NCBI GenBank assembly: GCA_965219955.1
Contig: OZ244799.1
Location: 672,001-736,000, forward strand
Length of the DNA: 64,000 bases
From: a bacterium
GTDB lineage: Bacteria > UBA8248
Reading direction: 5' to 3'
Below the pieces are notes generated by a model that did no database searches, had not been told where the DNA came from, and saw nothing but the letters and a program-made list of their open reading frames with translations. How positions within the stretch are numbered: the stretch's first letter is position 1; each line of letters begins with the position of its first letter. Made by a program: the position numbers and the translations under genes. Below are positions 1 through 64,000 of the stretch, one piece after another.

Positions 1-387
1 CTGAACGGCGGAGAAGTGCTTGAGCGCCTCCATCTGATCGTCGGGGTCGTCGATGCGGCGTATCGTCTCGATGGCTTCGCTGATATGCCCCGCCCTCGTC
101 TGCGCGATGGCGATTTCCCGCAAGGCGGAGGCGTAGAAAAGAGAGCTTCCGATGCCCCGCGAGGTCTCGATGGCGGCGTCGATATCCCCCGCACGAGCCT
201 GTTCGCCGGCGAGCTGACTCAGATGAATGGAGCGGTTGACGATCTCGCTGAGGAATCGGGTGTTTTCGGCTTCGGGCGTTTTCTCCCGGATTTCAGCGCT
301 TTCCGGCAGGAATGAAGACGGAGCCGTCTCCTCGGCTTCGCGCGAACCCCCCAGAAATCGCTTGAAACTCCGGAGTAAGTTTTTCAT
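1..387 (-). CDS. TPR-like helical repeat protein (partial, runs off window start)
   Basis: Manually translated open frame from ATG 387 (RBS GGAGGTG at 392-398): MKNLLRSFKRF...QARAGDIDAAIETSRGI...QTRAGHISEAIETIRRI, ~33-aa repeat. Absent from the ORF track because there is no stop in the window. Confidence 0.65.
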   Translation of the reverse strand, partial: MKNLLRSFKRFLGGSREAEETAPSSFLPESAEIREKTPEAENTRFLSEIVNRSIHLSQLAGEQARAGDIDAAIETSRGIGSSLFYASALREIAIAQTRAGHISEAIETIRRIDDPDDQMEALKHFSAVQ

Positions 388-456
388 ACGGCACCTCCCA
401 TATCCCGTACGGGAGAGGTCGCCATGGTGCCAGGCGAACGTAAATATCACCTCGAT

Positions 457-482
457 ATGATTGCATCGCGTTATGAAATCAT
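457..482. promoter_or_regulatory. Candidate operator palindrome
   Basis: ATGATTGCAT-N6-ATGAAATCAT (9/10 inverted match) in an AT-rich intergenic region upstream of the 387 start. Confidence 0.35.
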
Positions 483-631
483 TATCTTCGCATTTACTTT
501 GCATTGCAATAAATTAAGGACTTCATCGCTGAAATTACGGATCCTCGCCATGAAAATGGGCGGCAGAATCGAAAAACCCGGAAACCGGCGGCCAACGCCG
601 CATCCGCAGGGCAGGGGTAATACGCGGCTTA

Positions 632-2668
632 CTACTCCTCGATCGCCTCGGCGACGAGCTCTGCGATGTCGGCGGCGCGGATGCTCTTCTCCGGGTCGAG
701 CGCCTTGAGCGCGTCGTCGAACATCTGCATGCAGAAAGGACACGACACGGCGGCGGTTTCGGCCCCGCAGGCCTTCACGTCGTCCAGCCGCTCGTGGTTG
801 ATGCGCTTTTGGGGTTCATCGTCCATCCAGGCGTAGCCGCCGCCTGCGCCGCAGCAAAGCGAGCGCGAGCGGTTGCGCTTAAGTTCGGTGAAGCCGCCGT
901 CCGATATCTGGTGGAGCACTTCGCGCGGGGCGTCGTATACGCCGTTGTGGCGGCCCAGGTAGCAGGGGTCGTGGTAGGTGAGGGAGCCGAGCGATTTCTT
1001 GAGCTTGAGTTTTCCCGATTTTATCAACTCCGCGATGAGCTGCGTGTGGTGCACCACCTCGTAGTTCCCCCCGAAATCGGGGTATTCGTTCTTGTACGTG
1101 TTGAAGCAATGCGGGCAGGTGGTGATGATTTTCTTGACCTCGTAGCCGTTCAGGGTCTCGATGTTCTGCTTCGCGCACATCTGGAAGGTGAATTCGCCCC
1201 CGACGCGCCGGGCCGGGTCGCCCGTGCAGACTTCCTCCGCGCCCAGGATGGCGAAGTCCACGTCCGCGGCTGTGAGAATCTTCACCATCGCCCTCGATAC
1301 CTCGATGTTGCGGTCGATCATCGAACCCGTGCAGCCCACCCAGTAGAGGTATTCCGCCTTCCCGCCGCTGGCGAGGACTTTCACGTCGAGCCCCTCGTAC
1401 CACTCCTCGCGGTTGTGCTGCGCGCCCACCCAGGGGTGGAGCCGCTCGTCCATGGATTTCAGGAACTGGCGCGCGTCCTCGCTCGTCTTCGATTCCATCA
1501 TCACCAGGTAGCGGCGCATGTCCACCATTTTGGGGATGTGCTCGATGAAGACGGGGCACTCCTGCTGGCAGGCCCCGCAGGTGCGGCAGCCCCAGAGCTC
1601 TTCTTCCAGGACAGCCGGATTGTCCGCCGGCTCGCCGAACAGGGGCGGCCTCTCGCTCGCCTCGCCGTTTTCCGCAAGCGCCGCAGGTCCCGCCTCGCTC
1701 AGGTGCGCCTTCATGTCCTGGATCAGCTTTTTGGGGCTGAGCGGCACGCCGCTCATGTAGGCGGGGCAGACGTCCTGGCAGCGGCCGCAGTTCGTGCAGG
1801 CGTCCAGGTCCAGCAGGTTCTTCCAGGTGTATCCCTCGATTTTCTCCACCCCCAGGGTTTCGATGGCCTCGGGGTCGGCTTCCATCGTCGCCTCGATGTC
1901 GATGAAGCTCAGCTTGCCGCTGGGGCCGAGGTTTCTGCAGAACATGTTCAGCAGGCCGTACCAGATGTGGTTGAACTTCCCGAAGCCCATGTAGCCGAGC
2001 AGCACGAACGCGGAAATCGCGTGGAACCACCAGTTGATGCGGTGGAGGAACCGGAGCGTCTCCACGCTCAGTCCCTGGAGGGTCAGGGCGACCGCGTAGC
2101 CGCCCGGCGACCACGGGGCCAGGGACGGGTTGTCCCGTAGTTCCGTCGCCGCGATGCGAAGCCCCTCCACGACGAAGCCCTGCACGAAGACGAGCAGGAG
2201 CAGCCACAGCGCGATGTAGTCGTCGAGCACCGAGTTCATGCGCTCGGGCTTCACCACCAGACGCCGCCAGAGAGCCATCACGATGCCGACGATCCCCAAC
2301 AGCCCGAAGCCGTCGCTCAGCAGCGAGTAGCCCAGGTAGAGGTTTCCCTTGAGGTAGTGGATTCCCGTCCATTCCTGAACGGCTATCATGGAGGTGGCGA
2401 TGAGTTCGGCGAAAAAGCCGTAGAAGATGAACAGATGGATGAGACCGGGGTAGGTATCCCGCAGCATCCGGCGGTGGAGCACCAGTTCGTCCACGACGCC
2501 CCAGAGGCGTTTTGCCGGATTATCGGTTCTGAGCTCCCCCCCGCCCAGGCGCCAGAGGCGCACGCGCTGGTAGATGCCGTAGGACATCACGCCGATGGCT
2601 GCCGCGGCGAAGAGGTAGACCAGGGGGCCTAGGACGATGTTCCAGTAGATTTCCCGGGTGGGTGTCAT
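632..2668 (-). CDS. Membrane-bound Fe-S oxidoreductase (FadF/HdrD/GlpC-like; NarI-like TM domain, two 4Fe-4S motifs, two CCG domains)
   Basis: N-terminal TM helices; [12 protein letters not shown] and [12 protein letters not shown]; [33 protein letters not shown]. Confidence 0.9.
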
Positions 2669-2839
2669 GTGAGAATCCTGTGGGGCGATTCGTTGCGTTT
2701 TCGTTCATTGCTGATTTCCCGAGGTTACGAAAACTCGGCCGAAAAGTCGATACACGCCCGGGTTCATTTGAAACGTGGTCTTCTTTACTTGATAATCATT
2801 CCTGGAACCTTCAGAAGCACATGGGGAAGGAGGCGGCGG

Positions 2840-3253
2840 ATGAGCGAGAGAAAAATTCGGGTGCTGGTCGGAAAACCCGGCCTCGACGGCCACGACCGGG
2901 GGGCGAAGGTGGTCGCGCGCGCGCTCCGTGACGCCGGCATGGAGGTCATTTACACGGGCATCCGCCAGACGCCCGAGCAAATCGCCTCGACCGCCATGCA
3001 GGAAGACGTCGACTGCGTGGGTCTCTCGATACTTTCGGGCGCGCACAACCACCTGTTTCCCAGAATCCGTGAATTGCTGGATTCGCACGGCATGGACGAC
3101 GTCCTGCTCTTTGGCGGCGGCATCGTGCCGGATGACGACATTCCCTTTCTCAAGGAAAACGGGGTGGACGAGATTTTCACCCCCGGCGCGACGATGGAGG
3201 ATATCGTCGCCTATGTGCGCGAAACGGTGTCCGGGCGCAGGGAGAGCGCCTGA
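2840..3253 (+). CDS. Cobalamin (B12)-binding domain protein, acyl-CoA mutase small-subunit type
   Basis: [10 protein letters not shown] (DxHxxG), [16 protein letters not shown]; RBS AGGAGG before ATG 2840. Confidence 0.92.
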
Positions 3254-3355
3254 GGTCGCGGCTTCATTGCGGCGCGAAGGCGCAGTTCGTATACTGCGCG
3301 CTCATGAGCGGGACGGGGCGCTTCCTTCTGAACGGGAAACTCTTGGAGCGGCTGG

Positions 3356-3826
3356 ATGAAGAACTTTTGGTTCATGGGATTGGCGGTCTGCTTGCTGCTC
3401 GTCTCCGCCTGTCAGCAAAAGCCCATCGAAAGGGCGGTGCGCGGTTCTCTTGCCCCTGCGGAGGAGAACGTGGTCGTCACGTCCTACTGCCAGAGTTGTC
3501 ATCTTCACGCGAGTTTCCAGGAGGCGCCCCACATCGAGAAGCAACAGCTTCGCTATGACGAGAAGAGCCCGCTGCGCGCCACCACCCGGTGCCTCGCATG
3601 CCACCTCGTTCGTCCCGAGACGTTCTTCAAGGAAGAGCTGCGCAGCACCACCTTTCCGCACGGCGCGTTGGTCGACATCGCCAAGATACCCAAGCCGAAG
3701 CCCGCGCCCCTCCTGAAAAGAGAGAAAGGGCCGGGGTCTGCGCCCAAGCAAGAGGCTCCCCCCGAAGTCAAGAAGAAAGAGCCCGCGAAGAAGAAAAAGC
3801 GCTGGTATTTCCTTTATCTCTTCTGA
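3356..3826 (+). CDS. Putative diheme c-type cytochrome lipoprotein
   Basis: Signal peptide with lipobox VSA-C; two CXXCH motifs (CQSCH, CLACH); Pro/Lys-rich tail. Confidence 0.75.
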   Translation: MKNFWFMGLAVCLLLVSACQQKPIERAVRGSLAPAEENVVVTSYCQSCHLHASFQEAPHIEKQQLRYDEKSPLRATTRCLACHLVRPETFFKEELRSTTFPHGALVDIAKIPKPKPAPLLKREKGPGSAPKQEAPPEVKKKEPAKKKKRWYFLYLF

Positions 3827-4623
3827 GTCGGGTCGAGCAGGTCTCTCAGCCCGTCGCCCAGGATGTTCAGGCCCATGACGGTGAGGGCGATGGCGATTCC
3901 CGGATAAATCGTCAGGTGCGGGGCGACGAGCAGAAAATCGCGCCCCTCGGCCAGCATCGCCCCCCAGCTCGGCTCGGGCGGCTGAATCCCCAGTCCCAGG
4001 AACGAGAGCCCGGATTCGGCGAGGATCGCTCCCGCCATGCCGATGCTCGCCTCCACGATGACCGGGGAGATGACGTTCGCGAGCAGATGGAGGGTGAGGA
4101 TTCGCCCGGGCGTGGCGCCCGCGGCGTGGGCGGCGATCACGAATTCGCGCTCGCGCAATGCCAGCACCTGCGCGCGGACGAGGCGCGCGTAGCCCACCCA
4201 TCCGAACACCGAGAGCGATATGACGATGTTCCACAGGCTCGGCGCGAGCACGGACATGAGGGCGATGGCGAGCAGGATGCCGGGAAAGGCCAGGAACACG
4301 TCGGTGACGCGCATGATCGCCTCATCCCACACACCGCCGAGATAGCCTGCGATTCCCCCGATGATGACGCCCAGCAGCACGGACACCGAGACGGCGGCGA
4401 AGCCCACGGTGAGCGAGATCCTCCCGCCGTGTAAGACGCGGCTCAGGATGTCGCGGCCGAGCTTGTCCCGCCCGAAGGGGTGCGCCGTCTCGGGAGCCGC
4501 CAGCCCTTGCGCCAGTTCCATCTCATAGGGATTTTGGGGCGAGAGGAGGGGAGCTGCCAGGGTGGCGGCCAGCAAGAGGGCGATCATGCCGCCTCCGAGA
4601 TAGATGGACAGCCTGCGCCTCAT
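3814..4623 (-). CDS. Peptide/nickel ABC transporter permease (DppC/OppC family)
   Basis: HPFGRDKLGRD, EFVIAAHAAGA (EAA loop), PPEPSWGAML; probable start ATG 4623 overlapping the upstream permease stop. Confidence 0.92.
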   Translation of the reverse strand: MRRRLSIYLGGGMIALLLAATLAAPLLSPQNPYEMELAQGLAAPETAHPFGRDKLGRDILSRVLHGGRISLTVGFAAVSVSVLLGVIIGGIAGYLGGVWDEAIMRVTDVFLAFPGILLAIALMSVLAPSLWNIVISLSVFGWVGYARLVRAQVLALREREFVIAAHAAGATPGRILTLHLLANVISPVIVEASIGMAGAILAESGLSFLGLGIQPPEPSWGAMLAEGRDFLLVAPHLTIYPGIAIALTVMGLNILGDGLRDLLDPTQKR

Positions 4624-5540
4624 GTGAGCCTCACGCGCGGGTCGAGCCAGGCGTAGGCGATGTCTGCCAGAAAGTTCGCGCTCACGTAGACGGCGGCGAT
4701 GAAAAGCACGCAGCCCTGCACGAGGGGGTAGTCGCGAGACGCGATGGCCTGGATCACCAGGCGGCCCACGCCGGGCCAGGCGAAGACGGTCTCGGTGATG
4801 ATGGCGCCCGAGAGCAGGGCGCCGAGCTGGAGGCTCAGGATCGTGATGAGTGGCAGGCACGCGTTCTTGAGCGCGTGGAGCCAGAGCACCTTTTTCTCGG
4901 AAATGCCCTTGGCGCGCGCCGTGCTGATGTAGTCTTGCGGCAGCACGTCCAGCAGGCTCGAGCGCGCCATGCGCATCAGTATCGGCGAGAGCGCGGCGCC
5001 GAGCGTGACGGCGGGGAGGATGAGGCTCAACACTCCCTCCCGGCCCGAGACGGGGAACCAGCCCAGGTTGATGGAGAAGACGATGATGAGCAGCGGCCCG
5101 AGCCAGAAGACGGGCATGCTCGCGCCCGCCACGGCGAGAAAGCCTGCCCCCAGGTCGAGCGCCGTGCCCTGTCGGCGCGCCGCGGCGATTCCCAGCGGGA
5201 GCGAGATGAGCAGCGCCACGGCCATCGAGGCGAGCGTGAGTTCCGCCGAGGCGTAGGTGCGCTCGAAGATGATGGCCGACACCGCTCTTTTCTGGTGGAG
5301 CGAATTCCCTAAGTCTCCGCGCAGGAGACCTCCCATGTAATCGGCGTATTGAACGCCGAGCGGCCTGTCCAGCCCCAGCGTCTTGCGCAGTTGTTCGCGC
5401 TGGGCGGGGCGGGCGGTTTCGCCCAGCATCAGGTCCACCGGGTCGCCCGGCAGCACCTGGGTGACGATGAAGACGAGCGTCATCACCCCCCACAGGACGG
5501 GGATGAGGAGCAGAATGCGTCTCAGGAGGAATTTTCTCAT
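4620..5540 (-). CDS. Peptide/nickel ABC transporter permease (DppB/OppB family)
   Basis: PGDP, GDLGNSL, DYISTARAKG, ETVFAWPGVG, RDYPLVQG. Confidence 0.93.
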   Translation of the reverse strand: MRKFLLRRILLLIPVLWGVMTLVFIVTQVLPGDPVDLMLGETARPAQREQLRKTLGLDRPLGVQYADYMGGLLRGDLGNSLHQKRAVSAIIFERTYASAELTLASMAVALLISLPLGIAAARRQGTALDLGAGFLAVAGASMPVFWLGPLLIIVFSINLGWFPVSGREGVLSLILPAVTLGAALSPILMRMARSSLLDVLPQDYISTARAKGISEKKVLWLHALKNACLPLITILSLQLGALLSGAIITETVFAWPGVGRLVIQAIASRDYPLVQGCVLFIAAVYVSANFLADIAYAWLDPRVRLT

Positions 5541-7091
5541 TTATCGCCTCGCCGCCGGGGAGAGGGTGGCTTTCGCGAGCGAGATGAAGTCCGCGTCCGG
5601 GAACACCCGGTAGCCCGATATGCGCCTGTCGAAGACGGCCACGTTCACGCTGTGCCAAAGATTGATGTAGGGAAGCTCGCGGCCCAGGATGCGCTGCACC
5701 TCGCCGTAGATGCGGGCGCGGGCCTCGGGCGCGATGGGTTGGCGAGCTTTCTCCAGAAGCGTGTCGATGCGCGCGTTTTTGTAGAGGCCCCGGTTGAGTC
5801 CGGCCGGAGGGATGAAGCGGCTGTGAAAGATATAGCGGTAGATGTCGGGGTCGGATATGCCGACCCACGTCAGGCTGTAGAGCTGGAAATTCCCGTTTCT
5901 GATGTCGCCGAAAAACGTCCCCCACTCGTAGGAGCGGATTTTCATCTTGATTCCCACGCGGGCGAGCTGATGGCCGAGCACGGTGGCGATGCGGCGTCCC
6001 AGTTCGTTTTGCGAGGTCTTGTAGACGAGCGTGAAACGCGGTTCGGGCCCCGGCCCGTCGGGGTCGGGGTAGCCCGCCGCATCGAGGAGTTTCATCGCCA
6101 GCTCCGGGCGGTGCGCGTAGTCGGGGAGGCCCTTTCGGTGCGCCCAGTGATCCGGCGGCAGCAGGCTGTCCGCCTCCTGGACGAGGCCCTTGTGGATGAA
6201 GCGCACGATGGGCCGCCTGTCGATGGCGTGGGCGATCGCGCGCCGCACCTCGAGTTTGGAGAGAATCGGGTCGCTCATGTTGAAGCCGATGTAGGTGAAG
6301 TTCGTGCCCAGGCGCTTTCGAATCTTGAGCCGCTTGTTCTTGATGAAGCGCGGCAGAATATCGGGCGAAAAAGCGTTCTGGAGAAAATCGACCCCTCCGC
6401 TTTCGAGTTCCAGGACGCGGATGGTCTCCTCCGGCAGAATCCGGAAGATGAGGCGCTCGAAGGCGGGTTTGCCGCCGAAATAGCCGGCGAACGCCTTGAG
6501 GGTGATTCGCTCGTCCGGCGTGAATTCCACGAACTCGAACGGGCCGGTGCCGACGGGTTTTCGGGCGAATCGGCTCCCCGCCTCGCGTGAGCTTTTGGGG
6601 AGAATGCCGATCATGAGGGATTCTGCGAACGAGGCGGAGGGTTCTTTGAGATGAAAGACGACGCTGTGCGGCGTGGGCGTTTCGATGCGCGCGAGTTCAT
6701 TGAGTCCCGCCGCCCTGGGGGAGGCGAGCGAGGGGTCGCGAATGGAGTCGAAAGTGTATTTCACGTCGGACGAGGTGAGGGCTTCGCCGTTGTGGAACCG
6801 CACCCCGCGTTTGAGTTCGAAGCGGTGGACGAGAGGCGTGGGCCGCTCCCATTTCTCGGCGAGTTCCAGGACGATGCGGCCCTCGTGGTCATTCGATATC
6901 AGGCGGCTGAAGATGAAGCGCTGCACCTTGGAGGAGATGGCGTCCTGCGACAGCCTCGGGTCGAGTTGCGTGGGGTTGGTTCCGATGCCGACGACGATGG
7001 CGTCGTTTTTTGGGGAACGCTCCTCCCCGCAGCCGGATAGAAACGCGCACGCGAACGAGAGAACGAGAAGAGCGAGCGATTTATTTCTCAT
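5541..7091 (-). CDS. Peptide ABC transporter substrate-binding lipoprotein (family 5)
   Basis: Lipobox LSG-C; LDP, GVRFHNG, PVGTGPF, VRRAIAHAIDR. Confidence 0.92.
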   Translation of the reverse strand: MRNKSLALLVLSFACAFLSGCGEERSPKNDAIVVGIGTNPTQLDPRLSQDAISSKVQRFIFSRLISNDHEGRIVLELAEKWERPTPLVHRFELKRGVRFHNGEALTSSDVKYTFDSIRDPSLASPRAAGLNELARIETPTPHSVVFHLKEPSASFAESLMIGILPKSSREAGSRFARKPVGTGPFEFVEFTPDERITLKAFAGYFGGKPAFERLIFRILPEETIRVLELESGGVDFLQNAFSPDILPRFIKNKRLKIRKRLGTNFTYIGFNMSDPILSKLEVRRAIAHAIDRRPIVRFIHKGLVQEADSLLPPDHWAHRKGLPDYAHRPELAMKLLDAAGYPDPDGPGPEPRFTLVYKTSQNELGRRIATVLGHQLARVGIKMKIRSYEWGTFFGDIRNGNFQLYSLTWVGISDPDIYRYIFHSRFIPPAGLNRGLYKNARIDTLLEKARQPIAPEARARIYGEVQRILGRELPYINLWHSVNVAVFDRRISGYRVFPDADFISLAKATLSPAARR

Positions 7092-7170
7092 CTGGTCATA
7101 CCGGTGGGCGAGAGACATCTGGAGATTCGCATACGCCGCGTCTCATCGTCAACGCGGCGCGTCCTCGTGG

Positions 7171-7199
7171 TTTACAGCCCGTTCCGGGCGGATTAAGAT
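7171..7199 (+). promoter_or_regulatory. Putative sigma70 promoter of the peroxiredoxin gene
   Basis: TTTACA-17 nt-TAAGAT. Confidence 0.45.
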
Positions 7200-7246
7200 T
7201 CCCCCCGCTGGTGATTATTGACTCGATGATCCGGAGGTTTTCCCCG

Positions 7247-7795
7247 ATGAGATGGAGCAGGTGTCATTTGAAGCGAACTTTGCGCCTGGTGGTGACGGCG
7301 CTCGCTTTCGTATTCATGAGTGTGAGCGTGGCGACGGCCGCGCCATTCGATGAGAATCGCCCCAAGGTGGGGGAGGAGGCGCGTGAGTTCGAAATTCAGG
7401 GCTTCAAGCTGTCCGACCTCAAGGGCAAGAAGAATCTCGTGATGGTTTTCTACCGGGGCCACTTCTGAGTCATTTGCCAGCGGCAACTCGTCGAGTTCCA
7501 GAGATTTTCCGGGAAAATACACGGGCTTCAGACCGAAATCATCGCCGTCAGTGCGGACAATGCGCTTGAAATGAACAGGACGACCCGGGAGTTGGGCATC
7601 CGGTATCTGCTGATCTCGGACCCGAAGAAGCGAATCATTCAACACTTCGGGGTGCTGCATCCCAGAGAAGGGATCGCCCGGCCCGCCACCATCATCATCG
7701 ACAAGAGCGGCGTGGTTCGCTACGTTCACGTGGGCAAATACCCCAGCGACCGCCCCTCGGTTCAGCAGGTGATGCAGGCCCTCGCTTTTTTGTGA
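7247..7795 (+). CDS. AhpC/TSA-family peroxiredoxin-like selenoprotein (in-frame TGA = Sec, UxxC), with signal peptide
   Basis: ORFs 7010-7468 and 7571-7795 are in the same frame, separated only by TGA 7466-7468. Readthrough gives LVMVFYRGHF-U-VICQRQL...IIAVSAD...ARPATIIIDKSGVVRY. Start is ATG 7247 or TTG 7268. Confidence 0.85.
7482..7499 (+). promoter_or_regulatory. Candidate bacterial SECIS hairpin
   Basis: GG(C)AACTC-GTC-GAGTT-CC, apical loop starting GU at +22 after the UGA, with a bulged C. Confidence 0.55.
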
Positions 7796-7846
7796 GTTGA
7801 ATTCCCGGTACTCCCGCCCCCGCCCGGCGCGTAACGGACACCGAAT

Positions 7847-9652
7847 ATGAGATTCATGAAGCAAGACTCAGCGGGACGGTTTTTGAGATTCTCCCTGTGG
7901 GCGATTGTTTTGTGCCTCACCGCCTTGTGCGCGTCGGACGCCTTCGCCGCAAGAAAAAAGCGCGCTCCGAAAAAAAAGGCCGCTTCCAAAAAGGGCATTG
8001 ATTCCAGGGCCGCCTTCCAGGCCATGGTGAAACGCGCCGTAAAAAGGCAGTGCGTCCGTCCCGGACGTCTCGGTCTTTACATTCGCTCGGTTTCCACGGC
8101 GCAGACGCTGTATTCCCATAACGCTGCTGCAAAGCGGATTCCTGCGTCGAACGTCAAACTCTTCACGGCCGCCGCCGCGCTCGCGCGCCTGGGGCCGGAC
8201 TACCGCTTCGCCACCGATTTTTACGCGAAGGCCAAGGTCCGGGGCGGCGTCCTGCGGGGCGACCTGTATCTCAAGGGCTACGGCGATCCGCTTTTCGTGC
8301 ATGAAAGGATGCGCGACTTCGTGCGCCGCCTCAAGCTGCGCGGCGTCAGGCGCATCGAGGGCGACCTGGTGGCGGACGACACCTTTTTCGATAAGAAAAA
8401 ACATGGGCGCGGGTGGCGCGTGGGCCGCTCCATCCGGCCGTACCTGGCGCCGCACGGGGCATTGTCCCTGAATTTTGGTTCGGCGAACGTGCTCGTGGCC
8501 CCGGGTGACGGGGTCGGTACGCCGGCTATGGCGAATCTCGAGCCGCCCTCGCGCGCGCTTCGTCTCCAGGCGAGGGTGAAGACCTCGCGCAGGAGCTTGA
8601 AAATCCGGCTCGGGCGCAGGCGCTCCAAAGGAAAGGATGTCGTTCAGGTTAGCGGCTTGTTTCCGGCAAGGAGCAGGATGAAGCTGTACCGGGTGCCCGT
8701 TACGGACCCCACCGCCTTCACCGCCGGTGCGGTCGCCGCCGAAATGGAGAGGCAGGGAATCGCCTTGAAGGGCGGAATCCGGCAGGCCGCCACGCCGCCG
8801 GATGCGAAGCTTCTCGCGCGAAACCTCTCGCCGCCCCTGAGCGAGGTGGTGAGCGGGCTCAACAAGTTCAGCAACAATTTCGTGGCCGAGCAGGTTCTCA
8901 AGACGATGGGCGCCGAAACGCACGGCGCGCCGGGTACGGCGGAAAAAGGCCTGCGCGTCGTGCGGGATTTTTTGATCTCCACCGGAGTCTCGGCGAAGGA
9001 GATCGCCCTCGCCGATGGTTCGGGCCTGAGCAGGATGAACCGCTCCTCGCCTCGCGCTCTGGCGACTTTGCTCGAAGCGGCGCACAACGATTTCAGGCTG
9101 AGGCCGGAGTTCATGGCGTCGCTGGCCATCTTCGGGGTTGACGGGACGGTGAGGAAAAGACGCCGCCGGGGGGTCGATTCGCGCCGGGTGCGGGTGAAGA
9201 CGGGCGTGTTGAACGGCGTGCGCGCCTTCAGCGGATATGCGGCTGCCGGAAACGGGGAAATTCTCGCATTCTCTATTCTCATGAACGGAAACGCCTGTCG
9301 GCCCAAAAGCCTCACGGGTGAGGTGATTCGCGCAATGGTTTCGTTGAAGCGGGGCTTTTCGAATCCCGTGAACGCTCATCTCAGGGGGGCTCGCGAGATA
9401 ATGGCGCGCTCCATGCCGAAGCCTTCCATCCGGGACGGATGGCGAAGGCGCTCCTCTCCGCGCGCGGGCCCGGCCGGAGAGGGTGATTTAGATTTAGAGG
9501 TCCTGGGTCCGGGGATCGTTCCGTTCGCCGAATCGCCTCTGGACGATTCCCCCGCCGAATTGTCTTTGGAGGATTCCGAAGAAGCAGCCCCGGCGGAAGG
9601 AGGCGCCGCGTGGCCCTCGAAGAGCGGTCCGGGCGGGCGAAGTCGTGAGTGA
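7847..9652 (+). CDS. dacB: D-alanyl-D-alanine carboxypeptidase/endopeptidase (PBP4, peptidase S13) with C-terminal acidic extension
   Basis: PASNVKL (SxxK), SNNFVAE (SxN), DGSGLSR, KTG. Confidence 0.9.
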   Translation: MRFMKQDSAGRFLRFSLWAIVLCLTALCASDAFAARKKRAPKKKAASKKGIDSRAAFQAMVKRAVKRQCVRPGRLGLYIRSVSTAQTLYSHNAAAKRIPASNVKLFTAAAALARLGPDYRFATDFYAKAKVRGGVLRGDLYLKGYGDPLFVHERMRDFVRRLKLRGVRRIEGDLVADDTFFDKKKHGRGWRVGRSIRPYLAPHGALSLNFGSANVLVAPGDGVGTPAMANLEPPSRALRLQARVKTSRRSLKIRLGRRRSKGKDVVQVSGLFPARSRMKLYRVPVTDPTAFTAGAVAAEMERQGIALKGGIRQAATPPDAKLLARNLSPPLSEVVSGLNKFSNNFVAEQVLKTMGAETHGAPGTAEKGLRVVRDFLISTGVSAKEIALADGSGLSRMNRSSPRALATLLEAAHNDFRLRPEFMASLAIFGVDGTVRKRRRRGVDSRRVRVKTGVLNGVRAFSGYAAAGNGEILAFSILMNGNACRPKSLTGEVIRAMVSLKRGFSNPVNAHLRGAREIMARSMPKPSIRDGWRRRSSPRAGPAGEGDLDLEVLGPGIVPFAESPLDDSPAELSLEDSEEAAPAEGGAAWPSKSGPGGRSRE

Positions 9653-9731
9653 TAAATGAGCGATGCGCTTGTTCGGAGCCGGCTCTCCAGGCGCTGCGCC
9701 TGCGGACGGCGCAGGGGAGCATAAAGGGCCG

Positions 9732-11522
9732 ATGAGCGATCCCTCAGGCCCGCTCGCCTTTCCCCGCAAGTGGACGCTGCGCCCCGTCGATCAGGAATCC
9801 GCCGATCAGCTTTCCCGGGAACTGAACCTCCCCCCTCTGATGGGAAAACTCCTCGCGCAAAGGGGCATCCAAAGCCCCGGCGAGGCGCGCAAGTTCCTGG
9901 ATGCCCCCCTCGCGGGATTGCACGACCCGTTTCTGATGAAAGGGATGGAAGACGCCGTCTCCCACCTCCTGGGGCAGATAAGAAACCGACGCCCCATCGG
10001 CGTTTATGGGGATTACGACGTGGACGGCATCTCCGCCACGGCGCTCATGTGCCGGTTTCTCTCCCAGGTGGGCGTCAGGGTTCCCTACTACATTCCGAGT
10101 CGCCTGGATGAGGGTTACGGCCTGCACCGCAAGGGCCTGGAAAAACTCAAGGAGGCGGGCTGCGACACGGTGGTGACGGTCGACTGCGGCATCAGCGCGC
10201 ATGCCGCCGCCAGAGAAGCAGAACAGATGGGCGTTCGCCTCGTCATCACCGATCATCACCGCCCGCCGGACGAGTTGCCGCCCTCCGTGGCCGTCCTGAA
10301 TCCCCGCCAGGCGGGTTGTGAATACCCCTTTCGGGGGCTCAGCGGGGTCGGGGTGGCGTTCAAGCTCGTCACCGCCGTGAGAAGGCGTTTGCATGAGGAT
10401 GGATTCGGGGCGCCGCTGCCGAACCTCAAGCAGCACCTCGACCTGGTGGCGTTGGGCACGGTGGCCGACGTGGTTCCCCTGCGGGACGAGAACCATATTT
10501 TCGTGCGCCACGGGCTCGAGATTCTCTCGCCCCCCGAAGTGGCCGAGGGCGGGTTCGAGACCCTGGATCGGCGAAAGGCGGGGATCCGCGCCTTACAGGC
10601 GGCGGCGAACCTCAAGGCCCAGGCGCTCAATGTGGGACACGTCTCCTTCACCCTCGCGCCGAGGCTCAACGCGGCGGGGCGGGTGGGGGAAGCCTCCTTC
10701 GGCGTCGAACTTCTCATCGCCGATGACGAGGGCCAGGCGCGCTCCCGCGCGGAGGTGCTCGAGGAGTGGAACCGTCAACGCCAGGTTTTGCAGCGGCAAG
10801 CCTGGGAGGAGGCGGTGGGCATGATGGAATCATCGGGGGGCGACGCCCGCGATGAGGCCATCGTGCTCGCGAGCGACAAATGGCACCCCGGCGTGGTGGG
10901 CATCGTGGCGGCGAAACTCGTGGAGGAGTATCACCAGCCCTCGGTTCTCATCCACGTCAGGGACGGGGTGGGGAAAGGCTCCGTTCGCTCGGCCATGGGT
11001 CTTCACGTGTACGAGGCGCTCGAGCGCTGCTCGGACTTTCTGATCCAGTTCGGCGGACACAAGGGAGCCGCGGGGCTGAAGGTGGCGGAGGAGAAGATAG
11101 ACGCTTTCAGGGAGCGCTTCTGCGAGGTGATTCGCGGGATGAAAAAAACCGGGCCGGATGAGCGTGAACTCATGCTCGACGCCCGCGTCGATTTTTCCGA
11201 AATGGACGCGCCGCTCTTGGAGCAATTCGAGGGCATGGCGCCTTTCGGGGAGGAGAACCCCCGGCCCGTGTTCTGCGCCTCAGGCGTCGAGGTGGCCGGA
11301 AGCCCGGGCTCCGTGGGCCGCGAAGGGGAGCACCTGAAGCTGAACTTGCGGCAGTTCCGCGAGGTGAGAGAGGCCATCGGCTTCGGCATGGGGGCGTTGC
11401 TCAAGGAGCCGGAACGCTTGCAGGGAAAGCTCGACGTGGCGTTCTCCCCCGGCCTGAACCGCTGGCGCGGAAACACCAGGATGCAGCTCGATATTCGCGC
11501 CATCCGTCCGGCGGGCGGCTAG
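9732..11522 (+). CDS. recJ: ssDNA-specific exonuclease RecJ
   Basis: YGDYDVDG, TVDCG, ITDHH, APRLNAAGR, FGGHKGAAG. Confidence 0.96.
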   Translation: MSDPSGPLAFPRKWTLRPVDQESADQLSRELNLPPLMGKLLAQRGIQSPGEARKFLDAPLAGLHDPFLMKGMEDAVSHLLGQIRNRRPIGVYGDYDVDGISATALMCRFLSQVGVRVPYYIPSRLDEGYGLHRKGLEKLKEAGCDTVVTVDCGISAHAAAREAEQMGVRLVITDHHRPPDELPPSVAVLNPRQAGCEYPFRGLSGVGVAFKLVTAVRRRLHEDGFGAPLPNLKQHLDLVALGTVADVVPLRDENHIFVRHGLEILSPPEVAEGGFETLDRRKAGIRALQAAANLKAQALNVGHVSFTLAPRLNAAGRVGEASFGVELLIADDEGQARSRAEVLEEWNRQRQVLQRQAWEEAVGMMESSGGDARDEAIVLASDKWHPGVVGIVAAKLVEEYHQPSVLIHVRDGVGKGSVRSAMGLHVYEALERCSDFLIQFGGHKGAAGLKVAEEKIDAFRERFCEVIRGMKKTGPDERELMLDARVDFSEMDAPLLEQFEGMAPFGEENPRPVFCASGVEVAGSPGSVGREGEHLKLNLRQFREVREAIGFGMGALLKEPERLQGKLDVAFSPGLNRWRGNTRMQLDIRAIRPAGG

Positions 11523-12679
11523 CCCGCGAGCGTATCCAGGGACTCCCTGTCGTCGGGCTTCATCGAAAACTCGTCAAAACCGGAGAGCTTCAGGTTTTTC
11601 GACAGCAGCATCACCTTGATGGCCCCGCCCAGACCGGTGGGGTCCATGATGCCCATGAGGGACTGGCGCTCGCGCCGTGTTTTTTCATCATCCTCGCCCT
11701 TCACGTTTTCCAGTGCCCGGGAAATGCCGGCCCCGAGAAGAAAGCGCGTCTGATCGGTGAAGCCCGCAAGTTCCATGCCATGCGGCGCGGCAGCCCGCAG
11801 GATGGAGGTGAAGTCGACGTGGGTGGTGAGGTCGGTCTCCCCCGGCCGTGAGAGCACGTCGCTCACGAGGGTGTGGTTTCTGTAGCCGCGCAGCGCGCCC
11901 TCCATGCGGGTGGGGCCGTAGAGGACGCGCGCGGAGAAGCCGTAGTCGAAGATCAGGACGGCGCCCCGCTCCATCCGGCGCGCCACCTCGCTCACCCAGT
12001 CGAAGGCGCACAGGTTCACCTCGGCCGTCTGATCGGCGGAGAGCCGGACCCCCAAATCGGAGAACCAGCCGTTCAGCCGCTCATCGGAGAGCGCGCTCTC
12101 GCAAAACTCGAGCCTCTCGCCGCGCCGCGCCACGTATCTCTCCTTCAGATACGGCCCTTCCTGGATGAGGGCGTGGATGGGCAGGGCGTCCAGGAACTCA
12201 TGGGCGAGTACGACGCCCTCGAAGCCTGCGGGCGGATACGGGGAAGCGTCGGCGAATCGAACCTCATCGGAGTCCCGGAATTTCTCCCGTATCCGCTTTC
12301 CCGCCTGCGCGCTTTGCTCGGCGAACGTATAGGCGATGGCCCGGTGGAGAGACGCCTGCGAGGAGCGAATCGCCTCGATGATGTCGAAGGCGAGCCATCC
12401 CTCGCCGGGGCCGTACTCCCAAACGGGAAGCGAGGGCGGCTCGCCCATGCGCCGCCGGGTTTTCTCGATTAGCGGCGCAATCATCCGCCCGAGCCAGGGG
12501 CTCTGGTGAGGCGAGGTGTAGAAATCGCCGCCTGCGCCGATGCGCGGGCTTTCCCGGCAATAATAGCCGCCCTCCGGGTGATAGAGGGCGATTTCCATGA
12601 AGCGGCGAAAGGGGATGGGGCCGTCTTCGAGCGCATCCGCCAGGGCCTGGGAGAGTTCGGGGTGAGAGGCGATTTTCAT
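11519..12679 (-). CDS. SAM-dependent methyltransferase, MidA/NDUFAF7 family
   Basis: FMEIALYHPEGGYY, GDFYTSP, EYGPGEG, HEFLDALP, DYG, DLTTHVDF. Confidence 0.88.
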   Translation of the reverse strand: MKIASHPELSQALADALEDGPIPFRRFMEIALYHPEGGYYCRESPRIGAGGDFYTSPHQSPWLGRMIAPLIEKTRRRMGEPPSLPVWEYGPGEGWLAFDIIEAIRSSQASLHRAIAYTFAEQSAQAGKRIREKFRDSDEVRFADASPYPPAGFEGVVLAHEFLDALPIHALIQEGPYLKERYVARRGERLEFCESALSDERLNGWFSDLGVRLSADQTAEVNLCAFDWVSEVARRMERGAVLIFDYGFSARVLYGPTRMEGALRGYRNHTLVSDVLSRPGETDLTTHVDFTSILRAAAPHGMELAGFTDQTRFLLGAGISRALENVKGEDDEKTRRERQSLMGIMDPTGLGGAIKVMLLSKNLKLSGFDEFSMKPDDRESLDTLAG

Positions 12680-12813
12680 GGCGCAGAGTATACACTTGGA
12701 CAAGACGGGCAAGAAGTGCGAGCCGGCCGGAGCATCCCCTTGATTCCGCCGGTTGGAATATCTATCATCCAGGAGTGAAATGACGAATCGCATCATCACG
12801 AATGAGGTATCGC

Positions 12814-13065
12814 ATGAAAGTTCGCGTGAAATGCTTCGCCTGGGCGAAAGAGGTGACGGGCGAGGACGAAATCGACCTGGAAGTCCCCGAGGGCGCTACG
12901 GTGGCCGATCTCAGGATTAGTCTCGCCGAGCGGTTTCCGGTGTTTTCCGGGCGCATGGAGTCCATCGCCGTCTCCGTCAACCAGGAGTTCGCGGGCGAGG
13001 GCACGCCGGTGGATGCGGGCGATGAACTGGCGTTGATCCCGCCCATCAGCGGGGGTTGCGCATGA
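12814..13065 (+). CDS. moaD: Molybdopterin synthase sulfur carrier subunit
   Basis: VKCFAWAKE...VSVNQEF...DELALIPPISGG plus two extra residues (CA). Confidence 0.9.
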   Translation: MKVRVKCFAWAKEVTGEDEIDLEVPEGATVADLRISLAERFPVFSGRMESIAVSVNQEFAGEGTPVDAGDELALIPPISGGCA

Positions 13066-13523
13066 TTTGCCGCATCACCGATTCCCCCATCGACATGGAC
13101 GAGTTGACGGACAGCCTCGATTCCCCCGAACTGGGCGGGCTCTGCACGTTCGTGGGCAAGGTCCGCAACCACAGCGCGGGGCAGGGGGTCACGCATCTCG
13201 AGTACCACGCCTATCCCGAGATGGCGGAGAAGAAGATGCGCCAGGTCGCCGGGGAGATCGAAGAGCGCTTCGGCGTCGCGCACCTGGCGATGGCCCACCG
13301 GGTCGGAACCCTCGCCATCGGCGATATCGCGGTGGGCATCGCGGCGGCCTCCGCCCACCGGGACGCGGCCTTCAAGGCGTGCCGCTACGCGATCGACCGC
13401 ATCAAGCAGATCGTGCCGATATGGAAGAAGGAGTACGGCGAAGACGGCGTGGCCTGGGTGGAGGGCTGCGCGGTGGACGCCGAGACGGCGGAACCTCAAA
13501 AAGCGCAAAATCAGCGCGTTTGA
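13062..13523 (+). CDS. moaE: Molybdopterin synthase catalytic subunit
   Basis: FVGKVRN, LEYHAYPEMA, HRVG, SAHR, VPIWKKE; ATGA overlap with moaD. Confidence 0.95.
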   Translation: MICRITDSPIDMDELTDSLDSPELGGLCTFVGKVRNHSAGQGVTHLEYHAYPEMAEKKMRQVAGEIEERFGVAHLAMAHRVGTLAIGDIAVGIAAASAHRDAAFKACRYAIDRIKQIVPIWKKEYGEDGVAWVEGCAVDAETAEPQKAQNQRV

Positions 13524-13735
13524 CTTTTTTCCCCTTCAAGCTAGAATTCATCTAAACCTCTAATGAATCGCGTCGCCCGGCGGCGTTAAGCGTCTTTTGC
13601 AATTCTTTTTGTTTCGTGTCTTGTCGATACGTGCAAACAGAGCTTCGATTCATCCTGCTTTGGAAGCATTTGAAGAAAGGGCGAATTTCCGCCGCGAGAT
13701 TCAAGGGTTTTCCCACAGATCAAGGAGGATAGAAA

Positions 13736-14929
13736 ATGAAAGTGGTTCGCATCTTCATTACAATCGCATTTTTGGTGACGACGGCGTTCTTCGCCAGCCC
13801 GGCATTGTCGGCGAATGAAATCCACCTGGGCGGAGCCATCTCCCAGACGGGCCGCTATGCGGAGCCGGCCGGCAGGTTCGTTAATGCCTACAAGCTGTAT
13901 ATCGACCAGCTGAACGCCAAGGGCGGTCTGCTGGGCAAGAAGATTAAAGTCACGCTCCTGGATGACAAATCGGACAAGCAGACCAGCATCAAGCTGTATG
14001 AGAAGCTGATCACGCAGGACAAGGTCGACATCACGCTCGGCCCCTATTCGAGCGGCATCACCGACGCAGTGGCCAACGTTCTCGAAAGATACAAGTACCC
14101 CACGCTGGCGCCGGGCGCCTCCTCGGGCATCATCTGGAAGAAAGGCAGAAAGTACCTTTTCAACCAGAACGCCATCGCCCAGAACTATCAAAGAGGCGCG
14201 ATGTTCCTCGCCAAGGACATCGGCGTGAAGCGGGTCGCCATCGTCGGCGAGGACAGCCTCTTCCCGCGCCAGTCGGCGGAGGGCGCAGTTCACTGGGCGA
14301 AGCATCTCGGCATCAAGGTGGTGCTGAACGAGAACTATACGCGCAAACAGACCGACTTCACCGCGCTGCTCCAGAAGATCAAGGCGCGCCGCGCGGAGGC
14401 GCTCATCTCGAACAGCTACTTCGCGGACGCCGTGGCCCAGATTCGCCAGCTTCGCGAACTGAACATCAACCTCAAGATTTTCGCCGGAACCGTCGGCCCC
14501 GGCCTGCCCAAGTTCGCCAAACAACTCGGCAACACGGCGGAATACGTGCTGGGCTTCAGCCAGTGGGAGCCGCGCCCCGAGATACTGAAATTCCCGGGGA
14601 TGAAGCATTTCATCGACTCCTATGTGAAGCGTCACGGCGTCAAGCCGAACTACCACGCCGGAATCGCCTGGGTGTCGATGCAGATCATGAGCCAGGCGAT
14701 AGCAAAGGCGGGTTCTCATGATCGCCAGAAGGTCTGGCAGACGCTGCGCACCTCTCAGTTCCAGACTGTCATGGGAAAATGGAAAGTGGACGAGAACAAC
14801 CTGAACGATCATGACGGCCTGACCTTCCAGATTCTCGACGGCCAGCGCAAGATCGTCTGGCCGAAGAAGATCGCGGAAGTTCCCTACAAGCTGCCGATGC
14901 CCAAGTGGAAGGACAGGGCCAAGAACTAG
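13736..14929 (+). CDS. Branched-chain amino acid-type ABC substrate-binding protein, paralog 1
   Basis: Signal peptide; SQTGRYA, DDKSD, LGPYSSG; upstream of livHMGF-type genes. Confidence 0.9.
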   Translation: MKVVRIFITIAFLVTTAFFASPALSANEIHLGGAISQTGRYAEPAGRFVNAYKLYIDQLNAKGGLLGKKIKVTLLDDKSDKQTSIKLYEKLITQDKVDITLGPYSSGITDAVANVLERYKYPTLAPGASSGIIWKKGRKYLFNQNAIAQNYQRGAMFLAKDIGVKRVAIVGEDSLFPRQSAEGAVHWAKHLGIKVVLNENYTRKQTDFTALLQKIKARRAEALISNSYFADAVAQIRQLRELNINLKIFAGTVGPGLPKFAKQLGNTAEYVLGFSQWEPRPEILKFPGMKHFIDSYVKRHGVKPNYHAGIAWVSMQIMSQAIAKAGSHDRQKVWQTLRTSQFQTVMGKWKVDENNLNDHDGLTFQILDGQRKIVWPKKIAEVPYKLPMPKWKDRAKN

Positions 14930-15024
14930 GCAGGTGGCTTGTATGGCGAAAGTTGTTCAACCGTAGCGCGTCGTATTGTGATGGCGGCGCAACCTTTGAG
15001 CTTCCATAAAGAGGAGGATCGGAG

Positions 15025-16221
15025 ATGAAGAAAAGCCTTGTTTTGGTTCTCGGCTTTGCTCTCGCCCTCACGGCCGCTCCCTTCGTGGAGAAAGGCTTTG
15101 CGGCGGACAAGGTCACCCTGGGGATCGCCATTTCGCAGACGGGCCGCTATGCCGAACCCGCCGGGCGTATGGTGAACTCCTACAATCTGTATGTGGACCA
15201 GATGAACGCCAAGGGTGGTTGGCTCGGCAAGAAAATCGATATGATCATCCTGGACGACAAATCGGACAAGCAGACCAGCATCAAGCTCTACGAGAAACTG
15301 ATCACGCAGGACAAGGTGAACCTGACCATGGGGCCCTACTCGAGCGGCATCACCGACGCCGTGGCCAACGTGCTGGAGAGGTACAAGTACCCCACGCTGG
15401 CGCCGGGCGCCGCCTCGGGCATCATCTGGAAGAAAGGCCGCAAGTACCTCTTCGACATCATCGCGGTCGCCCAGGACTACCAGAAGGGCGCGCTCCACAT
15501 CGCCAAGGAAATCGGCGTGAAGCGCATCGCCATCATCGGCGAGGACAGCCTCTTCCCGCGCCAGTCGGCGGAAGGCGCCGTGGATTGGGCGAAGAAGCTC
15601 GGCCTCAAGGTGGTTCTGAACGAGAACTATCCGCGCAAACAGACCGACTTCACCGCGCTGCTTCAGAAGATCAAGGCGCGCCGCGCGGAGGCGCTCATCT
15701 CGAACAGCTACTTCGCGGACGCCGCGGCGCAGATTCGCCAGCTTCGCGAACTCAACATCAACCTCAAGATTTTCGCCGGAACCGTCGGCCCGGGCCTGCC
15801 CAAGTTCGCCAAGCAGCTCGGCAACACGGCCGAATACGTTCTGGGCTTCAGCCAGTGGGAGCCCAAGCCGGAAATCCTCAAGCGGCCCGGCATGAGGGCT
15901 TTCATCGCGGCCTACAAGAAACGCTACGGCGTGGATCCGAACTACCACGCGGGCCAGTCCTATGCGTCCATGCAGGTTTTCGGCGAAGCGGTGAAACGAG
16001 CAGGCTCCATTGACAGGGACAAGGTGTGGAGGACGATGCGCACGATGAGCACCACGACCATCATCGGTCCCTGGAAAGTGGACGACACCAACATGAACAA
16101 CCACGAGGGCTTGACCTTCCAGATACTCGACGGCCAGCGCAAGATCGTGTGGCCCAAGAAGATATCGGAAGTCTCCTACAAGCTGCCGATGCCCAAGTGG
16201 AAGGAAAGAGCCAAGAACTAG
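15025..16221 (+). CDS. Branched-chain amino acid-type ABC substrate-binding protein, paralog 2
   Basis: Same motifs; RBS GAGGAGG. Confidence 0.9.
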   Translation: MKKSLVLVLGFALALTAAPFVEKGFAADKVTLGIAISQTGRYAEPAGRMVNSYNLYVDQMNAKGGWLGKKIDMIILDDKSDKQTSIKLYEKLITQDKVNLTMGPYSSGITDAVANVLERYKYPTLAPGAASGIIWKKGRKYLFDIIAVAQDYQKGALHIAKEIGVKRIAIIGEDSLFPRQSAEGAVDWAKKLGLKVVLNENYPRKQTDFTALLQKIKARRAEALISNSYFADAAAQIRQLRELNINLKIFAGTVGPGLPKFAKQLGNTAEYVLGFSQWEPKPEILKRPGMRAFIAAYKKRYGVDPNYHAGQSYASMQVFGEAVKRAGSIDRDKVWRTMRTMSTTTIIGPWKVDDTNMNNHEGLTFQILDGQRKIVWPKKISEVSYKLPMPKWKERAKN

Positions 16222-16266
16222 GGACAGAAGAGATAGACAAAGGTTGTGACAGGGCAGCATATCGAC

Positions 16267-16304
16267 TCCCGCCCCGCGTTCGGTTTCGCGCGGGGCGGGA
16301 ATTT
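16267..16304 (+). terminator. Strong hairpin after paralog 2 (terminator or mRNA stability element)
   Basis: TCCCGCCCCGCG-N10-CGCGGGGCGGGA followed by ATTTT. Confidence 0.55.
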
Positions 16305-16357
16305 TACCGCAGAGAAAGTTTTTAAGGACGGTATTATAATTTGTTGAATAATTCCCT

Positions 16358-16385
16358 TTGACATCTGAAGCGATATGCGTATCAT
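16358..16385 (+). promoter_or_regulatory. Putative sigma70 promoter for paralog 3 and the permease genes
   Basis: TTGACA-16 nt-TATCAT in an AT-rich 330-bp spacer. Confidence 0.55.
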
Positions 16386-16551
16386 AACCGACTGTTCAGC
16401 AAATCTGGTGGTGCGCATCCGGAACTACGCGCGATGATTGTTTATAAGGAATAATCTGATTGAGCGCGTTGTTGCTGGTCATGTGCGAGCAGTAAGTTCA
16501 TTTTTTTGTTACAAGGCAGGATTATTGTTTTCATTAGGAGGAGTGCAAGAA

Positions 16552-17748
16552 ATGAAGAAATGCTTGGTTTTGGCTCTCGGCTTTGCTCTCGCCCTGACGG
16601 CTGCTCCCTTCGTGGAGAAAAGCCAGGCGATGGACAAGGTCACCCTGGGAATCGCTATTTCGCAGACGGGCCGCTATGCCGAACCCGCCGGACGTATGGT
16701 GAACTCCTACAAGCTGTATGTTGATCAGGTGAACGCCGGTAAAGGCTGGAACGGGAAGAAAATCGACTTCAGCATCCTGGACGACAAATCTGACAAGCAG
16801 ACGAGCATCAAGCTCTACGAGAAGCTGATCACGCAGGATAAAGTGAACCTGACCATCGGTCCCTACTCGAGCGGCATCACCGACGCCGTGGCCAACGTGC
16901 TGGAAAGGTACAAGTACCCCACGATGGCGCCGGGCGCCTCCTCGGGCATCATCTGGAAGAAAGGCCGCAAGTATCTGTTCAACATCATCGCCGTCGCCCA
17001 GGACTATCAGAAGGGCGCGATTCACCTCGCCAAGGAGATCGGCGTGAAGCGCATCGCCATCGTCGGCGAGGACAGCCTCTTCCCGCGCCAGTCGGCGGAA
17101 GGCGCCGTGGAGTGGGCGAAGAAGCTCGGCCTCAAGGTGGTGCTGAACGAGAACTATCCGCGCAAGCAGACCGACTTCACCGCGCTGCTTCAGAAAATCA
17201 AGGCGCGCCGCGCGGAGGCGCTCATCTCGAACAGCTACTTCGCGGACGCCGCGGCGCAGATTCGCCAGCTTCGCGAGCTCAACATCAACCTCAAGATCTT
17301 CGCCGGAACCGTCGGCCCGGGCCTGCCCAAGTTCGCCAAGCAGCTCGGCGACACGGCCGAATACGTTCTGGGATTCAGCCAGTGGGAGCCCAAGCCGGCC
17401 ATCCTCAAGCGGCCCGGCATGAAGGAATTCATCGCGGCCTACAAGAAACGCTACGGCGTGAACCCGAACTACCACGCGGGCCAGTCCTATGCGTCCCTGC
17501 AGATTTTCGGCGACGCGGTGGCGAAAGCAGGCTCCGCGGACCGGGTCAAGGTGTGGAAGGCGCTCCGTACCATGAAGACCACGACCGTCATCGGTCCCTG
17601 GAAAGTGGACGAGAACAACCTGAACCAGCATGAGGGCTTGACCTTCCAGATTCTCGACGGCCAGCGCAAGATCGTGTGGCCCAAGAAGATTTCGGAAGTC
17701 TCCTACAAGCTGCCGATGCCGAAGTGGAAGGAAAGAGGCAAGAACTAG
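16552..17748 (+). CDS. Branched-chain amino acid-type ABC substrate-binding protein, paralog 3
   Basis: Near-identical to paralog 2; RBS AGGAGG before ATG 16552. Confidence 0.9.
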   Translation: MKKCLVLALGFALALTAAPFVEKSQAMDKVTLGIAISQTGRYAEPAGRMVNSYKLYVDQVNAGKGWNGKKIDFSILDDKSDKQTSIKLYEKLITQDKVNLTIGPYSSGITDAVANVLERYKYPTMAPGASSGIIWKKGRKYLFNIIAVAQDYQKGAIHLAKEIGVKRIAIVGEDSLFPRQSAEGAVEWAKKLGLKVVLNENYPRKQTDFTALLQKIKARRAEALISNSYFADAAAQIRQLRELNINLKIFAGTVGPGLPKFAKQLGDTAEYVLGFSQWEPKPAILKRPGMKEFIAAYKKRYGVNPNYHAGQSYASLQIFGDAVAKAGSADRVKVWKALRTMKTTTVIGPWKVDENNLNQHEGLTFQILDGQRKIVWPKKISEVSYKLPMPKWKERGKN

Positions 17749-17879
17749 ACGGGTTGCATTTAGGGCGAAAATGCCATAAACATCTGAACTTTCGCACCGG
17801 GGCTGTTAAAAGCGGCCCCGGCGCGAAAGTGAAAATATCGGACTTTTTTGTGTCTTAGTCTGAGGGGACTCGATCTCTC

Positions 17880-18869
17880 ATGCAGGAAAAAGCGGAAATC
17901 CGTAGCAAATACTGGCTGGCCGTTTTTTTGGTCGCGGCGTATACCATTCCATTCGGTGTTGGTATTTATACGGACAATGTCTTTTTCGATCTTCAGTGGC
18001 TGGCGGACCTGACCACCGTCATCCTGAACGGCATCATGCAGGGCGGTGTGTACGCCATGTTCGCCGTGGGGCTCACGCTCATCTTCGGCGTCATGCGCAT
18101 CATCAACGTGGCGCATGGCGAGCTGGTGATGCTGGGCGCCTACCTGACCTGGATGTTCTTTTTCTATGTGGGAATCGACCCGCTCCTCGCCCTGTTCCTC
18201 ACGCTCCCCATCGCTTTCTGCATCGGGCTCCTCATCCAGAAGCTGCTCTTGAACGCCGTGGTGGGCGGGCCGGAACTGACGCCCTTGCTGATAACCTTCG
18301 GCTTGGGGCTCACGATTATTCATATCGTCGAAGCCATCTTCACCACGGATTACCGCACCATCCCCTATGCGCCCGACGCGTTCCAACTCACCGAGACCAT
18401 CGCGGTGAGCAGGAGCAAGATCATCAGCTTCGTGATGGCCGCCTTTATATCCATCAGCGTCTTTGTTTTTCTGAAACTCCACCGTCTCGGCAAGGCGATA
18501 CGCGCGACGGCGCAAAACGCGGACGTCGCCATGGTCTGCGGCATCAACATTTTCCATATCTACATGATCACCTCGGGACTGGCGGCGGCGCTTGCGGTGG
18601 CGGGCGGCGCGCTCGTGTCGATTCAGTTCGGCTTCAACCCGGAAACGGGCGTCTTGTATACGCTGCAGGCCTTCGCCATCATCGTGCTCGGAGGCAGGGG
18701 CCACTATATCGGTGCGCTCATCGGAGGGGTGATGCTCGCGGTCATCGAGAGCCTCATCTCCTTCATGATCCCCAACGGCACCGCCATGGTGGAAATTGCG
18801 TCCTACGGGATGATGGTTTTCGTGCTGCTTATCAGGCCTCGCGGCCTGATGGGGCCGAAAGAAAACTAG
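17880..18869 (+). CDS. livH: Branched-chain amino acid ABC permease, LivH-like
   Basis: GLTLIFGVMRIINVAHGE, GKAIRATAQN. Confidence 0.88.
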   Translation: MQEKAEIRSKYWLAVFLVAAYTIPFGVGIYTDNVFFDLQWLADLTTVILNGIMQGGVYAMFAVGLTLIFGVMRIINVAHGELVMLGAYLTWMFFFYVGIDPLLALFLTLPIAFCIGLLIQKLLLNAVVGGPELTPLLITFGLGLTIIHIVEAIFTTDYRTIPYAPDAFQLTETIAVSRSKIISFVMAAFISISVFVFLKLHRLGKAIRATAQNADVAMVCGINIFHIYMITSGLAAALAVAGGALVSIQFGFNPETGVLYTLQAFAIIVLGGRGHYIGALIGGVMLAVIESLISFMIPNGTAMVEIASYGMMVFVLLIRPRGLMGPKEN

Positions 18870-18880
18870 GAGAGACCTGA

Positions 18881-19819
18881 ATGGCCCAAAATGAACACCT
18901 CCGCAATTTCGGAATGCTGGCCATACTCATAATCGTCCTGTGCGCGTTGCCGTCGAATATCAATCTGTATCAGCGCTCTGTCATCATGTTCACGATGATG
19001 TACGTCGTTCTCTCCTTGAGCTGGAACATCATCAGCGGCTACACGGGCTACGTGTCGTTCGGCCACGTGATGTTCTACGGCATCGGCGCCTACGCCACGG
19101 GAATTCTTGTGGTGGACTACGGATGGCACTGGATTGCGACCCTTTTCGTAGGCGTGTTCGTATCCTTCGTGGTCTCGTTGATAATCGGGTTTCCGGTTTT
19201 GCGTCTCAAAGGCCCTTATTTCGCCATCGCCATGCTCGGCGCGGCGGAAGGCACGCGCGTGGTGGCCACGGTGTGGGAGGACCTCACCCACGGCGGCGAG
19301 GGAATCGGACTGCCCAACATCGAAAACTCCTTTGAAACGTATTTCGCCATGCTGGTGGTCATGCTGGCCACCATTGTCGTGTCCTATTGGGTGGGGCATT
19401 CGAGGTTCGGGATCCGCCTGAACGCCATACGCGAGGACGAAATCGCCGCGGAGAGCCTGGGCATCAACACCACGTTCTACAAGCTTTCCGCCTTCGCTCT
19501 TTCCGCCATTTTCCCGGCGGCGGCCGGCGGCATTCAGGCGTACAAGGTTCTCTACATCGACCCCGAAACCGAGTTCTTCATCCTCGTCACCATCTACATG
19601 AAGCTCTTCGCCATGTTCGGCGGCAAGGGAACGGTGATCGGGCCCATTCTGGGCACATTCATCTTGTATATCGTTCAGGAAATTACCTGGGTGAAATTCC
19701 CGACGGCTCACCTCATCGCCTTCGGCGTCTTCATCGTCCTCGTGGCCCGGTTCATGCCGCGCGGGCTGATGGGATACGCCATCGACAAGGGCTGGGCGCG
19801 CAAGGGAATGGTTCACTAG
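18881..19819 (+). CDS. livM: Branched-chain amino acid ABC permease, LivM-like
   Basis: WNIISGYTGYVSFGH, LRLKGPYFAI, AIREDEIAAESLG. Confidence 0.88.
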   Translation: MAQNEHLRNFGMLAILIIVLCALPSNINLYQRSVIMFTMMYVVLSLSWNIISGYTGYVSFGHVMFYGIGAYATGILVVDYGWHWIATLFVGVFVSFVVSLIIGFPVLRLKGPYFAIAMLGAAEGTRVVATVWEDLTHGGEGIGLPNIENSFETYFAMLVVMLATIVVSYWVGHSRFGIRLNAIREDEIAAESLGINTTFYKLSAFALSAIFPAAAGGIQAYKVLYIDPETEFFILVTIYMKLFAMFGGKGTVIGPILGTFILYIVQEITWVKFPTAHLIAFGVFIVLVARFMPRGLMGYAIDKGWARKGMVH

Positions 19820-19840
19820 GAAACGGAGCAACGCGAGAAA

Positions 19841-20566
19841 ATGGCTGAACCTGAAATCGCTCTCGACATTCAGAACCTGAAAAAGTATTTCGGGGGCATC
19901 AAGGCTGTGGACGGGTGCACCTTCCAGGTGCCCAAGGGTCAGATATCGGGCCTGATCGGACCGAACGGCTCCGGCAAGACCACCACGTTCAACCTGCTCA
20001 CGGGCGTTCTCGAAGCGGACAGCGGCGAGGTGCTCTACAACGGAGAGAACATCGTGGGCTTGAGGCCCTATGAAATTTTCAACAGGGGCATCAGCCGGAC
20101 CTTCCAGATTACGCGCATCTACCGCGAGATGACGGTGTTCGAGAACATGCTCTCCGCATCGAGCATGAAGATACCCGTGCGCGAGGCGCGCGCTCGCGCG
20201 GAGCAGTTGATGGAGTTCGTCACGCTCACGAAACTTCGCGGCGAATATGGCGGAAACCTCTCCTACGGACAGCAGAAACTCCTCGAATTCGCGCGCGCCC
20301 TGATGACGGACCCCGACCTCATCCTCCTCGATGAGCCCGCGGCCGGGGTCAACAGAACCCTGCTCAACAACCTGCTCGACCATATTCACCATCTTCAGGA
20401 AGACCAGGGGAAGACGGTTCTCATCGTGGAGCACGACATGAACGTCATCATGAACCACTGCGAAAAAGTGTTCGTCCTGGACTACGGCGTGAAAATCGCC
20501 GAGGGCCTGCCCGAGGACATTCAGGCGAACGAAGACGTTATCGAAGCATATTTTGGACACAGATAA
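19841..20566 (+). CDS. livG: ABC ATP-binding protein, LivG-like
   Basis: [29 protein letters not shown]. Confidence 0.9.
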
Positions 20567-21280
20567 ATGTCACTATTAGAACTCAAGGACATCAATGCGG
20601 GGTACGGCAGAATCCAGATACTCCACGACGTCTCGCTCCACGTGAACGAAAAAGAGGTAGTGGCCGTTATCGGGCCGAACGGCGCGGGAAAATCCACGAC
20701 TTTCAAGATCATCATGGGCTTCATCAACTATCTCGGCGGCGAGATCGAGTTCGACAGCCAGAACATCGTGGGCTTCCGCCCGGATCAGATTCTGGGCCGG
20801 GGGCTGGGCTACGTGCCGCAGGGCCGCATCGTCTTCAATCAGATGACGGTCAAGGAAAACCTGGAGATGGGCGCCTACATCGAGCGCGATCAGAAGAAGA
20901 TCAACGACGCGATGGATTACGTCTTCACGCTCTTCCCGCGCCTCGGCGAGCGGCAGAAGCAGTTGGGCGGCACGATGAGCGGCGGCGAGCAGCAGATGCT
21001 GGCCATGGGCCGCGCCCTGATGACGAGGCCCAAGATGATCATGCTCGACGAGCCGTCCCTGGGCTTGAGCCCCCGATTCGTAACGGAGGTGTTCGAGAAA
21101 ATCGTGAGCCTCGCCAAGGAAGGGCTGACGATCATGCTCGTCGAGCAGAACGCCGCGCGCGCTCTCGAGATTTCGGACCGTGGCTACGTGCTGGAACTCG
21201 GCAGGAACCGCTATGAGGGCGGCGGCCACGAACTCCTGAACAACCAGGAAGTCAAGATGATGTACCTGGGCGGCGGCTAG
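20567..21280 (+). CDS. livF: ABC ATP-binding protein, LivF-like
   Basis: GPNGAGKS, MSGGEQQMLA, LDEPSLGL, LVEQN. Confidence 0.9.
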   Translation: MSLLELKDINAGYGRIQILHDVSLHVNEKEVVAVIGPNGAGKSTTFKIIMGFINYLGGEIEFDSQNIVGFRPDQILGRGLGYVPQGRIVFNQMTVKENLEMGAYIERDQKKINDAMDYVFTLFPRLGERQKQLGGTMSGGEQQMLAMGRALMTRPKMIMLDEPSLGLSPRFVTEVFEKIVSLAKEGLTIMLVEQNAARALEISDRGYVLELGRNRYEGGGHELLNNQEVKMMYLGGG

Positions 21281-21461
21281 CGCCCTCTCATCCCCCGGCA
21301 GTCGTATCCTCTCAAAGCCTGAAACGCTCTCCGGCCTTTCTGTCCGGTGAAATCTCTCCACTTCGTTATACCCATGTCGCCCAAACGGCATCCTTCGGGA
21401 AGTGTTGAAAAACCCCCTGAAAGGGAAACCCCATAAAGGCACCCCCCCTACCCCCCTTGTC

Positions 21462-21740
21462 GGGGCTGTTGAAAAAGTCTTCACATCTCCCTCATCCTGA
21501 GTAGCGGCCCCTCGACTCCGCTCGGGACAGGCTCCGCCCCCACCTTCCTCATCCTGAGTAGCCGCCGAAGGCGGCGTATCGAAGGTCAAACGCGATTGAT
21601 GAATGAGTGTTTGCTCTCGCCCGGCGCGAGACGTTCGACTCCCCCCGCCCTTCGATACACCGCCTTCGGCGGCTACTCAGGGTGAGGAAAGAGGTGTTGG
21701 CGGTTTGCGGGGGTCGCAGACGGGCTTTTTCAACGGTCTC
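21462..21740. mobile_element. Nested 279-bp MITE-like container with perfect 5-bp TSD
   Basis: GGGGCTGTTGAAAAAG...CTTTTTCAACGGTCTC flanked by TTGTC (21457-21461) and TTGTC (21741-21745); carries an inverted CCTCATCCTGAGTAG...GTATCGAAGG doublet (21547-21585 / 21649-21687). Confidence 0.75.
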
Positions 21741-21798
21741 TTGTCAGGGGGCAAGAAATACCCCTCGCTTTGCTTGGGATTGACCTTCGCCTCCGCTC

Positions 21799-22013
21799 GT
21801 CATTCCGGCGAAAGCCGGAATCCATTTTCGCCTTTATCTTTGGCCTTTCGCCCGGACCTCCTCTCTCCCAACCGGGGAAGATACGGGCGCCGCCATATAT
21901 ATCCGCCTCATCCGTTCCGGATTTGGGCGCGCCGCTCTCTCCCGCGAGTCGGAGTCAAATGCGAAAACGAAAGCAAAAATCATAAAATGGATTCCGGCTT
22001 TCGCCGGAATGAC
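21799..22013. repeat. GTCATTCCGGCGAAAGCCGGAATCCA inverted-doublet element
   Basis: 26-bp perfect inverted termini; related copies at 36049-36261, 60676-60888 and 62363-62513. Confidence 0.85.
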
Positions 22014-22070
22014 GGCGGGAGGGTTTGCGGTTTTCGTAGGGGTCGGACATATATGTCCTATATGGACGCC

Positions 22071-22330
22071 CACGAGAATGCAAGCGGTTTTTGGGGAGGG
22101 TTCGGCGCAAAGCGGTTCGGCTCAGTCGTATATCCGGCCTCTTCGTTGCGGCGCTTTACTCTGGCCGCGGGCCCGTATGGAGATAGGTGGACCGGGTCCA
22201 AATCGACCTGGTGAGCTCGGTGGCTCTGGACACGCATCTGGTTTTCCCGGTCCCGTCTCGATGACCGTTTGCCCTTACCCTTCCTCCGGCCTGCTCACAT
22301 TCCTCCCGGCTCTATCCGTGCGCCCGCCGC
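22071..22330 (-). ncRNA. Putative bridge/seek RNA in the non-coding region downstream of the transposase
   Basis: ~260-nt 3' non-coding region typical of the IS1111 group; stem GGACCGGG/CCCGGTCC (22189-22196 / 22246-22253) encloses an internal loop with target-like segments. Confidence 0.7.
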
Positions 22331-23356
22331 TCAGGCGAGGGGCGCCGGCTCCCTGTAGACATCCTTGTTCCGCATCAGCGCCCACGCGATGCGCGCCATC
22401 CGGTTCGCCAGCGCCACCGCCACCACCTTCCTCGGCTTGCGCGCCAGCATCCGCGCCAGCCACGGACACGGCGGCTTCCGGCGACGCCCCGCCCAGCGTA
22501 TCTCCGACATCGCGCCCGATATCAACAGACGCCTCACGTCGCGCTGGCCCATCTTCGACATGCCCCCCAGACGGGGCTTGCCCCCCGTGGAGTGCTGCCG
22601 GGGAACCAGACCCAGCCAGGCCGAGAAGTCACGGCCCCGACGGAAGTTCTCCACCGGCGGCGCGAACGCCCGGATCGCCGACGCCGTAATCGGACCAACA
22701 CCCGGGATGCTCATCAGACGCCGCGCCTCCTCGTCCGCGTATGCGCTCGCCCGGAGCCGTCCGGTCAACTCCCGGACCTTCGCATCGAGGCCGCCAATCT
22801 GGGCGAGCAGAATCCCGCCCAACTCGCGGACCTCCTCGGGCAGGCCCGATTCCGCTCCCCGAACCGCCGCCGCCAGCCGTGTGAGGCCCACGGGCCCTTG
22901 CCGCTCGACGACCCCGAACTCCGCCAGGTGGCTGCGCAGCGCGTTGCGCGCCTGCGTGCGCTGACCCACCAGCAAATCCCGCGTGCGGTACTCCATCCCA
23001 CACCCCTGCTGCGCTTCGCTCTTCACCGCCACGAAGCGCATCGTCGCCCGGGTGGCCGCCTCGCAAATGGCCTCCGCATCCGCCGCGTCGTTCTTGTGGC
23101 GCTTCACGTAGGGCTTCACGTAGACCGGCGGCATGAGCCGAACCTCATGGCCGAGCTTGCCGACCTCGCGCCCCCAGTAGTGCGCGCTCGCGCACGCCTC
23201 CATCGCCACCACGCATCGAGGCTGCGACGACAGAAACTCCAGCACCTTCGCCCGCGTCAGCTTCTTGCGGAACGCGACCCGCCCGTCCGCCCACGCGCCG
23301 TGGAGTTGAAAACTGTGTTTCGCCAAGTCGACCCCGATGATGTAGACTCCTCCCAT
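22331..23356 (-). CDS. IS110 family DEDD transposase/recombinase (341 aa, apparently intact)
   Basis: GVDLAK, AMEACA, KNDAADAEAI, IPGVGPITA, WLGLVPRQHSTGG; RBS GGAAGGAG. Confidence 0.96.
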   Translation of the reverse strand: MGGVYIIGVDLAKHSFQLHGAWADGRVAFRKKLTRAKVLEFLSSQPRCVVAMEACASAHYWGREVGKLGHEVRLMPPVYVKPYVKRHKNDAADAEAICEAATRATMRFVAVKSEAQQGCGMEYRTRDLLVGQRTQARNALRSHLAEFGVVERQGPVGLTRLAAAVRGAESGLPEEVRELGGILLAQIGGLDAKVRELTGRLRASAYADEEARRLMSIPGVGPITASAIRAFAPPVENFRRGRDFSAWLGLVPRQHSTGGKPRLGGMSKMGQRDVRRLLISGAMSEIRWAGRRRKPPCPWLARMLARKPRKVVAVALANRMARIAWALMRNKDVYREPAPLA

Positions 23357-23475
23357 GGTCGTCTCCTTCCGGGCGGTGTGTGACGTCGTCTCGCCACATT
23401 CTAATCCGCCGGAAGGAGGCGTCCACCCCATCGACTGTGTGTTCTCCCGTTTTCCGTGTTCTCGTCCGAGCGATT

Positions 23476-23501
23476 GGGCGGACACGCAGGTCCGCCCCTA
23501 C
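23476..23501 (-). repeat. GTAG-type REP (partner of the IS-interrupted REP at 22036)
   Basis: Reverse complement is GTAGGGGCGGACCTGCGTGTCCGCCC. Confidence 0.75.
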
Positions 23502-23608
23502 ATATCGAACCCGATGGAGCAGGGCTTTTTCAACAACCCCCTTTGCGCTAGGCTTGCGCTTCGACTCTATGCTATAAATGCTTGCTCCGCTCGGGAGGGT
23601 TTCGCGAC

Positions 23609-24259
23609 ATGATCCGCGTGAAGATCTGTGGGGTGACGACGGTTCAGGATGCGGAATTCGCCCTGGAAGCAGGCGCTGACGCCCTGGGGCTGAATTTCGT
23701 TCCGGGCACTCCCCGGTGCCTGGAGGTGGCGCAGGCGAAGGAGATTGCCGAGGCGCTGCCGCCGTTCGGGACGCGGGTCGGCGTTTTCGTGAACGAACCC
23801 CCCGAGCATGTGATGGAAATCGCGCATCGCGTCGGTCTGGACGCGGCGCAGCTTCATGGCGATGAAACGCCGGAGGATTGTTGTTGGCTGATTGAACGGG
23901 GCTTGCGCGTGATCCGGGCCTTGCGGGTGAAGGGGCCCGAGACGATAGCGCAGATAGACGCGTTTACCGGTTGCGCGATATTGCTGGACGCCTACGTGAA
24001 GGGCGCGCTCGGAGGCACGGGCGAGACTTTCGATTGGGAATTGGCCCGGCAGGCGGCCGTTGCGAGACCCATCATCCTCTCGGGTGGCCTCAAGCCCGGG
24101 AACGTGGGCGAAGCGGTGAGGAGCGTTCAGCCCTACGGCGTGGATTCGAGCAGCGGGGTAGAGGGCGCGGTTCCGGGCCGAAAAGACCCCGAGCGGACTT
24201 TAAGTTTCATCGAAAACGCGCGCGCGGCGGTATCCGAGTTAGAGGAAATGAAAAGATGA
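23609..24259 (+). CDS. trpF: Phosphoribosylanthranilate isomerase
   Basis: [35 protein letters not shown]. Confidence 0.95.
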
Positions 24260-25473
24260 GCGAAATGGTTTCTAAAGGAAGGTTCGGTCGATTCGGGGGG
24301 CGCTATGTCCCGGAAACCCTCATGCCCGCTCTCGAGGAACTGGAAGTTGCCTACGAGGAGGCCCGCGGCGACCCGGCGTATCATGAAGAACTCGCCTATT
24401 ATCTGAGTGAATTCGTGGGCAGACCCACGCCGCTGTATCTGGCGGAGCGCCTCTCCGATCATCTGGGCGTGCTGCGGGTCTATCTCAAGCGTGAAGACCT
24501 CTGCCACACGGGCGCCCACAAAATAAACAACACGCTCGCCCAGGTTCTTCTGGCCAGGAGGCTGGGGAAAACGCGCATCATCGCGGAGACGGGAGCGGGC
24601 CAGCACGGGGTGGCCACCGCCACGGCGGCGGCGCTCTTTGGTCTCGATTGCGACGTCTACATGGGCGAGGAGGACATCGGGAGGCAATCGCTCAACGTGT
24701 TCCGAATGCGCCTTCTGGGCGCGCGGGTGATCCCGGTCACCTCGGGCAGCAAGACCCTGAAGGACGCCACGAACGAGACGCTGCGCGACTGGACGGCTTC
24801 CGTGCGGACGACCCACTACATCATCGGCTCAGTGGTGGGGCCGCATCCGTTCCCGGAGATGATACGCGATTTCCAGTCCGTCATCGGGCGCGAGGCGCGC
24901 GCGCAGATTCTCGAGGCCGAAGGCCGGCTCCCCGACGCCTGCGTGGCCTGCGTGGGAGGGGGCAGCAATTCCATCGGCCTGTTCCATCCCTTCGTGAATG
25001 ACGAAGACGTCGAACTCATCGGCGTGGAAGCCGGGGGCCGGGGCCTGGACACCGAGGAGCATGGCGCGTCCCTGACCGCCGGCCGCGTGGGCGTTCTGCA
25101 CGGCTGCGAGACGTTTTTGCTCTATGACGATGACGGCCAGATCATCCCCGCCCATTCGGTGTCCGCTGGTCTCGATTACCCCGGCGTGGGGCCCGAGCAC
25201 GCCCATTTGAAGGATTCCGGGCGCGCGCGCTACGTGACGGTCGAAGACCACGACGCGCTCAAGTCGTTTCAGAAGCTCTCCGTGCTGGAGGGTATCATTC
25301 CCGCGTTCGAGAGCGCCCACGCGATTTCCTGGCTGGATCGCCTGGCCGAGGAGACGAGAGAAGCCGGCGGGATGAAGACCGTGGTCCTTTGCCTCTCCGG
25401 ACGGGGGGACAAGGACGTGCATCAGGCGGAGGGCCTTTTGACGGAAATGCTCGATGACGAGGAAGTGCGCTGA
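24256..25473 (+). CDS. trpB: Tryptophan synthase beta chain
   Basis: [46 protein letters not shown]. Confidence 0.97.
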
Positions 25474-26291
25474 TGAACCATAGACTGGAAGCGTGTTTCG
25501 ACCGTTTGCGTACTGAAGGCCGGGCCGGTCTGTTCCCGTTCGTCACCGCGGGCGACCCGGATCTGGGCTTCACCCGCGAGTTGCTGCCCCTCATGACGGA
25601 GGCGGGAGCGGATGGGTTCGAAATCGGGGTTCCCTTCAGCGATCCCCTGGCGGACGGCCCCACCATCCAGCGATCGAGCATGCGCTCGCTTGCGAAAGGA
25701 ACCCGCCTGAGCGGCGTCCTGGAGATGGTGGGCGAGGTCCGCGCGGATATACCGGATACGCCGCTGGTGCTGATGACGTATTACAACCCCATCATCGCCA
25801 TGGGCCTGTCGGAATTCGTGCGCGGCGCATCGCAGGTGGGGGCCGACGCCGTCATCGTGCCCGACCTGCCGCCCGAAGAAGCGGGCGCCCTCCTCGGGAT
25901 CATGAACGATTACCCGCTCGAGACCGTCTTCATGCTCGCGCCCACGAGCACGCAGGAACGCATCGAACTGGTGAACGACGTGGGCGGCGGCTTCATCTAC
26001 TACGTCGGGCAGATGGGGGTGACCGGCGCGCGCGACGCCCTGGATTCGGATTTGGGCGCCACGCTGGGGCGGATCAACCGGGTGAAGGACCGGCCCGTTC
26101 TCGTGGGGTTCGGCATCAAGACGCCCGAGCAGGCCGCGGAGGTGGCCGGGCACGCCGATGGCGTCATCGTGGGCAGCGCCCTGATAGACGTCATGGAGGC
26201 GGAAGCGTCGCGTGAGGACAAGATGCGCGCGGCCTGCGATTACATCGCCTCTTTGCGGGAAGGCCTCGATCGCTCAAAAACGGTTTCTTGA
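25473..26291 (+). CDS. trpA: Tryptophan synthase alpha chain
   Basis: EIGVPFSDPLADGPTIQ, PDLPPEE, GVTG, ADGVIVGSA. Confidence 0.97.
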   Translation: MNHRLEACFDRLRTEGRAGLFPFVTAGDPDLGFTRELLPLMTEAGADGFEIGVPFSDPLADGPTIQRSSMRSLAKGTRLSGVLEMVGEVRADIPDTPLVLMTYYNPIIAMGLSEFVRGASQVGADAVIVPDLPPEEAGALLGIMNDYPLETVFMLAPTSTQERIELVNDVGGGFIYYVGQMGVTGARDALDSDLGATLGRINRVKDRPVLVGFGIKTPEQAAEVAGHADGVIVGSALIDVMEAEASREDKMRAACDYIASLREGLDRSKTVS

Positions 26292-26346
26292 CATTCAATT
26301 TCAACATGACGCGTAAGAATCTGTAGATTATTTCGAGGGTAATGCC

Positions 26347-27759
26347 ATGTCGAAAAACACGCTCTACGATAAGGTCTGGGATTCCCATACCGTGGCCAGA
26401 CTCGATTCGGGCCAGGACCAGATTTTCATCGGCCTGCACCTCATCCACGAGGTCACCACGCCCCAGGCGTTCGGGATGCTCAAGGAAATCGGCGCCGGCG
26501 TCGCTTTCCCCGACCGCACGATGGGGACGGTGGACCACATCATCCCCACGCTGAGCCAGATAAGGCCCTACGAGGACGAGCAGGCCGAGAAGATGATGGC
26601 CGCCCTGGAGCAGAACGTGGACGAGTTCGGCGTCCGCTTTCTGCACCTGGATTCCGGCAAGCAGGGCATCGTCCACGTCATCGGGCCGGAACTGGGACTC
26701 AGCCAGCCCGGCATGACCATCGCCTGCGGCGACAGCCACACGAGCACGCACGGCGCGATGGGCTCTCTGGGTTTCGGCATCGGCACGACCGAGGTGGGCC
26801 ACGTCCTGGCGACGCAGACCCTGGCGCTGAACCGTCTGAAGGTGAAGCGAATCGAGGTCACGGGCGCTCTCGGCCCGGGCGTGACGCCCAAGGACGTGAC
26901 CTTGCGGGTCATCCACGATCTGGGCATCAAGGGCGGCCTGGGCTTCGCCTATGAGTACGGCGGCGACGTTTTCGACGCCATGTCGATGGAAGGGCGCATG
27001 ACGGTCTGCAACATGAGCATCGAGGGCGGCGCCCGCATCGGCTATGTGAATCCGGACGAGACGACGTTCGAATATCTCGAGGGCCGCGAGTTCAGCCCCG
27101 AGGGAGAAGCCTGGGAGAGGGGCCTCGCGTACTGGCGGGAGATCGCCTCGGGCGATGACGCGGAATATGACGACGTCTACGAGATTGCGGGCGAATCCAT
27201 CGAGCCGATGGTCACCTGGGGCATCAATCCGGGGCATTCGGTCGGGATTTCACAGCCGCTCCCCGATGTGGACAGCTTCGCGGGCGAGGACAGGAAAACG
27301 GCGGAACACGGCTATGATTTCATGGATTTGAAGCCCGGCGAGGCGCTATCGGGCACGAAGGTCGACGTCGCCTTCCTGGGTTCGTGCACGAACTCGAGAA
27401 TCTCAGACCTGCGCGAGGGCGCACGTCTGATGAAGGGCAACAAGGTGCACCCGGGGGTCAGGATGCTGGTGGTGCCCGGCTCCCAGCAGGTGAAGCAGCA
27501 GGCCGAAGAAGAGGGATTGCACGAAATTTTCACCGAAGCGGGTGCGGAGTGGCGCGAAGCGGGATGCTCGATGTGCCTGGGGATGAACCCGGATCAACTC
27601 GTGGGAGCGGAGAGGAGCATTTCCTCCTCGAACCGCAATTTCATCGGGCGTCAGGGCAGCCCGCGCGGAAGAACGCACCTGGGCAGTCCGGCCGTTGTCG
27701 CCTCATCGGCGATTGCGGGCTGCATCGCGGACCCCAGAGAGATGGGAGAATCAGCATGA
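26347..27759 (+). CDS. leuC: 3-isopropylmalate dehydratase large subunit
   Basis: [45 protein letters not shown]. Confidence 0.97.
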
Positions 27760-28364
27760 GCGCGAATCGAATCGAAAAAATCGTGGGCAAGGCCATTCCC
27801 ATACCCCGTGACGACATCGATACCGACAGGATCACGCCGGCCCGGTTTCTCAAGTCCATTACCTTCGAGGGCATCGAGAAGGCCCTGTTTTGCGATGAGC
27901 GCGAGAACACGCCCGACCATCCCGTCGACAACCCGGCCCACAAGGGGGCCAACATGATGTTCGTGGGCAAGAACTTCGGTTCGGGCTCCTCGCGCGAGCA
28001 CGCCCCGCAGGCGCTCAAGCGCTTCGGGGTCGAGGTGCTCGTCGGGGTATCGTTCGCCGAGATTTTTGCGGGAAACTGCTTCGCCATCGGCGTGCCGCTC
28101 GGCGTGGCGTCGGCGGATGACGTGAATGAGCTGATCAAGCAGGCGCAGGAAGAGCCGGAGACGCGCTTCACCGTGGACATCAGGAATTCCGCGGTCAGCT
28201 TCGGGGAGCGCGTCATCCCCATCGACATCCAGGAGACGCGCAAAAACGCATTTTTATCCGGCACCTGGGACATGCTCGCCAATTTGCGGGGCAATCTGCC
28301 CCGGGTCGAGGAAGTGGCGCAAAGCCTGCCTTACGTCACGAATTTCGAGAGCGAAGCGGAATAA
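27756..28364 (+). CDS. leuD: 3-isopropylmalate dehydratase small subunit
   Basis: [31 protein letters not shown]. Confidence 0.95.
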
Positions 28365-28382
28365 GAAAGAGAGGAGTTTTCA

Positions 28383-29471
28383 GTGAGCAGTTACCAGATA
28401 GCCGTATTGCCGGGCGACGGCATCGGCCAGGAGGTGGTGGCGCAGGCGCGCTCCGCACTTGAGGCGGCGGGCGCTCGCTTCGGCGCGGAATTCGGGTTCG
28501 AAGAAGGCCTTTGCGGCGGCGCGGCTTATGACGCGACGGGCGAACCCCTGCCCGAGGAAACCCTCGCCCTCTGCCGCAGGAGCGATGCCGGCCTGTTCGG
28601 CGCCGTGGGAGGTCCCCGGTGGGATGAACTGCCGCGCGACAAACGCCCCGAGCAGGCCATCCTCGGCTTGCGGAAAGAGTTGAACCTCTTCGCCAATCTA
28701 AGGCCCGCCGTCATGTTCGACCCTCTGGTGGAAGCCTCCTCGCTCAAGCCCGAGGTGGTGCGCGGACTCGACATGCTCGTCGTGCGCGAGGGCGTGAGCG
28801 GCATATATTTCGGCCAGCCGAGGGGCATCGAGCGGCTCTCGGCGGATGAGGAAAAAGCGGTCGACACGATGACGTACACCACGGGCGAGATTCGCCAGAT
28901 CGTCCGGCTCGCGTTCGAGTTGGCGTCCGTGCGCGGGAAAAAACTCTGCTCGGTCGACAAGGAGAACGTTCTCGACAACAGCCGCCTTTGGCGCAGGGTC
29001 GCCGCGGACGTGGCCGGGGAATTCCCGGAAGTCGAAACCAGCCACATGTACGTCGACAACGCGGCGATGCAACTGATCCGCGACCCGCTGCAATTCGACG
29101 TCATCGTCACGGGCAACATGTTCGGCGACATCCTGAGCGACTGCGCCTCCATGCTCACGGGCTCCATCGGCATGCTCGCCTCGGCGAACCTGAACGAGAC
29201 CGGCTTCGGCTTGTATGAGCCGGTGCACGGCACGGCGCCCGACATCGCCGGCCAGGACAAGGCGAACCCGATCGCGGCCATCATGTCGGCGGCCATGCTG
29301 TGCCGCTATTCGCTAAAGCGCGTGGACGTGGCCGAAGCCATCGAGGCGGCCGTGGCCGCGGCGCTCGATGAGGGTCTCAGGACGTCCGACATCCACACGC
29401 CCGGCGCTGTGGCTGTGGGTTGCGCCGAGATGGGCGCGCGCATCGCCGCCCTGGCGGGAGGAGCCTCGTGA
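28383..29471 (+). CDS. leuB: 3-isopropylmalate dehydrogenase
   Basis: LPGDGIG, LFANLRP, NMFGDILSD, YEPVHGTAPDIAG. Confidence 0.96.
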   Translation: MSSYQIAVLPGDGIGQEVVAQARSALEAAGARFGAEFGFEEGLCGGAAYDATGEPLPEETLALCRRSDAGLFGAVGGPRWDELPRDKRPEQAILGLRKELNLFANLRPAVMFDPLVEASSLKPEVVRGLDMLVVREGVSGIYFGQPRGIERLSADEEKAVDTMTYTTGEIRQIVRLAFELASVRGKKLCSVDKENVLDNSRLWRRVAADVAGEFPEVETSHMYVDNAAMQLIRDPLQFDVIVTGNMFGDILSDCASMLTGSIGMLASANLNETGFGLYEPVHGTAPDIAGQDKANPIAAIMSAAMLCRYSLKRVDVAEAIEAAVAAALDEGLRTSDIHTPGAVAVGCAEMGARIAALAGGAS

Positions 29472-30481
29472 TGCGCGTCGCCGTCGCCGGCGCCACGGGC
29501 GCCGTGGGCCGGGAGATGCTCAGGATTCTGGAGGAGCGCAAGTTTCCCGCCGATGAGGTCGATTTGCTCGCGAGCGAGCGCAGCGCGGGCCGGAAAATCC
29601 CGTTTCGGGGCTCGGAGCTTACGGTGAGCCGGCTCACGCAGGATGCGTTCTGTGGCGTGGACCTGGCGCTTTTTTCCTGCGGCGCTTCGCGCTCGATCGA
29701 GTTCGCGCCCGCGGCCGTCAAATCCGGCGCGGTCGTGGTGGATAATTCCAGCGCCTTCCGCATGGATGAGAGCGTTCCCCTCGTGGTGCCGGAGGTGAAC
29801 CCGGACGCGATGGCCGCTCACCAGGGGATCATCGCCAACCCGAACTGCTCCACCATCCAGCTCGTGGTGGCGCTCAAACCCCTGCACGACGCCGCCCGCA
29901 TCAGGCGAGTCGTGGTCAGCACCTACCAGGCGGTGAGCGGGGCGGGGCAGGCCGCGGTAGACGAGATGCAGGCGCAAGTCGAGGGCGACGCCTCGGCGCC
30001 AGAGAAAATGCCCCATGAGATCGCCTTCAACTGCCTGCCCCATATCGACGTCTTTTTAGAGGGCGGCCATACCAAAGAAGAGAAGAAGATGGTCGATGAG
30101 ACGCGGAAGATCATGGGTGCGCCTCATCTGGCCGTCAGCGCAACCTGCGTGCGGGTGCCCGTTTACAACGCGCACTCGGAATCCGTGAACGTGGAGTTCG
30201 AGGAGTCCGTTTCCCCCGGGGAGGCGCGGGAATTGCTGGCGCGCGCGCCGGGCGTTGAGGTGGTGGATGACGTGGAATCGTTCTCCTATCCCATGCCCAA
30301 GGACGCCGACGGTGAGGACCCGGTGTATGTCGGGCGCATCCGCCGGGACGATTCCCGCGAAAACACCCTCAACCTGTGGGTGGTTGCCGATAATCTCAGG
30401 AAAGGCGCCGCCCTGAACGCGGTGCAGATAGCCGAGGCGCTGATAGAGAAGGGAATGCTCCGGGCGGCCCCGGTGAAATGA
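29471..30481 (+). CDS. asd: Aspartate-semialdehyde dehydrogenase
   Basis: GATGAVG, DNSSAFR, ANPNCST, STYQAVSGAG, DNLRKGAALN. Confidence 0.97.
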   Translation: MRVAVAGATGAVGREMLRILEERKFPADEVDLLASERSAGRKIPFRGSELTVSRLTQDAFCGVDLALFSCGASRSIEFAPAAVKSGAVVVDNSSAFRMDESVPLVVPEVNPDAMAAHQGIIANPNCSTIQLVVALKPLHDAARIRRVVVSTYQAVSGAGQAAVDEMQAQVEGDASAPEKMPHEIAFNCLPHIDVFLEGGHTKEEKKMVDETRKIMGAPHLAVSATCVRVPVYNAHSESVNVEFEESVSPGEARELLARAPGVEVVDDVESFSYPMPKDADGEDPVYVGRIRRDDSRENTLNLWVVADNLRKGAALNAVQIAEALIEKGMLRAAPVK

Positions 30482-30501
30482 TGTCGAACGAGGTTATATA
30501 A

Positions 30502-31359
30502 GTGTCTGATGCGAATATCGGAGTCATCGGCGGCAGCGGCCTCTACGAGATGGCGGAGTTGGGCGATGTGGAAGAACGCGCGCTCGATACGCCCTACGGC
30601 GCGCCCTCGGCCCCCTACGTTCTGGGCACGCTCTCCGGCAAGCGGATGGCGTTTCTGCCCAGGCACGGACGCGGGCACGTACTTCTGCCGCATGAGATTC
30701 CCTTCCGCGCCAACATCCACGGATTCAAGCAGTTGGGCGTGGAGTGGCTCATATCCGTCAGCGCGGTGGGCAGCCTGAAAGAAAACATCCATCCGGGCGA
30801 CATCGTGATTCCCGACCAGTTCATCGACCTCACCAAAACGCGCATCGCCACGTTTTTCGGCGACGGCGTCGTGGCCCACGTTTCCATGGCGGACCCGGTA
30901 TGCGGAGACTTGAGCGGGATACTGATGGGCGCGGCCCTCCGGGCGGGCGCGACGGCGCACGCGGGCGGGACGTACGTCTGCATGGAAGGTCCCCAGTTCA
31001 GCAGCCGGGCGGAGAGTTTCCGCTACCGCGATTGGGGCGCTTCGGTCATCGGGATGACGAACATGCCCGAGGCCAAGCTCGCGCGCGAGGCGGAGATGAG
31101 CTACGCCACCATCGCGCTGGCGACGGACTATGACTGCTGGCACGAGGAGGAGGAGGCGGTGAGCGTGGAGGCCGTGATCGCCCAGGTGATGAGCAACGCG
31201 GCCCTCGCGCAGGAGATCATCAGGGAAGCGGCGCCCGAGATCGATGGTCACAGCCCCTTCGCAGGCTCTCTGGCGACGGCCCTCATGACCGACCCGGCCC
31301 GCATGCCGGGCGAGACGAAGGAACGCCTGCGTCATTTGATAGGAAAATACATAACGTGA
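30502..31359 (+). CDS. mtnP: S-methyl-5'-thioadenosine phosphorylase
   Basis: [47 protein letters not shown]. Confidence 0.93.
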
Positions 31360-32639
31360 ACCGGCCCAAATCCGAGGAACTCTTCGCGCTGGCGCAAAAC
31401 CGCATCCCCGGCGGGGTGGATTCCCCCGTCCGCGCGTTCCGGGGCGTCGGCGGCACGCCTTTTTTCGTCGAAAAAGGGGAAGGCGACCGGATCCGGGACG
31501 CCGACGGCAACGCCTACATCGACTACGTGCTCTCCTGGGGGCCGTTGATTCTGGGACACGCCCACCCCCGCGTGGTGCGCGCCATTCAGGAGGCGGCGGC
31601 GCGAGGCACGAGTTTCGGCGCGCCCACGGCCCTCGAGACCGAACTGGCGGAACTGGTGAACGCGGCATACCCCTCCATGGAGTTGCTGCGGTTCGTGAAC
31701 TCGGGCACCGAGGCGACGATGTCGGCTATCCGCCTGGCGCGGGGCTTCACGGGCCGCGACGTGATCGTCAAGTTCGAGGGCTGCTACCACGGCCACGCCG
31801 ACGGGCTGCTCGTCAAGGCGGGCAGCGGCGGCGCCACCCTGGGCGTGCCGGACAGCGGGGGCGTTCCGGGCGATTACGCGCGGAACACGGCCACGCTTCC
31901 CTTCAACGACGTCGAGGCGGTCCGGGATTTCTTCGCCCGGCGCGGCGCGGACGTGGCCGCCCTCATCATCGAACCGGTGGCCGGCAACATGGGGCTGATT
32001 CCGCCCGAGGCCGGTTTCTTGGAGGTCTTGCGGGAGGAGACCGAAAAGGCGGGCGCCTTGCTCATTTTCGATGAGGTGATGACGGGGTTTCGGGTGGCGA
32101 GAGGAGGCGCCCAGGCCCTGTTCGGGATCAAACCCGATTTGACGACCCTCGGGAAGGTGATCGGCGGCGGCATGCCCGTTGGCGCTTACGGCGGAAGGCG
32201 CGAGGTGATGGAGTGCGTCGCGCCCCTGGGTTCCGTCTATCAGGCGGGCACGCTATCGGGGAACCCTCTCGCCATGACGGCGGGGATCGAGACGCTTAAA
32301 GTCATCGAGGAGCTTGGACTGCCCGAAGCGCTCGATGGAAAAGTCGAAGCCCTTTCGGACGGCATGGCTGACGCGGCGCGGGCGGCGGGAATCCCGCTCA
32401 CCGGCGCGCGCTGCGGGTCGATGTTCGGCGCGTTTTTCCAGGCGGGTCCGGTTCGCAATTTCTCCGACGCCATGCGCTCGGATACAGACCGGTATGCCAA
32501 ATTCTTTCATTCTATGCTAAAACGGGGCGTGGCATTGGCCCCGAGCCAGTTCGAAGTGGGGTTCATGTCATCCGCCCATACGGATGAGAGCGTGGAGGCC
32601 ACGCTGGCCGCCGCGCGAGAGGCGTTCGCCGAGCTGTAG
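31356..32639 (+). CDS. hemL: Glutamate-1-semialdehyde 2,1-aminomutase
   Basis: [51 protein letters not shown]. Confidence 0.97.
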
Positions 32640-32674
32640 CCGATGAGGCTCGCGCGCCTCGGAGTCTGAGCGCG

Positions 32675-32998
32675 ATGCGAAAAGCAGGACGATCATCCAC
32701 CAAGGGCCAATCCCCGAAAGCCAGACTCTTCTTCTGGATGTGCGCGGGCGTCATCGTCTTGCTGCTCGGCTCCGCCTTGCTGGGCCGGGACGGGTATCTC
32801 GCCGTCATCGTGAACAAAGAGCGCGTGTCCGAACTCAAGAAAGAGAACGCGGAAATCGAGGCGAAGAACAAGGAGTTGCGCTCTGAAATTCGCTCCTTGC
32901 GCTCCGATGAGCGCGCGATCGAGAAAATCGCGCGCGAAGACCTAGGCCTCGTCAAGAAAGGCGAAGTCGTCTACGAGTTCATCCCCTCGAAAAAATGA
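32675..32998 (+). CDS. ftsB: Septum formation initiator (FtsB/DivIC family)
   Basis: Single TM helix, coiled coil, IEKIAREDLGLVKKGE. Confidence 0.85.
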   Translation: MRKAGRSSTKGQSPKARLFFWMCAGVIVLLLGSALLGRDGYLAVIVNKERVSELKKENAEIEAKNKELRSEIRSLRSDERAIEKIAREDLGLVKKGEVVYEFIPSKK

Positions 32999-33064
32999 AT
33001 CATGGTTTTCGGTTCCTCGATCCCGGGGGAGCCTCCTGGTGATTCTCAAAATACCTCTCTCTCC

Positions 33065-33093
33065 TTGACAGAACGCCCGTGCGGGAGTAGATA
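33065..33093 (+). promoter_or_regulatory. sigma70 promoter of the tRNA gene
   Basis: TTGACA-17 nt-TAGATA, 11 nt before the tRNA. Confidence 0.65.
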
Positions 33094-33104
33094 ACACATA
33101 TTGA

Positions 33105-33181
<77 letters not shown>

Positions 33182-33192
33182 AGCGAATAACG

Positions 33193-33217
33193 GCCGCGGG
33201 GTCTCCGCGGCTTTTTC
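33193..33217 (+). terminator. Rho-independent terminator
   Basis: GCCGCGG-GGTCT-CCGCGGC-TTTTT. Confidence 0.75.
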
Positions 33218-33277
33218 CTTGCCGGCTACATACACGAAGTCATAGAGACGATACTCATCAGAGTGAAAGGATCAGGA

Positions 33278-34408
33278 ATGGCGGACAAAAGAGAACTCGG
33301 GCTGGCCATCGTCGGCTGCGGGGTCGTGGGACGCATGCGGGGCGCGCTGGCCAGGGATTTCCCCGGGATCGGCTGGATCGGCCTCTCCGACATGAACGAG
33401 AAGGTCGGGCAAAAACTTAAAGCAGACATCGGGGCCGATTTCTTCACCACCGATTTCAAGGAACTCATCGCCAGGCCAGAAGTAGATGCGGCGATCATCG
33501 CCACCTCGACCTGGGCGCACGTCGAACCCACGCTCGCCGCGGCGGAGCGCGGCCTGCCGATGCTGATCGAAAAACCGCTCGCCACGGACGCGCGCGAGTC
33601 GGCCTCCGTGCTGGCGGCGATAGAATCTGCCGGCGTGGACGCCGTCGTCGGCTACACACAGCGGTTTCGCAGGCGTTTTCTGGCTGTGAAGGATCGCGTC
33701 GACAACGGTCAGATCGGCGACGTCACGGCGGCGGTCACGCGCGCCTTCATGAACCGCATGGCGCCGACCGGAGAGGTCCGCCTCTCCCAGGACCGCCGGT
33801 TCCTGACGCCCATGGTCGTTTCCGGCACCCACAGCCTCGACATGTGCCTGTGGCTGATGGGCGACGCCAAACCGGTCTCCCTCTATGCGCGCTCGACGGA
33901 AGGCATATTGAGCGATCTCGGCACCAAGGACGCCACCTTCGGCGTGTTCACGATGGACAGCGGCGCCATCTGGAGCATGAACATCTGCTGGGCGCTGCCC
34001 AAGGAGTGGCCAGGCGCGGTGTATGGACTCGAAATCGGCATCGTGGGCACCAAGGGGGTGGTGGACATCGAGGACACGCACCGCGACGTGGTGATGGCGT
34101 CTGAATTCTCGCAGGGGCCCGCCTATAACCCCGAGGACCTCAACCTGGAAGCGCGGCGAAACGTCGAATTCCTCACCAGCTTCCCGCCGGGCGACATGTA
34201 TGACGGGGAACTCTGGGGCCCCATGCGCGAGGAGACGAACTCCTGGTTCCAGCGGATATATTCGGGCAAGCGCACGCCCCATGCGACCGCCGCCGAGGGG
34301 CACCGCAACCTCGTGCTGACCATGGCGATGGACCTCTCGGCCAAGCGCGGCGAGGAGTTGAAGCTGCCCATCGATCCCGCGGAGTTGATGGCGGGTCTGG
34401 AAGCGTAA
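33278..34408 (+). CDS. Gfo/Idh/MocA family oxidoreductase
   Basis: IVGCGVVG, IEKPLA, GYTQRF, HSLD. Confidence 0.9.
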   Translation: MADKRELGLAIVGCGVVGRMRGALARDFPGIGWIGLSDMNEKVGQKLKADIGADFFTTDFKELIARPEVDAAIIATSTWAHVEPTLAAAERGLPMLIEKPLATDARESASVLAAIESAGVDAVVGYTQRFRRRFLAVKDRVDNGQIGDVTAAVTRAFMNRMAPTGEVRLSQDRRFLTPMVVSGTHSLDMCLWLMGDAKPVSLYARSTEGILSDLGTKDATFGVFTMDSGAIWSMNICWALPKEWPGAVYGLEIGIVGTKGVVDIEDTHRDVVMASEFSQGPAYNPEDLNLEARRNVEFLTSFPPGDMYDGELWGPMREETNSWFQRIYSGKRTPHATAAEGHRNLVLTMAMDLSAKRGEELKLPIDPAELMAGLEA

Positions 34409-34448
34409 GACATTCCTGGAAATTCAATCAGTAGGACTGAGCAAATAC

Positions 34449-35606
34449 ATGGCGACGCGGGAATTGGGAATCATTCTGCACGGGGCGACGGGCGGCATAG
34501 GCTCCTTCCAGCACCTGAGAAACTCGCTCATACCCATCATCAATGAGGGCGGCCTCGACGTTGGCGGCGAGAGAATCCTGCCAAAGCCCCTGCTCGTCGG
34601 CAGGAGCGGGGAGCGCCTCGCGAAGCTGGCGGCGGAACACGGCGGCCTCGACTGGACGACGGACTTAGACGCGGCCCTTGGGAACGCAGCGTATCCCGTC
34701 TTCTTCGACGCGGCGGCCACGCACTTGCGGGTGGGCGTATTAGAGCGCGCCATCGCCGCCGGGAAGCACATCTATACCGAAAAGCCCGTCGCGCCCAGCG
34801 TAAAGGAGGGGATGGATCTCCTGCGCGCGGCGCAGGCGGAGGGCATCAAGCACGGCGCGGTGGAGGACAAGCTCTTCCTGCCGGGGTTCCTGAAACTCAG
34901 CCGGGTGGTGGAGAGCGGTTTTCTGGGGCGCATCATCGGTTTCCAGATCAACTTCGGCTGGTGGGTGTTCGACGGTATCGAGGCGGAATGCCAGCGTCCG
35001 AGCTGGAACTACCGGAAGGCGGGCGGCGGCGGCCTCATCTCGGACATGCACCCCCACTGGCGCTACATCGTCGAGGGGGTTCTCGGGCCGATTGCGCGCG
35101 TGGCGGCGCTCTCCTGGACGGGGCAGACCGAGCGCGCCGACGAGGCGGGGGAGCGCTTCGATGTCGACGTGGAGGACAACGCGCATACGCTTTTGGAACT
35201 CGAAAGCGGCGCGCGCGGCGCGATTCTGAGCTCCTGGTCCACCCGCGTGCGGCGCGAGGACCTGGTGACCTTCCAGGTGGATGGAACAGGGGGCTCCGCG
35301 GTGGCGGGCTTGAGACGCTGCTGGAAGCAGGCGGCGGGCGATACGCCGTTGGTGCGCGGTTTTCTCATGGGACGCGACGCGGACACGATGGACGTCTCGG
35401 TGGACTACCGCGAAAACTGGGAAGAAGAACTCGACACCGCGCCATATAAAAATCCCTACCGCTTCGGCTGGGAGCGCTTCATCCGCCACGTGGCGGGCGA
35501 TGAGCCTTTCTACGCCGATCTCTCCGCAGGCATCCGCGACGTGCGACTCGCCGAGGCTTGTCTCAAAAGCGCGCAGGAGGGTGGTTGGGTGGACATGAGG
35601 GCGTGA
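34449..35606 (+). CDS. Gfo/Idh/MocA family oxidoreductase
   Basis: HGATGGIG, HIYTEKP, QRPSWNYR, GGGLISDMHPHW. Confidence 0.88.
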   Translation: MATRELGIILHGATGGIGSFQHLRNSLIPIINEGGLDVGGERILPKPLLVGRSGERLAKLAAEHGGLDWTTDLDAALGNAAYPVFFDAAATHLRVGVLERAIAAGKHIYTEKPVAPSVKEGMDLLRAAQAEGIKHGAVEDKLFLPGFLKLSRVVESGFLGRIIGFQINFGWWVFDGIEAECQRPSWNYRKAGGGGLISDMHPHWRYIVEGVLGPIARVAALSWTGQTERADEAGERFDVDVEDNAHTLLELESGARGAILSSWSTRVRREDLVTFQVDGTGGSAVAGLRRCWKQAAGDTPLVRGFLMGRDADTMDVSVDYRENWEEELDTAPYKNPYRFGWERFIRHVAGDEPFYADLSAGIRDVRLAEACLKSAQEGGWVDMRA

Positions 35607-35688
35607 TTCGGCGTTTAGAGCCAAGCAGGGGGAGGGGGGTGACAACTCTCCCTCTTGCAGAGCGCCAACAAACCACTCGTCCTTTGAG

Positions 35689-36304
35689 GGGGTTGTTGAA
35701 AAACCCCTCGTCGGGGGACATTGCCTTTAGCGGGAAGGCCGTTTTCGCGCGAACCCCCGACCTCCCTCTTTAGAAGCAACCCCCCCTACCCCCTTGTCGG
35801 GGCTGTTGAAAAAGTTTTCTTCAAGGGAGTACCCCCCCTCCAACCCCTCTTGTCAGGGCTGTTGAAAAACCCGGCATTGGGAGCGGGCTTTGCAGAAGCC
35901 CTGAAACCCTCATCCTGAGTAGGCGCGTAAGCGCCGTATCGAAGGATGGGGGGCGCGAACTTCGCCCTTCGATACGCGGCTTCGCCGCTACTCAGGGTGA
36001 GGCGGATGGAAAGACCGTCGCACAGGATGAGGCGGCGCGCTTTTGATCGTCATTCCGGCGAAAGCCGGAATCCATTTTGACTTTTCACCGGGCGGAGCGA
36101 CCACGACCTTGTTGTTGCGCGGCGTCGGGATGCGGAATCCAGAGAATTCGCCTTTCGTTTTTGTGTTCGATTCCGCTCCTCCCCGCCCGAGAGTAAAGAC
36201 GTCCGAACGAGGAGGCGAAAAGGCGAAGGCGCAAATGGATTCCGGCTTTCGCCGGAATGACGGCAGAGGTCAATTCCGAGCGAGGAGGGTTAATCAACAA
36301 CACC
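35689..36304. repeat. Composite repeat container 2 (three stacked left ends, one degenerate right end)
   Basis: Left ends at 35689, 35799 and 35855 (the last two directly after TTGTC); CCTCATCCTGAGTAG doublet 35908-36002; GTCATTCC element 36049-36261; right end TAATCAACAACACC. Confidence 0.75.
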
Positions 36305-36503
36305 TACTCGCTCGGTTTTGACCCCCCACCGCATCAGCTTTCGCCCACAGGGCTCGGCTTCTGCGTCGAACTTTCCCCTCAGGAAGCCCGGTCCCCTCAA
36401 GGGGAGTGAGTACATCATTCACTTTCGCCTCCAGAACCCGGAACTCATTGTCGAGTTATGGGTATCATTTCCCTTTCATTCGCTAACCTTGAAATCTCCG
36501 GTT

Positions 36504-36995
36504 TCACCCGACAGGGTCCCGCCCGCCGCCGTGGTTCGCCACGTCCTCCTCATTCAGTTGAACGAACGCCTGCGCCAAGACGATGGCGGCGGTGTTGGCG
36601 AGGTTGTAGGAGCGAATCGGGCCGGGCATGGGCACGTAAATCCGCCGCTCGGGCCAGCGCGCGTGCCACGCATCGGGCAGGCCGGTGTTTTCGTTCCCGA
36701 GGAGCAGCACGTCTTCGTCTTTGTATGAAACTCTATCGAAGCGCGAAGCGCCGAACTTCGTGATGAGCCAGGGCGTTCTCTCGCCCAGCCATTCGAGAAA
36801 GAGGGCTTCGTTCCCGTGGATGGTGAGCTTAACGTCGGGCCAGTAGTCGAGAGCCGCTCTTTTGAGGGAATTGTCCGAAAAATCGAATTTCGCAGGCTCG
36901 ATGACGTGCAGGTGCGCTCCCATCCCCACGCACAAGCGGCCGATGTTCCCGGTGTTCTGCGGAATCGCGGGATGATAGAGAGCGACGTGGAGCAT
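36504..36995 (-). CDS. trmL: tRNA (cytidine/uridine(34)-2'-O)-methyltransferase (SPOUT)
   Basis: PAIPQNTGNIGR, LKRAALDYW, LGNENTGLP, RSYNLAN. Confidence 0.92.
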   Translation of the reverse strand: MLHVALYHPAIPQNTGNIGRLCVGMGAHLHVIEPAKFDFSDNSLKRAALDYWPDVKLTIHGNEALFLEWLGERTPWLITKFGASRFDRVSYKDEDVLLLGNENTGLPDAWHARWPERRIYVPMPGPIRSYNLANTAAIVLAQAFVQLNEEDVANHGGGRDPVG

Positions 36996-37033
36996 TTGAT
37001 TCTATTCGAGATTTGGGGACCCGGCGCCGGGCA

Positions 37034-38350
37034 TCATCCAGAGACGGCGCCGCGAACGCTTGCCTTGTCCACCGCGTCGGTGAGAATGTCCATCGCCTGA
37101 TCCATCTGGCCTTCCGTCGTGGTGGCCGGCGGCACGAAGCGCAGCACGCTTCCCCCGCGCCGCTGGCTGAAGATGAGGCCGTTCTCCAGGCACCGGCGGT
37201 TGATCTCGCTTCCCTGCCTGGTGGCGGGCGTCTTGGAGCGCCTGTCCTCCACCAGTTCGATCCCCTGCAAAAGCCCCCGGCCCCGGATGTCGCCCACCAT
37301 TTCATACTGCTCGCCCAGCCAGGTGAGGCGCTCTCTCAGGTGCGCGCCGATTTTTCTCGCCTTGGCGGGCACGTCTTCTCCCTCGATGACGTCGAGGCTC
37401 GCCACCCCTGCGGCGCAGGCGAGCGGGTCGTTGGTGTGCGAATGGGTGACGACGAACTCGGTGGACGCTATCTTGTCCTCCACCTCCGCGCTCGTCGAGA
37501 CCGAAGAGATGCTCACGCCCCCGCCGAAGTGCTTCGCCAGCGTCACGACGTCGGGCACCACCTCGTCCTTCTCGAAGCCGAACATCGTGCCCAGCTTGCC
37601 GAGTCCCGTCTGCTCGTCGTCCACGATGAGGAGCATGCCGCGCTCCTCGCAGCTTTGTTTCAGCTTCTTGAGCCACCCGGGCGGCGGCTCCACCACCCCG
37701 CCCGCGCTGAAGAGAGGCTCGGTGATGACGGCGGCGGGCTTGCTCGTCGTTTGCGCGTCGATGAGTTCGAAACTCGTGTCCAGGCAGGCGATCTCGCAAT
37801 CGGGGAATTTCTGGGCGAGCGGACAGCGGTAGCAATAGGGCGCGACCATGGCCATGCTCCCCGGCGAGAGCGGCCCGTGCCCGCTGTGCCAGCCCGCGAA
37901 GGTGAGCGAGCGCGCCGTGTCGGAGAGGCCGTGGAAGCTGATGTGGGGGCTCGCCACCTCGAAGCCGTCGGTGTATTTGCGGGCGATCGTCACCGCCGCC
38001 TCGTTGGCGTCGGCGCCTGACCCCAGAAAGAGGCTTTTCTCGAGTGGGGGCGGCAGCAGCGCGCCCAGGCGTTCGGCGAGGATGATTTCCTGATCGTTGA
38101 AGAAGCTGCTGTGCGCGTGGATCAGCTCATCGCAGCTTTTCTTGATGGCGTCCGTGACGGTGGGGTGGTTGTGCCCGAGGGCGGAGCACATCTGGCCCGA
38201 GTTGAAATCGAGGTACTGCTTGCCGTTCACGTCCTCGACGGTGGAACCCTCGCCGCGCACGAAGACGGGCCCTGAGAAAACCGACTTGTCCACCCGGCCG
38301 CGGAAGCTGTATTTCTTCGCCGAATCGAGCAGGTCTTTTTCGCTTCGCAT
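37034..38350 (-). CDS. Class III PLP aminotransferase, 2,2-dialkylglycine decarboxylase (DgdA)-like
   Basis: LDFNSGQMCSALGH, ANEAA, SFHG, EPLFSAGG, DDEQTG, TLAKHFGGG, GDIRGRGLL. Confidence 0.85.
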   Translation of the reverse strand: MRSEKDLLDSAKKYSFRGRVDKSVFSGPVFVRGEGSTVEDVNGKQYLDFNSGQMCSALGHNHPTVTDAIKKSCDELIHAHSSFFNDQEIILAERLGALLPPPLEKSLFLGSGADANEAAVTIARKYTDGFEVASPHISFHGLSDTARSLTFAGWHSGHGPLSPGSMAMVAPYCYRCPLAQKFPDCEIACLDTSFELIDAQTTSKPAAVITEPLFSAGGVVEPPPGWLKKLKQSCEERGMLLIVDDEQTGLGKLGTMFGFEKDEVVPDVVTLAKHFGGGVSISSVSTSAEVEDKIASTEFVVTHSHTNDPLACAAGVASLDVIEGEDVPAKARKIGAHLRERLTWLGEQYEMVGDIRGRGLLQGIELVEDRRSKTPATRQGSEINRRCLENGLIFSQRRGGSVLRFVPPATTTEGQMDQAMDILTDAVDKASVRGAVSG

Positions 38351-38592
38351 GGGAATGCCTCCATGGGTGTCGCGAGAGTGGACGCCCGGTGCGCTCCTCC
38401 CGCCTATGCGGTTTTCCCGCTCAAGCCGCGCTCCATGTAACGCTGATGTATGCTTTAATACTAGCGCATATTCATGGATTCGGATATGGCTTATCATCGA
38501 GCCATGAGGCGGTGGTCTTCCAAAGACGAATCGCCCGAGAGCCGCGCGATTGCGCGTATCATGGGCCGTGACTTGCGGGAGGGTGGTTTCGA

Positions 38593-40140
38593 ATGAACAT
38601 GGCGGAATTCTTGGCCCGGGCGGCCAGAGCCTGCGGGGAGCGGCCGGCCATTTCGTACGGTGAGGCGGTTCACTGCACGTATGAGGAGTTCGCTCGCAGG
38701 GCGGGCTCCATGGCGGGTTTCCTGCGGGAAGATCTTGAGATGAAGCCCGGGGACCGCGTCGCCATCACCATGAAGAATTGCCCGGCGTTTCTGGAGGTCC
38801 TCTACGCCATATGGCACGCGGGCTGCTGCGCGCTGCCCGTCAACGCCAAACTCCATCCGAAGGAGATGGCCTTCATCCTCGAAAACGCGGGCGCGCGCAG
38901 TTGCTTCGCCACCTCCGACTTGATGGGGACTGTGGCGCCGCTCACCGATGAAATCGAGACGCTCGAGAACGTGATGGAGGTCGATACCCCCGAATACCGG
39001 GCGATTCAGTCCCGAGGGGCCGTTCCCATCGAACCTCAAGAGCCGGATGATCTGGCCTGGCTCTTCTATACGAGCGGCACGACGGGCAGGCCGAAGGGCG
39101 CCATGCTCACCCACCAGAACCTGCACAGCATGTCCCTGAGCTATTTCGCCGACGTCGATCCGGTCACCGAAAACGACTGCATCCTGCATGCCGCGCCCTT
39201 GTCCCACGGTTCGGGGCTGTACGCGATACCGCACGTCTATCAGGGCGCCAACAACATCGTTCCCGAGAGCGGGGGGTTCGAGCCGGCGGAGATTTTTCGG
39301 CTTATCGAGGCCTACCCGGGCCTCGCCATGTTCGCGGCGCCCACCATGGTGACGCGCCTGGTTCAGAGCGAGGCGATAGGGGATGCGGACACCACGAATC
39401 TGAAGGTCATCGCATACGGCGGCGGGCCGATGTACCTGGAAGACCTGAAAAAGGCGATGGAGGCGCTGGGGAACAAACTCGTTCAGGTCTACGGGCAGGG
39501 GGAAAGCCCCATGACCATCACGGTCGTCTCCAGGGAACGGCACGTCGATACGGATCATCCGCGCTTCGAGGAGCGGCTCGCATCCGTCGGGGTGCCGCAT
39601 ACCGTGGTCGAAGTGCGCGTGGTGGACGCCGGGGACAACACCCTGCCGCCGGGAGAGACCGGCGAGGTGCTCGTGCGCGGCGACGTCGTCATGAAGGGCT
39701 ACTGGAACAACCCCGAGGCCACCGCGAGCGCGCTCAAGGGCGGGTGGCTCCACACGGGCGACGTGGGCGTGATGGATGAGGACGGCTTCCTGACCCTCAA
39801 GGATCGCTCGAAAGACCTCATCATCAGCGGCGGCAGCAACATCTATCCCCGCGAGGTGGAGGAAGTGCTGCTCCGCCACGAGGGCGTTCAGGAGGTCTCC
39901 GTCATCGGGCGTCCCCACCCGGACTGGGGAGAAGAGGTGATGGCCTTCGTGGTGCCCAGGGATGAGCGAGGGGTGAACGAAGAAGACCTCGACGGCTTGT
40001 GCCTCGAACACATCGCGCGCTTCAAGCGCCCCCGGGCGTACCGCTTCATCGAGGCCCTGCCCAAGAACAACTACGGAAAAGTTCTCAAGACGGCGCTTCG
40101 CGAGATGGCGGAGGGCGAATCCCGGGAAAACGGTGGATGA
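38593..40140 (+). CDS. AMP-dependent acyl-CoA ligase (long-chain fatty acid-CoA ligase family)
   Basis: YTSGTTGRPKG, YGQGE, HTGD, DRSKDLIISGG, LPKNNYGK. Confidence 0.92.
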   Translation: MNMAEFLARAARACGERPAISYGEAVHCTYEEFARRAGSMAGFLREDLEMKPGDRVAITMKNCPAFLEVLYAIWHAGCCALPVNAKLHPKEMAFILENAGARSCFATSDLMGTVAPLTDEIETLENVMEVDTPEYRAIQSRGAVPIEPQEPDDLAWLFYTSGTTGRPKGAMLTHQNLHSMSLSYFADVDPVTENDCILHAAPLSHGSGLYAIPHVYQGANNIVPESGGFEPAEIFRLIEAYPGLAMFAAPTMVTRLVQSEAIGDADTTNLKVIAYGGGPMYLEDLKKAMEALGNKLVQVYGQGESPMTITVVSRERHVDTDHPRFEERLASVGVPHTVVEVRVVDAGDNTLPPGETGEVLVRGDVVMKGYWNNPEATASALKGGWLHTGDVGVMDEDGFLTLKDRSKDLIISGGSNIYPREVEEVLLRHEGVQEVSVIGRPHPDWGEEVMAFVVPRDERGVNEEDLDGLCLEHIARFKRPRAYRFIEALPKNNYGKVLKTALREMAEGESRENGG

Positions 40141-41519
40141 TGAAGCCGGGCGCCGCGCCTTACGCGAAAGAGATGAGGTTCTCCCGGCTCAAGCAATCGT
40201 ATTCCTCGGGCGAGCGCACGCCGGTGGGCGTCATTCATGAGGTTTGCGAGCGGATCGCCGCGCGCGGTGAGGACGGCGTGTGGATTCACGTCGAACCTGA
40301 GGAGAAATTACTCGCGCGCGCGCAAGAACTCGAAGCCCGCCGGGCGGATGCGGGCGCACTCCCTCTATACGGCGTTCCCTTCGCGGTGAAGGACAACATC
40401 GACGTGGCCGGGGTTCCGACGACGGCGGCGTGCCCCGAATACGCCTATACGCCCGAGGTGAGCGCTCCCTGCGTGGGGCTTCTGCTCGATGCCGGGGCCG
40501 TTTTCGTCGGAAAGACGAATCTGGATCAGTTCGCGACCGGCCTCGTGGGCACGCGAACGCCTTATGGCGTGGCGCGGAACCCGTTCCACGCGGGCTACAT
40601 ACCGGGCGGTTCGAGTTCCGGCTCGGCCGTGGCCGTCGCTTCGGGGCTGGTGAGTTTCGCGCTCGGCACGGACACGGCGGGCTCGGGCCGGGTTCCTGCG
40701 GGGTTCAACAACATCGTGGGCTTGAAACCCTCACGGGGGCTGGTGAGCGCGCGGGGCGTGGTTCCCGCCTGCCGCACGCTCGATTGCGTCTCGGTCTTCG
40801 CGCTCGAGGCTTCGGATGCGCTTTGCGCTCTCGAGACGATGGCCGTCCCCGATGACGACGCTTACAGCCGCGCTCTTCCGGCGGGGGCGTCCCTGCAAAT
40901 GGCCGCCGGTTTGCCGCAGGGGCTGAAGGCGGGCGTTCCTCTGCCGGGACAAAGGGATTTCCTGGGAGATGATGAGGCGCGAAGCGCCTATGAGCGGGGA
41001 ATCGAACGTCTCTCCGGGATGGGCGTGGCTGTGCGGGAAGTCGATTTCTCGCCCTTTTTCGAGGCGGCGAAACTCCTCTACGGCGGTCCCTGGGTGGCGG
41101 AGCGGCTGGCGGCGATTGAGGAATTTTTCGGAGAAAAGCCCGAAGCCTTCCATCCCGTCACGAGAGAGTTGATCGCGGGCGCCGCCCGGTACTCGGCGGT
41201 CGACGCTTTCCGGGCTTTCTATCGTCTGGAAGAATTAAAGCATGAAGTGAGAAAAACCCGGAAAAGCATTGATCTTATGATGGTTCCAACGACACCTACG
41301 GCCTATACGATAGACGAGGTGAATGCCGACCCCATCACCTTGAACGCGAACCTGGGGATGTATACGAATTTCGTGAATCTCCTGGATTTATGCGCCGTCG
41401 CCATCCCGAACGGGTTCTATGCGAACGGTCTCCCCATCGGGGTGACCCTCCTCGCGCCCGCCTTTCAGGAGGGCTTCCTGTGCGCGGTGGCGGAGGAATT
41501 TATATCGGGGGAAGGTTAA
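40137..41519 (+). CDS. atzF: Allophanate hydrolase-like amidase (amidase domain only)
   Basis: VKDNID, GKTNLDQFATGLVGTRTPYG, GGSSSGS, GTDTAGSGRVP, LYGGPWVAER, YTNFVNLLD. Confidence 0.85.
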   Translation: MMKPGAAPYAKEMRFSRLKQSYSSGERTPVGVIHEVCERIAARGEDGVWIHVEPEEKLLARAQELEARRADAGALPLYGVPFAVKDNIDVAGVPTTAACPEYAYTPEVSAPCVGLLLDAGAVFVGKTNLDQFATGLVGTRTPYGVARNPFHAGYIPGGSSSGSAVAVASGLVSFALGTDTAGSGRVPAGFNNIVGLKPSRGLVSARGVVPACRTLDCVSVFALEASDALCALETMAVPDDDAYSRALPAGASLQMAAGLPQGLKAGVPLPGQRDFLGDDEARSAYERGIERLSGMGVAVREVDFSPFFEAAKLLYGGPWVAERLAAIEEFFGEKPEAFHPVTRELIAGAARYSAVDAFRAFYRLEELKHEVRKTRKSIDLMMVPTTPTAYTIDEVNADPITLNANLGMYTNFVNLLDLCAVAIPNGFYANGLPIGVTLLAPAFQEGFLCAVAEEFISGEG

Positions 41520-41565
41520 GATAGATGAAGATGAAAATGAGAGACTATTTCGTGGAGGATGTCTG

Positions 41566-42465
41566 ATGAAGCGACTGGGTTTTGTAGGAGTCGGGGCGAT
41601 GGGCGGCCGGATGGCGCCGCATCTCCTCAAGGCGGGCCATGAAGTGGGCGTGGTGGACGTCGTCCGCGAATCCGTGGAGCGCGCCGTATCAAATGGCGCC
41701 TTCGAGGCGTCGAACCCGGCTGAACTGGCCTCAACGTGCGATATCGTGCTCACCTCCCTGCCCACGGGAGCCGAGGTGGAAGACGTCTACCTGGGCGAGG
41801 GCGGCCTCATGGAAGCCGTGGGCGAGGGCTGTTTGCTGGTCGACCTCTCCACCATCGAGCCCGATCAGAGCCGAAAGCTCGCCGCCGAGGCGGCGGAGCG
41901 CGGGGCGGTGGCGCTCGATGCGCCCGTCTCCGGCGGAGTGATGGGGGCGGACGCGGCGAGCCTCACCATCATGGTCGGGGGGCCGAAGGAGGCTTTCGAG
42001 ACGGTGCAGCCCGTTCTGGCGCTGATGGGGAAGAACATCATCCACGTCGGAGGGTACGGCGCGGGGCAGGTCGCCAAACTCTGCAACAACCTCATCGCGG
42101 GCGTCACCATGGTGGCGGCGGCGGAGGCGTTCGCCATGGGCAAGGCGTCCGGCGTGGACACCAAAATTCTCCACGAGGTGATCCGCACGAGCAGCGGCGG
42201 AAGCTGGGTGATGGAGAAAGACCCGCCGTGCCCCGATCTCATCGATGGCGCGCCTTCGAGCAAGGATTTCGAGGCGGGCTTCACGGTGGACCTGATGCTC
42301 AAGGACATGTCCCTGGCCGTTTCGGCCCTGATGTCGCTGGGGATTCCGTGCCCTGCCGGCGCGGCGGCGAACCAGGTCTACCGCATGGCTTCGCGCGACG
42401 GCCTGGGGGATCTGGATTTCTCCGCGGTGGCCATGCTGACGGGCGCGGCGGAGCGTCTCCGATGA
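41566..42465 (+). CDS. Beta-hydroxyacid dehydrogenase (3-hydroxyisobutyrate dehydrogenase family)
   Basis: GFVGVGAMG, DAPVSGG, KLCNN, LMLKD. Confidence 0.9.
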   Translation: MKRLGFVGVGAMGGRMAPHLLKAGHEVGVVDVVRESVERAVSNGAFEASNPAELASTCDIVLTSLPTGAEVEDVYLGEGGLMEAVGEGCLLVDLSTIEPDQSRKLAAEAAERGAVALDAPVSGGVMGADAASLTIMVGGPKEAFETVQPVLALMGKNIIHVGGYGAGQVAKLCNNLIAGVTMVAAAEAFAMGKASGVDTKILHEVIRTSSGGSWVMEKDPPCPDLIDGAPSSKDFEAGFTVDLMLKDMSLAVSALMSLGIPCPAGAAANQVYRMASRDGLGDLDFSAVAMLTGAAERLR

Positions 42466-42522
42466 GCGAAGTATCGAAGGAATGCGCCTGACGACGAAGC
42501 GCGCCGATAGGAGGAATGTCCG

Positions 42523-43860
42523 ATGGAAGAGACGAATCCGGCTCAGATGAGCGCCCTTCGCGCCGCGGAGGCGATACGAGAAGGCGAGTTGACCTCGGAG
42601 GAACTCGTCGGGGCGTGCCTGGCCCGCATCGGGGAGTGCGAGGAGCAAATCGGCGCCTGGGAGCACCTGGATGAGGACTTGGCCCTGAGGCAGGCGAGAG
42701 AGGCCGACCTCGCCAGAGGGGAAGGGAAGGCGCTGGGGCCTTTTCACGGCGTACCCGTCGGGATCAAGGACATCATCGACACCGCCGAGTTGCCGACCGA
42801 AAACGGCTCCCCCCTTCACGCGGGCCGCCGTCCCACCGAGGACGCCGCACTCGTATCCCTGCTCAAGAACGCGGGCGCCGTCATCATGGGCAAGACCGTG
42901 ACGACGGAGTTCGCCGTCTATCATCCCGGCAAGACGAAAAACCCCCACGACCCGGAGCGCACGCCCGGCGGCTCGTCGAGCGGTTCCGCCGCCGCCGTCG
43001 CCTCCCGCATGGTTCCCGCTGCGGTGGGCAGCCAGACGAACGGCTCGACCATACGGCCCGCCTCTTATTGCGGCGTGTGCGGCTTCAAGCCCACGCACGG
43101 AACGATTTCACGCTACGGCATGCTTCCGCAGTCGAGGCCGATCGACCATGTGGGCCTTTTCGCGCGCTCGGTCGAGGACGTCGCCTTCCTGGGCGATCAG
43201 TTGATGGTCTTCGACGCGCGCGACCCGGACATGCGCCATCGCGCGGCCCCGAGACTGCTGGAAACCGCCGCCTCGGAGCCTCCGGTCGCGCCTCGCTTCG
43301 CGTTCGTGAAAACCCCCGTCTGGGATCAGGCCGATGAGGACGCGCAGGCGGCGTTTGAGGAACTGGCGGCGCGTCTGGGCGGGGAGGTCGTGGAGGAGGT
43401 CGAACTTCCCGAGCCTTTTGACAACGCTATTGAGTGGCACCAGATCATCCTGGAATCGAACCTCGCGCGGAACTTCGAGGCGGAATACGAACGCGGCAGG
43501 GATAAGCTGAGCGATCTCCTGCGCAAGATGATGGAACGCGGCAAAGAGTATCTTGCGGTGGATTACACCCGGGCGGTAGAGAAGGTGCCCGTCCTGAACG
43601 GTTTGCTGGGCGAGACGTTCGAGCGGTTCGACGCCCTGCTCACACCGCCCGCGCCGGGGCAGGCGCCGCTCGGGCTGGGCGCGACGGGGAATCCGGTTTT
43701 TTGCACCATCTGGACCCTGTGCGGAACGCCGGCCGTGACGCTGCCTCTGCTTAAGGGAGCCGACGGGATGCCGCTCGGCGTGCAGCTCGTGGGGCCCAGG
43801 GGAGACGACGCCAGGCTGCTCCGGACGGCGAGGTGGCTGGAATCCCGCCTCGGCGGATAA
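42523..43860 (+). CDS. Amidase-signature family enzyme
   Basis: IKDII, GKTVTTEFA, PGGSSSGSAAAVA, SQTNGSTIRPA. Confidence 0.92.
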   Translation: MEETNPAQMSALRAAEAIREGELTSEELVGACLARIGECEEQIGAWEHLDEDLALRQAREADLARGEGKALGPFHGVPVGIKDIIDTAELPTENGSPLHAGRRPTEDAALVSLLKNAGAVIMGKTVTTEFAVYHPGKTKNPHDPERTPGGSSSGSAAAVASRMVPAAVGSQTNGSTIRPASYCGVCGFKPTHGTISRYGMLPQSRPIDHVGLFARSVEDVAFLGDQLMVFDARDPDMRHRAAPRLLETAASEPPVAPRFAFVKTPVWDQADEDAQAAFEELAARLGGEVVEEVELPEPFDNAIEWHQIILESNLARNFEAEYERGRDKLSDLLRKMMERGKEYLAVDYTRAVEKVPVLNGLLGETFERFDALLTPPAPGQAPLGLGATGNPVFCTIWTLCGTPAVTLPLLKGADGMPLGVQLVGPRGDDARLLRTARWLESRLGG

Positions 43861-43951
43861 GCGCCCTGACCTGCATGGCCCTGCGGGTAAATCGGCCGCT
43901 CCGGCCCGCGTCCTGTTTCGTACATCCATCACCAAAGAGGAGGCTTAGACG

Positions 43952-44851
43952 ATGAGCCGATCCGTCGCCTTTATCGGAACCGGCATCATGGGCAAGCCCA
44001 TGGTGTTGAACTTGCTGAAAGCAGGCCATTCGGTGGCCGCCCACAACCGCAGCAAGCCGCCTCTGGAGGAACTGGCCGAGGCGGGCGCGGTGGTGTGCAC
44101 GTCCGCAGCGGAAGCGGCTTCGAAAGCCAACGCCATCATTACCTGTCTGCCCGATTCGCCGGACGTGGAACTGGTCGCCCTGGGCGAGGGGGGCGTCATC
44201 GAAGGCGCGGGGGAGGGTTCTCTTTTCATCGACATGAGCACGATCTCCCCCGGCGTCTCGAAAAAGGTGGCGGGGGCCTTGGGAGAGCGGGGCGTGCGCA
44301 TGCTCGACGCTCCCGTGAGCGGGGGAGACGTCGGCGCCAGGGAGGGCACGCTCTCGATCATGGTGGGCGGTGCTGCGGCGGATTTCGAGGACGCTTTGCC
44401 CGTCTTCGAGGCGATGGGGAAGACCATCGTCCACGTTGGGGAGAACGTGGGCGACGGCGGGTACGTGAAGATCGCGAACCAGATCATGGTGGGCCTGCAC
44501 ATCGCCGCGATGAGCGAGGCGCTCGTGCTGGGCGCGAAAGCGGGCGTGAATCCCGATAAGATGATCGCGGCCCTGTCCGGCGGCCTCGCGCAATCGCGCG
44601 TGCTGGAATTGCGCGGGCCGAACCTGGTGAGGGGCGAATACCCGCCGGGTTTCCGGATCCGCCTGCACCGCAAGGACCTTCGCCTCGCCATGGAGGCGGG
44701 CGCGGACCTTGGGGTGGCGATACCTGCGGCGGGGCAGCTCTATCAGATGTTCACGGCGCTCCTGGCGGCGGACCGCGGGGAGCTGGACCACAGCGGCTTC
44801 GCCACCCTCATCGAAGACCTCGCCAGACACAGGGTCTGCGATACGGACTAG
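43952..44851 (+). CDS. 2-hydroxy-3-oxopropionate (tartronate semialdehyde) reductase-like
   Basis: FIGTGIMGKPM, DAPVSGG, KIANQ, PGFRIRLHRKDL. Confidence 0.88.
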   Translation: MSRSVAFIGTGIMGKPMVLNLLKAGHSVAAHNRSKPPLEELAEAGAVVCTSAAEAASKANAIITCLPDSPDVELVALGEGGVIEGAGEGSLFIDMSTISPGVSKKVAGALGERGVRMLDAPVSGGDVGAREGTLSIMVGGAAADFEDALPVFEAMGKTIVHVGENVGDGGYVKIANQIMVGLHIAAMSEALVLGAKAGVNPDKMIAALSGGLAQSRVLELRGPNLVRGEYPPGFRIRLHRKDLRLAMEAGADLGVAIPAAGQLYQMFTALLAADRGELDHSGFATLIEDLARHRVCDTD

Positions 44852-44856
44852 CCTTG

Positions 44857-45398
44857 GGGGGTGTTGAGAAGCTCCTCGCAGGGGGATATCGCCTTTAGCG
44901 GAAAGGCCGCTTTCGCGCGAACCCCCGACTCCCCTCTTTGAAAGCAACCCCCCCTACCCCCCCTTGTCAGGGGGGCAAGAAAAAGCAAAACCCCTCTCAG
45001 CCCGGCGGGGGCGCATCGCCTTTTTATACCCCCTGACAAGGGGGGGGTAGGGGGGGTTGCCGTTGGGGTTGGCCCACCGCGCGGCATCGGGTTTCGCGGA
45101 GCGCTTGACGCCCTCATCCCGAACAAGCGCCCCAAACCCTCATCCTGAGTAGGCGCGTAAGCGCCGTATCGAAGGATGGGGAGCGCTCTCTCCGGCGAGC
45201 GCGAATTTCGCCCTTCGACAGGCTCAGGACAGGCCCCTTCGATACGCCGCCTTCGGCGGCTACTCAGGATGAGGAAGATGGGGGGGCGGAGCTTGTCCCG
45301 AGCGAAGTCGAGGGGCCGCTACTCAGGGTGAGGCGGAGCGGCGGGCTGCGCAGGATGAGGAGGGGGATTGCGTGGCTTCGGGCTTTTTCAACAACCCC
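44857..45398. mobile_element. Composite repeat container 3
   Basis: GGGGGTGTTGAGAAG...CTTTTTCAACAACCCC; intact CCCCCTACCCCCCCTTGTCAGGGGG doublet (44944-45060) and CCTCATCCTGAGTAG doublets (45138-45333); ~100-bp leader shared with container 2. Confidence 0.75.
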
Positions 45399-45399
45399 C

Positions 45400-46788
45400 T
45401 TACGCGACGACCTCAGGCTCTCCCTCGCCGATCCAGCCGATGGCCGTCATCGAGACTTCCGTGCCCGCCACGGGCGAGACTTCCGGTATCTGAATGGCGG
45501 TGAAGGCCGGCCTGCGCTTCGGGAAGTATTTCCTGAACAGGGGCTCGAGCGCCGACACGTGGGAGATGTTCTTGAGGAACAGCGTCAGGTGCGTCACCCG
45601 GCTCATGTCGGCGTCTGCGGCTTTCATCGCGTCTTCCATCTGATCCAGAACCGCCAGCCCCTGCAAGACGACGTTTCTCGTCGCCGGCGAAGACGCTTTC
45701 GGCAGTCTCCGGCGGAGCGCTCCCTTGAGCTCGCTTCTTTTGCTGATCGGCTCATCGTCTTCGGTCAGGCCGATGATGTTCGAGAGGAAGAGTACGCCGC
45801 CCGCGGCGACGCCCAGGCTCATTTGCGCGCCCGACTCATCCCCGCGAATCACCTCGCGCTTGATCTTGCTGCCGTTCATCAGCGCCGTCGGTTCGATTTC
45901 GATCTTCTCCCCCTTGTGGCCGACTTCCGCCACCTGCATCACCGTGAGGGCGGGCGGGTCGTTTGGGAAAAACCGCTCGTGGATGCGGTGGAAGGTGGGG
46001 AAATCGCGCATGTCCCCGAGATAGACGGTGAGGTTCAGGATGTTTTCCAAAGACGAGCCCGAACCTTCCAGGTGCTTGCGGATGAGGTCGTAGACGAACC
46101 ACGTCTGCGCGGCGATGGGGCCGTTCCTGCTGTCCTCATGGCTCTGGCCGACGGAGAGGAATCTCCCCCGCTTGGGGATGTCGGGGTAGTTGCGGATGAG
46201 GGGGGAGCCGGGTTTCGAGGTATCGGTCGGAATCTGCCCGGCGACGAAGAGATACGGCCCGGCGCCGACGACGTGGGAGAAATGGGCGGCGGCCGAATGC
46301 GCCTTCGAGCCTTCATGCTTCATCCTTTGCCCCAGAGTCTTCGCCGCCTCGGGATGGAGCGCGATGGCGTCGATGTTGAAGCGCACGGTTCTTTCCGGGT
46401 CGAACGCGCCCATGCCCACGGCGGTGCTCGGCGTGGGCGCTTTCGGCTCGTAGTGACGCCTGATGCTGTCGAACACCGGGAAAAAGCGCTTGTCGAGCTG
46501 ATAGAGATGGAACCGGAGCAAATTCTCCAGCCCACCGCCGTTGGCCTTCAGCGCTTCCCCCACGCCCTCGTAAGTCGCGATGGCCTGCGCGCCGATGGGC
46601 GCTTCGATCTTGTCGACCCAGGGGTAGTTCTTCGTCCGCGCGGGTCCTTTCTCCCCGATTTCGGCGTATCTGGTGCAGATGTTTCCCGACTTGGAGTGCA
46701 TCCCCATCTGCCCGCTGAAGAACAGGAACGGCCCGCCCGAAACGCAACGGGGCCACTTGGCGTGGTCTGAAAAGAATTTTTTGGACAT
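45400..46788 (-). CDS. Protein of three tandem Rid (YjgF/YER057c/UK114) domains
   Basis: Three units: FLFFSGQ / YLFVAGQ / VLFLSNI; AQA / AQT / LQG; LRFHLYQ / LNLTVYL / THLTLFL; NIDAIA / EIEPTA / SMTAIG. Confidence 0.8.
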   Translation of the reverse strand: MSKKFFSDHAKWPRCVSGGPFLFFSGQMGMHSKSGNICTRYAEIGEKGPARTKNYPWVDKIEAPIGAQAIATYEGVGEALKANGGGLENLLRFHLYQLDKRFFPVFDSIRRHYEPKAPTPSTAVGMGAFDPERTVRFNIDAIALHPEAAKTLGQRMKHEGSKAHSAAAHFSHVVGAGPYLFVAGQIPTDTSKPGSPLIRNYPDIPKRGRFLSVGQSHEDSRNGPIAAQTWFVYDLIRKHLEGSGSSLENILNLTVYLGDMRDFPTFHRIHERFFPNDPPALTVMQVAEVGHKGEKIEIEPTALMNGSKIKREVIRGDESGAQMSLGVAAGGVLFLSNIIGLTEDDEPISKRSELKGALRRRLPKASSPATRNVVLQGLAVLDQMEDAMKAADADMSRVTHLTLFLKNISHVSALEPLFRKYFPKRRPAFTAIQIPEVSPVAGTEVSMTAIGWIGEGEPEVVA

Positions 46789-49116
46789 TTACGCCTCAAT
46801 GAAGGATGGGGGTTGAAACGCCGTGATCTCGGGAAGCTCTTCCTCGTAGCGCTCCATCTCCACCAGCGCGCTGTGCGCGCTCGGGCCCTGCCCGAGGCTG
46901 GAGGTTCCCTTGTCGGGCGTCAGGACGTTGGGGTTGCCGTGCTTGTCGAGCGCGCCGATTCTCCCCGGCTCCTGCGGGTCGTACCACGCGCCCGTGGAGA
47001 GCTGGATGACGCCCGGCAGCAGTCCCTCGGTGATGACGGCGCCGGCGAGAATGGCGCCTCGCCCGTTGAAGATTCGCACGACGTCTCCGTCCCGAATCTC
47101 CCGCGCGGCGGCGTCTTCGGGATGAATCCACACCGGTTCCCTTCCCTGAATCTTGCTTTTGGTGCTGGTCGAGCCGCTGTCCATCTGGCCGTGAAGCCTC
47201 GTGCGCGGCTGGTTCGAGATCAGGTGCAGCGGGAATTTCTCCGCCGTCTCACTCCCCAGCCATTCTACGGGTTCGAGCCAGGCGGGGTGGGGCGGGCAAT
47301 CGGCGTACCCGAAGCTCTCGATGCGCTCGGAAAATATCTCGATTTTCCCGGAAGGCGTCTTGAGCGGATTTTTCTCAGGGTCTTCCCGGAAATCGGCCAG
47401 ATAGACGTGGGGCGTCTCCGGCGGGGCGACTTCGGTATGGCCGGTCTCCCAGAAATGCTCGAACGTGTCGAGGACCACGCCCTGGGCGGCGGCTTTCCGG
47501 CGCGCCTCCTCGTAGATGTGCCGGAGCCATTCCGTCTCGCCGCGGTCTTCGGTGAAGGCGCTCTTGAAGCCGAGGCGTTCGGCCAGTTCCGAGAAGATGT
47601 CGAAATCGTGCCTGGCGTCGCCCACCGGTTCGATCACCTTGTGCATGGCGAGGATGAAACGATCCCTCGAACTCGAGCCGATGTCGTTGCGCTCGAGCGT
47701 CGTGGTGGCAGGCAGCACGATGTCCGCATGGCGCGCCGTGGACGTCCACCACGGGTCGTGGACGACGATGGTTTCGGGCCGCCGCCACGCCTTCACCAGC
47801 CGGTTCAAGTCCTGGTGGTGGTGGAATGGATTGCCGCCGCACCAGTACACCATGCGGATGTCCGGGTAGGTGCGGCGTTCGCCGTTGAAGTCGTATTCCT
47901 CGCCCGGGTGGAGCATCATGTCCGCGATGCGGGCGACGGGGATGAAGCTGCCGGTCGGGTTTTTCCCGAAACTCATTCTGACGGAGGGGATATCCTCACG
48001 CGGTTCGCCGCGCCCGCCCATGCTCCCGTAGCCGAAGCCGAACCCCCCGCCGGGCAGGCCGATTTGTCCGAGCATGGCTGCGAGCGTGATGGTCATCCAG
48101 AACGGCTGCTCGCCGTGGTCCCCGCGCTGGAGCGACCAGTTCGTGTTGAGCATGGTTCGCGCACCCGCCATGCGCCGCGCAAGATTCCGGATGACGTCCG
48201 CCCCGATTCCCGTGATGGGAGCCGCCCAGTCCGCGTTCCTGGGCCGCCCGTCGATTTCGCCCGCCAGGTAGGCTTCGAATTTTTCGAAACCCACGCAGTA
48301 GCGCGCGAGGAAGTCCTTGTCGTGCAGGTTTTCCTCCCAGAGCGTATGCGCGAGGCCGAGCATGAGCGCCACGTCCGTATTGGGCCGCACGGCGAGCCAC
48401 TGGGCGTCCAGAAAGCCGGGCGCATCGTCTTCCAGGGGGCTTACGTTCACGAATTCCACCCCGTTCGCCTTCGCCCTTTCCAGCCAAATCTCCAGGGAGT
48501 GTTCTCCCGCGCCTCCGGCCGCCACCTGCGCGTTCTTGACGGGAACGCCGCCGAACATGACGAACAGCCCTGCGTCTTGCGCGATGCTGTCCCACGTCGT
48601 GATGTGGCCCGAACAGGCGACGTAGTCCCCCAGAACGTGGGGGAGGATGATGTAACCGGCGGCGATGCTGTAGGTGGTCACCTGGTCCGTGAAGCCGCCG
48701 TAGCAGTTCAAGAATCTCTTGAGCAGCGTATTGGCATGGTGGAAGCGTCCCGCGCTCGCCCAGCCGTATGAACCCGCGAAGATGGATTCGTTGCCGTGTT
48801 CGGTCTTGATGCGCTCTATCTCGTCGGCGACCAGGCCGAGGGCCGTCTCCCAGGAGACGGGCACGAAAGGCTCGCCGCCGCGTCCTTCGGAGTTCTTCCC
48901 GGGGCCGCCTTCGAGCCAGCCCGCGCGGATCATCGGTTGGGAGATGCGGGTTTCGTCGTAGATGGCGTCCTGGATGGACTCCAGGATGGGGGAGGGCGCC
49001 GGGTCCTTGGCGAACGGCTCGAAGCCCACCATGCGGCCATCGCGCACGTGCGCCCGGAAGGCCCCCCAGTGGGAACTGTGGTGACGTTTTTCGATTCCAC
49101 CTCGCCCGTCGGGCAT
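46789..49116 (-). CDS. Mo-bisPGD oxidoreductase, DMSO reductase/BisC/TorA clade, cytoplasmic
   Basis: SHWGAF, SYGWASAGRFH, TYSIAAG (Ser ligand), GGNPFHHHQD, ADIVLPATT; no twin-Arg signal. Confidence 0.92.
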   Translation of the reverse strand: MPDGRGGIEKRHHSSHWGAFRAHVRDGRMVGFEPFAKDPAPSPILESIQDAIYDETRISQPMIRAGWLEGGPGKNSEGRGGEPFVPVSWETALGLVADEIERIKTEHGNESIFAGSYGWASAGRFHHANTLLKRFLNCYGGFTDQVTTYSIAAGYIILPHVLGDYVACSGHITTWDSIAQDAGLFVMFGGVPVKNAQVAAGGAGEHSLEIWLERAKANGVEFVNVSPLEDDAPGFLDAQWLAVRPNTDVALMLGLAHTLWEENLHDKDFLARYCVGFEKFEAYLAGEIDGRPRNADWAAPITGIGADVIRNLARRMAGARTMLNTNWSLQRGDHGEQPFWMTITLAAMLGQIGLPGGGFGFGYGSMGGRGEPREDIPSVRMSFGKNPTGSFIPVARIADMMLHPGEEYDFNGERRTYPDIRMVYWCGGNPFHHHQDLNRLVKAWRRPETIVVHDPWWTSTARHADIVLPATTTLERNDIGSSSRDRFILAMHKVIEPVGDARHDFDIFSELAERLGFKSAFTEDRGETEWLRHIYEEARRKAAAQGVVLDTFEHFWETGHTEVAPPETPHVYLADFREDPEKNPLKTPSGKIEIFSERIESFGYADCPPHPAWLEPVEWLGSETAEKFPLHLISNQPRTRLHGQMDSGSTSTKSKIQGREPVWIHPEDAAAREIRDGDVVRIFNGRGAILAGAVITEGLLPGVIQLSTGAWYDPQEPGRIGALDKHGNPNVLTPDKGTSSLGQGPSAHSALVEMERYEEELPEITAFQPPSFIEA

Positions 49117-49299
49117 CAGATGATTTCCTCCACGAATCTGGGTCGAACCAGTGGTTTTGGGGAGTATATCACGAGTGGGAGCCAAGTCCCTCCGCCCCGG
49201 CGTTTCAAGCGCCCAAAACAGGTTGCAGGGTGATTTTAGGGCCGGAATGTGCCATTGTTCCACCTTCTGGGTTCAATTTTTTCTCATCTGGAGACGCTC

Positions 49300-49797
49300 A
49301 TGGATGTGCTCACGCGAATGGCCGGTGAAATCGGGCAGTTGCTGAAGGATAAGGGACAAACGGTCGCCGTTTCGGAAACCTCCGCAGGCGGTCTCGTATC
49401 GGCCGCTCTGCTCGCCGTTCCGGGGGCTTCGGCCTACTACATGGGCGGCGGCGTGCTCTACACCTATGATTCGAGGAGCATTCTGCTGGGGTTGCCCGAG
49501 GACGCCTTCGAGGGCATGCGGCCGAGCACGGAGCCCTACGCGGCGAAGCTGGCCGCGGCGATAAAAGACCGGCTGGGGGCGACATGGGGCGTTTCCGAAA
49601 CCGGGGCGGCCGGCCCTGCCGGCAACAGATACGGGGACGCGCCGGGGCATTCGTGCATGGCCGTTTCCGGCCCGGTGGAGAAGGTGATGACGCTGGAGAC
49701 GGGCAGCGCGGACAGGGAGGCGAATATGTGGGCGTTCGCGGAGGCGACGCTCGGCCAGCTCAAAGAGGCAATCGAGCAAAACGGAACAAATCAATGA
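49300..49797 (+). CDS. CinA C-terminal/PncC-like protein (degenerate motif)
   Basis: VAVSETSAGGLVS, PGASAYY, SETGAAGPAG. Confidence 0.85.
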   Translation: MDVLTRMAGEIGQLLKDKGQTVAVSETSAGGLVSAALLAVPGASAYYMGGGVLYTYDSRSILLGLPEDAFEGMRPSTEPYAAKLAAAIKDRLGATWGVSETGAAGPAGNRYGDAPGHSCMAVSGPVEKVMTLETGSADREANMWAFAEATLGQLKEAIEQNGTNQ

Positions 49798-49890
49798 GCC
49801 TCAAGGGGGTGACCCTCCATTAAGTTCGGTTATTGGGGATTCTTGAAAAACGTCGGGTTCCGTTCAAACTAGATCGGAAGATCGGTCTTG

Positions 49891-50199
49891 TCACATTCTG
49901 GGTTCGGATCTTCTCCTGGCCCTTCTTTCGATTTGCTGTTTTTCAATCGAGTCATGGACCTTGACGAGCAATTCTCTGATGTTGAGCAACACGGCGAGTG
50001 TGCCGAACACGATTACGGCAACGATCCAGCCGAACACGAGGCCGATGGCAACGCCAAACAAGCCGCCGTAATCCGAAATCTGTTCTTTGCCGAAATGGAA
50101 GCCAACTACACCGGAAACGGAAATGACGATGATCGACAAAATTGCGTTGAGTGCACCGAGGGATCTGGCAAGAAATTCATTCACCTTCCGCCCTTTCAT
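49891..50199 (-). CDS. Small two-TM hypothetical membrane protein
   Basis: Two hydrophobic helices and a charged tail; lies in a lower-GC patch. Confidence 0.55.
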   Translation of the reverse strand: MKGRKVNEFLARSLGALNAILSIIVISVSGVVGFHFGKEQISDYGGLFGVAIGLVFGWIVAVIVFGTLAVLLNIRELLVKVHDSIEKQQIERRARRRSEPRM

Positions 50200-50304
50200 T
50201 CAATGACGAATTCTCTTGTGATTTTGATGGGGGGTCGTATATCAAATATTATGCTTAGTCAAGGGAATGATTCCCCACAAAACTAACCTATGGAGAGATG
50301 CGTT

Positions 50305-51291
50305 ATGTTTCGTGCTCTGGTTTTGGAGGAAGCGGACGGGAAGGTCAGTTCATCGGTTCAGGAACTCGACGAGGCGAGCCTGCCGGACGGCGACGTGACG
50401 GTCGCGATCGATTATTCGACGCTCAACTACAAGGACGGGATGATTCTGCGCGGCATCGGGCGGCTGGTGCGCAATTATCCTCACGTACCGGGCATTGATT
50501 TTGCGGGCACGGTGGAGGAGAGCGCGCACGCAGGTTACAGCCCTGGAGACAAGGTGATCCTCACCGGCTGGCGGGTCGGCGAGGCGCACTGGGGGGGATA
50601 TGCCCAGAAAGCGCGCGTCAAGGGAGACTGGCTGGTCCGCCTGCCGGAAAATATGTCCACGAGGCAGGCGATGGCGCTCGGCACGGCCGGCTTCACGGCC
50701 ATGCTCTCCGTTCAGGCGCTGGAAGACCACGGCATCGGCGTAGAAGACGGAGAAGTGCTCGTCACGGGCGCCGCGGGCGGGGTGGGTTCCGTCGCCGTGG
50801 CCGTTCTCGCGAACCTGGGCTATTCCGTCACCGCGTCGACGGGCAGAGAGGAGACCCACGCTTATCTCGAATCACTCGGCGCCTCGACCATTATCGCCCG
50901 GAGTGAACTCGCCGAACCCACGAAACGCCCGCTCGAGAGCGAACGCTGGGCAGGTTGCGTCGATTCGGTGGGCGGCACGACACTCGGACGCCTGCTGACG
51001 CAGATGAAGCACCGAAGCTCCGTGGCGGCGGTGGGACTGGCGGGCGGGAGCGCCCTCGAGACGACGGTGATTCCCTTTCTCCTGCGGGGCGTGAACCTGC
51101 TGGGCATCGATTCCGTCATGTGCCCCTTCGAGCCTCGTCAAAAGGCGTGGACGCGGCTTGCGGAGCAGATGCCGATGGACAAGCTCGAATCCATGAGCAC
51201 CGAAGCGTCGCTATCCGACCTGGCCGGACTGAGCGGCGATATCCTGAAGGGGCAGGTGAAGGGCCGCGTGGTCGTGGACGTGAACGCCTAG
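50305..51291 (+). CDS. acuI: Acryloyl-CoA reductase / YhdH-AcuI family MDR oxidoreductase
   Basis: YSTLNYKD, PGIDFAG, GTAGFTAML, VTGAAGGVGS, PFLLRGVNLLGIDSV. Confidence 0.9.
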   Translation: MFRALVLEEADGKVSSSVQELDEASLPDGDVTVAIDYSTLNYKDGMILRGIGRLVRNYPHVPGIDFAGTVEESAHAGYSPGDKVILTGWRVGEAHWGGYAQKARVKGDWLVRLPENMSTRQAMALGTAGFTAMLSVQALEDHGIGVEDGEVLVTGAAGGVGSVAVAVLANLGYSVTASTGREETHAYLESLGASTIIARSELAEPTKRPLESERWAGCVDSVGGTTLGRLLTQMKHRSSVAAVGLAGGSALETTVIPFLLRGVNLLGIDSVMCPFEPRQKAWTRLAEQMPMDKLESMSTEASLSDLAGLSGDILKGQVKGRVVVDVNA

Positions 51292-51740
51292 GCGTTTCGT
51301 TTTTTCGTCAACTCACGGTCTAAGGCCGCTGCGAACTTGTGGCGGTCCGGGGTGGCCATGGGCGGCGGGCCGCCCTGGACGAGGCCGCCCGAGCGCATGT
51401 CCATCATGAAATTTCTCAAAGACAGCCGCTCGCCCACGTTTTCCTCGGTATAGACCTCGCCGCGCGGGTCGATGCCCAAAGCGCCTTTTTCGACCGCTTT
51501 CGCCGCGAAGGGAACGTCCGCGGTGATGACGAAATCGCCCGGGTTCAGGTTCTCGACGATGTACTCATCGGCCACGTCCGCTCCGCCGGGGACCTGAATC
51601 GTGGAAACGGAAGGGATGTCCGGCGTTCTCAGCTTCATGTTGGCGACCAGAACCGTCGGAATATCAAGTCGATCGGCGGTTTTGTAGAGAATCTCCTTGA
51701 TATCTTGCGGGCATGCGTCGGCATCGACCCAGATTTTCAT
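51288..51740 (-). CDS. YaiI/YqxD family protein
   Basis: MKIWVDADACP, ADEYI, VITADVP, DPRG. Confidence 0.9.
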   Translation of the reverse strand: MKIWVDADACPQDIKEILYKTADRLDIPTVLVANMKLRTPDIPSVSTIQVPGGADVADEYIVENLNPGDFVITADVPFAAKAVEKGALGIDPRGEVYTEENVGERLSLRNFMMDMRSGGLVQGGPPPMATPDRHKFAAALDRELTKKRNA

Positions 51741-51860
51741 GCGTTTTCCCTCTCATCGCCCTTAATCCCTGCGGCTCCTTTATAGTATGATGCTTTTCAT
51801 TCGAGATACCTAACACGATATTCCGGATCGGGTGATATTCGTGCAGCCGGGAGAGTGAAT

Positions 51861-52076
51861 ATGTCACAACCGCAAGCGAATCACGAGAAAACAGCGGCGC
51901 GAATCGCCGAGATGGCCGATACCGTCTTTGGCGTGCCCCGGGATGAACTCGGCCTCAAGACGGCCGATGATTGCGCGCGGATGCTCCGGATTCTCTCGGG
52001 CACACCCGTTGAGTCCACCGATGAGCCGTTCCTCCCCCCGCTCGAAAAGCCCGAGGCCGATGAGAACGCGGAATGA
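51861..52076 (+). CDS. Small protein preceding an amidase (GatC/AtzG-like candidate)
   Basis: 71 aa, GGAG RBS, ATGA overlap with the amidase, C-terminal DEP motif. Confidence 0.6.
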   Translation: MSQPQANHEKTAARIAEMADTVFGVPRDELGLKTADDCARMLRILSGTPVESTDEPFLPPLEKPEADENAE

Positions 52077-53416
52077 GTGAGCACTGGCGGCTCTCCCTGA
52101 GCGACGGCTTGCGCAGGATGGAGGAAGGCGATCTCACGGCGGTGGAGTGGGTGCGCTCTCTTTTATCCCGCATCGACGCTTGTGAGGAGCAGGTGAAAGC
52201 CTGGGTGCAGGTGGATGGAGAGGGCGCGCTGGAGGCGGCGAAGGCGGTGGATGACGCCAGAAACGCCGGGGAGGAGTTGGGGCCTCTGGCCGGAGCGCCC
52301 TATGCGGCCAAGGATATTTTCGGCGTCCGGGGCCTCAAGCTCGAAGCCGGAACGCATATCTTCAAGGGACAGACGGCCGAGGAGGACGCCGAGTGTGTGG
52401 CGCGCCTGCGGCGTGCGGGCGCGATCGCCCTCGGCAAGGCGGTGACGACGCCTTTCGCGCAGGGAGACCCCTCCATCACCCGCAACCCCTGGAACGTCGA
52501 GCGGAGCCCGGGCGGGTCGAGCAGCGGCTCCGCCGCCGCCGTGGGCGCGGGCATGGCGCCCGCCGCGTTCGGCAGCCAGACGACGGGCTCCACGCTTCGC
52601 CCCGCCGCGTACTGCGGCGTGCCGGGCCTGAAGCCCACCTATGGACGCATTCCCAGGACGGGCGTCATCGAAGTTTCGTGGAATTTCGATCATTTGGGAA
52701 TCATAGCGCGCACGGTCGAGGACATCGCCAGAATCCTCGAAGTGGCGGCAGGCCCGGACGGGATGGATCACAGCGCCGTGCAGTCCCCGCCGCCCGCCGC
52801 GAACCAGGCGCCGCAAAAGCCGGTAAAAATCGCGTATCTGAAGCATTTGCTCGCGCTCGCCAGCGGGGAAGTCGTCGAGTGGACCGAGCGGGCCGTAGCC
52901 CGGGTAAAATCAAAGGGTATCGAAGTCGAGGAGGTGGAACTGCCCCTGAGCATGGATGAGATAAACGCGGCGCATTTCGTCGCCCGGTGTGTGGATACCG
53001 CATCCTGCCATGAGGATTTGTATGCCGCGCACAAGGACGAACTCCCTCCTTACGTGCGCAGGAGCATGACGATCGGCTATATGGCGCCCGCCGTCCACTA
53101 CGTGAAGGCGCTGCGCGTGCGCGCGAATTTCGTTCGCAAAATGGACGCTCTGATGGAGCGCTACGATCTGTTCGTGCTGCCGAGTTTCGACGCGGGGCCG
53201 CCGCCGTGGGCGGAATCCACCGGGGGGCCGGCCTTCTTGCAGCCGCTCACCTTTTCGGGGCAGCCCGCGATCACCCTGCCCCTGGGGCGGGGGGACATGA
53301 ACCTCCCCCTGGGGATCCAGTTCGGCGCGATGCGCTGCGGCGAGGAGAAGCTGCTCGCGATGGCGAGGTGGTTCGAGGACGAGATGGGCTGGATGGTGGA
53401 GTTTCCCGAATTCTAG
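52073..53416 (+). CDS. Amidase-signature family enzyme
   Basis: AKDIF, GKAVTTPFA, SPGGSSSGSAAAV, SQTTGSTLRPA. Confidence 0.92.
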   Translation: MSEHWRLSLSDGLRRMEEGDLTAVEWVRSLLSRIDACEEQVKAWVQVDGEGALEAAKAVDDARNAGEELGPLAGAPYAAKDIFGVRGLKLEAGTHIFKGQTAEEDAECVARLRRAGAIALGKAVTTPFAQGDPSITRNPWNVERSPGGSSSGSAAAVGAGMAPAAFGSQTTGSTLRPAAYCGVPGLKPTYGRIPRTGVIEVSWNFDHLGIIARTVEDIARILEVAAGPDGMDHSAVQSPPPAANQAPQKPVKIAYLKHLLALASGEVVEWTERAVARVKSKGIEVEEVELPLSMDEINAAHFVARCVDTASCHEDLYAAHKDELPPYVRRSMTIGYMAPAVHYVKALRVRANFVRKMDALMERYDLFVLPSFDAGPPPWAESTGGPAFLQPLTFSGQPAITLPLGRGDMNLPLGIQFGAMRCGEEKLLAMARWFEDEMGWMVEFPEF

Positions 53417-53458
53417 GACTGCATATATATTTTAGCTCTTGACATAGAGGGGCCTGAA

Positions 53459-54604
53459 ATGAACGAGACGGGGCCGGGAACGGCGGTAGAAGAAACAACC
53501 GATGCGGTGAAGCTCAAGATCATCGACGCGGACATCCATCCGCGCATGAACGGCATGTACCAGCTTCACCCGTATCTGTCCGAGTCGTGGCGCAAGCGCA
53601 TGGGCGTGGCGCCGCTCAGTTCCGCCAAGGACCCGACCACCGCGCGGAACGTCTTCTCGATACCCAAGCGCTGGTACTACCACCCCCACGGCGCGGAGCG
53701 TCCCGACGCCCTGCCGCCGGACGGCGGGAGGCCGGGTTCGAACCTCGACATGCTGCGCTCCCACCATCTGGACAAGTACGGCGTCGACGCGGGCATCCTC
53801 ATCGCGGGCGACCTGTTCGGCATCGGGGGATTGCCGGACGCCGACATGGCGGCCGCGTTCATCGCGGCGAACAACGACTGGCTGCTCCACGAGTGGTGCG
53901 AACCCGAACCCCGGCTCAAGCTCGCGATGCACGTCGGCCCGCGCGATCCCGGGCTCGCCGCCAAGGAAATCGAGAGAATCGGCGCGCATCCCGCCGTGGT
54001 CCAGGTGCAGATTCCCCAGATGGACGTTTTGCTGGGGAACCGCCACTACTACCCCATCTACGAGGCCGCGGAAGCCATGGGTCTGCCCATCGGGATGCAC
54101 GGCGCGGGCGAGGGGGCGGGGGTGAACACGCCCATGAACCCCACGGGAATTCCCGCCTATTACATCGAGGTGCACACGGGCGCCGTGACGATTGCGCAGG
54201 CCCAGGTCATCAGCCTGGTGTGCGAGGGCGTGTTCGTGCGCTTCCCGAAGCTCAAGGTCGTCTTCCAGGAGATGGGCTACGCCTGGCTGCCGAGTATCAT
54301 GTGGCGCTTCGACCAGGAATGGCGCTCGCTGCGCGCGGAGGTGCCCTGGCTGGAGCGTCCGCCGAGTGAATACATCGTCGACCACATCCGGCTGACCACG
54401 CAGCCCATCGCGGAGCCGCCCACGAACGAGGACCACCGCCAGATTCTCAGGATGGCGAGGGCGGAGAAGACGCTGCTGTTCGCGTCCGACTATCCGCACT
54501 GGGATTTCGACAATCCCCGGCAGGTTTTCCAGGAAGTCTCGGACGACTTGAGGCGCCGCATCTACCACGAGAGCGCCGAGGAGCTCTACGGGCACAAGCT
54601 CTGA
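53459..54604 (+). CDS. Amidohydrolase_2-fold protein (candidate dinuclear oxygenase)
   Basis: IIDADIHP, PIGMHG, FQEMG, LLFASDYPHWDFD. Confidence 0.85.
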   Translation: MNETGPGTAVEETTDAVKLKIIDADIHPRMNGMYQLHPYLSESWRKRMGVAPLSSAKDPTTARNVFSIPKRWYYHPHGAERPDALPPDGGRPGSNLDMLRSHHLDKYGVDAGILIAGDLFGIGGLPDADMAAAFIAANNDWLLHEWCEPEPRLKLAMHVGPRDPGLAAKEIERIGAHPAVVQVQIPQMDVLLGNRHYYPIYEAAEAMGLPIGMHGAGEGAGVNTPMNPTGIPAYYIEVHTGAVTIAQAQVISLVCEGVFVRFPKLKVVFQEMGYAWLPSIMWRFDQEWRSLRAEVPWLERPPSEYIVDHIRLTTQPIAEPPTNEDHRQILRMARAEKTLLFASDYPHWDFDNPRQVFQEVSDDLRRRIYHESAEELYGHKL

Positions 54605-54619
54605 GGGGGAGATTGTAAT

Positions 54620-55100
54620 AGGGGAGTTGAGATAGCCCCTTGTCGGAGGACATCGTTTCTACCCCCAATGCGAGATGGTTTGCCGGGCGACGGGGAAGAG
54701 GAAGTTCACCCGCATCAATCAGGCTTTCACCTGTAGGGGCCGCATATATGCGGCCCATGACGGGGGAGAAAAAGGCCGGGTCGCATATATGCGACCCCTA
54801 CAACAGGAGCGACAATGACGCCGGAATGACGGCGGTGGTCAATTCCGACCGAGTATGGCTTTTTCAACAACTCCTCACCGGGCGCGTTCGACTCCCGCAA
54901 ACCGCCAACGCCTATTTCCTCACCCTGAGTAGCCGCCGGAGGCGGCGTATCGAAGGGCGAGGAGAATCGAACGCCTCGCGCCGGGCGAGAGGGCCATCCT
55001 TCGATATGCGGCTCCGCCGCTACTCAGGATGAGGCGGAGTGGCGGGCTGCGCAGGTCATGGAGGGGGACTGCGCCGCGGCGGGACTTTTTCAACAACCCC
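54620..55100. repeat. Composite repeat container 4 (degenerate left end, two right ends)
   Basis: GTAG REP doublet 54733-54801; GGAATGAC remnant ~54823; right ends at 54874 and 55100; CCTCACCCTGAGTAG doublet 54918-55034. Confidence 0.7.
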
Positions 55101-55150
55101 TTCAGGTGTGGGCTGCGATATAGCTGAATGGCTCGGAATGCCCGCCCGTA

Positions 55151-56248
55151 TCAAATATCGAGGCGGAATTTGTGGACTGCCTCCTCGTTCACTTCCACGC
55201 CCAGGCCCGGACCCTCGGGCACCTTGACGACCCCGCCTTCCGCCTCGAAGCCGGTGACGATGTCCTCATCGTGCCAGGCGGGGGCCTTGCCCGATTCGTT
55301 GTAGACGATGGAAGGGGTCGAGGCGAAAAGGTGCGCGCAGGCGGCGTCGTTCAGCGCGCTGTGGATCACGCTGCCGCAGATGCCCTCGATGCCGTGTATC
55401 TCGATGAGGGCGGCGGCCTTTTTCGCATGGAGCAACCCGCCCTCGCGGTTCACTTTGAGGTTCACGATGTCGGCGGCGCGCCTGCGCGCGATTTCGGCCA
55501 GGTAGTCGGGGCGGAACGATTCGTCCGCGCAGATGGGGATGCGCGTGTTCTTGTTGACGAACTCCAGGCCGTCCAGGTCGTTGCCGGGCACGGGCTGCTC
55601 GAGCATCGTGATGCCGTACTCCTCGATGCGCGCACACATCTGAACGGCGAGCTTGGGCGTCCAGCTCATGTTCGCGTCGACGACGATGTGCGCCTCATCC
55701 CCGGCCGCCTCCCGGGCGGCCGCGACGCGCGCGATGCTCGTCTTCGTATCGCGGTTCATCTTCACCTTGAACGAGGTGATGCCCAGCGCCATGGATTCCG
55801 CCGCGAGTTCGGCGGTCCTTTCGGGTGATTCGAGCGGCAGGATGTCGAAGGCGGGCATCTCGTCCCTGATTTTTCCGCCCAGCAGGTCGTAGACCGGACA
55901 GCCCAGCATGCGGCCGATGAGGTCGTGCACCGCGCAGTCGATGGCCGCCTTGGGGGAATGGTGGAAGGGGATGGCTTTTTCCATCCTGTGGACGATGCGT
56001 TCCCTGTCGAAGGGGCTGCAGTCGGCGACGGCGGGAACCAGGTATTCATCGAGTATCTGGTACGCGCTCTTGAGCGTCTCCCCGGTCGGGAACGAGCGCA
56101 GCGGCGCCCCGCCCCAGCCCGAAACGCCCTCGCAGGTGATTTTTACGACGATGTCTTCTGAATGCGTCGCGGTGCGCGTGGCGCTCTTGTAGGGATGGTT
56201 GAGCGGGATGGCGACGGGGAAGAGTTCTATTTTCTCGATTTTTCTCAT
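55151..56248 (-). CDS. Enolase superfamily enzyme (muconate cycloisomerase/dipeptide epimerase subgroup)
   Basis: FKVKM (KxK), VDAN, LEQP, ADES, NLK, PGLG; start ATG 56248. Confidence 0.9.
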   Translation of the reverse strand: MRKIEKIELFPVAIPLNHPYKSATRTATHSEDIVVKITCEGVSGWGGAPLRSFPTGETLKSAYQILDEYLVPAVADCSPFDRERIVHRMEKAIPFHHSPKAAIDCAVHDLIGRMLGCPVYDLLGGKIRDEMPAFDILPLESPERTAELAAESMALGITSFKVKMNRDTKTSIARVAAAREAAGDEAHIVVDANMSWTPKLAVQMCARIEEYGITMLEQPVPGNDLDGLEFVNKNTRIPICADESFRPDYLAEIARRRAADIVNLKVNREGGLLHAKKAAALIEIHGIEGICGSVIHSALNDAACAHLFASTPSIVYNESGKAPAWHDEDIVTGFEAEGGVVKVPEGPGLGVEVNEEAVHKFRLDI

Positions 56249-56268
56249 TCGTGCTCTCGGCTCCAAAA

Positions 56269-56427
56269 GGGTTTGTTGAAAAAGTCCGATAAAGGAGGGT
56301 TGCGGTTGTAGGGACAACCCTCCGTGGTTGTCCTTCGTCAGGACAGGCACGGAGGCCTGTCCCTACGGCAAACAATTCGATGATCGGGATTCCCTCCCTC
56401 CTCGCGGAGGGCTTTTTCAACAACCCC
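56269..56427. mobile_element. Minimal 159-bp container 5 carrying one GTAG REP doublet
   Basis: GGGTTTGTTGAAAAAG...CTTTTTCAACAACCCC; REPs at 56308-56333 and 56341-56366; lies between the Rieske and enolase genes. Confidence 0.75.
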
Positions 56428-56441
56428 GAATAGCGGGGGAA

Positions 56442-56840
56442 TCACACGTGCAGCATCACCAGGTCTTTTTCGAGCGTGACCTCATACGTCTCGATGGAGG
56501 GGTCTTCTTCCGCCTCGAGCGTGACCTCATAGGTTTTGACGCGCATCCTGTGGGGGTTGAATACGGAGCGCCCGTTCGTGATGTCGAACTCCCAGCAGTG
56601 CCAGGGACACACGAGAACCTGCTCGTCCATCACGTATTCGTAGGTATGGGGCCTGGAGGACTTCATGGTCCCCTTGACCTTGCCGAGGCAAAGCGGCGCG
56701 CCCTGGTGCGGGCAGGAGTTCCTGACAGCGTACAGGGAATTCCTGATGTTGAACACGCCGATGGAGCGGCCCTCGACCTCGACGATCTTCCGCGCACCGG
56801 GGGGCAGTTCCGATATTTTGCACACCAGGTGTTTCGCCAT
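56442..56840 (-). CDS. Rieske [2Fe-2S] ferredoxin
   Basis: CPHQGAPL and CPWHCWEFD; start ATG 56840. Confidence 0.92.
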   Translation of the reverse strand: MAKHLVCKISELPPGARKIVEVEGRSIGVFNIRNSLYAVRNSCPHQGAPLCLGKVKGTMKSSRPHTYEYVMDEQVLVCPWHCWEFDITNGRSVFNPHRMRVKTYEVTLEAEEDPSIETYEVTLEKDLVMLHV

Positions 56841-56857
56841 GCGCGATACGCCCCGTT

Positions 56858-57685
56858 CTAGTTTCCGGCCGCCGCGGCCGCCGCCTTTTCCCTCAGTATC
56901 TCTTCGAGCTTCGGCATGGCGCGCACCGACGCGTAGCGCGCGTGCTGGCCGCTTTGCGTGGAGAGGCTTCGTTTCGAGCCCTTGGGGATGTGGATGATGG
57001 AGCCGGGGCCCGACGCTTGCCGCTCGTCGTCCACCTGGGCGTCGATGACCCCCTTGATGACGTAGACGAACTGCTCGTGCGCGTTCTCGGCCGTCGAATC
57101 CTCGAATCCTTCGGGTATTTCGCCGTAGCCGAACGCGAGGCGCTCGCCCTCGATCCACACGGTGTGGCGTCCCGAGGATGCGGGCGCGTCGAAGGAGGGG
57201 AGTATCGGGTAATAGGAGTTGTTCAGGCCCTCGACGATGATTTCCGCTCTCTCGGCGTCTCTTTCGTATTCTTCCGCAGTGCCATCCTCGTATCGCTGGT
57301 TGATTTCCTCGACGGTGAGCGCCTTGTCCGGCACCACCTGGTCCCTGTCGAGCCCCACGACCGTCCAGGAGCGGTCCTTCACGTAGAGGTAGTCCATGTC
57401 GCCGTCTTCGGTGGCGCCCATTTGGTGCTGGGCGTAAGGGGGCACGTGAACGAAGGTGCCCGGCGCGACGACCCTTCTGTCCTTCCCGACGAGGGCGTTG
57501 ATTTTACCGCTGATGGGGAAAATCATGAGTTCGTTGGGGTGGTAGTGGATCTGGGAGCCCGTGCCGGCCACTTTGCTGACCTGGCAGAAATACATGAATT
57601 CCCCCTCGATGATGGCTCCCTGGCCGGAGGAGAGATGGGGCGTGACGGCTTTTTTCTCTATTTCTTCGAAACGATGGAACGGCAT
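56858..57685 (-). CDS. Bicupin protein
   Basis: HYHPNE...HVPPYAQH; second degenerate cupin AHEQFVY...HIPKG. Confidence 0.82.
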   Translation of the reverse strand: MPFHRFEEIEKKAVTPHLSSGQGAIIEGEFMYFCQVSKVAGTGSQIHYHPNELMIFPISGKINALVGKDRRVVAPGTFVHVPPYAQHQMGATEDGDMDYLYVKDRSWTVVGLDRDQVVPDKALTVEEINQRYEDGTAEEYERDAERAEIIVEGLNNSYYPILPSFDAPASSGRHTVWIEGERLAFGYGEIPEGFEDSTAENAHEQFVYVIKGVIDAQVDDERQASGPGSIIHIPKGSKRSLSTQSGQHARYASVRAMPKLEEILREKAAAAAAGN

Positions 57686-57934
57686 CCGGTAAACTCCTTT
57701 TCTGACGAAATTATCCCCGCATTGGTTTTCGGTGAATCACGGCAAGGGGTCGCCGGGAATCAAAAAATTATTGTTGTCAGGTTTGTTGAACCCAAGGCGC
57801 GAATGTTACCCTTTCCCGTCGCGTCTGACAATTTATGATCGATAAAAATAATGAGGCGTCCCCCCGGCGTTTCCCGGCGGCGGGGCGCAAGCAAGGAATT
57901 TTCACGGCACTTATCAAACATACTGGAGATTGTT

Positions 57935-58936
57935 ATGGCGGATGAAAAAGTACGGCTGGCGTCCATCGGCCTGGCCAACTGGGGAACCATGCTGGGGAAT
58001 GCCGCGAAAAGGGCGGGGAACGTGGAAATCACCCGGTGCTTCACGAGAACGGAGTCCTCGCGCGAGGAGTTCGCGGAGAAATTCGGCTGCCGCCCGGCGG
58101 CGTCTTACGATGAAGTCCTGAAGGACAGCGAGGTGGAGGGCATCCTCATCGCCACGCCCCATTCCACGCATACGGACCTGATCACGCAGGCGGCATCGGC
58201 GGGCAAGCACGTCTTCGTCGAAAAGCCGCTCACCCTGACGGTGGCGGATGCGGACAAGTGCATCGAAGCCACCGAGAGCGCGGGCGTCACGATGCTGGTG
58301 GGACACCACAGGAGGCGGCAGGGAGCGAACCGCCGGATTCGGGCGATGATAGACGAGGGCGCGCTCGGGATGGTTCACGCCCTGGAGGCGAACCTCTCGA
58401 ATCCCAACGGCCAGAACCCGAGAAGCGGCTGGCGGAACGACCCGGCGGAATGCCCGGCGGGGGGCATGACGGGGCTCGGCGTCCACATGGTGGACAATCT
58501 CCAGTACCTGGCCGGCCCGGCGAAGCGGGTGAGCGCGTTCAGCAAGCAACTCTACGCCGCGGGCAATCTGGATGACGTGACGAACATCATCCTCGAATAC
58601 GAGAGCGGCCCGCTCGGCTACATCACCACCTGCTACGTCACCTCCAAGCAGTGCACGACGTCGGCCCACGGCACCGAAGCCTCCGCGTGGAGCGAGGATG
58701 AGGGCGAGCGGCTGTATCTCCAGAAAAAAGGCGAGAACGAACGGAGCGAGCTCTCCGTGGACGGCGGCGATGCGCTCGCCGAGGAAATACAGGAATTCGG
58801 CAGGTGCATCCGCGGTGAGGCCACACCGGAGACGGACGGGAAGGCGGCGCGCGAAGTGGTGGCCGTCCTGGAGTCGATCGTCGAGAGTGCGAAGAGCGGG
58901 CGCGTGGTCGAGGTTTCGGAGATCAGGGGGCATTGA
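57935..58936 (+). CDS. Gfo/Idh/MocA family oxidoreductase
   Basis: IGLANWG, ATPHSTH, HVFVEKP, GVHMVD. Confidence 0.9.
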   Translation: MADEKVRLASIGLANWGTMLGNAAKRAGNVEITRCFTRTESSREEFAEKFGCRPAASYDEVLKDSEVEGILIATPHSTHTDLITQAASAGKHVFVEKPLTLTVADADKCIEATESAGVTMLVGHHRRRQGANRRIRAMIDEGALGMVHALEANLSNPNGQNPRSGWRNDPAECPAGGMTGLGVHMVDNLQYLAGPAKRVSAFSKQLYAAGNLDDVTNIILEYESGPLGYITTCYVTSKQCTTSAHGTEASAWSEDEGERLYLQKKGENERSELSVDGGDALAEEIQEFGRCIRGEATPETDGKAAREVVAVLESIVESAKSGRVVEVSEIRGH

Positions 58937-58938
58937 GC

Positions 58939-59967
58939 GTGAGCGAAACGAGTGCGGATTCCTGGGAAATCGGGGGTGTGGAGATAGCCGCAGGTTCCTA
59001 TGAATACGTGAAAATCCCGGTGGCGCGGATGCTCACCGGCTCGGAGACGGGCCTGCCCCTCCATTGCGTGAGAGGGGAGAAACCCGGCCTCACCCTCTCC
59101 GTTCTGGCGTGCGTCCACGGGGATGAGCCGCAGCCGATTCGCGCGTTCCAGAACGTGATCGCGCAAATCGACCGGAAGCAACTGAGCGGCGCTCTTCTTC
59201 TCGTTCCGGTGGCGAACCCGTTCGCCTTTGCGAATTTTTCGCGCCAATCGCCCGATCAGCACGAGCAGACGAACCTCTGGGGCGCGTTTCCGGGGTCCGC
59301 CAAGGGGACGCTCACGCAGCGCTACGCGCACAAGATTCGTGAAACCCTGATCGAGCGCGCGGATTATCTCGTGGAGTTTCACTCCGGCGGGGCGTCGGGG
59401 AGAATCCAGAGGCGCGTCGACATGGACCCGGACGCCGAAGGCGCCGTCGGCGAAAAATCGCGCGAGATGGCGATTGCTTTCGCGAGCGGGGGCGCCGCGC
59501 TGGTGCATGGCGTGCCTTTCAGCACGTCGAGCGCTTCGGGCCATGCGCTCACGCAGAAGATACCGGCCATCAGCGTGGAGATTGGCGGCGCCTACCTGCC
59601 CGAATGCGAGGAGAACCTTTACCGGGAGAACCTGGAGGAGGGGTTCTTGAACCTGCTCGTCCACCTCGGGATGCTCCCGGGGGAGGAGAAGAGACTGAAG
59701 ATCACCTATTTCGGTTTCGCCAACCGCGCCGAGGCCAACCCGTCGAGCGGCGGATACCTCGTCTCGCGGAAAACGCACTTCGCGGACCTGGGCGCCAGGG
59801 TGAGCGAAGGGGAGCTTCTGGGTGAGATGCTGGATCCTTTCAGCCTGGAGGTGGTGGAGGAACTGCGAAGCCCCGCCGACGGCGTGCTTTTCTTCAGCAG
59901 GTGCAGCGGGCCGTTCGAAGTGGGCAACAAGGGGTTCGCCGTCGCCACCGAATACCGGGAAATATAA
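58939..59967 (+). CDS. Succinylglutamate desuccinylase/aspartoacylase (M14) family protein
   Basis: VHGDE, VANPFAF, EFHSGG, VEIGG, C-terminal biotinyl-like domain. Confidence 0.85.
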   Translation: MSETSADSWEIGGVEIAAGSYEYVKIPVARMLTGSETGLPLHCVRGEKPGLTLSVLACVHGDEPQPIRAFQNVIAQIDRKQLSGALLLVPVANPFAFANFSRQSPDQHEQTNLWGAFPGSAKGTLTQRYAHKIRETLIERADYLVEFHSGGASGRIQRRVDMDPDAEGAVGEKSREMAIAFASGGAALVHGVPFSTSSASGHALTQKIPAISVEIGGAYLPECEENLYRENLEEGFLNLLVHLGMLPGEEKRLKITYFGFANRAEANPSSGGYLVSRKTHFADLGARVSEGELLGEMLDPFSLEVVEELRSPADGVLFFSRCSGPFEVGNKGFAVATEYREI

Positions 59968-60035
59968 TCCGCCGCGCTCAGGCGCGAAATCTATCCATGG
60001 GTCTTTGAACAACCGAATGGAGGAAACGCAAGACA

Positions 60036-60482
60036 ATGCCTTTTTACGATCCCGAGACGATGGAGCAGAAACTGGCGGGGGCGAGCTACAGCACCTCCGA
60101 GGGCGTGTGGGTCGACGGCGACCGCGTCATATTCGGCGTCATCAACAAGCCGGCGGGCACGGGCAGCAGGCCGCACCGCCACCCCAACGAGCAGTTCATC
60201 TTCGTTCAGCAGGGCAGCCTGCAGGCGATGATCGACGGCGAGCGGAAAACGGTCGGCAAAGGGGGAATCATCCACATCCCGGCCAATTCGCTCCACAGCA
60301 TGGTGGCCACCGATGATGAGGACGTCATCTTCATCGTGGCGAAGGATACGACCTGGCAGATCGAGGGGGTCGCCGAGGATGATTCCTCCTACGGCGCGTA
60401 CATCGGCGAGGGCGCGGACGGGAGCGTGGCCGCGCGGTTTCGCGAGATCGCCGAGCAAGGCCCCGAGTCAAGCGGCTGTTGA
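60036..60482 (+). CDS. Cupin domain protein
   Basis: HRHPNEQ...HIPANSLH; similar to the N-terminal domain of the bicupin. Confidence 0.88.
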   Translation: MPFYDPETMEQKLAGASYSTSEGVWVDGDRVIFGVINKPAGTGSRPHRHPNEQFIFVQQGSLQAMIDGERKTVGKGGIIHIPANSLHSMVATDDEDVIFIVAKDTTWQIEGVAEDDSSYGAYIGEGADGSVAARFREIAEQGPESSGC

Positions 60483-60950
60483 AAAAAAGTCCTTCTTGCT
60501 CGCGTTTGATCTCCCACAGCATCAGCCTGCGGGGCAGGGGCAGGCCCCCGTGCCTGTTCGAGGCCCGCGCCGGTCTACCGATCTGGTAGGGGCCGTTCGC
60601 GAACGGCCCTTGCCGGAGAAACGGGCGCTTCACGAAGCGCCCCTACGACACCCTTTTGGGGAGATCACAACACCCGTCATTCCGGCGAAAGCCGGAATCC
60701 ATTTTGACTTTTCACCGGGCGGGGCGGCCACGACCTTGTTGTCGCGCGGCGTTTGGATGCGGAATCCAGAAAATTCGCCTTTCGTTTTTGTGTTCGATTC
60801 CGATCCTCCCCTCCTCGGAGTAAAGACGTCCGAACGAGGAAGCGAAAAGGCAAAGGCGAAAATGGATTCCGGCTTTCGCCGGAATGACGGCCAATACCCG
60901 AACCCGGGCGGAGGCGTCACTTCCTCCTCAAGGGCTTTTTCAACAGCTCC
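60472..60950. mobile_element. Composite repeat container 6
   Basis: GCGGCTGTTGAAAAA...CTTTTTCAACAGCTCC; flanks GTCAA/CTCAA (4/5); GTAG REP doublet 60586-60646; GTCATTCC element 60676-60888. Confidence 0.75.
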
Positions 60951-61174
60951 CTCAAGGGGGGAGTGATTGTTTATCTCGCGACTGATGGGATGGTCCTCAA
61001 GAGAGTGAAATTTAGTGCGCTCCTTCTGTGGGGTTTTTCAGAAGCCCTGATAAAGCGGAGATTTACTTGAGTCCCGTAAAACCGGCCGCGTGCGTTTCCT
61101 CGCAAGGGTAGAGAATAAGAAAAGCGCGAAGAGGGGGTAATCTCGTGCGCAATTCCATGATCCCGAAAACGCGC

Positions 61175-61193
61175 AAATCTTGGCGCAAGATTT
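61175..61193. promoter_or_regulatory. Candidate operator palindrome next to a possible -35 box
   Basis: AAATCTTG-GCG-CAAGATTT, abutting TTGACT-17 nt-AAGAAT, upstream of the permease. Confidence 0.35.
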
Positions 61194-61346
61194 TGACTTG
61201 GAATTCTATTTTTGCAAGAATGGCCGCAAATCGGACTTAAGCCGCAATGAGCCATCAAGAGCTGACGGGAAAATTCCATGGCTTAGGCTTTGGCCGCATC
61301 GCATACGTGATATTTTTGAAATTCGCATGATTTGGGAGGCTGTTTG

Positions 61347-62216
61347 ATGGCCACGGCAACGGATGAAGTCAGAAGGGACGAGGTAAAACTGCCTGACGAG
61401 TATACCAAGCAGGAAAGATTCTGGATGTGGATCAAGGACAACATCCCGAGTTTTATTGCGGTGCTCGTGATATGGGAGTGCATCGCCTGGTACGTGAGCG
61501 AGCCCGCGCTGTTCCCCCGTGTATTTCCCATCGTCCACCGATTTTACGAGGTCACTTTCCTGAGGTCCGGTGAGACCCTGTGCGTCTTGTGCGTGCACTC
61601 CTACCACACCGCCTGGCGGATCATGGTGGGCATGATCATCGCCGGCTTCGTGGGGATAGCCATCGGCATCGCGATGGGCCGCATCGGCTGGTTCGAGAAG
61701 TTCATGATCCCCATCCTGAGCATGCTCCTGCCCATCCCGGCGCTGGCCTGGAGCCCGATTCTCGTCCTGTGGTTCGGCCTCGGCAACACGACCATGATCT
61801 TCATCACCGCGTTCGCCGCGGCGCTGCCGGCCATCTCCTCGACGTGGACGGGGGTGAAGACCATTAATCCCATCTGGATACGGGCGGCGCAGTCGATGAA
61901 CGCCGAGGGGATGACCCTGTTCTGGAAGGTCATCTTCCCCGGTTCGCTGCCGTTCATCCTCTCGGGCATCCGCATCGGCCTGGCGCGCGCATGGCGCGCC
62001 GGCATCGCGGGCGAGATGGTGGCCGCGAGCGACTGGGGCCTGGGCTACGCCATCTTCGACAGCCGCGAGGACCTCGACACCGCCTTCATGCTGGTGGGAA
62101 TCGCGGCCATCGCCCTGGTCGGCTTCGTGATGGAGAAGTTCATCTTCGAGAAGTTCGAAAAGGTGACCGTCGTCAAGTGGGGCATGATGGAAGAGGTCGG
62201 CGGACAGCGCCAGTAA
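61347..62216 (+). CDS. ABC permease, SsuC/TauC/NrtB family
   Basis: PIPALAWSP, WFGLG, IRAAQSM, PGSLPFI, EMVAASDWGLG. Confidence 0.9.
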   Translation: MATATDEVRRDEVKLPDEYTKQERFWMWIKDNIPSFIAVLVIWECIAWYVSEPALFPRVFPIVHRFYEVTFLRSGETLCVLCVHSYHTAWRIMVGMIIAGFVGIAIGIAMGRIGWFEKFMIPILSMLLPIPALAWSPILVLWFGLGNTTMIFITAFAAALPAISSTWTGVKTINPIWIRAAQSMNAEGMTLFWKVIFPGSLPFILSGIRIGLARAWRAGIAGEMVAASDWGLGYAIFDSREDLDTAFMLVGIAAIALVGFVMEKFIFEKFEKVTVVKWGMMEEVGGQRQ

Positions 62217-62240
62217 CGAATATCACCGACAGGCCATATC

Positions 62241-62279
62241 AAAGGCCGGCTCCCCTTGGGGGGGCCGGCCTTTTTGTTT
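62241..62279 (+). terminator. Rho-independent terminator
   Basis: AAAGGCCGGCTCCCC-TTG-GGGGGGCCGGCCTTT followed by TTGTTT. Confidence 0.75.
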
Positions 62280-62293
62280 GCCGGTGATTCTCG

Positions 62294-62582
62294 CGGGCCG
62301 TTTGAAAAACTCCTCCGGGAGGAAGTGACGCCGACACCTCGGCCCGGTTTGCGGTTTTGGCCGTCATTCCGGCGAAAGCCGGAATCCATTGAATGATCTT
62401 TTGCCTTTTGTTTTATGTTCGATTCCGCTCCTCCCTGCCCGGGAGTGAATACGTCTGAGCGAGGAGGCGAAAAAACGAGAGCGAAAATGGATTCCGGCTT
62501 TCGCCGGAATGACGGCGGTGTGGACGGCCTCGACCCATGCGAGAGGGATTGCAGGGGTGGTTTACGGTGACGTTGAAAAACC
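62294..62582. repeat. Degenerate composite repeat container 7
   Basis: GCCGTTTGAAAAAC end with a subterminal segment matching the reverse complement of 60889-60945; GTCATTCC element 62363-62513; second end CGTTGAAAAACC at 62571. Confidence 0.65.
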
Positions 62583-62600
62583 TCTCGTGCGGGAGCCGCG

Positions 62601-63353
62601 CTAGTTGCCGCGCACCGCTTCGGTCGCCTGGTGTTCGAGTTCGATCACCCTCGGGTCGAACGGGTCCCGGGGGCGCGGCACGTCCACGATGATCTCTTTA
62701 TGGACGACTCCCGGCTGGCCCGCGAGAACGATGATCCTGTCCGCGAGGTAGACCGCTTCGCTCAGGTTGTGCGTGACGTAGAAGATGGTCTTTTTCGTTT
62801 TTTCCCACACCTCGACCGTCAGCGACTGGAGGTTCTCGCGCGTCTGCGCGTCGAGCGCGCCGAAGGGCTCGTCCATCAGCATGAACTGGGGCTCGTAGGC
62901 GTACGCCCGCGCCACGGCGACGCGCTGCTTCATGCCGCCCGAGAGGTTGTGGGGATAGAGATGCGTGAACTTCTCGAGGTGAACGAGTTCCAGGTATTCC
63001 TGCGCCTTTTGCATGCGCTCTTCCTTGCCCAGGCCCTTCATCTCCAGGCCGAACTCGACGTTCCTGAGAGCGGTGCGCCACGGGAAAAGCGCGTATTCCT
63101 GAAACACGACGCCCCGGTTCATGCGGCCCGCCGCCGAGATGGGGTTGCCGTCGAGCAGAATGGAGCCCGCCGTATGGTTCAGGAACCCTGCGAGAATGTT
63201 CAGCAGCGTGGTCTTCCCGCATCCGGAGAGCCCCACGACGCAGACGAACTCGCCGTCCTGGATGTCGAGGTTGATGTCCTTTAAGGCATGAACCCTTCTG
63301 TCCTTCAGGTAGTATTCCATGTGCAGGTCTTTGATGCTTACTTTCACCGGCAT
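62601..63353 (-). CDS. ABC ATP-binding protein, SsuB/TauB/NrtD family
   Basis: GLSGCGKTT, VFQEYALFPW, LSGGMKQR, MDEPFGALD, VTH. Confidence 0.92.
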   Translation of the reverse strand: MPVKVSIKDLHMEYYLKDRRVHALKDINLDIQDGEFVCVVGLSGCGKTTLLNILAGFLNHTAGSILLDGNPISAAGRMNRGVVFQEYALFPWRTALRNVEFGLEMKGLGKEERMQKAQEYLELVHLEKFTHLYPHNLSGGMKQRVAVARAYAYEPQFMLMDEPFGALDAQTRENLQSLTVEVWEKTKKTIFYVTHNLSEAVYLADRIIVLAGQPGVVHKEIIVDVPRPRDPFDPRVIELEHQATEAVRGN

Positions 63354-63485
63354 GTTGTTCGGTCCTTATGAGATATTTGACGTAGCGTGATTTCGCTGTT
63401 TTATCTTTTGTGATGAATCCGAAAAATAACGCAGATGAATCGCCCCCGTCAATTCCGTCAGGCTCCGCGAACCGTTTCTCCCGAA

Positions 63486-64000
63486 TCAGAAAAAAGCAGA
63501 GATTCCCTCGAAGTTCATGACGAGGAGGATGACGCCCATCAGGAACAGAATAACCGTAACGATCCGGAAGAACGCCTGATCCGTAAAAATGTTGTATATC
63601 TTCGTCCCCACGAAAAAGCCGAGCAGCACGGGCGTCATCAGGATGAGGATGAGCCAAAGGGCCGTCGCGCCGATGTAGCCCGCGGCCGCGATGGAGGCGA
63701 TGGCCGCGACTCTGAGCACGACCTGGCTCGCGCTCAGCACGAAAAGATAGCGCTCCTTGGAGATTTTCATCCCCGTGAGGTAGGAGGCGATAACGTGGGA
63801 GGGAATGTTGATCGTGCCCAGCATGAGTCCTGCGACCGCTCCCATGCCGAGGGAGCGTTTGAGGGAGTCCTCGGGTGCTGGTTTTTCGGGCTGAAGCCAC
63901 TGCCAGACGATCTGGCAGATCAGGAAGGCGCCCAGGATGAATTTCATCAGGCGCGGGTCCGTGTTCAGGAGGATCGTGAGGCCGACGGCCAGGCCCACCA
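63486..64000 (-). CDS. TauE/SafE (TSUP) family membrane protein, partial
   Basis: Multiple TM helices; GAVAGLMLG, PVLLGFFVGTKI, FFRIV; start lies outside the window. Confidence 0.7.
   Translation of the reverse strand, partial: VGLAVGLTILLNTDPRLMKFILGAFLICQIVWQWLQPEKPAPEDSLKRSLGMGAVAGLMLGTINIPSHVIASYLTGMKISKERYLFVLSASQVVLRVAAIASIAAAGYIGATALWLILILMTPVLLGFFVGTKIYNIFTDQAFFRIVTVILFLMGVILLVMNFEGISAFF

Follow-up and report, generated by a model that had tools for sequence, protein, structure and literature searches.

A probable UxxC selenoprotein on a peroxiredoxin fold, encoded beside a Peptidase_S13 gene in a bacterium with a complete selenocysteine system

Prx-like UxxC selenoproteins and the gene at 7247-7795

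A family of Prx-like selenoproteins with a UxxC motif has been described from the Sargasso Sea (PMC1088965) and from the Global Ocean Sampling (PMC2398784) and is treated in two reviews (PMC9312934, PMC13188914), as far as the accessible text of these sources goes. In the same portions of text, the UxxC forms are classed with the thiol:disulfide oxidoreductases and kept separate from the TxxU selenoperoxiredoxins (PMC1088965, PMC9312934), SelL is presented as a Prx-like protein (PMC2398784), and a table gives the Prx-like family the status "predicted with high confidence" and not that of a demonstrated one (PMC13188914). The original prediction for the gene described here had invoked AhpC/Prx-like UxxC selenoproteins as known in bacteria, which agrees with what the accessible parts of the four sources say (PMC1088965, PMC2398784, PMC9312934, PMC13188914).

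The window, a stretch of 64,000 nucleotides of bacterial contig OZ244799.1, contains a coding sequence on the plus strand (7247-7795) that forms one frame from the ATG at 7247 to the stop TGA at 7793-7795. It comprises 182 residues including Sec74, the residue predicted for a single in-frame TGA (7466-7468, plus strand) at the first position of a UxxC motif (...LVMVFYRGHF-U-VICQRQLVEF...). The second position of the motif is Cys77 (codon 7475-7477, plus strand), which is aligned with the peroxidatic Cys of peroxiredoxins and is invariant in 36 of 36 loci. A mechanical list of open reading frames cuts the gene into 7010..7468 and 7571..7795. The split at a single TGA within FYRGHF-U-VIC had been recognized at the outset; both were found, and 108 open codons follow the TGA before the stop. 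The start at 7247 is preceded, 9 nt upstream, by a Shine-Dalgarno-like GGAGG (7233-7237, plus strand; a reading of the sequence), and N-terminal conservation among the loci of the genus begins at the aligned Met, with MRW in 19 of 22. A promoter-like site, TTTACA and TAAGAT separated by a 17-nt spacer (7171-7199, plus strand; 48 nt 5' of the ATG), is a weak consensus match only, and its single occurrence in 6900-8100, against a shuffle mean of 0.3, is no evidence of function.

The frame also holds together at the level of the protein. The Pfam domains AhpC-TSA (PF00578; 87.7 bits, gathering score 26, E 7.5e-25, residues 45-160) and Redoxin (E 1.2e-19, residues 51-175) both span the TGA, as expected from the earlier claim that a thioredoxin-fold frame continues beyond it. 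The AlphaFold2 model has a mean pLDDT of 84.1, with values above 90 across residues 41-180 and below 50 for residues 1-30. In public collections the gene has fared less well. A protein search restricted to lengths of 100-321 residues returned 12 matches, of which six were C-terminal fragments of orthologues, 107-108 residues long, one of them named "peroxiredoxin family protein [Nitrospinae bacterium]"; the other six were distant peroxiredoxins, 28-34% identical and with TxxC, and no full-length close relative was among the 12. These fragments accord with the original statement that such genes are often misannotated. Annotation can be corrected accordingly: the six close relatives returned within this length range miss both the signal peptide and the Sec of the active site, and the true product would be a 182-residue precursor.

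Conservation and decoding of the in-frame UGA

In all 33 relatives, drawn from the same genus, family, order and class, the best match to the gene contains exactly one in-frame TGA. F[YF]RGxF-TGA-xxC occurs at the same place in each of the 36 loci examined, at identities from 97% to 35%; the related genomes are kin, and the counts of loci are therefore not independent. For the 22 genus loci, the mismatch at codon positions 1/2/3 amounts to 0.079/0.081/0.303 upstream and 0.145/0.080/0.273 downstream of the TGA. Third positions thus change at roughly three times the rate of second positions in both parts, and the persistence of this excess behind the TGA indicates that coding selection still acts on the frame there. 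An alignment of homologs for Cys/TGA pairing, proposed along with the original prediction, yielded seven loci in which Cys is aligned to the TGA (FYRGxF-TGC-xxC); these Cys forms are 23-34% identical and come from MAGs of Myxococcales, Acidobacteriota and Alphaproteobacteria.

The stretch recurs at an identity of at least 99% in two DNA metagenome assemblies from two studies, with 7466-7468 unchanged, and the runs that hold it are labelled marine and sponge metagenomes. Contigs from RNA libraries (runs X15 and X16 of one study) contain pieces that are 90-95% alike over 7262-7551 and 7278-7892. They bridge the TGA, again with 7466-7468 unchanged, and one of them runs on past the stop into the beginning of the downstream gene, the presumed dacB; as these contigs stem from a related strain and such libraries may contain DNA, they prove neither transcription nor co-transcription. 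That no contig of the two runs covers 7150-7253 proves nothing.

The genome carries selA (578 bits) and selB (390 bits) in adjoining genes, selD (333 bits) with an in-frame TGA of its own within KAGG-U-GSK, and a tRNA-Sec (75.9 bits) with the anticodon tca. The postulated SelABCD system is therefore detectable in all of its parts. The contrary case considered beforehand, a genome lacking the Sec machinery and homologs without TGA, does not apply, with the machinery present and the TGA retained in 36 of 36 loci. In the proposed mechanism, SelA, SelB, SelD and tRNA-Sec would read UGA 7466-7468 as selenocysteine, directed by the small hairpin 7482-7499, whose apical loop contains G and U. The UGA of selD is likewise followed by a hairpin (loop GGA, at +15..+29), which resembles that of the Prx-like gene only loosely.

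The SECIS-like hairpin (7482-7499, plus strand) is composed of GG, a bulged C, AACUC, the loop GUC (7490-7492), GAGUU and CC, the loop G lying 24 nt after the U of the UGA. With seven pairs and a bulge it folds at -5.8 kcal/mol, which is weak. The single-sequence fold of 7466-7530 is not above chance (z = 0.30; 115 of 200 shuffles fold as well), so that the window sequence by itself does not suffice to claim the hairpin and the evidence for it is comparative. Because RNAalifold recovered only four central pairs from the 36 loci (-1.31 kcal/mol), the seven-pair model was put to the test by counting pairs directly. The stem was paired in 87.4% of cells, compared with 13.0-45.9% when the partners were slid, and none of 500 shuffles reached 87.4%. 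Compensatory changes were found at three of the seven pairs, 21-31 (AU 19, GC 13, GU 1), 18-34 and 24-28, and G25 and U26 of the loop are invariant. The longest invariant nucleotide run in the genus covers columns 17-26; of the 149 third codon positions in the genus loci no more than 13 are invariant, four of them in the stem, and the third position in the loop varies. Since G25 and U26 at the same time open an invariant Val codon, as its first and second bases, and the peptide QLV is invariant as well, part of the nucleotide conservation of the hairpin may be due to the protein.

The segment containing the hairpin folds at -4.8 to -11.3 kcal/mol in the 36 Sec loci and at only -0.5 to -3.5 kcal/mol in six of the seven Cys forms, in which the hairpin is missing. 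The exception is the Cys form L078, which has a hairpin of -10.1 kcal/mol at the same place. The corresponding folds of two non-Sec paralogues in the same genome amount to -0.4 and -3.4. An Rfam search of the whole window at gathering thresholds returned tRNA-Met only and no SECIS family. From the comparison of loci it was concluded that the hairpin at 7482-7499 is under selection. The first description of it, as SECIS-like with a GU-led loop and a bulged C, stands, since it folds as described and is conserved with covariation. As a clean example of a SECIS element, with the synonymous sites of the stem frozen and the third position of the loop free, it could be used to train SECIS and selenoprotein finders.

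Several other readings of the TGA must be weighed against selenocysteine. The idea that it arose by nonsense mutation, is the lesion of a pseudogene or reflects an error of sequencing or assembly, such that no full-length protein is made, would explain why gene callers stop there and why the public collections, in 6 of 12 matches, hold only the C-terminal fragments; yet a TGA at the same codon from the genus to the class level, a coding substitution pattern that persists behind it and its presence in two independent DNA assemblies leave this idea with practically no probability. Taken at face value, the public records, built as separate fragments, would mean two products: an exported peptide of 73 residues and, starting at the GTC or ATT after the TGA, a cytoplasmic "peroxiredoxin family protein" of 108. 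The break would then lie inside the active-site motif and inside the stretch covered by the Pfam domains, it would split what the model depicts as one compact domain, and translation would have to resume at GTC, an unusual start without a preceding ribosome-binding site, all of which makes two products extremely improbable. Decoding of the UGA as another residue, either by near-cognate read-through (Trp, Cys, Arg) or by genome-wide reassignment, is still very improbable, even though the inserted residue cannot be told from sequence alone. TGA is the normal and commonest stop of this genome, ending 1055 of 1980 long open frames, and it also terminates the Prx-like gene in 28 of the 36 loci; a complete Sec system, a redox position occupied by Cys in forms elsewhere and a conserved hairpin after the TGA argue in the same direction. 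Selenocysteine remains the preferred reading: 7247-7795 is very probably one intact gene whose internal TGA encodes selenocysteine, and the aligned sequences leave little doubt that the gene is real and Sec-decoded.

Export, active site and gene neighbourhood

Residues 1-31 (MRWSRCHLKRTLRLVVTALAFVFMSVSVATA; 7247-7339, plus strand) constitute a predicted Sec-type signal peptide with likely cleavage before APFDENRP, judged heuristically, by hand, from charge and hydropathy. The N-terminus contains four K/R, the hydrophobic stretch VVTALAFVFMSV (mean Kyte-Doolittle 2.52) and then A-T-A before A-P, in keeping with the signal-like sequence ending ATA-A that had been noted in the original prediction. 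Every one of the 36 loci has such a hydrophobic stretch (12 residues with a mean hydropathy of 2.16-3.01), and in 33 of them at least two K/R fall within the 12 residues preceding it; the conserved mature part begins in the genus loci with APFDENRP (APYDENRP in L025). Such a signal peptide would take the product across the inner membrane, and the product is probably exported. If it is, selenium chemistry would occur outside the cytoplasm in these marine and sponge-associated bacteria, and an apparently exported selenoenzyme would be added to a lineage with a full Sec system.

Peroxiredoxins account for all 35 Foldseek matches listed (ranks up to 50), and among these AhpE has the highest TM-score (4x0x_B; TMt 0.88, rmsd 1.6). 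The canonical active site of AhpC/TSA peroxiredoxins consists of PxxxTxxC plus an Arg. When the protein is aligned to human PRDX3 (chain 5jcg_A), FYRGHF-U-VIC lies over FYPLDF-T-FVC, with Sec74 at the Thr of TxxC, Arg70 at the position of the active-site Pro and Cys77 at that of the peroxidatic Cys. Arg70 and Sec74 are invariant in the 36 loci. R145 is nearly invariant, one column off the PRDX3 Arg in the pairwise alignment, and is followed, before the strand TIIID, by an invariant Pro146 that we take to look like the cis-Pro of CxxC oxidoreductases. With Sec at the Thr position and Cys77 at the peroxidatic Cys, the active site is a UxxC of the thioredoxin type. Since Sec replaces the active-site Thr and Arg the active-site Pro, thiol:disulfide oxidoreductase on a peroxiredoxin fold is a better label than canonical peroxiredoxin. 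Sixteen NCBIfam families scored below their own cut-offs and none passed. In the reaction envisaged, the selenolate of Sec74 would attack an oxidised substrate (a disulfide or a peroxide), Cys77 would then resolve the intermediate into an intramolecular selenenylsulfide, and an external reductant would recycle it. The sole DsbD_TM match in the genome is weak (one gene, 29.3 and 23.7 bits) and allows no conclusion on the reductant. We are confident that the locus encodes a real, Sec-decoded Prx-like UxxC redox protein.

A Peptidase_S13 gene (7847-9652, plus strand; E 1.2e-94) begins 51 nt after the stop of the selenoprotein gene, with no terminator-like site between the two. It presumably encodes a D-Ala-D-Ala carboxypeptidase of the dacB/PBP4 type, in line with the original placement of the selenoprotein gene just upstream of dacB, and it lies downstream in 28 of the 32 loci with flanks. 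On the other side, a family-5 solute-binding protein of ABC transporters (5541-7118, minus strand; SBP_bac_5, E 2e-82) is encoded divergently, an arrangement retained in 31 of these 32 loci. VanZ-like and DAP-dehydrogenase-like genes are present in some relatives. A preprint on selenoproteins of ABC transport (10.1101/2022.07.06.499078) concerns a different system, and peroxiredoxin and SelL go unmentioned in its accessible text.

What the enzyme does is less firmly indicated than its decoding. Sec is a good peroxidatic residue, and the same selenoprotein might be an exported peroxidase that detoxifies hydroperoxides, H2O2 or an organic hydroperoxide oxidising Sec74 to the selenenic acid, as in glutathione peroxidase, and Cys77 resolving it. 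The fold, all best sequence and structure matches, the location of Cys77 at the peroxidatic position and that of R145 one residue from the conserved peroxiredoxin Arg favour a peroxidase, which we regard as possible but not probable: all 36 loci have Arg70 and Sec74 in place of Pro and Thr, two of the four canonical active-site residues, R145 is followed by the presumably cis-Pro-like Pro146 as in CxxC oxidoreductases, and the accessible literature files UxxC forms as thiol:disulfide oxidoreductases (PMC1088965, PMC9312934). On balance, an enzyme of the disulfide-reductase type is slightly more likely than a peroxidase. That the U-x-x-C pair is no catalytic redox centre at all, but a periplasmic binding site for soft metals or metalloids (a carrier of Hg, Cu, As or Se), could be suggested by the adjoining gene for an ABC solute-binding protein. 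This is improbable, as that protein belongs to the peptide/nickel family 5 and is linked by position only, no metal-binding family was matched in Pfam or NCBIfam, and the scaffold is that of redox enzymes. A speculative and unlikely role for the oxidoreductase would be that of redox partner in a conserved cell-envelope module, together with the family-5 peptide-type binding protein and the PBP4-type D,D-carboxypeptidase, in which it would keep a periplasmic step of peptide or peptidoglycan recycling reduced instead of acting as a free-standing antioxidant. Were this true, cell-wall metabolism would include a selenium-dependent function.

Comparison with known families

Canonical peroxiredoxins (AhpE, BCP/PrxQ, 2-Cys Prx; 4x0x, 3hjp, 5jcg) share the fold (TMt 0.83-0.88, rmsd 1.6-2.3) at 25-31% identity and have their peroxidatic Cys where the present protein has Cys77. 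The protein differs from them in the exchanges of the active-site Pro for Arg and of Thr for Sec and in its signal peptide, and no NCBIfam peroxiredoxin model passed. The selenoperoxiredoxin PrxU (NF040737) also carries Sec on an AhpC/TSA fold, but at the peroxidatic position (TxxU), whereas Sec stands three residues earlier here (UxxC), and the protein reaches 39 of the 270 bits required by the PrxU model. The best NCBIfam match is the SelL-related redox family NF040769 (SelL_rel_redox), likewise built on a Prx-like scaffold and with its redox motif in the same position. The protein scores 64 bits, short of the curated cut-off of 120 required of members, and the match comes in two stretches confined to the first 100 of the 173 positions of the profile. 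SelL itself has a eukaryotic UxxU form. With the periplasmic oxidoreductases TlpA, ResA and DsbE (CcmG) the protein has in common predicted export, membership in the thioredoxin superfamily and an xCxxC-type motif, and its Arg/Pro loop before the strand ...IID presumably resembles their cis-Pro loop. However, the protein falls far short of the cut-offs (ResA 46.3 against 170, DsbE 19.8 against 123.15, TlpA 22.1 against 230 bits), the motif is FUxxC, not WCxxC, and the fold matches are peroxiredoxins.

The closest likeness is to the Prx-like 1 family, with which the gene shares the AhpC-TSA domain (pfam00578), UxxC at the place of the peroxiredoxin TxxC, Cys forms, a stem-loop that follows the UGA directly and carries a G in its small apical loop, a host with the Sec-decoding trait, an occurrence in marine and sponge runs and a function that is predicted. 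What sets the present loci apart is the signal-like N-terminus found in 36 of 36, signal peptide and periplasm being terms that a search of the accessible text of PMC1088965 and PMC2398784 did not retrieve, and the conserved position between the genes for a family-5 binding protein and Peptidase_S13, which likewise goes unmentioned in the accessible family literature. The gene fits the published Prx-like thiol:disulfide oxidoreductase or Prx-like 1 selenoprotein family, known from marine metagenomes, by its features, and it would belong to the same subfamily as the published representative (WP_010940744.1) or to a sister clade. It opens no new kind of system but is a member of an already known selenoprotein family.

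The TGA codon and its conservation

On the forward strand, the gene runs from an ATG at window position 7247 to a TGA stop at 7793-7795, with a single internal TGA at 7466-7468 and the sequence GGAGG at 7233-7237 (+), 9 nt 5' of the ATG. Read-through yields a protein of 182 residues with the motif ...LVMVFYRGHF-U-VICQRQLVEF..., and the Pfam matches to AhpC-TSA (E 7.5e-25, residues 45-160) and Redoxin (E 1.2e-19, residues 51-175) both span the TGA. No NCBIfam model exceeded its cut-off for this protein; the top-scoring model was SelL_rel_redox, with 64 bits vs a cut-off of 120. A mechanical ORF list presents the gene as two pieces, 7010..7468 and 7571..7795. The same region carries an antisense ORF of 223 residues (7193-7864, minus strand) that overlaps the entire gene; it is in all likelihood one of several shadow frames listed for this G+C-rich DNA (60.9%). 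The evidence taken together identifies, in all probability, a real and intact selenoprotein gene.

A six-frame search of 40 relatives and the genome itself, with the read-through protein as the query, hit 39 of the 41 genomes, with no close match in seven genomes related at the domain level only. The best match contained exactly one in-frame TGA in 33 of 33 relatives (genus 22, family 2, order 2, class 7). For closer comparison 36 loci were taken: the gene's own locus, 19 genus loci and 16 others (2 from the genus and 14 from the family, order or class, of which 3 are second copies in the relatives' genomes G026, G029 and G032); a copy split across two contigs (G003) and weaker TGA-bearing matches with E above 1e-23 were left out. 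Identity to the window's protein ranged from 97% down to 35%, and F[YF]RGxF-TGA-xxC occurred at the same position in 36/36. The distance from the TGA to the next stop was exactly 108 codons in 33 loci and 109, 118 and 113 in the remaining three, the final stop being TGA in 28, TAA in 5 and TAG in 3. Further Prx-like matches, each with one in-frame TGA, were observed in the class-level relatives G026, G029, G030, G032 and G033; the gene's own genome has only this one TGA-bearing Prx-like match, plus two TGA-free paralogues.

In 22 genus loci, mismatches at codon positions 1/2/3 amounted to 0.079/0.081/0.303 over the 40 codons before the TGA and to 0.145/0.080/0.273 over the 109 codons from the TGA onward, which is the pattern of translated sequence both before and after the TGA. 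Invariant residues occur to either side of it: G42, F48, F68, R70, G71, F73, U74, C77, Q80, L81, V82, D104, D125, P146, G155 and R158. Two metagenomic DNA assemblies, one from each of two studies, contain window 7150-7900 at ≥99%, with 7466-7468 unchanged; runs containing this stretch are labeled sponge metagenome and marine metagenome. RNA-library contigs from a relative 90-95% alike cross the TGA, and one continues past the stop into the beginning of the downstream peptidase gene.

That gene, Peptidase_S13 (7847-9652, +; E 1.2e-94), begins 51 nt downstream and is followed by recJ; no terminator-like site was found between it and the selenoprotein gene. Its ORF has 601 residues, the Pfam match ends at residue 484, and the tail, rich in Pro, Gly, Glu, Ser and Arg, has a low-complexity look. 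Upstream and divergent lies a gene for a family-5 solute-binding protein (5541-7118, minus strand; E 2e-82), followed by ABC permeases. Flanks were compared at 32 loci (L023-L042 and L059-L070), 20 with about 1.5 kb and 12 with about 4 kb. The binding-protein gene was divergent in 31/32 and the peptidase gene downstream in 28/32, with recJ next in 7 of the 12 loci that have the wider flanks; in some distant relatives VanZ-like and DAP_DH_C genes interrupt this arrangement. Gene order is kept among kin down to the class level, a conservation of position rather than evidence for a functional link.

The hairpin and probable selenocysteine decoding

The hairpin that the original prediction had placed at 7482-7499 (+) folds as described there, with GG, a bulged C, AACUC, the loop GUC, GAGUU and CC, at -5.8 kcal/mol; it occupies columns 17-34, the U of UGA being column 1. 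By single-sequence folding, the window's hairpin was no better than chance (z = 0.30). Pairing was counted for seven pairs (columns 18-24 with 28-34) in the 33 distinct rows, all from kin genomes, to which the 36 loci reduce: 87.4% of cells were paired vs 13.0-45.9% when the partner was slid by 1-3 columns, and 0 of 500 shuffles attained this value. Pair 21-31 is A-U in 19 rows, G-C in 13 and G-U in 1, the change on the 5' side being synonymous (CAA/CAG); pair 18-34 switches between G-C and C-G in 2 rows and pair 24-28 between C-G and G-C in 4, and pair 19-33 is unpaired in the 18 rows with the genus form, which has the bulged C. RNAalifold gave support for only 4 pairs. G25 and U26 are invariant in all rows and also open an invariant Val codon. 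Within the genus, invariant third codon positions number just 13 out of 149 and include four in the stem (18, 21, 24, 30); the loop third position (27) and column 36 are variable. Across the full 447 nt of the region, no stretch of unchanged nucleotides is longer than columns 17-26. Over the same 20-nt window, the 36 loci gave -4.8 to -11.3 kcal/mol; as controls, the two paralogues lacking Sec (FYPFDFSSVC, FYPKDNTPGC) gave -0.4 and -3.4, six of seven homologues with Cys at the TGA codon -0.5 to -3.5, and the remaining one (L078) -10.1 kcal/mol.

The genome, one contig of 4.28 Mb with 60.9% G+C, encodes SelA (578 bits), adjoining SelB (390 bits), SelD (333 bits) and a tRNA-Sec (75.9 bits vs a gathering score of 47), for which ARAGORN reports tRNA-SeC with the anticodon tca. 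The selA and selB genes (loci L001 and L003) lie outside the window, adjacent on the same strand, at G000:C1:4191308-4195515 (minus). Also outside it, selD (L011, G000:C1:2942487-2943449, minus) carries one in-frame TGA, in ...KAGG-U-GSKLGP..., and is itself a selenoprotein gene; its TGA is followed by the hairpin GGGUCC-GGA-GGACCU at +15..+29, and a long stem of -28.2 kcal/mol extends over about +4..+56. Elsewhere in the genome TGA is an ordinary stop, terminating 1055 of 1980 open frames of at least 400 codons as well as the selenoprotein gene.

Protein type, export and known relatives

The peroxiredoxin active-site motif is PxxxTxxC. When the protein is aligned with human PRDX3 (5jcg_A, E 1.5e-13), FYRGHF-U-VIC lies over FYPLDF-T-FVC, such that Sec74 takes the place of the motif's Thr, Cys77 that of the peroxidatic Cys and Arg70 that of the Pro, which makes the active site a thioredoxin-type UxxC on a peroxiredoxin scaffold. 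An AlphaFold2 model computed from the 36-row alignment had a mean pLDDT of 84.1 and a pTM of 0.76, with pLDDT below 50 for residues 1-30 and mostly above 90 elsewhere. Peroxiredoxins made up 35 of the 35 Foldseek matches listed (ranks up to 50), including Bcp4 (3hjp_A; E 1e-13, TMt 0.83) and AhpE (4x0x_B; TMt 0.88, rmsd 1.6). The protein would cycle through a U74-C77 selenenylsulfide and may act either as a disulfide reductase or as a peroxidase.

The product is probably exported. In 36/36 loci a hydrophobic stretch (mean hydropathy 2.16-3.01 over 12 residues) precedes the conserved mature part, with at least two K/R ahead of it in 33 (range over all loci 1-6). In the window's protein the N-terminus closes with A-T-A, followed by A-P-F-D-E-N-R-P; judged by eye, it contains neither a lipobox nor a twin-arginine motif. 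In the available main text of PMC2398784 and PMC1088965, "signal peptide" and "periplasm", respectively, are not mentioned.

When one genome per species was scanned with a pattern able to detect Cys codons alone, further Sec forms being outside its reach, FYRG[HYF]F-C-xx-C was found in seven loci, 23-34% identical, in MAGs labeled Myxococcales (1), Acidobacteriota (2) and Alphaproteobacteria (4). The two Acidobacteriota forms (L074, L075) may be lipoproteins, as suggested by their lipobox-like N-terminal LLAGCQ and VLAGCQ; in the four alphaproteobacterial forms a signal sequence is not obvious.

Public records misannotate the product as a fragment; a fragment cluster 86% identical to it carries the name "peroxiredoxin family protein [Nitrospinae bacterium]". 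According to the accessible part of a database paper (PMC13326102), MAGs labeled Nitrospinota or Nitrospinae are among the most selenoprotein-rich bacteria. The GOS paper, in the part available, counts 225 selenoproteins and 2,740 homologues with Cys under "Prx-like 1, pfam00578, UxxC" (PMC2398784), and the portions available of two reviews have an entry "Prx-like thiol:disulfide oxidoreductase, PF00578, UxxC/UxxU" (PMC9312934, PMC13188914), the latter under "predicted with high confidence". The protein described here appears either to belong to this known Prx-like UxxC family or to be closely sister to it.

Follow-up and report, generated by a model that had tools for sequence, protein, structure and literature searches.

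The ends GGGGYTGTTGAAAAAG that bound seven intergenic repeat loci in the 64-kb stretch of bacterial DNA analysed here (the window) are very probably terminal inverted repeats (TIRs) of the IS1182 family, and the elements they delimit non-autonomous derivatives (MITEs) that became nested by repeated insertion. A first-pass annotation had claimed that seven loci share their termini, and all seven were recovered where it had placed them. Scanning the window for GGGGNTGTTGAAAAA at ≤2 mismatches returned 17 matches against 0.42 expected (100 shuffles: standard deviation 0.57, largest 2), the end count being 12-17 per 64 kb. The motif was confined to seven of the 22 intergenic gaps and extended across loci to the consensus GGGGYTGTTGAAAAAGYCC. 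Three of the 17 matches (at 11681, 49836 and 62566) appear to be chance or badly degenerate copies. Seven of the ten intergenic gaps of ≥380 bp are MITE nests, which account for most of the long intergenic DNA of the window.

Within the gaps, '+' copies of the motif mark the left edge and '-' copies the right, with inverted, inward-facing pairs at loci 1, 3, 5 and 6. Since this arrangement persists at locus 1 (livF> ... >trpF) and locus 5 (between two '-' genes), neither of which has convergent flanking genes, end pairing is independent of gene direction. This argues against the motif being a host functional site at gene boundaries (a terminator, protein-binding site or REP-like unit) rather than a transposon end. 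At loci 3 and 6 the ends do adjoin stop codons, and two ends fall in terminator-like sites composed of a hairpin and a T-run (56392-56411 and 62324-62310); however, such sites show no clear enrichment in 44000-63000 (25 vs 17.2±3.4), and an Rfam search of the window at the gathering score matched only a tRNA (33105-33178) and none of the repeat loci. Given in addition the transposase genes bracketed by the same ends in several genomes, as well as the 5-bp duplications and the empty site described below, a host-site reading is extremely improbable and already contradicted.

The same ends are present in metagenome-assembled genomes (MAGs) labelled Nitrospinota, Bacteroidales, Planctomycetota and Hydrogenedentota. 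In a comparison sample of 117 loci among the matches listed, plus the window, consecutive motif matches ≤700 bp apart were arranged '+-' in 64 cases, '++' in 14, '--' in 20 and '-+' in 8, inward-facing pairs thus outnumbering outward-facing ones 64 to 8. When clusters near locus ends (62) were left out, 35 had the architecture '+-' and none was a lone '-+'. Paired copies were 91-479 bp long. The first-pass annotation had proposed pairing the motifs and tabulating target duplications, and these proved far more frequent than chance: perfect 5-bp duplications flanked 14 of 63 pairs against a permutation mean of 0.49 (2000 permutations, maximum 5), and matches of ≥4/5 bases flanked 24 of 63 against 2.4 (maximum 7), while a clear duplication was absent at 39 of 63. 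The signal appeared only at k=5 at the GGGG boundary. Many of these loci come from short-read MAGs, in which repeats may be misassembled; the same structures also occur in the chromosome-level records OY843592.1 and OZ242260.1. By their interiors, the paired elements fell into clusters of 20, 9, 6, 5, 4 and 2 members and 18 singletons, including subfamilies with the same ends, differing palindromic cores and target duplications of their own. One such unit, designated A+C (A denoting the ends), aligns end to end in five genomes, and among several species-level genomes the palindromic cores C, E and B show 85-95% identity.

A DDE transposase acting in trans had been postulated for these elements, with IS1182 among the guesses for its family, and indeed the ends bracket IS1182-family transposases in other genomes. 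At comparison locus L056 (10001-11529), a 485-aa ORF between the same ends matches NF033551 (IS1182 family) with 356.6 bits against a cutoff of 270, as well as PF05598, PF13751 and PF01609; the transposase of L004 reaches 308.5 bits against the same cutoff. Homologues adjoin the motif in L050 (75.8% amino-acid identity), L004, L083 and L086, with weaker ones in L039, L101, L109/110 and L082, and matching ends flank the transposase-bearing copies L056, L050, L004, L083, L086, L118 and L119. Full-length ISs with the same TIRs are thus found in other genomes (e.g. L056, L050 and L004), one of which, the MAG JAPPHK01, is rich in these MITEs and holds the full copy L050. Bradyrhizobium sp. 62B p1 and Sinorhizobium medicae pSymB carry copies annotated as 'IS1182 family transposase' (about 63% amino-acid identity), with the ends GGGGTCGTTGAAAAAG and GGGGCTGTTGAAGAAG and perfect 5-bp duplications (CGCGT and TACGT). 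The rhizobial and MAG ISs accordingly share with the window elements the roughly 16-19-bp ends (GGGG.YGTTGAA.AAG) and the 5-bp duplication, and differ from them in carrying an NF033551 DDE transposase; the ends alone are held in common. Beyond about 20 bp of the ends, MITE interiors have nothing in common with the IS, so that a derivation by internal deletion is unsupported. Neither the 64-kb window nor the listed loci of the two closest MAGs, JAJDYR01 and JAJEJD01, which cover a small part of those genomes, contained an IS1182 transposase homologue, leaving present-day mobility in this genome unsupported. Tn3-type ends likewise begin with GGGG, are about 38 bp long and generate a 5-bp target duplication, and TIMEs (Tn3-derived MITEs) resemble the window elements in both the GGGG start and the duplication; they differ in their Tn3-family partner and about 38-bp ends, compared with an IS1182-family partner and about 19 bp here. 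We rejected identity with TIMEs, as the ORFs between the ends are of the IS1182 family and carry DDE_Tnp_1 and DDE_Tnp_1_6 domains.

The most informative case of nesting is locus 1 (21398-23540; no strand is assigned to elements unless given), an outer IS1182-type MITE brought to 2143 bp by nested insertions. The motif scan places its ends at 21398-21412 (left, degenerate: GGAAGTGTTGAAAAA) and 23526-23540 (right). Inside, a 278-bp MITE of the A+C subfamily (21462-21739, '+' strand) sits in the loop of an E hairpin, with TTGTC on either side (21457-21461 and 21740-21744). Copies in four other genomes can be aligned with it over its full length, and positions 21547-21734 are 91.6% identical to L027. 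Further along lie a B element (21799-22013) with inverted GTCATTCCGGCGAAAGCCGGAATCCA arms at both bounds and, on the '-' strand, a gene for an IS110-family RNA-guided transposase (22331-23485; NF033542, E 7.1e-90; PF01548 and PF02371), which is outside the MITE family; the element it belongs to largely explains why the locus exceeds 2 kb. In the close relative represented by L114, which matches the window at 95.6% identity across the start of trpF, the livF-trpF gap holds an element with the same flanks and only about 213 bp. There, the E hairpin is intact (CCCCCCCTTGTCAGGGGGGCAAG) where the window has the 278-bp element between its two TTGTC copies; with this inner hairpin uninterrupted, the L114 site is an empty site. 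It is the one case of presence/absence polymorphism (window 21462-21739 vs L114) in answer to the proposed search for empty sites in relatives; the outer element is common to both genomes and not polymorphic between them. Compared at the sequence level, the two loci show growth in place from about 213 bp to 2.1 kb. Nesting runs from the outer element through the E doublet and the inner element to the C doublet, so that at least three layers ('up to three' had been claimed) are real in this locus. Inverted pairs, 5-bp duplications, non-coding interiors, many copies and one empty site together uphold the designation of these elements as non-autonomous MITEs.

The flanks of the elements point to a bias in where they insert. 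C is present at 45-52% at positions -11, -10, -8, -7 and -6 and at 35% at -9; TTGAG and TTGTC account for 21 and 10 of 275 flanking 5-mers; and an A end interrupts the E hairpin in 7 of 52 contexts. Self-complementarity around the duplication is 5.08 against 4.35±0.26 in permuted flanks, a value reached by 0.55% of permutations. The preference for hairpin loops is thus statistically modest, not strict. TTGAG is far more frequent among the flanks than its expected partner CTCAA (21 vs 4), and CATAC/GTATG flanks are inverted rather than direct; simple insertion is insufficient for either. Inverted flanks of this kind (TTGAG/CTCAA in L040, CATAC/GTATG in L064) are what inversion or exchange would give, and the right half of the locus 1 E doublet has been replaced in the window relative to L114. 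Both would fit a mosaic produced chiefly by homologous recombination or gene conversion among dispersed repeats instead of by nested transposition. As exact 5-bp duplications and an uninterrupted empty site speak for insertion instead, we consider this explanation very unlikely as the main one; recombination probably adds to insertion and does not replace it.

The remaining loci vary in completeness. Locus 2 (35689-36304) has '+' ends at 35689, 35799 and 35855, the latter two each preceded by a C-run and a TTGTC half-hairpin, and a degenerate '-' end at 36287-36304 similar to the right end of the IS in L056 (GGGGTTATTCAACAACCCC); its cargo is a C doublet (35908-36002) and a B element (36049-36261). 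Locus 3 (44857-45398) fills the entire spacer between convergent stop codons (TAG 44849-51, TTA 45400-02) with an E doublet (44941-45060), which shows 94-95% identity to its counterparts in loci of JAJDYR01 and JAJEJD01, and a C doublet (45138-45274) that includes an F unit at 45212. Locus 4 consists of two adjacent elements, 54620-54874 and about 54875-55100. The first is a complete MITE whose left end has degenerated; it carries a GTAG palindrome doublet and a B-arm remnant and is 80% identical over 260 bp to a paired element in L026 (9767-10020); the second is of A+C type, lacks a left end, has its right end at 55086-55100 and agrees in its interior with the A+C consensus GCAAACCGCCAACGCC..CCTCACCCTGAGTAG. 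The simplest copy, locus 5 (56269-56427, 159 bp), comprises a GTAG-type palindrome doublet between two ends and belongs to a nine-member subfamily from several genomes (88-96% identical to L009, L017, L048, L051, L099 and L010); inspection of its flanks revealed no target duplication. Locus 6 (60472-60950; ends 60472-60486 and 60936-60950) is flanked by GTCAA/CTCAA (4/5) and contains a B element (60676-60888) 94% identical to 36048-36264 of locus 2; its left end provides the TGA stop (60480-60482) of a cupin gene (60036-60482). Locus 7 (62294-62582) consists of a degenerate end, a linker corresponding, in reverse complement, to the right linker of locus 6, a short B element (62363-62513) and a second end at 62566, both ends being degenerate and in the same sense and thus forming no inverted pair.

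The cargo is indeed a mosaic of several repeat families, as described by the first-pass annotation. Family B (GTCATTCCGGCGAAAGCCGGAATCCA) is represented in the window by eight arms forming four elements and family C (CCTCATCCTGAGTAG) by 11 matches, alongside E (a C-run/TTGTCA/G-run doublet), the F unit and GTAG palindromes. In the window scan, which covered families B, C, E and F, all motif matches lay within the seven loci. The short word GTATCGAAGG occurs once more at 42471, within a gene. Alignment recovered all four recurring subterminal linkers, with identical columns numbering 84/101 (35700-35798 and 44871-44968), 59/70 (45331-45398 and 55033-55100), 43/52 (36254-36304 and 54823-54874) and 45/63 (60889-60945 and the reverse complement of 62300-62362). 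The reported flank repeats TTGTC/TTGTC, CTTCG/CTTTG and GTCAA/CTCAA likewise read as described, giving the window one perfect duplication and two at 4/5.

Recurrent junctions between linkers and modules raise the possibility that each 0.5-2 kb container is, as a whole, a single mobile unit that actively captures and shuffles repeat families. Movement as a unit does occur for small composites whose palindromic core is foreign, any interior could in principle be mobilised by a transposase for which the two ends suffice, and TIMEs are reported in passages of PMC4133298 and PMC13367494 to form mosaic non-autonomous transposons. Against this, none of the large window loci recurred as a unit among the listed loci and the window, 60472-60950 being a singleton; locus 1 demonstrably grew in place; locus 4 breaks down into two elements; and at loci 2 and 7 the ends do not form proper inverted pairs. 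Moreover, no A end lay within 1 kb of 9 of 26 E matches (JAJEJD01 loci) and 8 of 13 B matches (OY843592 loci), which makes B and E independent families and more than cargo. Mobile containers are therefore unlikely. 'Interchangeable modules' remains fair wording, because same-ended subfamilies with different cores and their own duplications exist. The 'capture and shuffle' of the first-pass annotation is supported only in part; the direct evidence is of insertion into pre-existing repeats, biased to hairpin loops, and not of active capture.

Nested insertion of IS1182-type MITEs could proceed as follows. A DDE transposase supplied in trans would recognise the roughly 19-bp ends and insert the DNA between them through a 5-bp staggered cut, the latter being shown by the duplications. 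Preferred sites would be a 5-mer between a C-run and a G-run, that is, the hairpin loops of other palindromic families, such that elements would land in one another and in other repeats. Because the genome is compact, we propose that whichever MITE enters a gap first then offers the main landing pad that is tolerated there; large containers would then be nests grown in place from a founder MITE, and small composites (ends plus an E, C or GTAG doublet core) would be re-amplified as units, yielding subfamilies in several genomes. In our view the elements are selfish DNA and serve no required host function.

The first-pass annotation knew of no named element with this architecture, yet precedents exist. 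IS1182-derived MITEs of 160 bp (14 copies) and 169 bp (7 copies), with ISMac2 as partner, are tabulated for Methanosarcina acetivorans (PMC3852290). Like the window elements, these are short, multi-copy and non-autonomous with an IS1182-family partner; they differ in their archaeal host and in inverted and direct repeats of apparently 26 and 4, against about 19 and 5 here, and the table passage mentions neither nesting nor modular cores. IS1397, ISKpn1, ISPpu9/10 and ISPa11 insert into REP/BIME hairpins (PMC1525189), as the present elements do into palindromic extragenic repeats, with the difference that the bias here is towards C-run/5-mer/G-run hairpin loops and statistical rather than strict. 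The GTAG, C and E doublet cores are inverted palindromic pairs like the REP doublets described in parts of PMC3116915 and PMC2817692, and the GTAG cores may themselves be REPIN-like. REPINs and BIMEs are of Y1/RAYT type and lack a target duplication, whereas the bounding ends here are DDE-type with 5-bp duplications. A RAYT/Y1 transposase was absent from 48 window ORFs (18 compared with NCBIfam and 30 with Pfam, E ≤1e-8), and on these two grounds we rejected REPIN/BIME identity for the A-ended elements.

The elements are thus real and fairly ordinary bacterial mobile DNA, IS1182-derived MITEs being already known. They provide an annotation rule for these genomes (GGGGYTGTTGAAAAAG ends plus a 5-bp duplication), alter gene ends, as with the stop codon at 60480-60482, and form nests that probably give rise to MAG assembly breaks and to false small ORFs. 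Hairpin-loop targeting by the IS1182 family would be modestly new: the REP-targeting survey PMC1525189 names the IS3, IS110, IS4, IS256 and IS5 families, and IS1182 occurs nowhere in it. A broader, quite unlikely reading is that IS1182-type ends are a general carrier of REP/REPIN-like modules, picked up at hairpin loops and re-amplified as composites, spreading repeats between distant bacteria. If true, compact genomes would owe the movement of part of their 'REP' landscape to a DDE transposase and not to RAYTs.

The motif GGGGNTGTTGAAAAA matches the window 17 times at up to two mismatches, versus 0.42 matches expected, and a longer end consensus, GGGGYTGTTGAAAAAGYCC, was read from all seven intergenic loci (loci 1-7: 21398-23540, 35689-36304, 44857-45398, 54620-55100, 56269-56427, 60472-60950 and 62294-62582), the element ends being given as GGGGYTGTTGAAAAAG. 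In a motif scan, window matches to the repeat families B, C, E and F fell exclusively within these loci; GTAG palindromes were found by eye in reading the loci, as the scan covered B, C, E and F. The short word GTATCGAAGG has one further occurrence, at 42471 within a gene. The repeat loci and cargo families listed in the first-pass annotation are therefore real, and its four linker similarities hold (84/101, 59/70, 43/52 and 45/63 identical columns). Its reading of each locus as one element needed amendment: locus 4 comprises two adjacent elements, the ends of locus 7 are present albeit degenerate and both of the same sense, and locus 1 is large chiefly through an internal IS110-family element. 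By rough gene calls, the motif occupies seven of the 22 window gaps of at least 80 bp and seven of the ten of at least 380 bp, with '+' copies at the left edge of intergenic gaps and '-' copies at the right. This rule is kept at loci 1 (livF and trpF, both '+') and 5 (two '-' genes), where the neighbours are not convergent, indicating that end pairing is a property of the element itself and not of gene direction. Elsewhere, the window carries three tandem paralogous Peripla_BP_6 periplasmic-binding-protein genes (13736-17748; DNA identity 66-87%) upstream of branched-chain amino-acid ABC permease and ATPase genes, and a 1.4 kb stretch free of repeat motifs (40141-41565) whose sole ORF (40731-41153, minus strand) had no Pfam match at E ≤1e-8.

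Genome contigs were scanned with GGGGNTGTTGAAAAAGNCC and 10-kb flanks taken, yielding at least 117 loci (1.2 Mb). Across these and the window, consecutive motif hits at most 700 bp apart (up to two mismatches) faced inward (+-) 64 times versus outward (-+) eight times, with 14 ++ and 20 -- arrangements. Counted by cluster (62 clusters close to locus ends being excluded), '+-' occurred 35 times and '-+' alone never, alongside 29 and 28 solo ends and several occurrences, each or together, of the nested patterns '++--', '+++--' and '+--'. Identical 5-mers just outside the GGGG/CCCC ends flanked 14 of 63 pairs, and 24 of 63 agreed at four or more of the five positions; permuting the right flanks 2000 times gave means of 0.49 (maximum 5) and 2.4 (maximum 7), respectively, placing the 5-bp duplications suspected earlier above chance. 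The signal was unique to 5 bp at the end boundary, other lengths and registers failing.

The same ends bracket full transposase genes. In the contig locus L056, they enclose a 485-aa ORF that scored 356.6 bits (cutoff 270) against the IS1182-family profile NF033551 and contains DUF772, DDE_Tnp_1 and DDE_Tnp_1_6 domains. A homologue with 75.8% amino-acid identity adjoins the motif in L050, from a Nitrospinota-labelled MAG in which the small elements, too, are abundant; among the matches listed, further motif-adjacent homologues lie in L004, L083 and L086, and weaker ones in L039, L101, L109/110 and L082. A tblastn search of a plasmid collection returned annotated 'IS1182 family transposase' genes at ~63% identity in Bradyrhizobium sp. 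62B p1 and Sinorhizobium medicae pSymB, with ends GGGGTCGTTGAAAAAG / CTTCTTCAACGACCCC and GGGGCTGTTGAAGAAG / GTTCTTCAACAGCCCC and the perfect 5-bp duplications CGCGT and TACGT. Because these annotated rhizobial copies have matching ends and perfect duplications, and the L056 transposase is bracketed likewise, the initial guess at IS1182 was correct. Paired elements of 130-195 bp with the same ends also occur in L008, L014, L043, L063, L088, L103 and L115, from Bacteroidales-labelled MAGs of 37-49% G+C, six of these elements making up a single subfamily; thus, IS1182-type ends are conserved over very different genome compositions. In the rhizobial plasmid loci L118 (330-345 / 1840-1860) and L119 (335-350 / 1830-1850), the IS1182 copies break a homologous flank, after ...GGCAGCGCTGT.., at the identical position, and the CDS immediately upstream of the L118 copy is annotated 'transposase'; the shared site is possibly a hot spot for insertion within another IS.

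TIMEs have ends that start GGGG and generate a 5-bp duplication. As the window family shares both features, a Tn3-derived TIME identity was raised, but membership fails on the IS1182-family ORFs between the ends, the partner transposase not being of the Tn3 family. TIMEs have been reported to build mosaic elements (PMC4133298). The cores of the window elements resemble REPINs, but a scan of 48 window ORFs detected no RAYT, and Rfam at gathering score returned only a tRNA in the window. A terminator role of the ends was rejected, as only two lie at terminator-like sites (region count 25 versus 17.2±3.4).

The 64 pair interiors from at least 117 loci and the window clustered into groups of 20, 9, 6, 5, 4 and 2 members plus 18 singletons. 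The largest group, with an E-doublet core, includes L114; the 9-member group includes window 56269-56427, with a GTAG-type doublet; and every member of the 6-member group comes from a Bacteroidales-labelled MAG. Members of the 4-member group, laid out as ends, GCAAACCGCCAACGCC linker and C doublet, align end to end with the element at window 21462-21739, copies differing by extra small insertions within hairpin loops. They show duplications of their own, perfect in L065 (TTTTC/TTTTC) and the window (TTGTC/TTGTC) and matching at 4/5 positions in L078 and L064. The interchangeable modules of the first reading thus correspond to subfamilies with shared ends and distinct palindromic cores, and such small composites move as units. 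Within the at least 117 loci, B, C and E mostly have an A end (the terminal motif) within 1 kb; exceptions among the matches listed are nine of 26 E hits in loci of JAJEJD01, a MAG close to the window, and eight of 13 B hits in those of the chromosome-level record OY843592, which marks B, C and E as families in their own right.

Locus 1 offers an empty site. L114 (JAJDYR01, MAG jk18x34bins.43) is orthologous to the window's livF-trpF gap (95.6% over 320 bp) and holds an element with the same outer ends and flanks, only ~213 bp long, around a single intact E doublet (...CCCCCCCTTGTCAGGGGGGCAAG...). In the window, a 278-bp element with its own ends (21462-21739) splits this E hairpin after TTGTC, which recurs on its far side. 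Since the L114 hairpin is uninterrupted, locus 1 records an insertion and in-place growth of a nest, bearing out both the predicted empty site and the nesting. In a second such comparison, between L041 and L046 (85% identity across 9 kb), the repeat-bearing gap did not align, and a tblastn search of 41 window proteins against the listed loci gave paralogue-level matches only, with no orthologues. Locus 1 also contains, within 22040-23520, an IS110-family RNA-guided transposase (gene 22331-23485, minus strand; NF033542, E 7e-90) with a short non-coding leader, lying between GTAG-type palindromes (22037-22060 and 23470-23494). This arrangement agrees with the known tendency of IS110 elements to insert into REPs (PMC1525189; PMC12288879). 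No second copy was found among the DNA of the matches listed.

Among the matches listed, C is enriched in the outside flanks from -12 to -6 (~50% at most positions), and TTGAG (21), TTGTC (10), CATAC (8) and GACAA (6) are over-represented in 275 distinct flanks. Of 52 contexts with a C-run plus TTGTC, most continue into a G-run, leaving the hairpin intact, and seven into an A end; ACTCCCCCC plus TTGAG is also found without A. At the 24 clear-duplication sites, 10-nt flank complementarity was 5.08 versus 4.35±0.26 when permuted, a value reached by 0.55% of permutations. From these sequence patterns we read a moderate target preference for hairpin loops, under which insertions would fall preferentially in other palindromic repeats and in earlier MITEs. 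TTGAG outnumbers CTCAA in flanks 21:4, and CATAC/GTATG flanks are inverted. A separate hairpin family (..TCACTCCCCCC TTGAG GGGG..) abuts ends in 21 of the 275 flanks, an orientation bias given that the expected CTCAA partner junction occurs only four times (examples: L083 301, L004 13457, L009 10004 and window 60951-60965); it also stands alone, followed by GGGGAGTCGA....

IS1182-derived MITEs have already been published for Methanosarcina (PMC3852290), and REP-hairpin insertion for the IS3, IS110, IS4, IS256 and IS5 families, in a survey that does not name IS1182 (PMC1525189); a review table enters IS1182 transposition chemistry as 'Unknown' (PMC6199540). In literature searches on IS1182 with MITEs and on bacterial nested MITEs, the end sequence was undescribed, a thin basis for calling the family unnamed; the match for nested MITEs concerns fungi.

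The window system is a real, heavily nested family of IS1182-family MITEs that divides into several core subfamilies; its IS1182-family DDE ends, 5-bp duplication, one empty site, nesting and composite subfamilies are established. The proposed container that captures and shuffles modules is supported only in part, since the large loci resemble nests that grew in place. Mobilisation in trans in the window's genome is a step we infer, given that no IS1182 transposase was found in the window or in the part of its closest MAGs, JAJDYR01 and JAJEJD01, covered by the listed matches. Hairpin-loop targeting would lead to nesting, and selection would restrict the copies that survive to neutral positions. 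Two cases agree with such selection. At locus 3, the nest takes up the whole spacer between convergent stops (TAG 44849-51, TTA 45400-02), which before insertion may have been only ~2 bp, and the left end of locus 6 (60472-60486) replaces the last codons of a cupin-domain gene (60036-60482) and supplies its TGA stop. As the locus 6 flanks GTCAA/CTCAA form a 4/5 duplication, the cupin frame would, without the insertion, run a few codons into GGGGGGAGTGA, now at 60956-60966.

Follow-up and report, generated by a model that had tools for sequence, protein, structure and literature searches.

The locus considered here lies in a 64,000-nucleotide stretch of bacterial DNA (the window) and raises the question of how an insertion sequence of approximately 1.4 kb (22059-23432, transposase on the minus strand) is directed to the arm of a REP hairpin. 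An earlier, sequence-only reading had proposed an intact IS1111-type recombinase aimed at REPs with a GTAG head by guide segments in its non-coding RNA; the sequence features that it listed were all present at their positions when read directly.

Element ends, transposase and insertion sites

The boundaries of the element were obtained from its copies, without recourse to the reasoning of the sequence-only reading: eight full-length, near-identical copies (98.2-100% identity) were found in the genome by blastn, and all of them align to exactly positions 1-1374 of the segment 22059-23432. The dinucleotide CG flanks the element on both sides in six of the eight copies, and nearly all of the 65 homologous loci counted, namely those with definable ends, carry an identical dinucleotide (CG, TG or AG) at both ends. 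Beyond this short core shared by target and element no target-site duplication was found, which is the IS110 pattern. Based on the sequence of these ends, recombination is assigned to a 2-nt core, CG, which both ends carry. One core base is missing in copies 2 (the window copy) and 8. The right-end junction of the window copy reads CCATATA-G-GAC, as opposed to CCATATA-CG-GAC when complete, and its flanks join without a duplicated base because one core base is missing on the right-end side. The features of the element and its surroundings are as follows.

22059-23431, minus strand: insertion sequence proper (unique part), 1373 bp; with one CG core counted, 1375 bp
23418-23425, minus strand: left subterminal inverted repeat, TGGACGCC, followed outward by a 6-nt extension, ATGGGG (23426-23431)
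22063-22070, minus strand: right subterminal inverted repeat, GGCGTCCA, followed outward by a 4-nt extension, TATA (22059-22062)
22331-23356, minus strand: transposase/recombinase gene, 341 aa, with the motif GLVPRQHSTG at residues 249-258
23398-23425, minus strand: promoter-like TGGACG-16 nt-TAGAAT on the 5' side of the transposase gene, a consensus match only (1 found vs. 0.2 expected in shuffles)
22078-22083, minus strand: conserved TTGCAT, separated by 17 nt from the final two right-end bases; CTTGC is conserved in the aligned homologues
22036-22058, plus strand: left part of the interrupted REP, comprising GTAG head, GGG, 5' arm GTCGGAC, loop ATATAT, 3'-arm start GTC and the one remaining core base of the right-end side, C (22058)
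23432-23435, plus strand: left-end-side core CG (23432-23433) and remaining REP 3' arm (AC), placed from the sequence and from the ends of copies and homologues
23476-23501, minus strand: uninterrupted partner REP of the GCG-loop type, GTAGGGGCGGACCTGCGTGTCCGCCC, which fits the window copy's own 5' target guide (G5, below)

The two subterminal repeats (TGGACGCC and GGCGTCCA) form a perfect 8-bp inverted repeat, lie 6 and 4 nt inside the core and are conserved in the homologous loci. The non-coding part of the element is distributed unevenly, with 272 nt downstream of the gene (22059-22330) vs. 75 nt upstream (23357-23431). On an excised circle the predicted junction should read ...CCATATA-CG-ATGGGG..., that is ...GGCGTCCATATA-CG-ATGGGGTGGACGCC..., which is one base longer than the junction proposed before (CCCCATC/TATATGG), because the CG core is present at both ends. 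Together with TA + CG + AT, the conserved TTGCAT could form a -35/-10 pair on the circle junction only. Twenty-four sequencing runs were searched, all as contigs only, which drop rare forms, and no end-to-start (circle) joint was found among the contigs listed.

The encoded protein, identical in six of the eight copies, contains an N-terminal DEDD RuvC-like domain (PF01548, DEDD_Tnp_IS110, E 1.9e-13) and a C-terminal domain (PF02371, Transposase_20, E 8.2e-23), and reached 302 bits against the NCBIfam model NF033542, 'IS110 family RNA-guided transposase' (cut-off 140). Candidate DEDD motifs are GVDLAK (from residue 8), AMEAC (51) and KNDAADA (88), which a low-scoring alignment of the N-terminal part (2.1 bits) places opposite ISCro4. 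At the C-terminal side, GLVPRQHSTG fits the motif G--P----S(t)G, for which a conserved Ser/Thr-Gly is described in PMC11187229, and its TG aligns with SG of ISCro4. The length of 341 aa falls within the 330-350 aa of the IS1111 group. On these sequence matches, the protein is classified as an IS110-family DEDD transposase and the element as a member of the IS1111 group.

As for the insertion site, a GTAG head occupies 22036-22039, the left flank ends in ...GTCGGACATATATGTCC at 22058 and GAC follows at 23433-23435; the joined flanks give the palindrome GTCGGACATATATGTCCGAC, in agreement with the earlier proposal that the element had cut a REP. Uninterrupted paralogous REPs were found in the genome, and the contig of one sequencing run (X7) joins 22057 to 23432, representing an empty site. 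No identical paralogue of this contig exists in the genome over 102 nt (best match 95.6% over 90 nt), and it could equally possibly derive from a never-invaded strain or from a paralogous REP unit in that population. When the sites of all eight copies were collected, the expectation of REP targets was borne out in seven and failed in copy 5, whose site (TGCGTGT-CG-ACCT) is not a REP yet matches the guides. Only if the insertion was precise, with a 2-nt core, does an ORF (at least 441 aa) run across this site. The loss of a junction base in copy 5 had been suspected and was rejected, since the continuity of the ORF means that the insertion was precise to the base.

Predicted guide RNA downstream of the gene

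For the sequence 3' of the gene, an outer stem, an internal loop and an inner hairpin had been described. An independent RNAalifold analysis of 51 homologues arrived at the same structure, with compensatory changes. The outer stem pairs GGACCGGG (22189-22196) with CCCGGTCC (22246-22253), and the inner hairpin is GAGC/GCTC. The complete model comprises the following parts, including the two pairs of putative guide segments.

22101-22280, minus strand: predicted bridge/seek RNA scaffold, the extent of the covariance-model match (147.4 bits for the window copy)
22189-22253, minus strand: target-binding arm, with stem S1 (22246-22253 with 22189-22196), stem S2, CC/GG (22240-22241 with about 22198-22199), an internal loop and hairpin S3 (22223-22226 with 22213-22216)
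22136-22173, minus strand: second arm, with stem S4, GGCC/GGCC (22170-22173 with 22136-22139), around hairpin S5, GCGGC/GCCGC (22164-22168 with 22148-22152)
22113-22267, minus strand: long-range closing stem S7 (about 22264-22267 with 22113-22116), which makes a three-way junction
22227-22237, minus strand: 5' target guide G5, AUGCGUGUCCA, complementary to the top strand of the core G plus right flank (GGACACGCA)
22203-22210, minus strand: 3' target guide G3, CAGGUCGA, in the same sense as left flank, core CG and A
22175-22182, minus strand: 5' donor segment D5, CUCCAUAC, in a junction strand; its CCAU may pair with the left-end ATGG
22125-22135, minus strand: 3' donor guide D3, GGAUAUACGAC, in which AUAUA-CG-A equals right-end TATA(+A), core and first left-end base

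Support for this structure is comparative. The consensus holds 27 pairs in 6 helices, with double changes in 14 of the 27 pairs; paired cells amounted to 97.5% vs. 90.7% in shuffles, on each of the five measures all 500 shuffles fell short, and the slid controls were 22-43% paired. In S7, double changes number 16 and 19 at two of the pairs; of its four modelled pairs, two are mismatched in the window copy, although two neighbouring pairs can form there. Since the single-sequence fold of 22059-22335 (277 nt) was no better than shuffles (z = -0.71), fold energy was left unused as evidence. Based on this model, the guides are placed in the internal loop and in the junction strands of the three-way junction. 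Annotated elements on plasmids, IS4321 among them, were also matched by the covariance model in the stretch 3' of their gene (65.8, 59.7 and 22.4 bits). The Rfam 15 scan of 21500-24000 (E up to 1), a collection that may hold no family for such RNAs, returned only an unrelated miRNA model, and no promoter-like site was found upstream of the RNA region. Contigs from three RNA libraries (two studies) cover 22042-22367 and little of the gene, a coverage that, being of contigs, says nothing on transcription, strand or ends.

The loop segments that had been matched to the flanks and to the partner REP were ATGCGTGTCC (22228-22237, minus strand) and CGACCTGGT (22204-22212, plus strand), and the matching target sequence GGACACGCA recurs at 23480-23488, within the inverted REP 23476-23501. 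The agreement is above chance, and covariation between loop and target, on whose presence in homologues the proposal depended, was found. Among 41 distinct homologous guide pairs, the mean longest exact run with their own flanks was 6.12 nt for G5 and 5.95 nt for G3, as compared with 3.07 and 2.86 nt for non-cognate pairs, and 0 of 2000 permutations reached the observed means. Runs of at least 6 nt occurred in 27/41 (G5) and 23/41 (G3) cognate pairs vs. 2.8% and 1.0% of non-cognate ones, the longest flank run being below 6 nt in the remaining 14/41 and 18/41. The complement of the top strand lies 5' of the match to the bottom strand, the same guide order as reported for IS1111 seekRNAs (PMC11187229). 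The same genome also holds a 79.5%-identical copy with different guides, matching its own different flanks, and an element of 40% identity whose core is AA and which follows the same rules.

The weaker matches of a second loop, CCAU and AUAUA, turned out to be the predicted donor-reading segments (ATGG at 22177-22180 and TATAT at 22129-22133). The putative D3 segment, of the form GGA-xxxA-core-A, follows the 4 nt of the right end plus core across 17 different 6-mers, and AUAUACG tracks the right end in homologues: the right-end 6-mer was found in D3 in 26/30 distinct pairs vs. 6/818 non-cognate pairs. At the left end, the CCAU/ATGG pairing is uninformative because it never varies, and the position beside it was pair-compatible in 31/35 distinct pairs.

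Taken as a whole, these data are best explained by an RNA-guided IS1111-group element (probability about 0.9, judged from the sequence), in which RNA from the 272-nt region 3' of the gene would direct the DEDD recombinase. This RNA would fold as a three-way junction, one arm of which holds the two target guides in its internal loop: the 5' segment, AUGCGUGUCC, would pair with the top strand just right of the CG core, and the 3' segment, CAGGUCGA, with the bottom strand left of the core, core included. On the excised circle, the ends of the element itself would be read by two strands of the junction, AUAUACGA corresponding to the right end plus core and CCAU to the left-end ATGG. Recombination at the CG core would then leave the element in the arm of a GTAG-type REP, with CG on both sides. 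Production and binding of the RNA, circle formation and a chemistry of the IS621 or ISEc11 type are presumed.

Guide variants among copies and competing explanations

Within copies 1-6 only 6 of 1374 positions differ, and five of the six fall in the 19 guide nucleotides; outside the guides the copies are 99.8-100% identical. The change CGC>TAT yields AUAUAUGUCC, equal to the loop of REP type 2, while the change A>C yields CG-CCC, equal to the arm of REP type 1. With regard to its own guides, the window copy bears out the sequence-only reading in one respect and departs from it in another: its guide AUGCGUGUCC fits the GCG-loop REP type of the partner, but not the ATAT-loop REP that holds the copy, for which the fitting guide, AUAUAUGUCC, is found in four other copies. 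Against its own site the window copy matches at 2/5 positions in G3 and 5/8 in G5. An RNA encoded by a sister copy may have directed its insertion. The association between guide type and site type over the eight copies (3:1 / 1:3) is not significant when taken alone (Fisher about 0.49). A shifted register of the 5' guide in the window lineage was considered as the cause of the missing core base, and was dropped because the offset varies among homologues: in 46 distinct guide/site pairs it was 2 nt in 28, 0 in 9, 1 in 6 and 3 in 3.

Could the recombinase instead recognise the REP hairpin by protein-DNA contacts alone, the loop matches being REP-like sequence picked up by the non-coding region? 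REPs are structured targets that hold seven of the eight copies, and for ISPpu10 a stem-loop in the target is reported to confer specificity in addition to that of base pairing (10.64898/2026.03.19.712850); however, guides follow flanks in homologues with unrelated, non-REP-like targets, copy 5 interrupts an ORF where the sequence fits the guides, and the differences among copies are confined to the guides, so that this account is very improbable. Somewhat less remote, though still improbable, is an RNA that seeks the target only. End recognition would then fall to the protein, acting at the subterminal inverted repeats, and the pairings of the donor 'guides' would have no function. The invariance of CCAU/ATGG, which shows no covariation, and the conservation of the repeats are in line with it, as is the stress laid on target matches in the seekRNA paper (PMC11187229), whereas the behaviour of D3, which follows the right end across 17 6-mers (26/30 distinct vs. 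6/818 non-cognate pairs), and the donor-binding nucleotides described by Durrant et al. in the multiloop of many IS1111 orthologues (PMC11208160) argue for an RNA that reads both target and donor.

Two further alternatives, both of them more plausible than these, concern the individual copies within the RNA-guided reading. The description of the element as intact holds for gene and RNA and falls short at the right-end core of the window copy, which may no longer be able to excise cleanly. That this copy is stranded by its single right-end core base, incapable of precise excision and active only through protein and RNA in trans, is possible but doubtful: the CCATATA-G-GAC junction recurs as the same defect in copy 8 and contigs of other runs show both forms, while the missing base could be an assembly error and the X7 contig shows the site empty, be it from an uninvaded strain or a paralogous REP. 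A slightly stronger candidate, still short of an even chance, is that the guide/site mismatches of copies 2 and 5 reflect post-insertion gene conversion among identical 1.4-kb copies, or mis-phasing of variants in the assembly, rather than RNAs acting in trans. The near-identity of the copies outside the guides favours conversion and makes phasing hard, and the genome, scored as 94.25% complete with 5.02% contamination, may for that reason be a metagenome assembly; on the other side, insertion at a half-matching site is a further option (preprint 10.64898/2026.08.31.748434). If the three adjacent bases of CGC>TAT, which exactly reproduce a REP loop, were rewritten as one block, copying from target DNA would be suggested rather than separate point mutations. 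It is nonetheless an unlikely, speculative extension that the copies constitute a small repertoire in which the guide nucleotides alone are rewritten to follow REP subtypes, perhaps in blocks copied from target DNA, as a self-retargeting population with RNAs acting in trans.

Relation to known elements and significance

The element, known from its DNA sequence, resembles ISPa11, ISEc11, ISKpn4 and ISPst6, the IS1111 members with seekRNA of Siddiquee et al. 2024, as they are described in that publication (PMC11187229): shared are a transposase of 330-350 aa with the GL-P----S(t)G motif, a long non-coding stretch on the 3' side of the gene, repeats of the subterminal inverted kind and the order of the predicted guides, and with ISPa11 a REP target. 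It differs from them in its perfect 8-bp repeat, as compared with 'usually 11-13 bp' in that paper (the 7-17 bp given for IS1111 in PMC11208160 includes 8 bp), and in the spacing of the repeats on the predicted circle, 12 nt (4 + 2 + 6) vs. 7 + 3 or 6 + 3 (PMC11187229). The classical IS1111 members IS4321 and IS5075, from enterobacterial plasmids, share 38-39% protein identity over 98% of the length, and the covariance model built from the element's relatives matches IS4321 just downstream of the gene, a weak RNA match (22.4 bits, E 1.2e-5).

As regards the IS110 group, IS621 and ISCro4 (Durrant et al. 2024, PMC11208160; PDB 8wt6, 9t56) are likewise described as RNA-guided DEDD/serine recombinases with two-part guides on opposite strands around a 2-nt core, for both target and donor, and IS621 also inserts in REPs. 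In contrast to the present element, their RNA is upstream of the gene with the guide order reversed, and their donor guides lie in a simple internal loop instead of three-way-junction strands (PMC11208160); moreover, their sequences align with it in the C-terminal domain only (E 4e-9 to 9e-10). ISPpu9 and ISPpu10 of Pseudomonas putida (PMC12288879; 10.64898/2026.03.19.712850) are REP/BIME-resident members of the IS110 family with the same dinucleotide at both ends (AG in ISPpu9), and orphan RNA-gene modules without transposase are reported for ISPpu9 (PMC12288879), as two orphan non-coding regions were found here. Their hosts, cores and RNAs are different, and the downstream small RNA of ISPpu9 is reported as unnecessary for transposition (PMC12288879), whereas the downstream RNA predicted here carries the guides.

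The element is thus well supported, from its sequence, as a further IS1111 bridge/seek RNA system with a REP target, a type already known, and it leaves the known mechanism unchanged. As tools for genome writing, RNA-guided IS110/IS1111 recombinases are being actively studied. For the family, the element gives a clean natural data set: conservation of the scaffold appears to extend from a marine or sponge-associated, uncultured bacterium as far as the plasmid-borne IS4321, and the guides for target and right end can be located directly in the sequence. Within one genome, three guide variants in an otherwise identical background match three REP sequence variants, which provides ready-made matched and mismatched guide/target pairs for questions of specificity, trans action and half-site insertion. 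For the host, the element shows REP/BIME units in use as safe landing sites; one copy has disrupted a gene.

Transposase, ends and core of the element

The IS1111-group element at 22059-23432 encodes on the minus strand a transposase of 341 aa (ORF 23356-22331), with the Pfam domains DEDD_Tnp_IS110 and Transposase_20 and a score of 302 bits against NCBIfam NF033542, 'IS110 family RNA-guided transposase' (cut-off 140). Residues 249-258 (GLVPRQHSTG) agree with GL-P----S(t)G, the published motif of IS1111 transposases (PMC11187229). The annotated family transposases of IS4321 and IS5075 are 38-39% identical to this protein over 98% of length, while solved relatives align to it in the C-terminal domain only (ISCro4 9t56, E 8.5e-10; IS621 8wt6, E 4.2e-9).

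A blastn search of the genome that contains the window (a single 4,283,615-bp contig; window at 672001-736000) returned eight full-length copies, 98.2-100% identical and each aligned over exactly positions 1-1374 of 22059-23432, besides four fragments and a more distant copy with 79.5% identity. An identical transposase is encoded by six of the eight copies. These alignments independently confirmed the element boundaries proposed in the sequence-only reading, whose named sequence features, including a GAGC/GCTC hairpin, were all found by direct reading where it had placed them:

22036-22039: GTAG, head of the REP (GTAG-type host palindrome)
22058: last base of the left flank end, ...GTCGGACATATATGTCC
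22189-22196 with 22246-22253: outer stem, GGACCGGG with CCCGGTCC
22204-22212: other loop segment, CGACCTGGT
22228-22237, minus strand: loop strand ATGCGTGTCC
23433-23435: GAC of the right-hand flank
23480-23488: GGACACGCA, within the inverted REP

In gene orientation, the element starts with ATGGGG-TGGACGCC and finishes with GGCGTCCA-TATA. CG lies directly outside both ends in six of the eight copies, and both ends are flanked by the same dinucleotide (CG, TG or AG) in nearly all of the 65 homologous loci with definable ends, out of 80 collected from other genomes (transposase 56-81% identical). Such a shared 'core' is a known pattern of the family, as in ISPpu9, with AG at both ends (PMC12288879). 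At the non-REP site of copy 5, rejoining the flanks gives an uninterrupted ORF (441 aa or longer) only for an original site ...TGCGTGT-CG-ACCT... with the core counted once; this insertion was therefore precise. Copy 5 (genome ~1959371/1960746) disrupts that ORF, located on the genome minus strand.

The window copy (copy 2) and copy 8 lack one core base on the right-end side, the plus strand reading TGTC-C-TATATGG vs. TGTC-CG-TATATGG in the complete form. The absence is probably genuine, since both forms occur in contigs of other public runs; as a consequence, the circle junction predicted in the sequence-only reading was one base short. Among the public runs (24 listed, all as contigs, four of them compared with the locus), a 102-nt DNA contig from a sponge metagenome (X7) joins 22057 to 23432, skipping 1374 bases, as expected of an empty site with the sequence ATATATGTCCGAC. 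Within the window's own genome no paralogue was identical over these 102 nt, and a paralogue in that other population is a possible alternative source.

Rearranged ends were also observed. In copy 7 (4138592-4139965) the element is preceded by the left half of a REP and a 70-bp duplicate of the right-end part (genome 4139961-4140035), with the junction exactly at the donor-guide-encoding DNA (CAGT-CG-TATATCC), which has CG-TATAT in common with the true end, an arrangement suggestive of slippage or recombination involving the element end and its own guide-coding mimic. Among homologous loci, the right end of L034 adjoins the RNA region of another copy near the 5' donor segment, and in L043 the core and the terminal 10 nt of the right end are present as a tandem duplicate.

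A conserved RNA scaffold and its variable guides

Alignment of 54 distinct sequences with MAFFT resolved the downstream non-coding region into a strongly conserved scaffold containing two hypervariable blocks. With 51 of these sequences and no structural input, RNAalifold placed 27 pairs in six helices, forming a three-way junction closed by a long-range stem. The first arm, which recovers the outer stem, internal loop and GAGC hairpin of the sequence-only reading, consists of that outer stem, a 2-bp helix, the internal loop and the GAGC/GCUC hairpin; the second is a GCGGC/GCCGC hairpin enclosed by GGCC/GGCC. Paired cells amounted to 97.5% (90.7% in shuffles), with changes on both sides in 14 pairs, and none of 500 shuffles attained any of five measures; when partners were slid by 1-3 columns, just 22-43% of cells paired. 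Folding of the element's non-coding region as a single sequence was no better than shuffles (z = -0.71), and the structural support is therefore comparative. Two of the four modelled closing-stem pairs are mismatched in the window copy, where two adjacent pairs are able to form.

A covariance model of this alignment (R1) yielded 12 matches in the window's genome: the eight copies, the diverged copy, two gene-less orphan non-coding regions, and the region downstream of a third element. Three annotated plasmid elements were matched by R1 as well, each directly 3' of the gene, at 65.8 and 59.7 bits and, for IS4321, 22.4 bits. No Rfam family matched the RNA region.

The 5' hypervariable block, or 5' target guide (G5), is the reverse complement of core plus right flank (here AUGCGUGUCCA, 22227-22237), and the 3' block (G3) reads left flank, core and A (here CAGGUCGA, 22203-22210). 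The same guide order, with the top-strand complement first, is described for IS1111 seekRNAs (PMC11187229). Covariation between loops and targets, expected from the sequence-only reading, was present among homologues: in 41 distinct guide pairs for which the flanks were complete, the longest exact run averaged 6.12 nt (G5) and 5.95 nt (G3) for cognate vs. 3.07 and 2.86 nt for non-cognate combinations, means attained by 0 of 2000 permutations for either guide. Runs of at least 6 nt were found in 27/41 (G5) and 23/41 (G3) cognate cases vs. 2.8% and 1.0% of non-cognate ones, the match being poorer in the other 14/41 and 18/41 cognate pairs. Guides and sites look as though exchanged among close relatives in one group of loci, where the L070 5' guide suits the L072 site and the L072 5' guide suits the L074 site.

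Regarding the donor segments, the four terminal bases of the right end and the core recur as a 6-mer in the 3' junction strand (D3) GGCCGGA-UAUA-CG-AC (22125-22135). Homologues carry 17 versions of the 6-mer, which the cognate RNA contained in 26 of 30 distinct pairs, vs. 6 of 818 non-cognate pairs; the four misses were the window copy (one core base absent), L034 (abnormal junction), L030 (single mismatch) and L055 (region deleted or misaligned). The 5' junction strand (D5) CUCCAUAC (22175-22182) is able to pair with the left-end ATGGGG; CCAU/ATGG is invariant, and only the next position lends weak support (31/35 compatible, counting wobble pairs). Donor nucleotides lie in the multiloop here, as in many IS1111 orthologues according to Durrant et al. 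(PMC11208160).

Related elements carry guides of their own. The 79.5% identical copy (L081, genome 2600269-2601643; 74.7% aa identity), with a CG core and a TGTAT-type right end, differs in both guides and flanks, and the two agree with each other in runs of 6 and 7 nt; its target, GGTTCAT-CG-TTCACGG in gene orientation, does not resemble a REP, and by eye its donor guide tracks its own right end (TGTAT vs. TATAT). The third element (genome ~2634545-2635985; transposase 40% identical) is bounded on either side by an AA core and shares the RNA architecture (57.6 bits with R1); by eye, G3 and G5 match its own flanks and D3 its own end. The orphan region at genome 1860705-1860881 (141 bits) lacks a transposase gene and keeps one element end, and its guide fits, by eye, the one remaining flank. 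The other orphan, at 3812414-3812588 (114 bits), is likewise gene-less, degenerate, and adjoins an apparent tRNA gene. The nearest relatives outside this genome, L001-L003 (from MAGs; transposase 80% identical), occupy GTAG-type REPs of a further subtype (…CATACATG-CG-GCCC…) with guides altered to match. The lineage seems to follow REP variants across hosts.

Guide variants and REP subtypes within one genome

Copies 1-6 differ at only six of 1374 positions, copy 1 being identical to the window copy, and five of the six fall within the 19 guide nucleotides (~0.08 expected by chance). A CGC>TAT change at element positions 175-177, present in copies 4, 5, 6 and also 8, turns G5 from AUGCGUGUCC into AUAUAUGUCC; copy 3 is altered at positions 148 and 152, so that G3 reads CG-CCC on the target, and at position 192, giving a G-U pair in the outer stem. 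The altered guides are exactly REP variants of this genome, which has a family GTAG-GGGCGGAC-loop-GTCCGCCC with variable loops (45 matches to the head motif) and also a type GTCGGAC-ATATAT-GTCCGAC.

G5 fits the copy's own REP type in six copies, GCG in 1, 3 and 7 and TAT in 4, 6 and 8, with copy 7 assigned by its true flank. The window copy has a GCG guide at an ATAT REP, and copy 5 a TAT guide at a GCG-like non-REP site. Four explanations could account for these two mismatches: an RNA that acts in trans, gene conversion among the copies, insertion at a half-site (preprint 10.64898/2026.08.31.748434) and phasing in the assembly. The resulting 3:1 / 1:3 distribution over eight copies is not significant alone; the weight of the evidence lies in the location of the substitutions and in what they spell. 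In three RNA libraries (two studies), contigs with the TAT guide and a complete core span 22042-22367 (flank, right end, entire non-coding region and last codons) and little of the gene. Since neither transcription nor strand can be read from contigs, and such libraries may contain DNA, this coverage is at most a faint sign that the non-coding region gives an abundant RNA.

The REPs themselves form composite units (an ATAT-type REP, a ~45-bp spacer and an inverted GCG/GTG-type REP) that recur in a BIME-like manner at several loci (window 22036-22058 plus 23433-23501; genome 467296, 4057928 and 4076114), and copy 3 struck the other REP of such a unit. A second palindromic repeat, ATTCCGGCGAAAGCCGGAAT, is more abundant (235 matches over both strands, roughly 118 genome sites). 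It occurs in the window at 21802, 21991, 26651, 36052, 36239, 60679, 60866, 62366 and 62491, two copies flanking the region immediately left of the element; in metagenome runs, summed contig depth was very high at the bin 21957-22013 (32,504 in X7). The long inverted repeat at 21550-21685 is a real hairpin, and its sub-threshold match to a plant microRNA model (23 bits vs. a gathering score of 73, E 0.039) is surely due to chance.

Proposed mechanism and relation to known elements

The recombinase would load RNA from its own downstream region or from a sister copy, grip the excised circle through D3 on the right end plus core and D5 on the left end, hold the target via G5 and G3, and exchange strands at the CG core. 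As a whole this mechanism is likely. Sequence comparison establishes the RNA structure and the guide covariation, and we infer every biochemical step by analogy with the family (IS621, ISEc11, ISPa11). Two promoter-like features fit this scheme. One is a site TGGACG-16-TAGAAT in the left end. The other is a conserved right-end TTGCAT (22078-22083), separated by 17 nt from the final TA; by analogy with other family members, circularization would bring it together with TA-CG-AT as a junction promoter.

REP targeting, the downstream RNA of IS1111 elements, both-strand guides around the core, multiloop donor nucleotides and natural retargeting between related elements have already been published (PMC11187229, PMC11208160, PMC12288879), and the element therefore belongs to a known kind. 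No description of a guide-only variant set was found in the literature searched, and we do not claim such a set to be unpublished. The most useful particular is this set itself, in which variants confined to the guides, on an identical background and within one genome, match REP subtypes.
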